Origin: Candidatus Hermodarchaeota archaeon
GTDB taxonomy: Archaea; Asgardarchaeota; Heimdallarchaeia; Hodarchaeales; Hodarchaeaceae
DNA length: 32,000 bases
Direction: 5' to 3'
Assembly (NCBI GenBank): GCA_048886185.1
Contig: JBHLKY010000003.1
Location: forward strand, 210,595 to 242,594
The notes under the pieces are model-generated. The model was not told where the DNA came from and ran no database searches. It saw only the letters and a program-made list of their open reading frames with translations. This document shows, one piece after another, positions 1 to 32,000 of this stretch. The translations under genes and the position numbers were made by a program. Within the stretch, counting starts at the first letter, position 1; every line of letters begins with the position of its first letter.

Positions 1-415
1 GGCTGATTTTAAATGAAGCAATCTTAAAATAGCCATAATCCTTAGCTAGCTCATTTTCATCAAGCAATAATTCTTCTTGAGAAATCTTATTCAATTTTTT
101 ACGAAAATATTTTCTATATTGTTTTCTTTTCTCCATACGGAAATAATAGTGATAATCACCTGCCTTTTCTGGCGCTGAAACATCATCTTCCTTAATTCGA
201 CCTTTGATTTCTTCAAAAAGAGAACTCTGGAGCTCCTCTGTGTGTTTCATCATTGCTTCTGTATACTTATTTTCAGCCTTTAAATATTCAATAACTTCTG
301 GGTTATCTTTTTCTCGCAACCAAAAATAATGGTCGATTAGTTCCTCCCCATGGTATGAATTTTTTTGAGGGATGATTTTAGCAACAGGAGGTCTAATATT
401 TTTTTTGGAAGACAT
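1..415 (-). CDS. ptrB: Oligopeptidase B (protease II, S9A family), N-terminal part; runs off the left edge of the window
   Basis: Not in the ORF track. Manual translation from ATG at 415 (an in-frame ATG also lies at 430): MSSKKNIRPPVAKIIPQKNSYHGEELIDHYFWLREKDNPEVIEYLKAENKYTEAMMKHTEELQSSLFEEIKGRIKEDDVSAPEKAGDYHYYFR...LLLDENELAKDYGYFKI. This matches the PPVAK..HG..D.Y.WLR..EV..YL.AEN.Y and RIKEDD.S.P signature of the oligopeptidase B N-terminus. Confidence 0.9.
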   Translation of the reverse strand, partial: MSSKKNIRPPVAKIIPQKNSYHGEELIDHYFWLREKDNPEVIEYLKAENKYTEAMMKHTEELQSSLFEEIKGRIKEDDVSAPEKAGDYHYYFRMEKRKQYRKYFRKKLNKISQEELLLDENELAKDYGYFKIASFKIS

Positions 416-573
416 ATATACACAATCCATAGGCCTTTGGTGAGTATCTCTTCAGTTTGTGAATCACCTCAATGATTTAAATAGCTGTTGTCAATGATTT
501 CTGATATAAATTATGAAGTATATATTTTATAAACCGAATCTCATATAGACAAGTCTAAATTAGAACTGAAATA

Positions 574-626
574 AATTTTCGTTAGGATGATATAAATATT
601 TTAAAAAATTTCGTAAGAATGATATA
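574..626. promoter_or_regulatory. Two imperfect 21-bp direct repeats upstream of ptrB (possible operator)
   Basis: aattttcgttaggatgatata (574-594) vs aaatttcgtaagaatgatata (606-626): 18/21 identical, 32-bp period. Confidence 0.3.
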
Positions 627-745
627 TGCATGCCTATATGGATTTATTTTTTTAAGAAACATCAAATCAATAAAACCGAACTATTTAAGATGCTATAGGC
701 ATGTCCGATAATTAACAAGTTATTCGTTGAATGAATAAATGTTTG

Positions 746-2545
746 TTAATTTTTTCTTCGACCCCTTAATATTGTAAATAGTGGTAAGATGATTAGTATT
801 GAGCTTAATATAAATCCTGGCGTGTTACCTGAGATCCTTGAACTTGTTTGGCTGATTCTAGTGCTTGTACTGAGGCTTAATGTAGTGTATTGGGTAGTTT
901 CCCCAGATTCTAACACAATATGTTGATATCCTGTGTAATCGTTACCAACCATTAAAATGAAACTGGTTTCAGTAATGGATTGGTCTAGCTCAAATTCAAT
1001 GGTCTTGCTTTGAGAACTTTCTGGGAAAATGGCTATCGTTTTTACTGGTATACCATTTCGTCTTAACACCTCATAATCTCCATTCAAGAAGTCGATCATC
1101 TCTATTGTATTCAAAGAAGGACTCAAGTTCTCAATATCAACCTCCAACGTGACAACATCGCCAACATCAAAGCCTGTAAATTTAACAGATTTGATCGTAA
1201 TTTGCAATCTGGGAGTTATTTCCAGCCAATAGTCGAAAGCTGGGAAAATATCAAACCAAAGGTTTTCAAAGTTTGTTGCTGATTCAGTAGGGGAAAAATA
1301 TTCATACATACCAGTCCATTTCCAAATTTGATGAGTTTCATTGTCTGAAATGAGGAAATAACATATGTCATTTTCTAAAGAGCTCGCATTATTGTATATC
1401 TCAAAAGTCATTGGAACTTTGCAGCCAGCTTCCTCGTACATCCAGAGAGACCAATCGCCAGCTGTAGAAGTGGCAATGTCTTTATTAATCCCTGAGTGAA
1501 TGAATCTGTTAGGGAGAATCGCCCGTAAATTGAGATATAGTTGATAATAGAGCGATGGTTCGGTGTAATAGTTATTTGAATAAACGGGAAAATAGGTTTC
1601 ATTAATACCACTATGAAGCGACATTGCTGCTGCGAATTTATGTTGGAGGGCAAAATCACGCAAAACAACGGTCTCTGGTTCACTAAAAGGAGTTGTTCCA
1701 GGATAGTCCTCTACTGTTGGATCAGAGCCCCAACCTGATGTGAAGGAAGAATCATTCCAGTAACAATCATAATTTCTGTTTAAGTCTACAAAACCTATGA
1801 CATCCTCATTCACAAGACCATCCCCATCATTATCGATACCTTCAATTACTGTTTCAATTGGATAAGCATTGAATCCCGATTCAATAAGATCCCATGTTGG
1901 AGTAGGTTTTTCATATACTTCAAAAGCATAGATCTTTCCATCCCCATCAACATCTTCAATTGGGTCTTCATCAAACTCCCCATCGCCATCATCATCAAAT
2001 GGTCTTGTGTTTTTTCGAAGCCATTCATTACCTTCGTCAACCACAACATCATTGCCATCTGGATTCAAGGTTGGAATAATATAAATTTCCTCTGTGTCAA
2101 TATAATTGGTGAGTGTTTCATCCACGCCATAATTATTGAGTAAGTGTTGGATAAATCTCAAAGCAATCTCTACTGTTATCTTTTCCCTTGCATGATGTTG
2201 TGCTACAAAGAAAACACCCGCTTTCGGATCTTGGTTTGCCTCATTTGTTATTCTTATAAGTTGGATGTCTTTCTCTAAGAAACTCTGTCCAATAACGGAA
2301 ACATCAACAAGCATTGGGACTACAGTTTCGATATTTGCGATTTCTTCCATAATTTCTGAACTATTATGAAACTTGTTAGGATAGAGTAACGAAACATCAT
2401 CCCACGTGCGGCCAACTGATTGCACTTTTTTGATATGTATATTCATACAGACAGGAGATGCTTTATGGGAATATACGGGCAATATTAATGCAAAAATTAG
2501 GAAAAAGGAGCATAAAACTATCCAATATCTCATTGAAAAAGGCAC
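746..2545 (-). CDS. Secreted, C-terminally anchored M14 zinc carboxypeptidase with an acidic DxDGDG insert
   Basis: HHARE (HxxE zinc ligands), WLRKN, DLNRNY, SLHSG and TFEI motifs; N-terminal hydrophobic signal; Ser/Thr linker followed by TPGF + TM + RGRRKN. The likelier start is ATG at 2533, with GAGGTG upstream. Confidence 0.9.
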   Translation of the reverse strand: MPFSMRYWIVLCSFFLIFALILPVYSHKASPVCMNIHIKKVQSVGRTWDDVSLLYPNKFHNSSEIMEEIANIETVVPMLVDVSVIGQSFLEKDIQLIRITNEANQDPKAGVFFVAQHHAREKITVEIALRFIQHLLNNYGVDETLTNYIDTEEIYIIPTLNPDGNDVVVDEGNEWLRKNTRPFDDDGDGEFDEDPIEDVDGDGKIYAFEVYEKPTPTWDLIESGFNAYPIETVIEGIDNDGDGLVNEDVIGFVDLNRNYDCYWNDSSFTSGWGSDPTVEDYPGTTPFSEPETVVLRDFALQHKFAAAMSLHSGINETYFPVYSNNYYTEPSLYYQLYLNLRAILPNRFIHSGINKDIATSTAGDWSLWMYEEAGCKVPMTFEIYNNASSLENDICYFLISDNETHQIWKWTGMYEYFSPTESATNFENLWFDIFPAFDYWLEITPRLQITIKSVKFTGFDVGDVVTLEVDIENLSPSLNTIEMIDFLNGDYEVLRRNGIPVKTIAIFPESSQSKTIEFELDQSITETSFILMVGNDYTGYQHIVLESGETTQYTTLSLSTSTRISQTSSRISGNTPGFILSSILIILPLFTILRGRRKN

Positions 2546-2839
2546 ACCTCGGAAGAAAGTGACTGAAAGATTTGTTTAAGTGATACATGATAGGTGCAAT
2601 CCTGCATACAAATCACATTATGATATTACCTCTAAAGAACGTTATCGAGCTTATTCTTATTTTTAACGAAGAAATACATTCTTTTAGATCATTATCAAGT
2701 AGACACTATCCATTTCATTGGAAAGGATCGTTGAAATCTGTTTAAACAAAAAAAAAGACCTAATTTCCAAGAACTTTCACTCCTGCGGTTCTTGTTTCGA
2801 ATAGGACTTGAAAGAGGAGATAATTTCATCATGTGCTTT

Positions 2840-3445
2840 TTATCTTAAGACCGATTTCATGATTTGATTATACACTTTGACTATTTCAGCGGATAACACT
2901 CGAAAGGTTTTATCTACATTAATATTTTCTTTTGCAGAAGTCTCTATATAATGGATAGTAAAATCATTCTCCTTCTTTACGAGTTTTGTCAATTCTCGTG
3001 CATATTCAATACCATGTTTCTCTGGAACATGTTTAAAATTAGAATATTTTCGAAGATCACATTTTGCCCCTACAATTAAAAGAGGCCGCTGCCCATCTCC
3101 ATTCAGCTTCCAATAAGAATTAATCCAATTCACGAGATTTAAATACGACTCGAGATTTGTAATATCAAAAAAACAAAGCGCCCCAACCGCACCACGATAA
3201 TAGAGCTCACTTACAACTTTAAACCGAGGTTGGCCTGCGAGGTCCCAAATCTGAAACTTTACTGTATAAGTAGTATTTGTAGGAGGATCAAAAAATGAAA
3301 TCTCTTTTGAGGCAAAATCAGCACCGATAGTCATGAAATATTGTGATCGGAAGGTTTCACCTAGCCAAGCCCGACGAAAAGCACTTTTACCTACTCCTCC
3401 ATCACCAATCATTAATATCTTGGCTCTAAGGGTGATTTCTGACAT
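2840..3445 (-). CDS. Rab-like small GTPase (Asgard-type, no prenylation motif)
   Basis: G1 GDGGVGKS, switch I TIGADF, G3 WDLAGQ, YYRGA, G4 GAKCD (N replaced by A), G5 ETSAK. Confidence 0.92.
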   Translation of the reverse strand: MSEITLRAKILMIGDGGVGKSAFRRAWLGETFRSQYFMTIGADFASKEISFFDPPTNTTYTVKFQIWDLAGQPRFKVVSELYYRGAVGALCFFDITNLESYLNLVNWINSYWKLNGDGQRPLLIVGAKCDLRKYSNFKHVPEKHGIEYARELTKLVKKENDFTIHYIETSAKENINVDKTFRVLSAEIVKVYNQIMKSVLR

Positions 3446-3996
3446 CTTTCGTTATACCCTTCCTAAAAGACTAAGTATTTTGTAAAAGAGGTGATTACAT
3501 CATTTCCTCTGTGCCTATTCCTCTATGGTAATATATAAGATTTATCTTTCGAAAGTAAGATTTCATCAGGGCCTATTCCAATTTAAGATATATAATTGGC
3601 ACAAACCTATTGATAATGAGTAAATATCATATCATTTCCCTCAAATAGGGATAATTTCGCTCTTTAAGGTGATTGACAAACTTTTAACCATTTGATACTT
3701 TATTATTTAACAGGTTTAATTGTAATGTGAAATCGATTAGCAGAGAGATAAAAGACCTTTAATTTCTAGTAATAGATCAACTTCAATGTTTACTTAGAAG
3801 AAAAATAAGACAATATTTAATCACTAATTGACAAGATTTGATTACAGAGTCTGAGAAAAGAATTAGTGTCATCTATTTATTATAGGAACTATAAAAAACA
3901 CAAAATTAAAAATCACGAGTAACTTGTTAAAAAATCTAATTTATTAGAAACAAGAAAATAAATTATTCCTGACAATTTCAGCGGTGAGGAGTATAG

Positions 3997-4686
3997 ATGA
4001 GTTCAATAAATGATACAAATTCTAAAATAGTAAATTTAGAAAAAGAGCTGAGTCGTTACTGGTTTTGTCCCAATGATAGGAATATGCTCCAGATTCTCCA
4101 TACTAAACAGAGTCAAAATCCTTATTTTATTATTAATAGAAAGAATATAGATATTGGGATTCAGAATGCGATAGCCCTGAGAAAAATTGCCCCAGAGGCT
4201 AAAGAACAGACACATGAACTTGTGAATTTTATCTTTGAGAAAGATCCAACTAAAGAGATGATTGATCTCGTTGGAGTTCAATGTAATGTGTGTGGAACAG
4301 GATATTCTGCACCTAAACTTAAGAAGATTGAGGATGGTGATTTCTCAAAAGACAGGGCTCGGGCGTTATTTGAAAGCACTCGAGCACTTGAAACGAAGAA
4401 TTTCGGCCCCTTTCGTGTAGTAGATCACTTTGGAATCGCCCGATACGCTCGAGGTGATCAACAGAGTTCTAGATCAGGATTTTTTTGGCTATGGATCCTA
4501 GGTTTACGCACTATTCTAATGATGGTATTCCTATATTATATTCTTGGGCTGGAATTAAAGGTTGGAAACCGATGGCTACCATTAGGGGCAGTTTTATTCA
4601 TTGGCGGACTGATCTCAGTTATCTTCGTTGGATTTTATTGGAATCTCTTTGAAGTACTTGAGGAATTGCTAAGTGGAATCTACTAG
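3997..4686 (+). CDS. Hypothetical membrane protein with a possible split zinc-ribbon (CPND...CNVC) and two C-terminal TM helices
   Basis: 229-aa ORF with GGTGAGGAG upstream and two hydrophobic segments at the C-terminus; no family recognised. Confidence 0.7.
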   Translation: MSSINDTNSKIVNLEKELSRYWFCPNDRNMLQILHTKQSQNPYFIINRKNIDIGIQNAIALRKIAPEAKEQTHELVNFIFEKDPTKEMIDLVGVQCNVCGTGYSAPKLKKIEDGDFSKDRARALFESTRALETKNFGPFRVVDHFGIARYARGDQQSSRSGFFWLWILGLRTILMMVFLYYILGLELKVGNRWLPLGAVLFIGGLISVIFVGFYWNLFEVLEELLSGIY

Positions 4687-4908
4687 AATCACAGAACAAT
4701 CTATTTTTGATCTATCTAGAAACTATTCCTCTTGAAACTATCCAAAACCAATTTTTAATTTAAAAAATGCACAATTCATTGACTTTAAAGGATTTGAACA
4801 AATAAGATCAAATATAAAAAGAAATAAGAAAGAATTATTATATCAGAATATTCAACATTACTCTTAGAATTACCCTAGGCCCAAGTTTTCAAATTTATTG
4901 AGTATTAT

Positions 4909-5931
4909 TCAGTCTATAACAATAAAGACTTTCATAATTTTGTCCTTTTTTCTCTCGATATACTGATAAGCGTTATTATATTCATGGAAAGGAAAATGGG
5001 TTGTCATCAGGGGTTTCAGTTGAATTCTATTCTTTTTAACTAGATCAATTGCCTGTAAATAGTTCTTTTTTTGATACATTAAAGATCCAATGAGCTGTAA
5101 TTCATTATTTTGAACACTAGCAAGATCGATCGTTTGGTTATCACTAAAAACACCCACAATAATAATCGATGTTCCCTTACGTGCGTTGGAAATTGCTTCG
5201 TTTATAGTTAGATTACTTCCAACGCATTCTACAATGAGATCTGCTTTATCCGGGCCGAACAACTCGTTAATTTTCTCTGAAAGACTATAGTTTTGTGGAT
5301 TGATTGGATAATCAATTCCCACAGTTTTTGCTATTTCTAAACGGTAATCGCTTAAATCAGTAATTAATACTTCTTTTGCACCAAGTGCTTTTGATGTTTG
5401 TGCCACGAGATTTCCTATGGGTCCTGCCCCTAAAACAATTACTCTCGATCCTTCTATAGAATCAGTTTTAGAAAGAGCTGCACAAGCTACAGCTGTGGGT
5501 TCAATCATAGCCCCCTCGTCATATGACATGGATTTTGGTAACTTTATAATCTTGGTCTTCTCCACTACGAAGTATTCAGAAGCCATCCCCGTGGTTTGAA
5601 ACCCCATAACTTTCAATTCGTCACAAATATGATAATTTCCATGAGTACAAGAAAAACATTTCCCACAAACAACTTGAGGTTGGATGGTAACCATTTCACC
5701 AGGTTTATAATCCTCTACTTGAGATCCTGCTTTTTCTATGATTCCTGAGACCTCATGTCCTTGAGTTACTGGATATGATGTTAAGGGATGTTTTCCATGA
5801 TAGACATGGATATCACTTCCACAGATTCCAATTCGTACAATTTTCACTAGTACATCATTTTTATTCATCTTTGGAATGGGTACATCCCGAAACTCGATTT
5901 TTTTTGGGGCTACCAAAACTTGTTGTTTCAT
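4909..5931 (-). CDS. Zinc-dependent MDR alcohol/polyol dehydrogenase (sorbitol/threonine dehydrogenase-like)
   Basis: GICGSD, GHE, structural-zinc CGKCFSC...C and NAD-binding GAGPIG motifs. Confidence 0.93.
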   Translation of the reverse strand: MKQQVLVAPKKIEFRDVPIPKMNKNDVLVKIVRIGICGSDIHVYHGKHPLTSYPVTQGHEVSGIIEKAGSQVEDYKPGEMVTIQPQVVCGKCFSCTHGNYHICDELKVMGFQTTGMASEYFVVEKTKIIKLPKSMSYDEGAMIEPTAVACAALSKTDSIEGSRVIVLGAGPIGNLVAQTSKALGAKEVLITDLSDYRLEIAKTVGIDYPINPQNYSLSEKINELFGPDKADLIVECVGSNLTINEAISNARKGTSIIIVGVFSDNQTIDLASVQNNELQLIGSLMYQKKNYLQAIDLVKKNRIQLKPLMTTHFPFHEYNNAYQYIERKKDKIMKVFIVID

Positions 5932-6081
5932 TAGATCACATTCTTATGAATTAGGAATCTTGCTGTTGGTAGCAAGTTTTCACTTCCAACAAGGTTCATT
6001 ATTCTTACAATTTTACCTAAAAAATTCTTGCCTTTAATGATAGCAGCTTTAGTGTTTGGACTATAATATTCAGAAATATAA

Positions 6082-7434
6082 TCATTTTCTTGGGAATAGA
6101 TTTAATTTGTTCTTAACGAAGCTTCTGATGGAGAGAAATGGATGAAAAACTGCTCCTTTTTCAAATCCAATTGGATCTTCGATTGCAAAGTAACTAAACC
6201 AAAGTAAAAATCGGAATATTAATACTAAAAACATAAGCATTCCAATTAAATTTAATGGTGGTGTCTGGTTTCCACTTAGAAATTGTAAGACTAAGCCAGT
6301 GATACTAGATCCAAGAAAAGCACCAATTCCGCTAATTAATCCTACTAATGAAATATAAGTAGCTTTTCTATTATTATTTTCGGGAGAAATTTCCGCAATG
6401 TCAAAAATCAATGTTTGGATAGCAATTGCTGATCCACCTAAGAAAAAGCCAATGATTGTATTAGTCACGAGTATCCAAAAGACTTGATTTGTTTGTATTG
6501 CAACGATTACAAAGAACGGAGGAAGTATTAAGGCTCCACGTGATCCAATAATTACTTTCTTCCGACCAATCCTGTCTGTTAGCCATCCTCCAATATTTTG
6601 ACTGAAAGCAATTGTTATTCCTGATGAAAATGCTAACACACCAATTTCAAACCAATTGTGAGAAAGACCGAAGGTAACATATGGAAAAAGAGGCCATCCT
6701 GCACCCCACGCCAAAGTAAATATAAAATCTGCTATAAGGAATTTTTTTAAGGGGTGGGGTATCTGTAATAAGATCTTTCTTAGGGAAGTCTCCCGTTTGG
6801 GTTTTATGGACTCATTTCTTATGATTTTATCACTCTTGGGAAGTAGAATAGTGAGGAACATCGCAATACCATAACCAAGAGAACTAATAAAGAACGGGAG
6901 GATTAAGGTTTGGATATTTTGACGAATTGGATCAATTTGATCCATAAAAAAAGTGACAAATAATAACACAAAATTACCAATGAATGTTATGAAGGAACTT
7001 ATACGTCCTAATATAGTTCCTCTAGATTTAGATGTTGTAAAATCAGCAAGGTAAGCAGACCAAGCTGGACCAACAACTACAAGACCCAAAATTGTTTGAA
7101 ATATTAGTAAAATCAGGACAACTAGGGGAGTGGTCGAAAACACTATCAAGAAAGAAACAAGAAATAGAATGAAATTTCCCCCAAATAGAAACAATCTTCT
7201 GTCAAATCTATCAGCTAAGTATCCCCAAAGGGGATTAAACAAAGCAGCACCTAATTGGCGAAAAGAGGTTAAAAAACCTTGAATAATGCCTGTCGCTCCC
7301 AGCATAATGGCTAAAAACTGGTATAAATTGTCAAATAATACAGATCCAATGTAATTACATAATCCAAGAATGTAAGTCATTCTAGGGAATCGATTATTGA
7401 CATAACTCTCTTCTATAAGTTCAGTTTTGGTCAT
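6082..7434 (-). CDS. MFS transporter, probably co-transcribed with the dehydrogenase
   Basis: About 12 TM segments; MFS motif A in both halves (GYLADRFDRR, GWLTDRIGRKK). Confidence 0.92.
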   Translation of the reverse strand: MTKTELIEESYVNNRFPRMTYILGLCNYIGSVLFDNLYQFLAIMLGATGIIQGFLTSFRQLGAALFNPLWGYLADRFDRRLFLFGGNFILFLVSFLIVFSTTPLVVLILLIFQTILGLVVVGPAWSAYLADFTTSKSRGTILGRISSFITFIGNFVLLFVTFFMDQIDPIRQNIQTLILPFFISSLGYGIAMFLTILLPKSDKIIRNESIKPKRETSLRKILLQIPHPLKKFLIADFIFTLAWGAGWPLFPYVTFGLSHNWFEIGVLAFSSGITIAFSQNIGGWLTDRIGRKKVIIGSRGALILPPFFVIVAIQTNQVFWILVTNTIIGFFLGGSAIAIQTLIFDIAEISPENNNRKATYISLVGLISGIGAFLGSSITGLVLQFLSGNQTPPLNLIGMLMFLVLIFRFLLWFSYFAIEDPIGFEKGAVFHPFLSIRSFVKNKLNLFPRK

Positions 7435-7468
7435 ATGAGTAACTTGAAGGAATTTGGGAAGTTTTTAA

Positions 7469-7503
7469 AAGCTATCTGACGATAGATCCATTAAATTTTC
7501 AAC
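7469..7503 (+). repeat. Dispersed 93-bp repeat family, partial copy G
   Basis: AAGCTATCTGACGATAGATCCATTAAATTTTCAAC aligns without gaps to the family core AAGCTACCTGACGATAGGTNCGCTTAATTTCCACA. Confidence 0.6.
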
Positions 7504-7729
7504 CAGGAATGGAATTGTTCAAACAAATTATACAAATCTACAGATAACTGAAATAACTAAATTAAAGAAAACATTCAATTCTAATTCTTGTTTTAAATCA
7601 TGATATCTCACTTATAACCATTTTATCGGTCATTTTCAAAAATTCTGAATGATTAAGAATAATAGATTCAATGAATAGAAAATAGTGAAAACCTCAATAT
7701 TGTCAAATAAGGAATTATTTTCCAAATAA

Positions 7730-8272
7730 TTAGGAGCTCTTAAGAGTCTCAGAATAATTGTGAATTATAAATCGAAGTATGGATTCAAATCCATCAGCAT
7801 TTTCAGTGATCCCATAATATGCTACATGAGGAAGTTCCTCTAGAATTTCAGGTTCATCAATGTGACCTTGATTAAATTCAGTTCTTTCTAATAGCTCAAC
7901 AAAAGCGATAGGTATCGGAAATCCTTCATTTTCCTTTATTAGTTTGTTGTAAAACGTTTTAGCTGCTTTAAAGGAATAATCGTTATTCTTTGAAAAGAGT
8001 ATAATAGCCCCTTCTTTTTCGTTATAATAGGTCTTTGCGAGCTTATCAATTAGATATGGGCTTATAGGTTGCATCAAATTAATTTTAATAACTCTTTTAT
8101 TGGTTTTAAAACGAAATGAAACAATATTTAATGAAACACGGGCTTCTTGGGTTTCAATTTGATCTGGATGTTTTTGGAGGAAAGCTTGAATAATATGATC
8201 AACAGGTTTGTCAAGAAAACTAAGAATGGCAATATTAAATGTCATACCTTCAGTAGGATTATTCTTAGACAC
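7730..8272 (-). CDS. Highly degenerate Rab/Ras-like protein (pseudo-GTPase)
   Basis: Retains the scaffold (FNIAIL, IKINLM, YYNEKEGAIILFS...SF...F, PIPIAFV) but has no GxxxxGK, DxxG or NKxD. Confidence 0.7.
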   Translation of the reverse strand: MSKNNPTEGMTFNIAILSFLDKPVDHIIQAFLQKHPDQIETQEARVSLNIVSFRFKTNKRVIKINLMQPISPYLIDKLAKTYYNEKEGAIILFSKNNDYSFKAAKTFYNKLIKENEGFPIPIAFVELLERTEFNQGHIDEPEILEELPHVAYYGITENADGFESILRFIIHNYSETLKSS

Positions 8273-8328
8273 TTCTGTTCACACATATCCCATTCATAAT
8301 AAATGCCTATGAGTGATAGTTTCTTTAA

Positions 8329-8757
8329 TTTGGTTTTATACTTTTCATAGGAGTGGTGTTCTTAACAATTTCGAAACCAATGTGAATAATCGCTTTTGTT
8401 GAATGCATCCAAGGGATTTTAAAAAGTAGGCTTCTTTGATTTTCTAGACACTTGAGATGAAATATAAATGCCTCAGAGGATGAAAATGAAGAAAAATAAT
8501 CTGGTAAAAAGTGAACCCGAGTACCAAGTCTCCTCTTTACTATTGGGTTATCTTGTCTTATAATGGGAGTTATTCTGTTAGTTAACGCCTTATTCATAGA
8601 GACAGATTCTTTGGAATTTTTCTTTGCCACTTTGATCAGTGGTATCTTGGGTGGTTTAACATTGTACTTTAGAGGCCAGGGGTTTCATCTTGTTTCCACA
8701 GATGAGAGAGATAAAACTACTTATTTTGGTAGTCCTGTATTATTTCATGCTGTATGA
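8329..8757 (+). pseudogene. Remnant of a membrane-protein gene with five in-frame stops
   Basis: A single frame reads FGFILFIGVVFLTISKPM*IIAF...RLL*FSRHLR*NINAS...EEK*SGKK*TRVPSLLFTIGLSCLIMGVILLVNALF...; TM-like segments continue across four TGA and one TAA. Includes track ORF 8563-8757. Confidence 0.45.
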
Positions 8758-8891
8758 GTACTTAACCACATTCTATTCTTTCTAGTCAACTATTATGGTT
8801 TCTAAGGAGTCATCTAATTAACTTTTCATTAATCTTCCATTCAGATAATTGATTAGCTTGAATATTGTGGAAAAAATTTCATTTTTGTTAA

Positions 8892-9341
8892 CTATATAGC
8901 ACTATTTCCAATATAATCATTTAAACATTCATTACAGAGAGAATCAGCTTGCCTTATAAACTGATTTTCTCGCGTAACATAATAGAATGAGACTTTTTCA
9001 AACATAACCACTAATTCATGCACTTTTCTACATAGTTGCGACAGATGGTCTTTTTTAATCTGATAGTCCCTGTTAATTTGATTAATCACCAATTCGCTGT
9101 CAGAATACAATTTAATCTTCCCTTTCGTAAATTTTCGAGCTTCCTTGAGAGCTTCAACAATGGCAAGGTATTCAGCTTGATTATTTGTGTTTCTACCTAT
9201 GAATTTAGATCCACTATGCCACTGCTTACTATTAATTACAAAGATATATCCGATTGCAGCAGGTCCAGGATTTCCTCGTGATGCACCATCAGTAAATATT
9301 CTCAAAATTTTATTTGTAGGGATATTCAGAATGTTTGACAA
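8892..9341 (-). CDS. rnhA: Ribonuclease HI (archaeal/actinobacterial type)
   Basis: FTDGASRGNPGPAAIG, TNNQAEY, SDSELV and RENQ...ADSL motifs carry the D-E-D-D catalytic set. Confidence 0.93.
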   Translation of the reverse strand: MSNILNIPTNKILRIFTDGASRGNPGPAAIGYIFVINSKQWHSGSKFIGRNTNNQAEYLAIVEALKEARKFTKGKIKLYSDSELVINQINRDYQIKKDHLSQLCRKVHELVVMFEKVSFYYVTRENQFIRQADSLCNECLNDYIGNSAI

Positions 9342-9675
9342 AAGAAAACACTCACAATCTTACTTTATAGAAATAATAAACTTAGTCTCTTCTAACTCCT
9401 CCATAGTTCAGCCCGCTGACCAATGCCTTGACCAACTAGTTCAACACTTTCACTAAAGAATAAAAAAGCAGTAAAAAATATAACTACCACTAAAATAAGA
9501 TTTTTATTTTCTCGTTTTAAGTTTTGAAGAGTAAAAAAAATTCAAAAATATAGTGCAAAATTGCTATTTTTCAAGTTTTATAACCTGTTTTTGCATGCCT
9601 TGAAATACAAAAAGTAACTAGAAAACAAAGAAAAGCATACCAAAATCCAACTGATAACATTCTATTGGAAAATTG

Positions 9676-9712
9676 GACACTCCTCAAACTACCTGAGGTT
9701 TGGTTCGCTTAA
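9676..9712 (+). repeat. Dispersed 93-bp repeat family, partial copy J
   Basis: GACACTCCTCAAACTACCTGAGGTTTGGTTCGCTTAA: 28/37 ungapped identity to copy D. Confidence 0.7.
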
Positions 9713-9872
9713 ACCAAACTATTAGGAGATAAAATGTCTATTCTTTATTATGTTAGAAACAATATAATCTTGAGTACAAAATGCACTTTTTTCCTCCTAC
9801 CATATTTAAAAATTCAATACTAAAAAATGAGGATAGAGAGTTGGACTTCATTCATTGAAGGGGCTTAATTGA

Positions 9873-10154
9873 ATGTATCGATCCTGTTTGTATTTAATTA
9901 AAGGGGAAGAGATTCATTATTGTCTGAGGTTGAAAGAATGGAATGAACTCTGTCCACAAAGGTGTCCATTTTACAAACAGGGGGAACCAGGAAGTCTAAA
10001 AGAGGTGAAAATACAGCGATATGCCATTGATTGCCTTCAATTGACCCGATGGATCAACACAAATGATGAGGCTGAGTATTGGTGTAAAATCTACTATACA
10101 AATCGGCCCACGTGTCATAGCGAAAGTGTAAATCACTGTCGTTGGATACATTAA
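9873..10154 (+). CDS. Small Cys-rich protein, probably two tandem metal-binding modules
   Basis: 93 aa with 8 Cys arranged as two similar C...C...C..C units (CLYL..YC..CPQRCPFY and CLQL..YWC..C..CRWI). Confidence 0.7.
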   Translation: MYRSCLYLIKGEEIHYCLRLKEWNELCPQRCPFYKQGEPGSLKEVKIQRYAIDCLQLTRWINTNDEAEYWCKIYYTNRPTCHSESVNHCRWIH

Positions 10155-10417
10155 AGTCAAAAGAAACAAATAGACATTTCATTTGGAAATCTGGCTTATT
10201 TGAGTTGCAGTAAACTCCTTCTTCCAATCGAATACCCAGGTGCCTTTTGAGTGGACTAAAAAAGAAAAAAAATTTTTAAGAAGCATCCTGATATACATTC
10301 AGAATTAAATATTCCCAATTCTATAAAAAAACCCCAAAAAACTAGAGTCATACTAGATGGGTAATGAAATCACCCACAAATGCGATGTTCTATTAGAAGA
10401 CAGACGGTTCTTATTTT

Positions 10418-10447
10418 ACCTGATGATTGGCTCACCTAATTTCCATA
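10418..10447 (+). repeat. Dispersed 93-bp repeat family, partial copy K
   Basis: ACCTGATGATTGGCTCACCTAATTTCCATA: 23/30 ungapped identity to copy D; weaker similarity extends left to about 10386. Confidence 0.6.
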
Positions 10448-10506
10448 TTTCACTAGGAATTATTATCAAAAAATTAAAATGTAAAAACTTTAAAAAGAAA
10501 AAGTAA

Positions 10507-10528
10507 ATACTTTAATTCGATAAAGTAT
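10507..10528. promoter_or_regulatory. Perfect 8-6-8 inverted repeat overlapping the start codon of the wHTH-MNT gene (putative autoregulatory operator)
   Basis: ATACTTTA-attcga-TAAAGTAT; a TATA-like aaaactttaaaaag lies just upstream. Confidence 0.6.
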
Positions 10529-11276
10529 GCGTGAATTAATCGATCTCCATTCTTATGAATTATTAAAAGAATTTCAAGCCACTCCTCAGAATACATTTCA
10601 TAATTTAAACGCTATCATAACTAACACTACAACCCTAACCAACCGATTAAAGCAATTAATCTTGCTAGGAGTGTTAGAAAAAAGTAAACGTATGTACAAA
10701 TTGACAACAAAAGGAAAAAAACTCATTGATCTCCTAGATGAAGCCACACAACTTATTAAAATACCAAGAAAAGATCCCAGTCCTTTCGAAAGAATTCCAA
10801 ATACACATATCATCGAATTGTTGGAAGACTATATTATTCTCCTAAAAAGATATTTCAAGGAAACCCTTCTGTGTGTCATCTTATTCGGATCATGTGCCCA
10901 AGGAAACTGGAATGAGGAGAGTGATATTGATCTGATTATAATTGTTGAACATTGGGAGATCCCTTCTTGGGAAAAATCACGAGAACTAATTAAGGTTAAG
11001 AATAAGCTACGAAAGCGTGATACATATAAAAATTTGAGAAGGAAAGGGTATTATTTTCCCATATCACACTACCCTCTGTCAGATACAGAAATTAAAAGAT
11101 TTCATCCAATATTTTATGATGTCGTCCTAGATGGAATCATTCTTTATGAAAAAGATCAATTTGGTTCTCACCTCCTCAAACACTATCAAAAAGAACTGGA
11201 AAATAAACAAGCGAAAAGGATAATGAAACCAAACAAAAAGAGGTATTGGATACTTGAAAAAGAAAAAGGTGACTGA
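10527..11276 (+). CDS. Winged-HTH fused to a minimal nucleotidyltransferase (MNT antitoxin)
   Basis: N-terminal HxlR-like wHTH (TLTNRLKQL..LGVLEK...YKLTTKG); Pol-beta superfamily motif LFGS.....ESDIDL. Confidence 0.88.
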   Translation: MRELIDLHSYELLKEFQATPQNTFHNLNAIITNTTTLTNRLKQLILLGVLEKSKRMYKLTTKGKKLIDLLDEATQLIKIPRKDPSPFERIPNTHIIELLEDYIILLKRYFKETLLCVILFGSCAQGNWNEESDIDLIIIVEHWEIPSWEKSRELIKVKNKLRKRDTYKNLRRKGYYFPISHYPLSDTEIKRFHPIFYDVVLDGIILYEKDQFGSHLLKHYQKELENKQAKRIMKPNKKRYWILEKEKGD

Positions 11277-11679
11277 GAGATCACAACTAGCATTAAGTCG
11301 TGCACAAAACTGGCTTCAAGGCGCCCAACGAGGGAAAGAAGATCAACGCTGGGATGATTGTGTCTATAATGCCCAGATGGCCGCAGAACACGCAATCAAA
11401 GCATTATTCTTAAAATTAGGAATCATTTACAAACGAATTCATGATGTCACAGACACCTTTCGAAACATGACAGAGAATGAGGACCTTCCCAAAAAATTTC
11501 GAGAGAAGATTCCAAATATTGCAGATCAAATAGAAGAACTCACAGAACAACGAAATCTGGCAGGATATGGGTTTGAAGAGGGAATTGCTCCAGATCATTT
11601 CAAAGAATATGCACCAATCGCCTTAGATTGGGCAACTGACATTGTAACTCAGGTGGGTAATGTGTTACAAGAACTTTAA
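11269..11679 (+). CDS. HEPN domain protein (toxin partner of MNT)
   Basis: A...AQMAAEHAIKAL...HDV...RNLAGY pattern; the GTG start at 11269 overlaps the MNT stop (GTGACTGA), implying translational coupling. The track ORF starts at 11254. Confidence 0.88.
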   Translation: MTERSQLALSRAQNWLQGAQRGKEDQRWDDCVYNAQMAAEHAIKALFLKLGIIYKRIHDVTDTFRNMTENEDLPKKFREKIPNIADQIEELTEQRNLAGYGFEEGIAPDHFKEYAPIALDWATDIVTQVGNVLQEL

Positions 11680-11740
11680 TCTAATATTATCCCATGCCTC
11701 CTATTATAACACAAAAAATCAGATCATTTCTTTAGTACTG

Positions 11741-11785
11741 GAAGCGTGACACTCCTGAAGCATCCTGAAGAGAGGATTTCCTTAA
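11741..11785 (+). repeat. Dispersed 93-bp repeat family, partial copy F
   Basis: GAAGCGTGACACTCCTGAAGCATCCTGAAGAGAGGATTTCCTTAA shares GAAG..TGACACTCCTGAAGC with copy A and the downstream blocks with copy C (1-nt insertion). Confidence 0.7.
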
Positions 11786-12081
11786 AAATCTGGATACATT
11801 AAGATTCAGCCCATTGGGTGTTGGAAAATTCGATAGCCCGAAGAATAGTTTGATTCAAGAAATCTTGTTCCTGACAGTCGAAGGTATACATCACAAATCC
11901 ATCATACGTAAAAAAGAAGATACGCTTAACATGATAGATAATGGTAGGACGAGCAATTTCAACTAAATCCAGAAATTATTTTCTGCGAAATTTAAATCGA
12001 TAGGAGCTGGTATGAATTGATGCAGCAGTGGCTCCAGCTGCGCCTGCATTATAAGCTATTTAGAGTTAATATCTGTTTTAA

Positions 12082-12237
12082 AATAGTAAAAGCGGTTTTG
12101 TATATATCCATGGAGGTGGGAACTCAATAGGAACCGCTGCTACAGTTGACTATTATGGTAATGCGGTAGCAGGGAAATCTAACTTATTATATACAAAGCA
12201 TATGGATCTGAGAACTGGCCCCGCTGATCCAACGTAA
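12082..12237 (+). pseudogene. Short remnant resembling a type-B carboxylesterase N-terminal region
   Basis: The frame reads GFVYIHGGGNSIGTAATVDYYGNAVAGKSNL...RTGP, like the esterase VYIHGGG..G.A..Y.G..LA.K.N...RLGP segment. It is bounded by stops and has no start codon. Confidence 0.4.
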
Positions 12238-12381
12238 AGGCCTTAAGCAGCAGTTCGTGAGCTTGGAAGAAGATTTTGGAAAAAATAGAATCTCCTATTT
12301 TCAGGCGAGGACTAGACACTAAGTTTGTATTCCTAGGCGAGATTTTTAAACTCAAAATGCAGACAAAAGGGAGTTTTTCGA

Positions 12382-12390
12382 TTATATAAA
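12382..12390 (+). promoter_or_regulatory. Archaeal TATA box upstream of the 881-aa gene
   Basis: TTATATAAA ends 35 nt before the ATG at 12425. Confidence 0.5.
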
Positions 12391-12424
12391 GACAGGAGAG
12401 AATCTATACCAGAGGCATCCAGCA

Positions 12425-15070
12425 ATGCTTAGAGATATGCTCATCCACGCACCTCGAGAAGAATATGGCCGACGAATGAAACTAGTATGGAAAGTGTTAG
12501 AAGATAAGTCAACACTCTTCGTGATGCAAAAACCAAATTATAACAAAATGGAAGTGCCTTGGGCTCCACTAGCGGAAATGGTATCAATTTTTGCCATCCA
12601 GCCAAGGAGAGATTTCACAAATGCAGCGAAAACGTTGTCACTAGTGAATAATGAAGAAGGAGTGGTAGTAGTAAAAGAAGTATTCCCTGTACAGAAAGTT
12701 AACTCAAAATATAATGACAAAGAGGTTTCTGATACGGCTGTTCTTACCTTGGTTTTCGCTTTTACTCAATTCTGGGTCAAATCAGATAGTTTGCTACCTC
12801 TACTCGCACAGGAGGCCCGAAAAAAGCTTGCCCGAAAGCGCTCAACAACTCACTCTATACTTAAAGGGAGCGGATTTAAAGTAATGTTAATTACCGAGGA
12901 CAAGCTTAGTCAAATCTATTTCCGTAGAGGGAAAGTCCCCGAGGGCATCACGGTCTTTAAGAGCCATAAAGGGTTTCATTCCAAATTATCGGATCTATTC
13001 CTCAGACTTAATCGAGTTCCAACACGGGAAATCCAGGAATACCCGATCCCTGACCTAGCTGTGACCCACAAAATCGGAAACCAAAGACAAAATCCAAAAC
13101 GACCAGTTGGGTTCCCACCATTAACCACAGGCCCCGTGTTGGTGTGTGGTTCAGATAAGTATGAAGTGATAAGAGTAATACAACAGCTGATCAATTCAAT
13201 ACGAACCGTAGGAACATCCAAACAGATATTTATACTTGACACCCACAGTGAACTGAACGGCCTCATACATCACATCCACAGGTATCCCCAACGGGCAATT
13301 CCATTACAGGTGTTTCGGTTAGGTACCAATATCCACCTCAACCTCTGTGATGTGATAGTCCCAACAACTCCCATGGGAGAACAGCAAGAACGAAAGGCAT
13401 GGGCAGCATGGAAATCACACCTCATTAGCCAGATCTTACTGAGTTCACTACACACATCAGAATATCTGACAGCCCGATATGCAGTGCCATTGGAAGCTCA
13501 AATCAGGAAAACAGCGGAAAAAAATCACCTGTTCACACTCAAAGACGTGAGTCTTAGCTTTGGGGGAATGAACGAACCCCATGTTCAGGAAAACACTGAT
13601 GAAACCAATATGATGTATGCAGATATGATGGCCATCGAGGCAATCGTGGGAGTCTTGGAGCAGTTTCGCTCATTTCCTGAAGTGAACTATCCCTCCTTTA
13701 CAGGACATTATGGAAATACCTTGGTAGGGGAAGAAACACTGACAGTATTCCAGTTTGGTACTCAACCTCCACTGATACGGCAAGCAACCGTGGGATTCCT
13801 CCTCCACTACCTCTCACAAACCATGAAAGATGGATGTGTAGTTCTAACACACGCTCCCGAGTTTCTGAACGCGCAATCCACGTATAAACGAGAGCGAAAA
13901 ATTAGTAGCTCAATTACCTTAGAAGCATGTGATACAATCGCTGCACAAAATGTCCTTATACTTGCAAGTCAACGACTACTGGAAATGATGAACGACGAGC
14001 TGTTTGATGGTATAAAAAATATATTGTACTTACCCCTGATGAATGAACAGGATAGACGACTCGTGATCACACGTCACGAATTGAAGCTAAAAACTCACAA
14101 CCAGCAGGATCGAAAAAGCCAATCTTTAGGAATTACGGAAGGTGAAGGATTGTTGTTCCGCGAAGACGCACCACAAAACATAGGATTCCATGTGAAACTA
14201 GATACAGCAATCCCAATCGATCTGAACCCGATTCATGTAAGTGAAACAAAACAACGGGGTTCTGAAACATTCGGACTCCCCCCTCTGAAATATGAATTAC
14301 TCATGAAAATATTAAAATTATTAGTTAACCATCCGAGTCGTACGGAAGACATTTTAGACCTACTAGAAACAACGAAACAACGAGAAATCTCTCTAAACCA
14401 ATTCCAATCACTCGGATTATTCACGACAGAGACAGATCGAGGAGCGACCTATTGGGTCATCACAGACAAAGGACGGGAATATTACTCGAAACAACACGAT
14501 TTTGTGAACCAACTGCCCGCCCCATTGACAAAGGGAGAAGTCGGACGCGTTCCCGAGGAATTAAAACGTTTAGAATCGTTCAATGATATTTCCTCCTCGT
14601 ACGATGAGCGATTGGAGACCAATAGGAAAGTGAAAACACTCATTGGGAAGCTTCTCAATTATACCCAACAACTGCGCGCGACCTCCATACCATGGATGCG
14701 GGTTGGGGAATATCATGACCTACTCATGATCGAGGCGTTGGAATGGCAAGATTTTCGGAACCTATTCGATCTGGCACACACCATGGTCAATAATCTGTTG
14801 TTGGAAATTACCCAACTGCAAAAAGAACAGTCAGATAAGGAAATCCAAGCACGTCTAGAAGCAGCCGCCCTACAAGTCGACCCAGCCAAAAAAAATCTGT
14901 CCGACTACTTACCTGAGGAGAACTATCTTCGTCTACAACACCTCTCGCAAGAGTTCGGTCTACCATCTTACCCCAGCACAGGAATTCTTGATCTATACTA
15001 TACTCTCCATACACAAAGACGTTCTTTAATTGGCGAACTGGGAAAAAGCTGGAAAATAAATGACAAATAA
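12425..15070 (+). CDS. HerA/VirB4/TrwB-like (DUF87-type) ATPase-fold protein with degenerate Walker A/B, followed by a winged-helix and a helical tail
   Basis: GPVLVCGSDKYEV (Walker A position, no GK[ST]); IFILDTHSEL (HerA-like DxHGEY); CVVLTHAPEF (Walker B position, no DE); LILASQR (sensor); YWVITDKGREYY (wHTH wing). Confidence 0.65.
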   Translation: MLRDMLIHAPREEYGRRMKLVWKVLEDKSTLFVMQKPNYNKMEVPWAPLAEMVSIFAIQPRRDFTNAAKTLSLVNNEEGVVVVKEVFPVQKVNSKYNDKEVSDTAVLTLVFAFTQFWVKSDSLLPLLAQEARKKLARKRSTTHSILKGSGFKVMLITEDKLSQIYFRRGKVPEGITVFKSHKGFHSKLSDLFLRLNRVPTREIQEYPIPDLAVTHKIGNQRQNPKRPVGFPPLTTGPVLVCGSDKYEVIRVIQQLINSIRTVGTSKQIFILDTHSELNGLIHHIHRYPQRAIPLQVFRLGTNIHLNLCDVIVPTTPMGEQQERKAWAAWKSHLISQILLSSLHTSEYLTARYAVPLEAQIRKTAEKNHLFTLKDVSLSFGGMNEPHVQENTDETNMMYADMMAIEAIVGVLEQFRSFPEVNYPSFTGHYGNTLVGEETLTVFQFGTQPPLIRQATVGFLLHYLSQTMKDGCVVLTHAPEFLNAQSTYKRERKISSSITLEACDTIAAQNVLILASQRLLEMMNDELFDGIKNILYLPLMNEQDRRLVITRHELKLKTHNQQDRKSQSLGITEGEGLLFREDAPQNIGFHVKLDTAIPIDLNPIHVSETKQRGSETFGLPPLKYELLMKILKLLVNHPSRTEDILDLLETTKQREISLNQFQSLGLFTTETDRGATYWVITDKGREYYSKQHDFVNQLPAPLTKGEVGRVPEELKRLESFNDISSSYDERLETNRKVKTLIGKLLNYTQQLRATSIPWMRVGEYHDLLMIEALEWQDFRNLFDLAHTMVNNLLLEITQLQKEQSDKEIQARLEAAALQVDPAKKNLSDYLPEENYLRLQHLSQEFGLPSYPSTGILDLYYTLHTQRRSLIGELGKSWKINDK

Positions 15071-15315
15071 GGGAATGATTGAAAAAATTAGACTCTTGGC
15101 TACTATGAGGCAAGGTGACCTGTAATCAAATACTTTATCTTAGAATATGCCCAGGTACCTTTTAAACAACTGAATTCAACCTATTCATGGGATATCTATA
15201 ATTCTGGATAATAAAACTTCTTATAGTTCTGATTCAAAGTGACAAAGGGAGTACCAATATGGTATGGCTCCTTCATATAAGGATAGTTGAAATGAGAGAC
15301 ATCTTCTTGGGAATC

Positions 15316-16368
15316 TTATTTTTTGGAAAAAGCCTGAAAACGCTTTAATACAGGGATTGAGACCAAAACTGCCACGAGAGTAACGAATCCTGATCGCCAG
15401 GTAATTCCAGAAGAAAAATCAGTTGATTCCGAGACAATGGATTCATGGGTCACGCCAGAAACAAAATCCGTTGTTTCAGTGAGCTTGGATTCAAGAGTAA
15501 CGGAAGGAGTTATGGACTGATCAAAATAATGAAAAATCAGTGTATTTGTGAAATCTAATAATGAGTCGAGAAAAGAACTCGCAACAGGGATGGTACAGAT
15601 ACGTTGCCCTGAACAGGTATCATCATCAACCCGCTCGCGTATTTTTGTTTGCAAAGTTGCATTCCAAGTAATGGTCAGAGTATTCTGATATCCCCCTCCA
15701 TCACACATAGCATCTGGAGTCCAATACTTCCAAGATTGCCACCGGTGGGCTAGATTAGTCAGTAAATAATTACACCACTCTCCCCATTCAGAATACAAAA
15801 TCTTTACTCGAAGAGAAAAGGGGGACGGATAAGGAAAATAGTCAGGGTTAAGATCTTGATAGTTATATCCATAATTTAAGAATTTATAGTCTATAAACGC
15901 TGAACCATTAGCAAAGTAAGAAGCACTCAAACGACTCGCACCGAACCAGCAATTAAATTTATCATACACAAGCTGTAACTTGACAGGCCCATCTACAGGG
16001 AGGGGAGGAGAAGACCAGGATAGATTATATAGACCAATGAGGTTAGAGTTAACAAAAAAAGCTATACTCCCACTCCCATCCGAAGATAGGGGAGTATCGA
16101 ACCAATATAAGCGTCTTGCTCCCGAAGAGAGCGCGAGAGTGTCACTAAAGCCCCATGACGTGAGAATAGAGACATTGAGAGCTTAATCCTTTGTTACAAG
16201 GAAAATGGGAAAAAATTGTGTTGTGATAACATTATTAACCATCCAAGTGATCTCAAACTCCTCAGAGGTTAATGTCATGGTTTCTAAGTCGCCTTTAGAC
16301 CAGATTAATAAGCCCGAGAGAAAGATACCAACAATAAAAATTGAAAAAATGGCACGGGACCCCCGTAT
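15316..16368 (-). pseudogene. Interrupted gene for a secreted, C-terminally anchored surface protein (351 codons)
   Basis: The track ORF 15316-15969 continues upstream in frame through one TAA (16183-16185) to a signal peptide [ATA]RGSRAIFSIFIVGIFLSGLLIWSKG. The ATA at 16366-16368 sits 8 nt after AGGAGG, so it is probably a mutated ATG. The C-terminus is S/T-rich + SGF + TM + KR. Confidence 0.75.
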
Positions 16369-16477
16369 CTTTAGCTCCTCCTAATTTCTTTCAGAACTTA
16401 CTTCCATAGTGATGAAATAAGGAATTATCATTAATAAATCAATTGATAGATGTAATTCTGAAACACAACAAAAACAG

Positions 16478-16570
16478 ACAGATATTAGGCCGATTTGCTC
16501 ATCTAAGAAGATTGACACTCCTGAAGCCAAATGACGATAGGTACGCAAAATTTCCAAACGGTTAACCCTT
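16478..16570 (+). repeat. Dispersed 93-bp repeat family, full copy A
   Basis: ACAGATATTAGGCCGATTTGCTCATCTAAGAAGATTGACACTCCTGAAGCCAAATGACGATAGGTACGCAAAATTTCCAAACGGTTAACCCTT; aligns without gaps to copies C and D over 93 nt. Confidence 0.85.
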
Positions 16571-16628
16571 GCACGATCAGTAGGGGACTAATTATACTTA
16601 TAAGATTACCTCATAAACAATGAAAGGC

Positions 16629-17231
16629 TCATTTATTATAATTTTTTCCAATACTAAAGGCTTTAGCAATGGAGTTTCCTAAAATCCAATATTCCCCTGA
16701 TCCAATTAATAAGGGGTTGACTTTTTTGATATCTGCGGAACATCTAGCTATATTGCTGCCAGTAAGATATTGCTCTCCAATATATGCCTCAACTATCTCA
16801 GCAAAGAAGATATCTCCCTCAGGAAATACATCAGATAAATGTTTAATAACTTGGCATTCAAAGTTTATTGGACATTCCATGATCATAGGTGCCGATCTGA
16901 GTGTCCCATAGAAAGACTGGAAAACTGTTGACTTATCTACATTGTGTCCCGAAACAGTACCACAATAATCAGTTACTTGGACTAATTCCGCTGAAGGGAT
17001 ATTCACACTAAAAGACTTATTTCCTTTGATACCTTGAGTTGTATAGTGTTGTTTTGCAGTAGAAATATAGATGGTTGGGGGAGCAGATATCCGAAGCACC
17101 CCAAAATTACCAATCACATTATATGTAGGTTTATTGTTGACATTAGCGCCAATTAATATAATTGGCATAGCAGGTAGTATTAACTGGGGACCACATTTGA
17201 TTTTTTCACTACTCTCATTGGTAATATTCAC
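16629..17231 (-). CDS. Flavin reductase-like FMN-binding protein (flavoredoxin family)
   Basis: P.P..LIGA, HYT..GI..N..FSVNIPS, DYCG.VSG...DK and AP.I.ECP.N.EC motifs. Confidence 0.9.
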   Translation of the reverse strand: MNITNESSEKIKCGPQLILPAMPIILIGANVNNKPTYNVIGNFGVLRISAPPTIYISTAKQHYTTQGIKGNKSFSVNIPSAELVQVTDYCGTVSGHNVDKSTVFQSFYGTLRSAPMIMECPINFECQVIKHLSDVFPEGDIFFAEIVEAYIGEQYLTGSNIARCSADIKKVNPLLIGSGEYWILGNSIAKAFSIGKNYNK

Positions 17232-17407
17232 AAGTCAACCTCCATAGATGCAAGACCATATCATATCAGTTAATTCTGGGACATTGTACTTTTAAATTTT
17301 GAACATAACCAAGAAAAAATGGTTATTAGCCATCTCATTAACCATTCCCCGAAAACCCCAAAAACCTTCAAATATGATACAGATTCACTCATACAAGACA
17401 CTACTGG

Positions 17408-17466
17408 CTCCTTACGCCATCTGATAATAATTCCATTGAATTTCCACAATTTTTGAGAAAATTAGC
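17408..17466 (+). repeat. Dispersed 93-bp repeat family, partial copy I with the variant palindromic right end
   Basis: CTCCTTACGCCATCTGATAATAATTCCATTGAATTTCCACA aligns without gaps to the core; the last 28 nt (17439-17466) are 27/28 identical to 22306-22333. Confidence 0.7.
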
Positions 17467-17475
17467 CGTGTACGA

Positions 17476-18126
17476 TTAGTGGTCTTTAGATTTATTTCGT
17501 CGTTTTAGCAGCACAAAGGAAGTACAGAGAAGAAGAAGAAACTGCCATCTAAGTGAAGAACTAGTCGTAATCGTGGCTAATTCAGTCGTGGTTGAGGTAA
17601 AACGTGAGGAAGTAGGTAATGGCCAGGTGGGGAGACTGTGAAAAAGACCCTGGGAACTGAATGAAGTCCAGAAAATACCCATGTTTACAGTTGTGATCTT
17701 TACATAAAATAGTCCATCATCTATGAAATTAGTGTTCGACGATCCGTTTATAAGAAAAGCGTGAGAGTTACCAGACAAGAGTGTGATAGAGGGGGATAAA
17801 TCAATAATTACACGAGTATAATTCCAAGTTTGGCCATAGGAAGTGATTACCTGAGTAATTTCAAGCTTGGTTAATTCAGTTGGGATCTCACCGTTATAAT
17901 GGAGACGAAAAACTACTTGTCGAAAGGAAGGGATATCACCAGGACTAATAGTACCAGTATAATTGGGGGGAATGGGTACTCCAATATCACACATAAAATC
18001 TAAATGGCCAACAACCTCTCCCTGAAATACTGAATCCGTACCAGTAACAGAACCAATGAAAAGTAAAAAAGTACAACTGAAAAGGCATATTTGGAGGAAA
18101 AAGAGTGGACGGGCTTCCATTTTCAT
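17476..18126 (-). CDS. Hypothetical secreted protein with a Thr/Ser linker and C-terminal TM + basic tail
   Basis: N-terminal hydrophobic signal; ends TTTTELATITTSSSLRWQFLLLLCTSFVLLKRRNKSKDH. Confidence 0.8.
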   Translation of the reverse strand: MKMEARPLFFLQICLFSCTFLLFIGSVTGTDSVFQGEVVGHLDFMCDIGVPIPPNYTGTISPGDIPSFRQVVFRLHYNGEIPTELTKLEITQVITSYGQTWNYTRVIIDLSPSITLLSGNSHAFLINGSSNTNFIDDGLFYVKITTVNMGIFWTSFSSQGLFHSLPTWPLPTSSRFTSTTTELATITTSSSLRWQFLLLLCTSFVLLKRRNKSKDH

Positions 18127-18220
18127 TCACTCCTCACTCTAGGGATAATATCGGGGAAGAATTATATAAAATTTGTTATTCCCGAAAGAATTCCATTTCC
18201 CAAAAATAAATCAAAAGCCT

Positions 18221-18311
18221 ACAGAGATTAGACCGAACCTGCTCTAACAGAAGCTACTAACTCCTTACAACCATCTGAGACAAGAAACATCTCAATTTTC
18301 ACCTAGTCGCC
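18221..18311 (+). repeat. Dispersed 93-bp repeat family, copy B (degenerate 3' half)
   Basis: ACAGAGATTAGACCGAACCTGCTCTAACAGAAGCTACTAACTCCT matches the left half of copy E; the right half is more diverged. Confidence 0.8.
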
Positions 18312-18467
18312 ATTATACGATTAATGGGATACAACTTTAAACAATTAAACTCAGTTAACAAAAGATCCTAAACAGTTAGTACAAGCTGAATTTTAACATA
18401 ATTTCCCCATGAAGCGAGGTTACAACTTTTCAAACTTAAAAGATTCTTGGAAAGGAAAACCGCAATA

Positions 18468-19349
18468 ATGAAACGTGTAATTATCAATATGGATCCTGGA
18501 ATGGGAGTAAAGTATCGGGACATAGATGATGGTATAGCACTCCTTTATCTCATGACTTCACCTGATATTTCAATTGAAGGTATTACAATCAATTTTGGAA
18601 ATACTCCTTCAGAACAGGGGTATCAGATAGCACGAACACTTCTAAAGATGACAAAAAGCACTATTCCTTTATTTAAGGGATCACAATCAAAGGCTGACTT
18701 GGGAAAACTCAATCCCTCAGTTGAATATTTAATAAAAACAGTGATTGAAAATCCAGGAGAGATTTCTTTATTAGCTACAGCACCCCTGACCAATATTGCA
18801 ACAGCAATGATGTATGAAGAGGAATTTATGGACAATCTATCTGACCTAATTATTATGGGAGGGACATTAAAATTCAGACCATTTTCATTTTTTGGAGAAT
18901 TTAATTTCCACTTAGACGCTAAAGCAGCAGCATTAGTATGTACAACCCCTATTCATAAGACATTAATTACTATGGATGTCTGTTCACAAACCGTTTTCCA
19001 ACAACAGCATTTAAACAAGCTAAAACAAAAAACGACAATTGTTTCCAAATATCTAATGAAAATTATTCCTCATTGGTTGGAACTAAACAAAAAAATTTTT
19101 TGGAGGGCCAAAGGGTTTTTTCCATGGGATGTAGTAGCTGCGCTTTATTTAACAGATGACCATTTATTTGATAGGAACCCATACACTTTGTCAATTCGTG
19201 AAACTGGTGTCCGCTCTGGTAGTATTCAAAATGTCATCCCCCGTGATAGTTTTAAGTCAATTAATGGACGGATACCCCTTAATATTCCTCTTCAGTTGAA
19301 ATACAATTTGGCTATGGAAAAAATTATCTCCACATTATATGACTTTTAA
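18468..19349 (+). CDS. Inosine-uridine-preferring nucleoside hydrolase family protein
   Basis: MDPG...DIDDGIAL, GEFNF..D..AA and PWDVVA motifs. The ATG at 18468 is likelier than the TTG at 18447 used by the track. Confidence 0.9.
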   Translation: MKRVIINMDPGMGVKYRDIDDGIALLYLMTSPDISIEGITINFGNTPSEQGYQIARTLLKMTKSTIPLFKGSQSKADLGKLNPSVEYLIKTVIENPGEISLLATAPLTNIATAMMYEEEFMDNLSDLIIMGGTLKFRPFSFFGEFNFHLDAKAAALVCTTPIHKTLITMDVCSQTVFQQQHLNKLKQKTTIVSKYLMKIIPHWLELNKKIFWRAKGFFPWDVVAALYLTDDHLFDRNPYTLSIRETGVRSGSIQNVIPRDSFKSINGRIPLNIPLQLKYNLAMEKIISTLYDF

Positions 19350-19403
19350 CATACTAGAAGCTAAATTGATAAGAGATATTTTTTCCTTAATTTAGATTTC
19401 GAA

Positions 19404-19496
19404 GTTAAACACAGACCGAATGCTCTCTACTTGAAGCAAACGACTCCTGAAGTTATCTGACGAAAGGCCCACTTAATTTCCGCACGACTAGCCCTT
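19404..19496 (+). repeat. Dispersed 93-bp repeat family, near-full copy C
   Basis: 19413-19496 is 64/84 identical, without gaps, to copy D (24061-24144). Confidence 0.88.
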
Positions 19497-21119
19497 ACGC
19501 CTTCGGATTACATTCACTAATGTCACTACAAATAATGTGATGACACCCATTTCAAAAATCTGGAGAAAAAATTGCAGCAATGAGGGAAATCCTGGGGAGA
19601 TGAAGTGAGAACCGCTCGATGAGCTGCATGAGGAAATCATTGCCTTGGTTGTAGTATTGATAAAGCCATTATCAGGTGTGGGTTGGATTGAAGAATGAGG
19701 AGACAAAATATTAGACGTAGGGTCTCCATTCTCAAATATAAAGATAGCTCCAGAGGTGGTTGCATACCAAAAGCCTTGAGTACAACTAGCATTGACTCGG
19801 ATGAGATACTGAGTTCCATTCCCCACAGTGGTACTATCCCAGATATATGACGTTGTGCTGAGGTTTGCAATTAAGATGATCCAGGAGATGCCCTTATCTG
19901 TGGAATAGGAAACCAAATAAGTGATTGGATGACTATTTAAATCAGTTGCAGGAGTCCATTGGAGTGTGATGTTCCCTGAAAAAATTGGTCCACCGCTAGG
20001 ACTAATGATTACAGCAGGTAGGAGATGATAGGGAGTAACTAAAGGCGAAAGATCTGAATTAGTTTCTATTCCTGGAATGGGATAAGGTTGATCAACAATC
20101 CCATCCATATTAGCATCAGGAGTGATCCAGTCATCCCAAAAGTTATCTGAAAAATGATTATTTGAACCCTGGTCTGCCGTTTGGGATCCCCCCCTATTAT
20201 TTCCTAAGAACATATTGGCTTGAATCTTGTTGTTATTACTTCTATGTGTAAGCTCCACCCCATAATCACTGTTGTTGGCAAAATAGTTGCCAGAGAGAAT
20301 ATTTCTCGAAGATTGAAGGTAAATACCACTTCCACTGTTGTTAATGATCATGTTTCCAGACAGGATACCATATCCAGAACCATCTAGGTAAATACCAAGC
20401 TCATTATTGTTACTAATGGTATTTCCCGTCAACAGACAATATATACCAACTAGATCAATTCCCCAATAATTATTGGAAACAAAGTTGTTGGATAAAGAGA
20501 TACCCCTAGATTGAAGAATTTGAATACCCATTTCAGTGTTATTAGCGATAATGTTACTTGATAAATGAGTATTAACACAGAAACGAAGGACAATTCCTCT
20601 TCCATTGATATTAGCGATAGTATTATTAGACATACCGATATTTTCAGAGTAGCTAATAAAAATTCCAAAGCCGTGATTAATGACTATATTCGACAAAATG
20701 TATCCATTTGTAACATTCTGAAAATAAATACCATAATATCCGCCATTTAAAACACAATTGCGGATTTGAAAATAAACATCAGTATTACTAATTTCTATCA
20801 ATCTCCTGGTTGGGTAGCCAGTAATATTAAGACCATCAATGATGAACGGAGCTGACGGGGTTCCCTCTCCAGTCCAGTTCTCTTCTTCTATAAGAGTTTT
20901 GAACTCTTCATTTCCATTAATTGAGAGAGGTGAATGGATTACATGTTGAATTAAGACTGGAGTAGATGGTTGGTTATTATTTTTCCCAATGTTGATTCTT
21001 GAAGACCATCCAGAGGACATCACATTAATTGGACAGAGAAAAGAAATGAAAAACAGAATCACTGAGATTTTGGTAAAAAACATTTTACTATGAATGAGCT
21101 GTTTTAACTCTAGGTACAA
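19488..21119 (-). CDS. NosD-like right-handed beta-helix surface protein with an FnIII-like domain and C-terminal anchor
   Basis: GEGT...PFII, many parallel beta-helix repeats (GI.L..S.N....N.I.NN), N.WDDW, an FnIII-like ITLQW...Y.V.YS segment, SPGF + TM + RRRKG. Confidence 0.88.
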   Translation of the reverse strand: MYLELKQLIHSKMFFTKISVILFFISFLCPINVMSSGWSSRINIGKNNNQPSTPVLIQHVIHSPLSINGNEEFKTLIEEENWTGEGTPSAPFIIDGLNITGYPTRRLIEISNTDVYFQIRNCVLNGGYYGIYFQNVTNGYILSNIVINHGFGIFISYSENIGMSNNTIANINGRGIVLRFCVNTHLSSNIIANNTEMGIQILQSRGISLSNNFVSNNYWGIDLVGIYCLLTGNTISNNNELGIYLDGSGYGILSGNMIINNSGSGIYLQSSRNILSGNYFANNSDYGVELTHRSNNNKIQANMFLGNNRGGSQTADQGSNNHFSDNFWDDWITPDANMDGIVDQPYPIPGIETNSDLSPLVTPYHLLPAVIISPSGGPIFSGNITLQWTPATDLNSHPITYLVSYSTDKGISWIILIANLSTTSYIWDSTTVGNGTQYLIRVNASCTQGFWYATTSGAIFIFENGDPTSNILSPHSSIQPTPDNGFINTTTKAMISSCSSSSGSHFISPGFPSLLQFFLQIFEMGVITLFVVTLVNVIRRRKG

Positions 21120-21216
21120 ATTCTTCCCATCTCAATAATCAGGAATTAGCTTTTCTACTATAAGAAGATTCTGAAAATGAAGAAATATGTTAGAAATTCT
21201 TTAGCTAAAATGGGTA

Positions 21217-22035
21217 TCAAATTTCTTTAGAAAAGGGTTTGTCCTTAAACAACTCTGATCTAGCTTTTAATACTTTTAGAGTTAAATCGTAAAAAATTTG
21301 GCTAGTAATTTTTTTATCGCTTGGTTTAATCTCATAATACGAAAATCCCATCTCTTCTACTAGTGACTGTTCATCTGTAATAATCTCTTCAAAAAGCTCT
21401 TCTTTAGTAGGATGTAGAGACCTGTCGTTTTGAATCTTGAGAAAAGTGGGTGTATAAACCTCCTTCATGATAAATCCTACTATTGCAATAGGAATTGAAA
21501 GGTGAATACTTTTAATTTCTTTGTACCAATCGTTCACTGCATTGAAAGAATCTCTATTGCTCTTATCAAAAGTAATAACAGCTGCTGATCCATGATAATA
21601 ACTTAGTTGGCATTTTCTAAAAAACTCTTGACTAGCTATATCCATGAGTATTAGCTTAATATTGTTACCATCTACCTGAATCTGTTTGGTCATAATGTCC
21701 ACTCCCTGAGTAGGTAAATGATTAGTAGTAAATTTCCCTTCAGCATAGCTCCGAACCCAGTTATTCTTCAACTCACTTGGATAACCTATTAGACAGATTT
21801 TCAACAATTCTTTAGGGGGATAACAAGCCTTACAGGCCAAATTTAAACACTTAATTTTCTCTCCCCTTCTGTTTCTAAAAAACTCTTTGAATCTAGCCCC
21901 ACAAAACAAACATTCTTGCCGTCTAATCCACCCTCTTTGTGAAATTAAGGTGATACAGAACTCACACGTGTGTCTTTGACAGCGAGAACACTGAATAAGA
22001 AAAGTATCCCTTCCACAGATCTGGCATTGATTCAT
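21217..22035 (-). CDS. Cys8 zinc-finger (FYVE-like spacing) fused to a Rab-like pseudo-GTPase
   Basis: N-terminus C-x2-C-x8-C-x2-C-x4-C-x2-C-x14-C-x2-C. The GTPase domain has PTQGVD, TKQIQVDGNNIKLILMDIASQE and YYHG..A..FD...SF, but the P-loop reads GYPSELKN and G4 reads GFIMK. Confidence 0.82.
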   Translation of the reverse strand: MNQCQICGRDTFLIQCSRCQRHTCEFCITLISQRGWIRRQECLFCGARFKEFFRNRRGEKIKCLNLACKACYPPKELLKICLIGYPSELKNNWVRSYAEGKFTTNHLPTQGVDIMTKQIQVDGNNIKLILMDIASQEFFRKCQLSYYHGSAAVITFDKSNRDSFNAVNDWYKEIKSIHLSIPIAIVGFIMKEVYTPTFLKIQNDRSLHPTKEELFEEIITDEQSLVEEMGFSYYEIKPSDKKITSQIFYDLTLKVLKARSELFKDKPFSKEI

Positions 22036-22260
22036 ATTTTCCCTTCTTTTATATATCCAACAAAATTCCCTTTTCGTAATTTAAGGTGCCTATTGTAATA
22101 AAAGATTATCTCGAGAATCTCTCAGAGTTTCTAGAAGATATTTCCTCGATTTTGAACTGGAGATAAGAAATTTCTAATTTTTTGTCGGAATTCCAACATT
22201 ATTCCCTAAAATACAATCTTATCAGACAGAAACCAAATCATTTCTGCTTTAATTGAAATA

Positions 22261-22333
22261 AACGACTTATAAAGCCACCAGACGATAGCTTTTCTCATAA
22301 ATCTTAATTTCCACAATTTTTAAGAAAATTAGC
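22261..22333 (+). repeat. Dispersed 93-bp repeat family, partial copy H with the variant palindromic right end
   Basis: AACGACTTATAAAGCCACCAGACGATAG is 23/28 identical to copy E; a short insertion follows, then CTTAATTTCCACAATTTTTAAGAAAATTAGC. Confidence 0.75.
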
Positions 22334-22559
22334 ACTTGAACTCAATGAACATTATTGTTTAGAGACATTTCGAAAGCGTTTCAGTATAGAGATTAAGACT
22401 AACACAACTAAAAGAGGGATGAATAAGCCTTTTATACTTGATAGGTCCTATTATCATAAACAATTACATCAGTTAGCTGAAACGAGACCCATAGGGAGAC
22501 AGGACAACCAGAATCTGTTATTACAGCAGAATTATTGATGCCAAACATATCGAAATAGT

Positions 22560-23201
22560 ATGGATGAAAACATTATGATAAGAACGGAAGGGTTTCTTCA
22601 ATGGATTGAAGAGAGTTTTACAAGCCCACAGGAGTTTAGACTGACTTATTCAGGGGAATTACCATATGGACGGAATTTCAATCTCCGTTTTAAGAGAACT
22701 AGTTCATTAATGAAAGGAAATCAATGGTACCTTTTCAAAGCATTACCCTCAGAACTAACTGTTGAAACAGCTTATCAGCTTGCAGTGGAAAGAAATCAAG
22801 TAATAAAAGGAAAAAGCAAAATTCTCAAATTTTTAGTGGATTTTCTCGTGTTTATCTATGTCTCTGAGAAATCCATACCTCAAAATGTCTTGGATTGCCT
22901 TGGAAATTTCTATTCGGTGAAAAAAAGGCATTTTCAGAATGTTCATGAAGTGAACTTCTTTCTAGATACTTCAACTGGATATTACACCAAACCCAAACGA
23001 ACAGGGTATTTTGGGTGGATTCCGTTAAAGAGATTGATAGGAGAGGTTGAAAGGTTTATTTTTGAACCTTACAACCAATGGATTCAGTCAAATCAAGGAA
23101 GTAAGGAACAAATCGCAAACTTTTGTCATAATTGTGGACAAAAAAACACTGACAAGTATAAATACTGTGAGAAATGTGGAGCGAATCTCGTGTCCCAGTA
23201 A
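22560..23201 (+). CDS. Hypothetical protein with a C-terminal double zinc ribbon
   Basis: Ends CHNCGQKNTDKYKYCEKCGANL (CxxC-x10-CxxC). Confidence 0.8.
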   Translation: MDENIMIRTEGFLQWIEESFTSPQEFRLTYSGELPYGRNFNLRFKRTSSLMKGNQWYLFKALPSELTVETAYQLAVERNQVIKGKSKILKFLVDFLVFIYVSEKSIPQNVLDCLGNFYSVKKRHFQNVHEVNFFLDTSTGYYTKPKRTGYFGWIPLKRLIGEVERFIFEPYNQWIQSNQGSKEQIANFCHNCGQKNTDKYKYCEKCGANLVSQ

Positions 23202-23226
23202 CATAGAGAACATACCAAAACAAAAC

Positions 23227-23245
23227 CAATTTTTCAGAAAATGAG
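23227..23245. repeat. Third copy of the palindrome CAATTTTT-N-AGAAAAT-K-AG found at the right end of copies I and H
   Basis: caatttttcagaaaatgag vs caatttttgagaaaattag (17447) and caatttttaagaaaattag (22314). Confidence 0.4.
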
Positions 23246-23334
23246 TATTGGCGCGATTAGTGTTAAACATGTTGGTCGAAATTATTGTCCAAAATCTCAA
23301 TTCTAAAGAAAAATCACGAGGTTAACAAAGGTTA

Positions 23335-23356
23335 TATATCTATATATGTAGATATA
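23335..23356. promoter_or_regulatory. Perfect 8-6-8 inverted repeat overlapping the vapBC TATA box (putative operator)
   Basis: TATATCTA-tatatg-TAGATATA, overlapping aaaggTTATATAT and ending 12 nt before the antitoxin ATG. Confidence 0.6.
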
Positions 23357-23368
23357 GACTGAAGAAGA

Positions 23369-23611
23369 ATGGTATCTAAAACAATCTCAGTAACCGAAGA
23401 GGTATATATGCTCCTCAAACGAATGAAATTACCTCACGAAAGCTTTGGAGAGACGATCGAAAGATTATGCAAGAATTTTACAACAGAAAACTTGCTAAAA
23501 TGGTATGAAAACACAGATGGGTGGAAAGACATGACTAACGAGGAGTTCCATGAAATCGATGAGGTAATAACAGATTTCGGAAAGAATTTTAAGCCCCAGA
23601 AAGCGGATTAA
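23369..23611 (+). CDS. vapB: Archaeal VapB-family antitoxin (DUF217-like)
   Basis: KTISVTEEVY..LK.MK...ESF...I.RL signature; lies immediately upstream of a PIN gene. Confidence 0.88.
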   Translation: MVSKTISVTEEVYMLLKRMKLPHESFGETIERLCKNFTTENLLKWYENTDGWKDMTNEEFHEIDEVITDFGKNFKPQKAD

Positions 23612-23613
23612 CA

Positions 23614-24027
23614 ATGATCTTGGTTGATAGTACATTTTTAATTGATGCATTACGAAAAAAGCCCAATGTGCGAAAATTCCTACAAAAAAATCCAACAGAG
23701 ATATTATTTACGACAGAAATAAATGTTTTTGAGTTATATCTAGGATTACATTCAAGTAAGATCCTAGAAAAAGAGGTAGCTCTTTTCGCAAAACGAAAAC
23801 AACCTCTGGAAGAATTGATCACGAAATTCCAAGTACTCTCATTTAGAAGAGGGGAAGCAATAGAATCAGCAAAAATTCTAGGAAAACTGTATAGATCGGG
23901 GAAACCAATTGAGTTTCGTGATGGGCTAATTGCAGGGATAGCTATTGCAAATGGTATAAAGAAAGTACTGACAAGGAATACTGACCATTTTAGACGAATT
24001 AAAGAGATTGAAGTACTATCCTATTGA
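23614..24027 (+). CDS. vapC: PIN-domain VapC toxin
   Basis: ILVDSTFLID, E (VFELY), D.LIAGIA and LTRNTDHF PIN motifs. Confidence 0.92.
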   Translation: MILVDSTFLIDALRKKPNVRKFLQKNPTEILFTTEINVFELYLGLHSSKILEKEVALFAKRKQPLEELITKFQVLSFRRGEAIESAKILGKLYRSGKPIEFRDGLIAGIAIANGIKKVLTRNTDHFRRIKEIEVLSY

Positions 24028-24051
24028 AGACAAAAACACACTAAAAAGTGG

Positions 24052-24144
24052 ACAGATGTTAGACCGAAGGCGCTCTAGCAGAAATAAAGGACTCTTTAAA
24101 CTACCTGACGAAAGGTTCGCTTAATTTCCACACGGGGAGCCCTT
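24052..24144 (+). repeat. Dispersed 93-bp repeat family, full copy D
   Basis: ACAGATGTTAGACCGAAGGCGCTCTAGCAGAAATAAAGGACTCTTTAAACTACCTGACGAAAGGTTCGCTTAATTTCCACACGGGGAGCCCTT; begins 25 nt after the vapC stop. Confidence 0.88.
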
Positions 24145-24590
24145 GGAGCAGCTAAAAAAGGATATTACTTTGTTTGAGACTTTTGAATAATACCTACGAC
24201 CATTCCAAGGAAAAATAAGACAGCTGCGGTATTCTGAATATGATATCCAGTAAATGACGGAATAACAGGTTTGGAATTACTCCTAGTAACCTCCACAACA
24301 ATATGGCGCTTAAGACTTCCGTTATGAATCAGAATGTTTGAATAATAATTACAGGAACCAGAACTATCGTGTTAAAAAGAAGAAGAATCATTCCAAAGAC
24401 AGCTGCTAGGATCAAACCCCTCTTTGATTTCACCCAACGCGCCACTCAAATATTGGATGATTCATTAGAATAATAAAAGGCTGTCGAATAGTAAGTTCTA
24501 TTCTCAGGACAGATACAACATTACACGACGTCAAACAGAAAGAGAGGGAAAGACAACAGTGTTACCATAATGAAATCGACCTTTTCATGA
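24145..24590 (-). pseudogene. Possible decayed membrane-protein gene
   Basis: Minus-strand frames give TM-like segments (GLILAAVFGMILLLFNTIVLVPVIIIQTF*; TAAVLFFLGMVVGIIQK) broken by several stops and a frameshift; no family recognised. Confidence 0.3.
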
Positions 24591-24724
24591 GCTTGAAGAA
24601 TTAGTACAAGAATTTTTTGACTTATAAGACACTTTCTTTTTACCTATTAGTTTTATTCTGAATGGATTATTGGTTCTTATTGCTTATTGGTGAGATCTTC
24701 TTGATACTCCATTTATCACTGAAG

Positions 24725-25204
24725 TTAACCAGCCACTGCCAAATATCTGTCATAAACCCACCATACAATAAAAAATACACCAAAAATTATCCAATCAATA
24801 ATCCAGAAGAGGGGAATCGGGAAATCAATTTGAAAAAGATCCCATAAGGGGGTCCAGAGTGGATCACCGAATTTCCATGTACCTTGAAAAAGGGCCTTAG
24901 TCAGCCAGTGGCCAATATCTTGAAAAAATTGGACTAAAAAAGCACCACCAATAGTCAATAACCAATCAGTTTTCTCTCGGGTGAGGAATGGAACGATAGA
25001 TAACATCAAAAAAATAAAAAACGCGTAAAGCATCCAATAGAACGGAAAATTATGGAGTTCATAATCCAAATAATAGACAAATGCCTGGGCTTCAATACCT
25101 CCAAGTAGTAAGGCAATCAAACCAGCCCAAATGATAATTATAGCCTTATCAAATCTATCCAAGTCGATACGACGATTTTTCATTGCAGTTACACCTGATT
25201 TCAA
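24725..25204 (-). CDS. Hypothetical polytopic membrane protein (about 4 TM)
   Basis: 159-aa ORF dominated by hydrophobic segments; the start may be the internal MKNRRI. Confidence 0.75.
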   Translation of the reverse strand: MKSGVTAMKNRRIDLDRFDKAIIIIWAGLIALLLGGIEAQAFVYYLDYELHNFPFYWMLYAFFIFLMLSIVPFLTREKTDWLLTIGGAFLVQFFQDIGHWLTKALFQGTWKFGDPLWTPLWDLFQIDFPIPLFWIIDWIIFGVFFIVWWVYDRYLAVAG

Positions 25205-25391
25205 ACAATAGTTATCAGTTTGAAATAATTGATTATAATTATAAGTGATTACTGCTGAAAAAAAGTGAAAAAAAGATAAAATCTAGTAAAAAAACACCTA
25301 TTGTATTTTCCCCAAACCTCCATAAAATATGATTAGCAATGAAGGAAACACGTGAATTTAATAATTTACCCGAAAAAAAGACATAAAGCGT

Positions 25392-25453
25392 ACAGATATT
25401 AGACCGAAAGCGCTCTCAGAGAAGCTAACGACTCCTGAAGCCACCTGACGATA
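25392..25453 (+). repeat. Dispersed 93-bp repeat family, copy E (3'-truncated)
   Basis: ACAGATATTAGACCGAAAGCGCTCTCAGAGAAGCTAACGACTCCTGAAGCCACCTGACGATA, the copy closest to consensus; similarity stops abruptly after GACGATA. Confidence 0.88.
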
Positions 25454-25845
25454 AAAAGTGTAAGAACTCAGGATTAGTTGTTGCTATCTGTTTCATGATT
25501 TTGTTATTAAATTTTTCTTTCAATCTTTCATTCGTGATTTTCTGGTTAATTCTCTTGGGAACAGCATTCGATTTTTCGATGACCGAAGTGCCTGTCCTTC
25601 TCACACAAGTGGCATCAGACTCCAATGGAACGGTTTTATCACTAAAACAAGCTGTAAATGCGGGAGCTTTAGCAATTGATTCCACTTTGAGCGGAATTAT
25701 CTGGATTAGCTTCGGATATGGAATACATGGTCTATTATTTGCGATAATAGCGTTTACAGGGGCTTTGATTGGTTATTTCAATATTAGAATTGTTCCAGAG
25801 AACGAACTTAAGCCTTTAAATGCTGTAATACCAAAAATTCTTTGA
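25454..25845 (+). pseudogene. C-terminal fragment of an MFS-like transporter
   Basis: KNSGLVVAICFMILLL...LGTAFDFSMTEVPVLLTQVASDSNGTVLSL...GALAIDSTLSGIIW..FG resembles the last four MFS helices; the frame opens inside repeat copy E. Confidence 0.55.
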
Positions 25846-26175
25846 AGTGATCTGAAAGAACTAGCCAACCCTCCTCTTTTTATTAAATTTTTTCGAATTC
25901 AGCCTCAACTGAGGTGATAATAGCCTTCAATGGATCTTTGGAATTATAATTGATCTGTGTTTTTCTCTAAATATATCTTTGGTAAAACACATTTGCTTAC
26001 ATTCTATTGTGTATGCATTGATCTCAAAATTTTAAAAATCTTATTTTTTTTTCCAATAAGAATTCCATCTTTTCTAGCTCTCCTCAACTTATTTCTTTAA
26101 ATAAGCGAAAAAAGGTTCATAGAGCTATTGAAACTTCAATTAAGGATAACAGCAACATTTAGGTGGATAATAAAT

Positions 26176-28305
26176 TTGAAAAAGCAGAAAAAATTCGTTT
26201 TAATACTTATCATAATTATATTAGGTTCATTTTTACTTGTTTGTGGCTTTAATACTACCTTTTCGGTAAATACAACATCTTTGACGAAACTACGAAGTAG
26301 TAAGTTTTTATCCACCTCTCAGAATTTCAGGGTTGACCTTGAAAGAAAAGAAGACCAATTCCTTGACATTTCTACTTCTGAAAACTCCTGGACTTATATG
26401 TTATATCTGGATGCTGATAATGATATAGAAAGAGATGCTGTTCAAGATTTGGAAGAAATTGAACGTGGTGGTGGAAGTAATTCCGAAATTAATGTTATTA
26501 TTCTATTCGATAGAATACCTGGGTATGATGATAGTCATGGGAATTGGAGTGGTAGCCGTTATTATTTAGCCTCTGAAGATCAATCATCAGTTGAATTTGA
26601 TTCCATTCTTTTAGAGGACTTAGGAGAAGTAGATATGGGTAATCCCACCACTCTCATTAATTTCCTCAGCTTCTGTTTTGAAAATTATCCTGCTGAGAAT
26701 TACTGCTTGGATTTATGGAATCATGGCTGGGGAGTATATGGTATGTGTGCTGATGAAACGAATTTTGATGAAAGTATGGGATTATCACTAGATACTATCC
26801 AATATGCCATAACAAATTCCACTGGTACTTATGGAACTGAAATTGACGTAATTTCTATGGACGCGTGTAATATGAACACGTTGGAAGTTGCTTGGGAGCT
26901 AAGAAATTTATGTAAGTATTTTATCGCTACAGAAGATACAACTCATGGCTATGAATATGAACCTATTATTCGAGGGCTTCTGGATGCTCCCGAAATGACT
27001 GCTTTTGAGTTATGTAGATTAATGGTTGATACTTATGCAAATGAATTCGATTCGTGGGACTCAAATTGCTTATCTGTTATTAATGAATCTCTAATTTCTG
27101 AGATTATACCCTATATCAATAACTTCACAGACAAGCTAACTTATTGCTTAACTGAACTTGCTTATGAAAAATTGTTTTTGTGGATAAGAGAAAGCAGTCT
27201 GGACTTTTTTGGAGATGAATTCGTTGACTTAATTACTTTTACAGAGAAAATAACATCCTTTACCAATTATGAACCTCTCAAAAGAGTCGCCAATGAACTT
27301 GTGCATTTTTTGGAACAATTGGTTGCGTATAATTGGCAACAGAGTTCATACCAAGGAGCTGCACGAGGAATAAGCATCTACTTACCTTATACTTCCAGAC
27401 AAGAGATATTTTACATGTTGAATAATTATGTGGATCAGATTGGGGTATTCGAAGGGATGGATTGGCAAAGGGACTCACAATGGGATGAGTTTCTTGAGCT
27501 ATACTGGCGTCAGAGCTATTATATTGTCCAACCAGGACCTAGTCGTCTTCCTTTAGGAGATCCAACTGATGAGTTTTCTCTTTCTCAAGCTGAAGGAAAA
27601 TTGTTCCGAATAAGATTTTGGCAAGAAGCAATTTATGAATTCACGTGTCGAATATCCTCGGGTGATATAGATATGCTAGTTCTAAGCTCTGAGAGATATA
27701 TTGGTGGAAGTTATCTTATTAATCCTAATGACGGTTCAACTGAATATTGTCGTTTTTATCTTCCAAGGGATACTTATTATATTTTTTTGACTGGAATAGG
27801 TTCTAATTCCAGTTGTACAATGGAGGTGAACCAATTTTATCCTCAGAACCTCTCTTGTAATACCCCTTATAGGTTTTTTGGGGGCACAAAACAAGGAGAT
27901 AGTACAGGACATTTCATTCAAGACTTACATCATTACTTTCGAGTTGAAATGGGAAAAGGAAATTATACGATTGTTCTTCGGAATTCAGAACTAGCAAATC
28001 ATCAATTAACAATATATGATAACTCTTGGATTCAAATCCTTTCCTTTGAACCAGCAGGTTATGGAAAAACTATTACTTCGAATTATAATTCTACCAATAA
28101 TGTAACAATTCTCTATTTTGAAGTAATTGGACTTGAAGGTGCAGGAAGCTTTACAATAGAAATTATAAACAATGAATTTAACCAAAAACCTGTATCATCT
28201 TCAGAAGAATTATTTACTTCCCAAAATTCTAGCGGTTTTTTGTATACTCTTGTGATTCCATTAGGAATGCTAGTACCCATCTATAAAAAGAAATTTGATA
28301 GGTAA
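26176..28305 (+). CDS. Clostripain-family (C11) cysteine peptidase, secreted, with C-terminal beta-domains and anchor
   Basis: WTYMLYLDADNDIE, DMGNPTTL, YPAENY.L.LWNHG (catalytic His), DACNM...EVA (catalytic Cys); SSGF + TM + KKK tail. TTG at 26176 after AGGTGG is the likely start (the track starts at 26128). Confidence 0.92.
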   Translation: MKKQKKFVLILIIIILGSFLLVCGFNTTFSVNTTSLTKLRSSKFLSTSQNFRVDLERKEDQFLDISTSENSWTYMLYLDADNDIERDAVQDLEEIERGGGSNSEINVIILFDRIPGYDDSHGNWSGSRYYLASEDQSSVEFDSILLEDLGEVDMGNPTTLINFLSFCFENYPAENYCLDLWNHGWGVYGMCADETNFDESMGLSLDTIQYAITNSTGTYGTEIDVISMDACNMNTLEVAWELRNLCKYFIATEDTTHGYEYEPIIRGLLDAPEMTAFELCRLMVDTYANEFDSWDSNCLSVINESLISEIIPYINNFTDKLTYCLTELAYEKLFLWIRESSLDFFGDEFVDLITFTEKITSFTNYEPLKRVANELVHFLEQLVAYNWQQSSYQGAARGISIYLPYTSRQEIFYMLNNYVDQIGVFEGMDWQRDSQWDEFLELYWRQSYYIVQPGPSRLPLGDPTDEFSLSQAEGKLFRIRFWQEAIYEFTCRISSGDIDMLVLSSERYIGGSYLINPNDGSTEYCRFYLPRDTYYIFLTGIGSNSSCTMEVNQFYPQNLSCNTPYRFFGGTKQGDSTGHFIQDLHHYFRVEMGKGNYTIVLRNSELANHQLTIYDNSWIQILSFEPAGYGKTITSNYNSTNNVTILYFEVIGLEGAGSFTIEIINNEFNQKPVSSSEELFTSQNSSGFLYTLVIPLGMLVPIYKKKFDR

Positions 28306-28748
28306 TTTCAATATCAGAATTTAGTGTTAGCAACTAAATTTCAATACAATAACTGATTATAAGTTCTTTTAACCTCTTCTAAATAGAGTGCATATATTTT
28401 TCAGCCAAACAAATCAATCTAATTTGCTAAAAATGAGAAGTCCAAAATCATCATTTCATAGCTCATTAGACTTCATAGAAAACATTTTCAAAACTATTTT
28501 TACTGGCAGAGGACAATCTGATCACCATAGAAGAACAGACCAGCAAAATCGGGTGGAAATACTACCTCTGGAAGTTTCCTAGGGTGCTTGAGACGAAACA
28601 CCAGGGCCCCCTACTAGGCATTAAAACTGGGAGACTGAATTATAGTCCAAGAATAGGGTTCATTTAAGAGGCGGATCTAGATTCTATTGCTAGGATTTAT
28701 GATCTCAAGTCCTTTGACAGAAAACCTCAGCTACAGGAGTAAGGCGAA

Positions 28749-29162
28749 TTGTTCATTCCAATGCTCACAGCGTTCTTACTTTCCCGAGAAGAAGCGGCTA
28801 AGACGAGAGTACTTATCAGGAAGTTACTCCTGGTTAATGAGGTGATCTCTTTTCTCTCATCTTTTCTTTCAATCTCAAGTTCTCCGAATTACAGACTTTT
28901 TCTACCGTTTTCGTATCCCCTAGGGCTATCATATAGCGTTGCCCCAGAAGCAATTTACCCTCCCTACATTACTTGGTATGTGTGGTTATTCCTCCCAAGG
29001 GATTTCTACCCAAGTCCCACATTTCAATTCACACTACAACTTGAAAGAGTCGAAGTTCTTCTCATAAAAACATTCTTTTTCTTCGTATTCCTTGCGATTA
29101 ATACTATTGTTTCGGTTAGTGTCCTCCTCTTAGTGAAACGAGCCAAAGACGCCAAAAATTAG
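28749..29162 (+). CDS. Hypothetical membrane protein, possibly a fragment
   Basis: 137-aa ORF with hydrophobic segments and AGGAG upstream; no family recognised. Confidence 0.5.
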   Translation: MFIPMLTAFLLSREEAAKTRVLIRKLLLVNEVISFLSSFLSISSSPNYRLFLPFSYPLGLSYSVAPEAIYPPYITWYVWLFLPRDFYPSPTFQFTLQLERVEVLLIKTFFFFVFLAINTIVSVSVLLLVKRAKDAKN

Positions 29163-29215
29163 ACTATGTATCCGAGGTGTGATACCTGATTTCAAGGAAA
29201 CCATTCCTTAGAAAC

Positions 29216-30085
29216 TTTATATATGAAAGACTACTTTTAATACGAGAATTATTAGCCAGTAATGGATCGATTTTCGTTCATTTAGACTGGCATTCAGTAC
29301 ACTATGTTAAAGTGATTATGGATGAAATTTTTGGGCGTAAAAACTTCAGAGCAGATACAATCTGGCAACGAACACCAGGGCACCATTTGTCATCAACAAT
29401 GGATGTCATGACAGATGTCATCCTATGGTATAGTAAAACCGAAGATGTGGTGTACCACCAACAATACCAGTACCTAACTGATGAGGAGATAAAGGAAAAA
29501 TTCCCCTATATTGAGAAGGAAACAGGACGCCGATTCACCCACGAAAAACTTGAACAGAGTGCAAACGCGTACAGTATAGGTGAGAAAAGAAGAATCGGTA
29601 ATAGAGAGGTTACTACAAACGTGGGTTGGCGTTGGACACAAGAAACATTTGATAAGAGATCAAAAGATAATCCTCATCTAATTTTTTCGACAAGTAAAGG
29701 AAGACCACGATACAAGCGTTATGCTGATGAATACCTAGGCAGAAAGATTGGTAACCTTTAGACTGATATTCCATCACTTGCCTCAAATGAAAAGGAACGA
29801 TTAGGGTATCCAACTCAAAAACCCGAAGCTTTACTCAAGAGAATTACAGAAATGACTTCTAATGAGGGAGATATTGTTGCTGACTTCTTCTGTGGGTCTG
29901 GAACTACTTTAGTAACAGCCGAAAAGCTGAATAGACGATGGATAGGAGTAGATTTCTCTGATTATGCCGTTGAATTGACAAAAAAACGATTTTTTTCAAT
30001 AAAAAAGTCCAAAAACTTGGTTAAAGAAGGAGAATTTTACGAAAAAGTAGCGAAACCGTTTGAAGTATTAATTCTTACCAAGTAA
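29216..30085 (+). pseudogene. Beta-class N6/N4 DNA methyltransferase pseudogene (5'-truncated, internal amber stop)
   Basis: FIYERLLLIRELL..NGSIFVHLDWH..HYVKVIMDEIFG; IGNL*TDI with TAG at 29759-29761 where Trp (WTDI) is expected; YPTQKPEALL and DFFCGSGTT. The N-terminal catalytic DPP(Y/F) motif is absent. Joins track ORFs 29312-29761 and 29852-30085 in one frame. Confidence 0.88.
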
Positions 30086-30124
30086 TTATCAACCTTAATC
30101 ACAAGCTATAGAGGAACATCGAGT

Positions 30125-32000
30125 TTATTCCTTTGAATTTGATCTCTTCCTTAAAAGAAGGACAATTATCACCAATTCAAACACAAAGAAATAAGATGCT
30201 GCATTGTTTGTTGTTGTTCTGGTATTAGATTGAGTGGGTATGGAAGTTAACTGTTCATACAACTTGGGTGTTATAAAACCCTCAGTCCATGATGGTCTTT
30301 CAGGAGTAGTTCCTTGATCAAGTAATTCCAACCACTCACTATCTGTCATACGTTCTCCAAAAGGTGTTGTAAATTCATAATAAGAAAAAACTAAGCCAGC
30401 ACCAGCAATGTAATCACCCCCATGTTTATAAGCTATAAGGATAGGATTAAAATGCGCTGTTGCTTCGTGTAATGTAACCCTGATGTTTGGTTCTGTTAAA
30501 ACATCAGCAATAAGTGCTGGACTTTTTTCATTTTCAGAGTACATATGAAATGATTTAAGTGATCCCCCAATATCGTGAATTTGGCTCTGTTCCATATCTG
30601 TGAGAGTTTCTCCCTGTTCTATTTTCTTAGCCATTGCCCCAAAATTCTGACATAAAGAGATTATAATTTCTGTTTGCTTTAAAAAACGATTTCGATCAGT
30701 TTCATTCAGATAATTCATACAAATTCTTTTTGCAGCTAATACCATATTCTTTAATGAATCCCAAAAAGCAGATACAGGCTCAATCAACCCTTTCTCCTCA
30801 CTTACACACTCTGGTATGAAAGTTTGTTTCCCATAAAGAATTACATCATGCCGTAACTGGGTCCATGAAGCTAACATAGAATTGAGTCGTAGTAATTGCC
30901 ATGGTTCTATCTGAGTAAACCATGGAAGGTAGGTGGGTTTACTTAATGTTTCATAACTTGTAAGAGTTCTAAGGGTCTTTAGCCAACTATTATAAACAGA
31001 ACGTTCCCAATAAGTTGTAGGAAGATTGTCAAAGTACGTTGTTGCAGCAATAAGATTCTCGGTGAGGTTGGGTGTGTTCTTTTTTTCTTCAAAAAGCAAA
31101 TCATCTGCTTTTTCACTCCCCATAACAGTTGCAGCAATTTCTAACCCATTAGAACATCTAAAGGGAGTATTAGGATAGGAGACATTATGAAAAACCTCAC
31201 TATCAGGAAGATATTTCTCTCCTAAGAATTGGATATATTTCGGAGGGATTCGACCAGGCCAAGCTTGACGAGTAGAATCTATCTTAGATAAAGGATAGAT
31301 TGGTCTGGCGAGTTCTATTTGCAATAATGTAATGTTTTCATCAGCCTCAAAGTCACTTGGCCTAGAGTTTGATCCAAAACATGAGTTAATAGCCTTATTA
31401 AGCATAGCAGGAGTGATACTGTCAGCAATATTTACGAGATAACTTGTTATGTTATATAATGCCTCCCATTTGTTCTTTAGAATGTTATCATTCCACAATG
31501 TCAAAGAAAACAATATACTTTGACGTAGTTCATGTATAGCTTCTTTGGTACTGTTTGAATCCCAATCATCATCCACTCTAAATATCCGTCTGCTAACCCA
31601 TTTCATCGCTCTAAAGTATTTTTCAAGTGTGCTATCTCCCTCATAATACCCTCTTACCTTAAATTGGGTGTAATCTTCGCCTGGGAAATATTCAATTAGA
31701 TTTTGTTCAACAATTTTTCTTAGAAAAGAATTAATGGTCTCATTAACCTCGTTTGGAATTTCGGGATCAAGCTCTAGGAGTTTTGTTGCAACTCCGAAAA
31801 AAACAAGATTCCTTTTGAGAGCCTCTTGAATGTTTGAATTATTAGGTGAATTGGAATAATCCAACAGGGTTTGTTGATACATTCCCCAAAGGAGATCTTG
31901 TAGATCCTCAGAGAGTTTGTTTTTTTCTATTTTTTTCAACTGATCCTCAATTAAAGTATGAAATAGGTGTAACATTACATCTGCGGTCACAAACGAACCT
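30125..32000 (-). CDS. DUF3160-family surface protein with C-terminal anchor (N-terminus beyond the window)
   Basis: LASWTQLRHDVILYGKQ, IADV.T, G.V.SYYEF and R.TD.EW...RPSW motifs. The frame is open to the right edge and ends in a T/S linker + TM + RKR. Confidence 0.85.
   Translation of the reverse strand, partial: GSFVTADVMLHLFHTLIEDQLKKIEKNKLSEDLQDLLWGMYQQTLLDYSNSPNNSNIQEALKRNLVFFGVATKLLELDPEIPNEVNETINSFLRKIVEQNLIEYFPGEDYTQFKVRGYYEGDSTLEKYFRAMKWVSRRIFRVDDDWDSNSTKEAIHELRQSILFSLTLWNDNILKNKWEALYNITSYLVNIADSITPAMLNKAINSCFGSNSRPSDFEADENITLLQIELARPIYPLSKIDSTRQAWPGRIPPKYIQFLGEKYLPDSEVFHNVSYPNTPFRCSNGLEIAATVMGSEKADDLLFEEKKNTPNLTENLIAATTYFDNLPTTYWERSVYNSWLKTLRTLTSYETLSKPTYLPWFTQIEPWQLLRLNSMLASWTQLRHDVILYGKQTFIPECVSEEKGLIEPVSAFWDSLKNMVLAAKRICMNYLNETDRNRFLKQTEIIISLCQNFGAMAKKIEQGETLTDMEQSQIHDIGGSLKSFHMYSENEKSPALIADVLTEPNIRVTLHEATAHFNPILIAYKHGGDYIAGAGLVFSYYEFTTPFGERMTDSEWLELLDQGTTPERPSWTEGFITPKLYEQLTSIPTQSNTRTTTNNAASYFFVFELVIIVLLLRKRSNSKE

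Follow-up and report, generated by a model that had tools for sequence, protein, structure and literature searches.

Co-oriented copies of a 23S rRNA tail probably divide an Asgard archaeal island into exchangeable gene cassettes

A 35-kb island in the genome of an Asgard-type archaeon (Candidatus Hermodarchaeota) is probably split, by copies of the 23S rRNA tail that all run in the same direction, into swappable cassettes of one to three genes, an integron-like organization with neither an integrase nor an integron-type site. On contig JBHLKY010000003.1 (C3), the array comprises 16 repeat copies, 11 of which lie within the window (the whole 32,000-nt stretch of DNA analysed; Table 1), and the blocks between copies hold one to three unrelated genes in either orientation. 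No paper in the literature library searched describes 23S-tail cassette arrays.

A first-pass annotation of the window had reported 11 copies on a single strand. The five long copies were used to build an nhmmer profile, which, run on both strands, recovered all 11 on the plus strand (window positions 7469, 9633, 10387, 11736, 16470, 17362, 18213, 19403, 22244, 24044 and 25385) and none on the minus strand. With an extended profile, 28 matches were found in the genome at E ≤ 1, all on the plus strand, and none in the reversed genome used as a control. Within the 4.84-Mb genome, the family is restricted to C3:218063-253394 (35 kb, 16 copies) and contig C46 (11.7 kb, 8-11 copies), with additional weak matches on C7 and C71 in the genome profile search; it is thus a feature of islands and not of the chromosome at large. 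Beyond the last repeat on C3, the remaining 4 kb of the contig contains genes of ordinary appearance. The earlier description is upheld in that the DNA repeat is real, polarised with respect to strand and non-coding, and is no simple promoter, terminator or riboswitch of the adjacent genes.

Table 1. Repeat copies and cassettes of the array, in window positions; (-) is the rRNA sense.
Feature	Position	Strand	Remarks
Window	32,000 nt; JBHLKY010000003.1, 210,595-242,594	forward	Candidatus Hermodarchaeota archaeon, GCA_048886185.1
Cassette array	7469..32000	(-)	runs beyond window to C3:253394 (window ~42800)
Partial copy	7469..7505	(-)	profile 96-128; adjoins MFS gene start
Cassette block	7730..9341	(-)	Ras-like remnant, 101-aa ORF, RNase H-like protein
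Degenerate copy	9633..9719	(-)	E 1.7e-6, window search
Weak degenerate copy	10387..10447	(-)	E 0.005, window search
Cassette	10527..11679	(+)	nucleotidyltransferase (MNT) and HEPN pair
Partial copy	11736..11784	(-)	central block only; E 4.7e-5, window search
Full copy, exemplar	16436..16616	(-)	profile match
Exemplar, A-rich edge	16456-16474	read on +	predicted T-run terminator in rRNA sense
Exemplar, predicted processing-stem strand	16475-16493	read on +	
Exemplar, block of highest conservation	16516-16540	read on +	GACTCCTGAAGCCAnCTGACGATAG
Exemplar, complement of last ~32 nt of 23S rRNA	16552-16583	read on +	
Single-gene cassette	16629..17231	(-)	flavin reductase-like
Full copy	17321..17507	(-)	optional AT-rich palindrome inside 23S-derived part, 17442-17482
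Full copy	18179..18345	(-)	profile match
Single-gene cassette	18447..19349	(+)	inosine-uridine nucleoside hydrolase
Full copy	19369..19539	(-)	23S-derived end overlaps stop region of beta-helix gene 19488-21119(-)
Partial copy	22221..22340	(-)	profile 54-143; has optional palindrome
Cassette block	22560..24027	(+)	zinc-ribbon protein, 80-aa ORF, PIN-domain toxin
Full copy	24009..24185	(-)	23S-derived part 24126-24157; divergent beyond ..GCCCTTGG
Single-gene cassette	24725..25204	(-)	159 aa, no family
Copy	25348..25531	(-)	trailer part clear to ..CTGACGATA; 23S-derived part diverged

The repeat unit is longer than the ~93 bp originally assigned to it, extending over ~130-150 bp from the A-rich edge at CCCGAAAA.. 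to ..GCGATTAGTGG. Seven copies, rather than five, are full or near-full (including that at 22221-22340 in part), and the copies are not indel-free, as some have an optional palindrome of 17-19 nt or an insert of ~10 nt. Whole copies are ~60-80% identical to one another; conservation resides in sequence blocks, with stretches of 20-25 nt that are 90-100% conserved. Every full copy, read in rRNA sense, terminates in a T-rich run. Two copies, C3:244137 and C3:253015, have an alternative 3' half in common.

Sequence comparison identifies the repeat as a reverse-complemented copy of the final ~32 nt of 23S rRNA together with ~100 nt of its 3' trailer, an origin that replaces the initial verdict of no matching family. 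Within the trailer, the predicted leader-pairing strand of the 23S processing stem comes first and a T-rich terminator after it. The connection to 23S came from relatives. The 23S gene is missing from this assembly and 4 kb of genes follow the last repeat, so the link is seen in relatives only; the head of the array occurs together with 23S in G005:C44 and G008:C8. In G005:C44, a real 23S 3' half lies at 405-2075 (RF02540 positions 1423-2973), and positions 2139-2050, directly after 23S on the opposite strand, match the repeat profile; a second copy 3.7 kb onward shows 86% identity across the terminal 28 nt of 23S and 155 nt of trailer. G008:C8 is a 54.7-kb contig with 28 co-oriented copies that ends in 23S sequence, and a profile made only from the copies of the Hermodarchaeota genome matches the copy adjoining 23S with 114 bits (E 5e-34). 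The 23S end position was transferred from the full-length 23S in G001:C57. As predicted by the processing stem, the 23S leader in two members of the genus matches profile positions 39-71 in sense. Rfam 15 covariance models gave no match in the window at E ≤ 1, the 32-nt piece of 23S being too short for the LSU model.

Short copies have a sharp 23S-side boundary between ..GATTAGTG and G, at about -32 nt. Long repeat variants contain ~335 nt of 23S; of 13 long orphan tails from nine genomes, 12 have their 23S-side boundary at about -335 nt. Both boundaries recur beside unrelated cargo in nine genomes. Another genus of the class uses its own 23S tail, with four direct copies behind 23S in G037:C98 and one in G025:C95.

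Arrays in relatives begin directly behind the real 23S gene, always in the orientation of that gene, and orientation is uniform in all 16 contigs with at least two copies (117 copies in all). The accessory-gene cassettes between copies vary from species to species, and single cassettes recur at 85-95% identity in other species amid different neighbours. For example, the cassette encoding the 159-aa protein (24725..25204) has a 92% identical counterpart with different neighbours in G008:C8. The flavin reductase-like cassette (16629..17231) has a 78% match in another context in G012:C336. In G003:C49, an MFS gene with 87% identity is followed by the same truncated copy as that at 7469..7505, and this gene is itself a cassette with repeats on either side. 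A contig from an independent metagenome (the X6 join) lacks the flavin reductase-like cassette and connects 16558 with 17474 by a single hybrid repeat. Blocks common to species are often gene-sized, with a repeat not consistently at the same-side boundary, so the crossover point could not be located. Copies are not clearly more degenerate further from the 23S side. Among paralogous cargo, orientation relative to the repeat is uniform in 32 clusters and mixed in 8; Ras GTPases keep theirs in 20 of 21 cases. Cargo in the genus includes Ras-type GTPases, toxin-antitoxin pairs, hydrolases and surface proteins. A ~515-aa protein with tandem winged helices is genus-specific and array-linked.

A recombination or capture site, as first suggested, is still the best reading of the repeat, and we favour, with some confidence, orientation-fixed accretion and exchange of cassettes at an attachment site in the rRNA tail, comparable to the growth of tandem islands at tRNA genes. 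The attachment site would comprise the 23S tail and trailer, and circular or linear DNA with its own copy of the segment would recombine there in one fixed orientation. Each insertion would regenerate a functional 23S end with its processing stem and terminator, while the copy that was displaced would come to lie beyond the new cassette. Successive events of this kind, with exchange at any existing copy, would yield a stacked, integron-like array. The putative recombinase would work in trans, and the conserved blocks of orphan copies are probably either its recognition sites or the homology used. More tentatively, there may be a dedicated Asgard gene-capture system, evolved independently of integrons, in which a putative trans-acting recombinase recognises the conserved blocks of the 23S trailer and inserts or excises single-gene cassettes, making the rRNA operon end a regulated platform for acquiring genes horizontally. 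Candidates are the host XerA-like enzyme, or another enzyme together with the ~515-aa protein.

A XerA-like tyrosine recombinase of the host is conserved in every genome checked (here C4:43052, E 7e-46). Matches to PF00589 in this genome lie on C4, C27 and C70, with none near the C3 array, none on C46 and none on the array contigs of G008, G003, G012, G017 and G015. No recombinase adjoined the array in the six genomes checked, no integrase was found at the edge of any module and no recombinase fold was found among recurrent cargo families; the searches also returned no circular intermediate or attP-bearing element. A recombinase or HUH gene co-occurring with the repeat, for which the first-pass annotation had proposed a search, was found neither beside the arrays nor, for HUH, in the genome.

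The same origin could have sufficed with no dedicated enzyme, the ~150-bp copies acting as portable homology for RadA-type homologous recombination and unequal crossing-over, by which repeat-flanked cassettes would be duplicated, deleted and imported. The lack of an integrase near the arrays is in keeping with such a process, the short conserved blocks could seed pairing, hybrid repeats occur (the X6 join and the shared alternative 3' half), shared blocks have no fixed crossover point, and direct orientation is automatic when direct repeats recombine. However, copies with this degree of overall identity are a poor substrate, and the process does not readily account for sharp outer boundaries that recur beside unrelated cargo. 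Moreover, the blocks are conserved in orphan copies that no longer serve rRNA, which suggests selection on the site and not drift. We consider this explanation doubtful.

A transcriptional role, with the copies retained as ready-made predicted rRNA terminators or insulators that separate cassettes lying behind a very strong promoter and their repetition a by-product of selection, is unlikely. The terminal T-rich run of full copies fits such a role, as do several rRNA-sense genes that stop 0-50 nt from a copy (16629, 17476 and 19488), but it explains neither how copies are generated, nor why the copies keep the processing-stem strand along with 32 nt of 23S coding sequence, nor why cassettes of opposite orientation are flanked alike.

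Co-oriented sites that part small, functionally unrelated cassettes, toxin-antitoxin pairs among them, recall a classical integron or CALIN with the repeats as attC sites, but this reading is highly improbable. An IntI-type recombinase adjoins none of the arrays, cassette genes lie in both orientations and the site is an rRNA tail. RNAalifold returned no consensus fold for either strand and the sole candidate stem showed no covariation (39 of 93 paired, versus 38 expected by shuffling), bearing out the earlier remark that the repeat has no consistent hairpin. The integron or CALIN is thus contradicted on the defining features tested, adjacent IntI and the attC hairpin. A replichore-oriented protein-binding site or fork-biased insertion by an HUH (IS200/IS605-type) transposase, both raised by the first-pass annotation, has only the uniform strand in its favour and merits almost no credence, since the family exists inside cassette islands only (one island and one small contig), the 96%-complete genome has no match to Y1/HUH (PF01797), TnpB (PF07282) or serine recombinase (PF00239), and the sequence is rRNA-derived. 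Nor were inverted-repeat pairs found bounding the copies, as a transposon or MITE would have.

If accretion and exchange at the rRNA tail is correct, Asgard archaea have an integron-like route to acquire and shuffle single accessory genes. Its landing pad would be the tail of the large rRNA gene, and it would do without the integrase and the attC sites by which integrons are defined. Site-directed gene capture would gain rRNA 3' ends as a new class of target and, probably, a new enzyme. The route would also account both for hypervariable islands in such genomes and for the poor assembly of rRNA loci in their metagenome bins. Were a dedicated capture system to exist, a gene-acquisition platform would sit in the archaeal lineage closest to eukaryotes. 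Islands of this type can be searched for with the repeat as a simple sequence handle.

The closest parallel lies in the tandem accretion of integrative elements at the 3' ends of tRNA and tmRNA genes and in derivatives of such elements that lack an integrase. Islands built by tycheposons in Prochlorococcus are an example, with the intact gene at the head, direct partial gene copies between modules, older elements pushed outward by newer ones and content that varies among strains (bioRxiv 10.1101/2020.12.28.424599). The archaeal arrays likewise target the 3' part of a stable-RNA gene and contain partial direct copies of it, and the intact target gene, in the same orientation, heads the array in relatives (G005:C44 and G008:C8). 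They differ in that the target, in place of a tRNA, is the 23S rRNA tail with ~100 nt of trailer, the repeated segment measures 130-490 bp against ~40 bp, and the modules lack an integrase and are mostly single genes.

CALINs are clusters of attC sites lacking an integrase, and attC sites are imperfect inverted repeats (R''-L''/L'-R') that fold as hairpins and are conserved in structure rather than sequence. Integrons and CALINs resemble the arrays described here in their co-oriented sites, small unrelated cargo including toxin-antitoxin pairs and content that differs among relatives. The present arrays, by contrast, lack intI, the attC hairpin architecture and covariation, contain genes in both orientations, and have a site that is conserved in sequence and rRNA-derived.

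Integrase-less elements that exploit a host recombinase include IMEX elements at dif and the pdif modules of Acinetobacter plasmids, a dif-like site consisting of two ~11-bp inverted arms around a 6-8-bp spacer. The archaeal modules, too, lack their own recombinase and are bounded by copies of a site that the host would recognise, and every genome checked has a XerA-like enzyme; however, the repeat contains no recognisable 28-bp palindrome of the dif type. Among eukaryotic mobile elements, the R1/R2 retrotransposons and Pokey are specific to rDNA. They insert inside the 28S coding region, bring their own enzymes and build no cassette arrays behind the gene, but they share with the arrays described here the use of the large-subunit rRNA gene as a safe, conserved landing site.

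In relatives of the genome under study, which itself has no assembled 23S gene, the repeat arrays are anchored on 23S rRNA, and the 23S tail is the source of the repeat. Matches to the large-subunit rRNA model RF02540 in the same genus that span only model positions 2721-2973 sit within repeat arrays; they run antisense to the repeat and overlap its ..GATTAGTGG end. In one relative (G005:C44), the genuine 23S 3′ half (405-2075) continues into a reverse-strand match to the repeat profile (2139-2050), and a second copy 3.7 kb further on has 86% identity across the final 28 nt of 23S and 155 nt of trailer. In another (G008:C8), 54.7 kb are filled by 28 co-oriented copies, and the contig terminates in 23S sequence reaching upstream beyond the stop point of orphan tails, the copies away from a genuine 23S gene; the copy adjoining this 23S scored 114 bits against a profile made solely from copies of the genome under study. 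The contig-end 23S sequence also contains a ~320-nt insertion relative to G005, which is placed ~40 nt upstream of where long orphan tails begin and may be an intron or expansion segment. Comparison by BLAST with full 23S genes confirmed the 23S identity; three loci (L029-L031) with LSU tail matches of 160-220 bits in the genome search gave no Rfam match by cmscan with permissive filters.

The 23S 3′ end falls inside the conserved ..AATTTCCAC.. motif, a position transferred from a full-length 23S gene (G001:C57). Given this mapping and the 23S-linked copies in relatives, each copy therefore reads as 23S tail plus trailer: in minus-strand order, ~32 nt of the 23S 3′ end, a ~55-nt spacer holding the most conserved block, one strand of the processing stem and a T-rich terminator. 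In two genus members, the stem segment has a sense match in the 23S leader, which is what a helix between leader and trailer needs. On the 23S side, short copies have a sharp boundary at about -32 nt, and 12 of 13 long orphan tails, from nine genomes, have one at about -335 nt. The ~93 bp given in the first-pass annotation is too short for this unit, which measures about 130-150 bp and is bounded by an A-rich edge (CCCGAAAA..) on one side and ..GCGATTAGTGG on the other. In some copies, an optional AT-rich palindrome of 17-19 nt (AATTTTT-nnn-AAAAATT) takes the place of ~5 nt in the 23S-derived part. Two copies past the end of the window have the usual trailer half to ..GACTCCTGAAG, followed by a different common sequence of ~90 nt, and are either hybrids or belong to a second site type. 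Folding 11 long copies to a consensus gave no structure on either strand, in agreement with the initial reading that the repeat has no consistent hairpin; a covarying hairpin suspected from few copies (CCT-GACGAT-AGG) paired no better than shuffles in 109 distinct copies and was rejected. Rfam searches at E ≤ 1 returned no match in the window or at neighbouring loci, and the window has no tRNA or tmRNA.

A profile HMM trained on the five long copies refound all 11 positions first reported in the window, all on the + strand (E values 1e-28 to 5e-3), and no minus-strand copies, upholding the description of a one-strand family. A repeat search of the window assigned these positions to direct-repeat families with no inverted counterpart. 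Across the 4.84-Mb assembly there were 22-28 profile matches, all +, and the reversed genome, used as a control, gave 0. The chromosome-wide spread that a replichore-oriented site, as first proposed, might have was not seen: matches were clustered in C3:218063-253394, an interval that begins at 7469 in the window and extends 11 kb past the window's end, and on contig C46 (11.7 kb), which bears copies along its whole length. Contigs C7 and C71 gave weak matches only, and a maximally sensitive search found no additional copies on C3 to the left or right of the island. By DNA search, 17 of 21 genus members had the family, vs 0 of 20 genomes outside the genus. Repeat orientation is fixed in the arrays, being uniform in 16 of 16 contigs having at least two copies (117 copies in total).

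Each interval between copies holds one to three genes, unrelated and lying in either orientation, including those for an RNase H-like protein, an MNT-HEPN pair, PIN toxins, flavin reductase, nucleoside hydrolase, beta-helix surface proteins, SnoaL cyclase, HNH nuclease and many ORFs without a family. The commonest array cargo is Ras-family small GTPases, with 21 copies in five genomes, 20 of them rRNA-sense. Together with the closest clusters in the protein atlas, these GTPases indicate that the genome under study belongs to an Asgard archaeon of the Heimdall group. Paralogous cargo had a uniform orientation relative to the repeat in 32 clusters and a mixed one in 8, although paralogues are kin and these counts are not independent. 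Cassettes turn over one by one between species: single cassettes with 85-95% identity reappear in other species, where their neighbours differ, and a VapBC-like pair is common to G008, G017 and G003. The MFS gene in G003:C49, with 87% amino acid identity to that in the window, is a cassette with repeats on both sides, so the distal end of the array, apparently flanked by the MFS gene, is uncertain. Unrelated toxin-antitoxin-type pairs (MNT-HEPN and VapBC-like) occur as cassettes, and in one cassette of this type the PIN ORF extends into the next, degenerate repeat. In independent estuary metagenome contigs, 16558 of the window is joined to 17474 through one hybrid repeat, the flavin-reductase cassette being absent, and another sample has solely the cassettes of 21.4-25.0 kb, with 99% identity, so that the independent samples, from estuary and sediment, have just part of the cassettes in common; both comparisons are weak, being of contigs only, and joints that go back or skip a long stretch, mostly other repeat copies, were not counted.

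Locations of array-associated features
Feature	Location	Strand	Remark
Optional AT-rich palindrome	window 17442-17482, 22306-22340; C3:251336, C46:6301, C46:10113
Trailer half with different ~90-nt sequence	C3:244137-244193, C3:253015-253073		window ~33543, ~42421
MFS gene	window 6082-7434	-
Ras-family GTPases, examples	window 7730-8272, 21217-22035; C46:10245-10811		also G008:C8 and others
Toxin-antitoxin-type pairs	window 10527-11679, 23369-24027; L001:1733-2643; L016:3712-4424
~515-aa protein	G000:C3:204398-205918	+	genome under study; 4.7 kb left of window start
~515-aa protein, further loci	L020:208-1758, L021:10711-12315		30 more
~320-nt insertion in 23S	G008:C8:54309-54628 (L016:14309-14628)
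Copied 23S end outside the genus	G037:C98:102201-122200 (L101); G025:C95 (L099)

A ~515-aa protein family without a Pfam match occurs in all 21 genomes of the genus, each carrying 1-10 diverged copies, and in none of 20 outside it, and is strongly enriched within or beside repeat arrays. Its gene follows the + orientation of the repeat in 18 of the 19 loci also holding the repeat; in 4-5 cases, 131-233 nt separate the gene start from a copy's 23S-side end. The AlphaFold model (pLDDT 91) comprises an N-terminal helical bundle and tandem Lrp/AsnC-like units, with a structural match to NirDL (Z 12.5 over residues 148-510). The fold does not resemble a known recombinase; from the model, the protein looks DNA-binding instead.

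We infer that the 23S tail and trailer form an attachment site. Incoming DNA with its own tail-trailer copy would recombine with the resident one, so that the rRNA would again have a working end, a processing stem and a terminator; the copy thus displaced would stay beyond the new cassette, as at tRNA genes, where a displaced gene copy beyond the inserted element has been described (bioRxiv 10.1101/2020.12.28.424599). If all sequence downstream of the crossover has to be replaced, the copied segment has a suitable length. General homologous recombination between copies, with no dedicated enzyme, is a serious rival to such site use, because no tyrosine recombinase was linked to the arrays, metagenome contigs yielded, besides further arrays, neither an attP-bearing element nor an integrase, the crossover point could not be located from cassette blocks in the arrays compared, and there was no clear age gradient along arrays, copy decay being not significantly related to distance from the 23S side (G008:C8, rho 0.32, p 0.10; other arrays mixed). 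The conserved repeat core was also absent from IMG/VR viral contigs. Apparent truncation classes, with profile starts near 45, 80 and 120, were discarded as crossover evidence, as they coincide with conserved-block edges and may be local-alignment artefacts. Selection to retain the copies may also come from a role as terminator or insulator. For HUH-type insertion, suggested by the first-pass annotation, the genome under study offers no HUH match, and it likewise has none to serine recombinase or TnpB. Its candidate tyrosine recombinases are a conserved XerA-like one at C4:43052-43534 and two others, on C27 and C70.

Outside the genus, searches of eight genomes with their own 23S tails found direct copies behind 23S in two, both of one other genus of the same class (four copies in G037:C98, one in G025:C95), and none within 20 kb of 23S in the remaining six. 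In the two genomes with copies, the 23S end and ~35 nt of trailer are copied within 17 kb behind 23S. The literature searched (Asgard integrons and cassettes, 23S integration, aloposons) held no account of rRNA-tail cassette arrays, and a paper on Heimdallarchaeum mobile elements describes integration at tRNA sites only; the arrays should interest researchers of mobile elements and archaeal genome evolution. They are similar in appearance to integrons, but when tested here had neither of the defining features intI and attC fold. The arrays work like tandem accretion at tRNA and tmRNA genes; the integrase of tRNA-type islands is absent from them.

Follow-up and report, generated by a model that had tools for sequence, protein, structure and literature searches.

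Integrons are the textbook collectors of single genes, and islands at tRNA genes those of large elements. In the tandem islands that build up at the 3' ends of tRNA and tmRNA genes (Williams 2002, PMC100330; Islander, PMC4383910), units stack behind the intact gene, and displaced copies of the 3' end of the stable RNA, in the orientation of the gene, mark the ends of the units. Integron arrays and CALINs, including archaeal ones (Ghaly et al. 2022, PMC9668308), hold small, mostly single-gene units between same-direction sites, with diverse cargo that includes toxin-antitoxin pairs and with reassortment between genomes. Cis-mobilizable elements (PMC5704250) and the tycheposon arrays of Prochlorococcus (10.1101/2020.12.28.424599) consist of att-flanked cargo without an integrase, in tandem at an RNA gene. 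Their mobilization is presumed to occur in trans. The array described here, from a genome of the Hodarchaeales, resembles each of these systems in those respects, its position behind an intact gene being seen in a relative. It differs from the tRNA/tmRNA islands (10-100 kb) in that a 23S rRNA gene serves as the target and the units, about 30 or more in a row, hold only 1-3 genes (median 1.25 kb) and no integrase. In contrast to integrons, it has neither an attC hairpin nor IntI, its cassette genes point in either direction, apparently with their own promoters, and its junction sites derive from an rRNA gene and show sequence conservation. From the cis-mobilizable elements and tycheposons it is set apart by its archaeal host, its site at the 23S tail and its much smaller and far more numerous modules. 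We found no report in the literature of a 23S rRNA gene as such a target, and rRNA is not mentioned at all in a comprehensive review of the tyrosine recombinases of archaea (PMC8371274).

The window, the whole 32,000-nt stretch of DNA that was analyzed, contains 11 significant copies of a repeat of about 125 nt between positions 7469 and 25453, detected with a profile built from the copies themselves. All are co-oriented (profile matches on the plus strand in 11 of 11 cases, expected by chance about once in 1000), all are intergenic, lying between ORFs, and many are located 0-50 nt from a gene end. Copies and intervals are listed below; the strand of a copy is that of the rRNA gene from which it derives, and positions in brackets after a letter are those of the preliminary description.

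2840..7434, unstranded: Ras GTPase, 229-aa ORF, ADH and MFS genes; probably an older part of the same island
7469..7505, minus: partial 23S-trailer copy (profile, E 2e-5, model 69-105)
7506..9620, unstranded: cassette interval with ORFs of 180 aa (weakly Ras-like) and 101 aa, and an RNase H-like gene (8892-9341)
9621..9712, minus: tail/trailer copy J (9676), without the 23S-tail end (profile, E 8e-10, model 5-95)
9713..10386, plus: cassette, Cys-rich 93-aa ORF (9873-10154)
10387..10447, minus: degenerate copy K (10406) (profile, E 2e-4, model 43-103)
10448..11714, plus: cassette, MNT (10527-11276) and HEPN (11254-11679)
11715..11780, minus: partial copy F (11736) (profile, E 7e-9, model 26-91)
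11781..16459, unstranded: interval with an 881-aa ORF (12425-15070) and a 217-aa ORF
16460..16581, minus: full copy A (16471), 23S tail and trailer (profile, E 7e-24)
16582..17352, minus: cassette, flavin reductase (16629-17231)
17353..17481, minus: full copy I (17414), with an A/T-rich insert of ~14 nt (profile, E 6e-14)
17482..18199, minus: cassette, 216-aa ORF (17476-18126), no Pfam match
18200..18326, minus: full copy B (18214) (profile, E 4e-18)
18327..19411, plus: cassette, inosine-uridine nucleoside hydrolase (18447-19349)
19412..19500, minus: copy C (19413) (profile, E 6e-22, model 31-119); contains the stop codon of the beta-helix gene
19501..22204, minus: interval with a beta-helix/NosD surface protein (19488-21119) and a Ras-family GTPase (21217-22035)
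22205..22316, minus: copy (profile, E 5e-12, model 2-104)
22317..24039, plus: interval with a zinc-ribbon protein (22560-23201), VapB (23369-23611) and PIN/VapC (23614-24027)
24040..24145, minus: copy D (24045) (profile, E 8e-25, model 11-116); starts 13 nt past the vapC stop codon
24146..25373, minus: cassette, 159-aa ORF (24725-25204)
25374..25453, minus: copy (profile, E 6e-20, model 5-84); contigs from the source run branch or end here

On the minus strand, the repeat reads as the 3'-terminal ~28 nt of 23S rRNA followed by a trailer of ~100 nt, through the oligo-T terminator. In a relative (G008), the array terminates in a 23S rRNA gene according to Rfam (328 bits, L007:13937-14756 on the minus strand), and the last bases of this gene are the reverse complement of the right end of the repeat. 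The window copies align with the real 23S ends of G008 and of a second relative, G005, from CCACTAATCG on and through the trailer. The ends of the repeat unit are sharp and shared, at a fixed position of the 23S gene, and its orientation is that of the rRNA gene. The window itself holds no RNA gene according to Rfam (at the gathering threshold) and ARAGORN. The TTAG words pointed out in the preliminary description are present in the copies, but they belong to the 23S terminus and the trailer. Two other identities were discarded: the repeat was not treated as coding because stops interrupt its minus-strand peptide-like frame in several copies, and a C/D-box sRNA or tRNA-like repeat, considered by eye, was dismissed for wrong spacing and lack of structure.

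The array of G008 ends at the 23S gene itself. There, the final 77 nt of contig C18 are the initial 77 nt of contig C8, and C18 carries the orthologs of window coordinates -3884 to 4651, with their order kept, followed by repeat copies. Because this overlap joins the 23S-anchored array to the locus orthologous to the window, the window probably represents the distal end of a single array of ~65 kb behind the 23S gene. The 23S gene is absent from the assembly of the window's own genome (G000), so that we infer the anchoring of its array from G008; the ends of the G000 contigs C3 and C46 overlap with no other contig end. Within G000, the family is limited to C3:218063-253395 and contig C46, with weak matches on C7 and C71. 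The span initially given for the copies (9676-25453) was too narrow, although the copies in it are real: a partial copy precedes it at 7469, and further copies continue beyond the window end up to C3:253395 (42.8 kb in window coordinates). No age gradient was detected along the G008 array (identity to the working trailer versus distance, rho -0.12, p 0.6), and one orphan copy located 29 kb away is 97% identical to the working trailer.

Identity among copies is only 60-75%. Those of the window are old (~60% pairwise identity), many are truncated, and the end points of partial copies vary. No two window copies match exactly over more than 15 nt, and the median length of the longest exact match per pair is 8 nt. 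Conservation is block-wise, with short conserved blocks in common, for which constraint on the working trailer could be an alternative cause. When checked for concerted evolution, copy identity within a genome was modestly raised in some genomes, not in G000.

Six of the ten intervals in the window contain a single gene or operon (the Cys-rich ORF, MNT-HEPN, the flavin reductase, the 216-aa ORF, the nucleoside hydrolase and the 159-aa ORF), and the others hold 2-3 ORFs, including vapBC. The cargo consists of unrelated accessory genes plus toxin-antitoxin modules (MNT-HEPN, vapBC), as had been described from the sequence. The 180-aa ORF (7730-8272) matches Pfam Ras below the cut-off, and the 881-aa ORF has no Pfam match and a foreign GC content of 41-45%, versus ~33% nearby. 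A search for defense systems with PADLOC returned nothing but weak matches of the MNT protein to the candidate systems PDC-S09 and PDC-M05A. Pseudogene-like remnants also occur, for example split methylase ORFs at 29312-30085. With regard to the older part of the island (2840..7434), orthologs of the Ras gene (2840-3445) and of the 229-aa gene (3997-4686) are adjoined by copies in G008, the Ras gene also in G003; the MFS gene is flanked by copies in G003, and the partial copy 7469..7505 accompanies it in G003 and G008.

Same-direction arrays of this family were detected in 18 of the 21 genomes of the genus that were searched, and in none of 20 genomes outside the genus. In total, 161 copies lie at 36 loci, one or a few per genome, and the orientation is uniform in each locus with the exception of one copy. 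The 118 inter-repeat intervals have a median length of 1.25 kb, and 62 of them hold a single ORF. The 237 ORFs carried by the arrays fall into 169 clusters, of which 141 are singletons. Ras-family small GTPases are the commonest cargo (26 of 237 ORFs), many of them tightly flanked by tail copies.

Neighbors reassort between species at the repeat copies. Among 57 cross-genome repeat pairs with a common flank, the left flank is common in 21 and the right flank in 37, while both are common in only 1. The view of the repeats as borders of cassette-like units, put forward in the preliminary description together with a proposal to compare gene order across relatives, is borne out by this comparison, in which changes of neighbor coincide with repeats. 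Common cassettes end ~10-40 nt from the repeat edges, and some are 92-97% identical between species despite different neighbors. The 159-aa ORF shares 97% protein identity with a cassette of G008 that lies among different neighbors in the 23S-anchored array, and the flavin reductase cassette is common to G000 and G012:C336 together with its left copy. A paralog of the 216-aa ORF (L001:8028-8648) also lies between copies, and paralogs of the Cys-rich ORF are found within the G008 and G017 arrays and adjoining an array of G010. Some common cassettes have no adjoining repeat in the other genome; the MNT-HEPN unit is present in G010 with 83% identity over exactly the interval 10448..11714, without flanking repeats. 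G010 offers no clean empty site because the flank genes of G000 are scattered over its genome.

Most copies adjoining common cassettes resemble each other no more than random copies do, and their identity profiles barely rise over background, with too little power to place a crossover. Only 2 of 12 close pairs stand out, and therefore no crossover point was mapped. Both outstanding pairs concern the copy after the cassette in the sense of the 23S gene. Neither excised circles nor cassette-sized polymorphism were seen in Logan contigs of public runs, whose joints are ambiguous. One contig joint from an estuary run (16558 to 17474) skips 915 nt and could reflect either an absent flavin-reductase cassette or a hybrid-looking copy from another context; it is not usable as evidence, nor are other joints that go back, which turned out to be other repeat copies. 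The junctions at copies D and F are also present in close strains from two other studies.

No recombinase was found within or adjoining any of the arrays examined, and the arrays of five relatives contain no PF00589 match. In G000, PF00589 matches occur on C4, C27 and C70 only, all outside the arrays. They correspond to two or three tyrosine recombinases (one XerA-like at C4:43052-43534, a second paralog at C27:43458-43904 that is conserved in the genus, and one fragment on C70), and neither an SSV-type nor a serine recombinase was detected in this genome. A helper element with a cognate integrase was not found in these genomes. A 510-aa family without a Pfam match, located in or near arrays of four genomes, was considered as the enzyme and rejected; it resembles a multi-winged-helix regulator, not a recombinase.

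On balance, we lean towards the view that cassettes accrued and were reshuffled by recombination between att-like tail copies, with a site-specific enzyme acting in trans as the favored agent. The tail copies would serve as landing pads. A circular cassette with one tail copy would recombine with the tail of the working 23S gene or with an orphan copy already in place. Its integration would insert the cassette and duplicate the site, and later recombination between copies could excise, delete or reshuffle cassettes. The putative enzyme would be encoded outside the array.

Despite its integron-like layout, with same-direction junction sites between small cassettes that reassort between genomes, the array is not an integron. 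Same-direction repeats between unrelated genes with toxin-antitoxin cassettes would fit a true integron or CALIN in which IntI acts on the folded single strands of divergent attC sites, and archaeal integrons are known (PMC9668308). We nevertheless give this possibility hardly any weight. RNAalifold found no consensus pairs on either strand of the repeat, and 14 of 16 single-strand DNA folds were no better than shuffles (z-scores +1.6 to -1.2), in agreement with the lack of an attC hairpin reported previously; what is conserved is blocks of sequence rather than structure, in a repeat homologous to 23S rRNA. The earlier failure to see an integrase in the window extends to the whole genome for integron integrases, the best match to TIGR02249 (integrase_gron) reaching 97 bits against a cut-off of 265. 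The suggested link to the integron core GTTRRRY did not hold, since its 59 matches in the window are at chance level (65 expected) and the only one within a copy (24058) lies in the trailer and not at the boundary. As the repeat is the 23S 3' end plus trailer and the array is 23S-anchored in a relative, these results relate the array more closely to tandem accretion at RNA-gene 3' ends than to integrons. A chance pile-up of a MITE-like or other transposable repeat would explain why the repeats are short and intergenic and many of the copies partial, but is equally far-fetched given the absence of terminal inverted repeats, the uniform orientation, the restriction to one or few loci per genome and the homology to the 23S tail and trailer.

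The same architecture might also arise through homologous recombination of the host alone, the copies acting as portable homology for Campbell-style or double crossover with circles or linear fragments that carry a tail copy, with no dedicated enzyme. The lack of a recombinase in all arrays examined, the variable end points of partial copies and the missing age gradient in G008 are consistent with this, and module exchange between tandemly integrated elements via homologous recombination has been discussed for archaea (PMC8371274). We consider it a rather doubtful explanation, and favor a site-specific enzyme over it, because copies that are 60-75% identical with exact matches of at most 15 nt are a poor substrate, and because the units have short conserved blocks and common ends that are sharply defined, at a fixed position of the 23S gene. 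Alternatively, the array could be an immobile fossil, in which displaced 23S tails remain from ancient, decayed integrase-bearing elements and differences between species reflect gene loss and rearrangement. The age and truncation of the window copies, the split methylase ORFs and other remnants, and the junctions at D and F retained by close strains would agree with such a history. It is nonetheless improbable in view of the 92-97% identical cassettes amid different neighbors, the G008 orphan copy nearly identical to the working trailer 29 kb away and one-gene units unlike decayed proviruses or plasmids.

Beyond recombination between att-like tail copies as such, the locus might be a working gene-capture platform of a non-integron kind, with the 23S tail/trailer as the primary site and orphan tails as cassette sites, served by an undescribed type of recombinase or by machinery recognizing rRNA-processing signals. 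It would then be a main route for the duplication and interspecies exchange of Ras-like GTPase and accessory genes, a proposal that we regard as speculative.

The array combines the cassette scale of integrons with the logic of RNA-gene tails, uses the 23S rRNA gene as its anchor and has no recombinase of its own. It accounts for the poor assembly of rRNA-proximal regions in these MAGs. Among Asgard archaea, the Hodarchaeales are usually regarded as the closest to eukaryotes. If active, the array would provide them with a concrete, testable route for gene flux and for the paralog expansion of Ras GTPases, a eukaryote-signature family.

A repeat search and subsequent profile searches identified a single repeat family of about 125 nt in the window. 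Its 11 significant copies, located at 7469-25453, all lie on the plus strand and between ORFs, and the copies lettered in the preliminary description correspond to matches of the profile search. When the whole assembly of the same genome (G000; 4.84 Mb, 75 contigs) was searched, the family was limited to C3:218063-253395 on the window's contig and to the 11.7-kb contig C46, with other, weak matches on C7 and C71 only. The array therefore passes both ends of the region 9676-25453 to which it had been assigned. Of the ten intervals, six hold one gene or operon, against five in the preliminary description. The cargo named from sequence was borne out by Pfam, and several cargo ORFs had no family match.

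Window cargo with Pfam matches
MNT and HEPN
flavin reductase
nucleoside hydrolase
beta-helix/NosD surface protein
Ras-family GTPase
VapB and PIN protein

An 881-aa ORF without a Pfam match is probably foreign, judging from base composition, because it lies in a segment of 41-45% GC (12000-15100) within surroundings of about 33% GC. A short way upstream, at 12151-12193, a 42-nt piece is all that contigs from three runs match, and they diverge on both sides of it. An N6/N4 DNA methylase at 29312-30085, probably a pseudogene, is broken into two ORFs of 149 and 77 aa. Its neighbor, a 137-aa ORF (28749-29162), is a cassette between copies in the related genome G008 (L006:5348-5764); unlike this counterpart, it has no detectable copy beside it in the window.

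The identity of the repeat was revealed by G008, in which the array on contig C8 terminates at a 23S rRNA gene.

L007:13937-14756, minus strand, G008 23S rRNA gene (328 bits), truncated by the contig end

The right end of the repeat model, reverse-complemented, reads as the terminal bases of this gene (...CACUAAUCGCACAAGGGCUAACCGUG). Reverse-complemented window copies align to the genuine 23S ends of G008 and G005, another relative; the alignment has a sharp start about 28 nt short of the 23S terminus, runs through about 100 nt of trailer and reaches an oligo-T stretch. At some joints, relatives have a longer piece of 23S, about 300 nt (model positions 2721-2973). Orphan fragments of this length recur in many genomes of the genus (G001, G002, G003, G011, G012 and G013), all reported as model 2721-2973; they may represent a further class of tail copy, longer than the first, and their common 5' limit may be a local-alignment artifact. 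The G008 gene is also interrupted at Rfam model position ~2650 by about 337 nt of inserted sequence (L007:14274-14675), possibly an rRNA intron. The G000 assembly contains no 23S gene.

The link between the window and a 23S gene comes from orthology. Orthologs of the window's left part stand in conserved order on G008 contig C18, where tail copies interleave with, and then follow, them.

Window features orthologous to G008 C18
-3884 to -2130, orthologous segment
2858-3433, Ras gene
3980-4651, 229-aa gene

Contigs C18 and C8 overlap, in that the 77 nt that end the former also begin the latter, and this overlap falls outside every repeat copy. It follows that the window locus corresponds, in G008, to the distant end of one array that spans about 65 kb, has at least 33 copies and terminates at the 23S gene. 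Orthology makes it most likely that in G000, too, the window array forms the distal portion of this 23S-anchored structure. This contig join and the orthology linking the window locus to a 23S-anchored array are new here.

Of the 21 genomes of the genus that were searched, 18 have the family; 20 genomes from sister genera and families all lack it. Its 161 collected copies form 36 loci and, one copy apart, orientation is uniform within each locus. Median length of the 118 intervals is 1.25 kb (one ORF in 62), ORF orientation is without bias (113 vs. 96), and cargo diversity is extreme, with 237 ORFs falling into 169 clusters, 141 of them singletons.

The commonest cargo, 26 of the 237 ORFs, consists of Ras-family small GTPases of about 180 aa, and this enrichment of small-GTPase cassettes in the arrays is a new observation. 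Many are flanked on both sides by tail copies at gaps of -22 to +40 nt, and three stand in tandem in G008. Co-orientation with the 23S gene, seen in 23 of the 26, may be no more than a result of GTPase-plus-tail units having been duplicated. Four genomes have, inside or close to arrays, members of a family of about 510 aa without a Pfam match, single-copy in G000, whose Atlas feature and structure neighbors are archaeal multi-winged-helix (HTH_24/AsnC-type) proteins.

Examples of Ras-family array ORFs
window 21217-22035
window 7730-8272
L007:839-2624
L002:10245-10811

Members of the ~510-aa family
L004:9390-10922 (C3:204389-205918)
L008:11559-13100
L012:5976-7514
L010:5711-7315 and 15475-17016

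The array had been proposed to be integron-like, with the concession that a canonical attC hairpin and an integrase were lacking in the window. Fold tests and an integrase-model search agree with the concession: the array is not an integron. No consensus secondary structure was obtained for the copies on either strand, and 14 of 16 single-copy DNA strands folded no better than shuffled controls. The best match of the integron-integrase model in the G000 genome scored 97 bits (cut-off 265), and the suggested GTTRRRY core site occurs at chance frequency (59 matches in the window, 65 expected). Tyrosine recombinases of G000 are found on C4, C27 and C70 only, SSV-type and serine recombinases were not found in this genome, and no recombinase lies in or adjoining the arrays of five relatives. 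Archaeal integrons as described depend on attC and IntI (PMC9668308).

The layout instead matches serial recombination at an RNA-gene tail: each unit is delimited by displaced tails, all oriented like the 23S gene. In tRNA/tmRNA islands, displaced RNA-gene tails likewise bound units in the orientation of the gene (PMC4383910), whereas the window array is cassette-scale and without integrases. In lacking integrases it resembles cis-mobilizable satellites (PMC5704250) and tycheposon arrays (10.1101/2020.12.28.424599). In full-text literature searches, no account of the 23S rRNA 3' end serving as an archaeal integration or cassette site came up, and a review of archaeal tyrosine recombinases never mentions rRNA (PMC8371274).

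Rearrangement of neighbors at the repeats, a check put forward in the preliminary description, was indeed observed between relatives. Among pairs of copies from different genomes, compared over 200 nt on each side, 21 had the left flank in common, 37 the right and one both. Edges of shared cassettes fall within tens of bases of repeat edges. A vapBC-like unit (L001:9624-10381) has a match in G010, the flavin reductase recurs with its left-hand copy in G012, and the 159-aa ORF at 24725-25204 shows 97% protein identity to a G008 cassette with different neighbors. The G010 match of the MNT-HEPN unit spans the exact inter-repeat interval, yet the copies are absent there. At strain level, short contigs of two other studies preserve the copy D and copy F junctions. 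The FGGY kinase locus is a clean presence/absence case: in G010 the kinase gene is directly followed by 120-aa and 618-aa genes, from which about 9 kb with three tail copies separates it in G017 (L008:4397-4725 vs. L010:1712-10936). The right edge of this segment lies about 34 nt beyond a copy.

Copies next to shared cassettes were mostly no more similar to each other than random copies, and no age gradient runs along the G008 array. In both clear cases of similar copies the copy was the one following the cassette in the 23S sense, which hints at a unit of cassette plus following tail, exchanged near the trailer end. That homologous recombination lies behind the array is a live explanation, as is an array that is a fossil, inactive by now. 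Against the former, window copies are about 60% identical and share exact matches of 8 nt (median) and 15 nt at most, so plain homologous recombination looks inefficient at present; this exact-match argument, together with the flank-sharing count, is new here. Conservation is highest in the 23S tail and short blocks (ACAGACATCAGACCGA, GACTCCTGAAGCC, CTGACGATAG, AATTTCCAC); the blocks could be protein-binding sites or could reflect constraint inherited from the working trailer. Given the short exact matches, the low identity and this block-wise conservation, we favor a putative site-specific activity, acting in trans, as the driver of the array.
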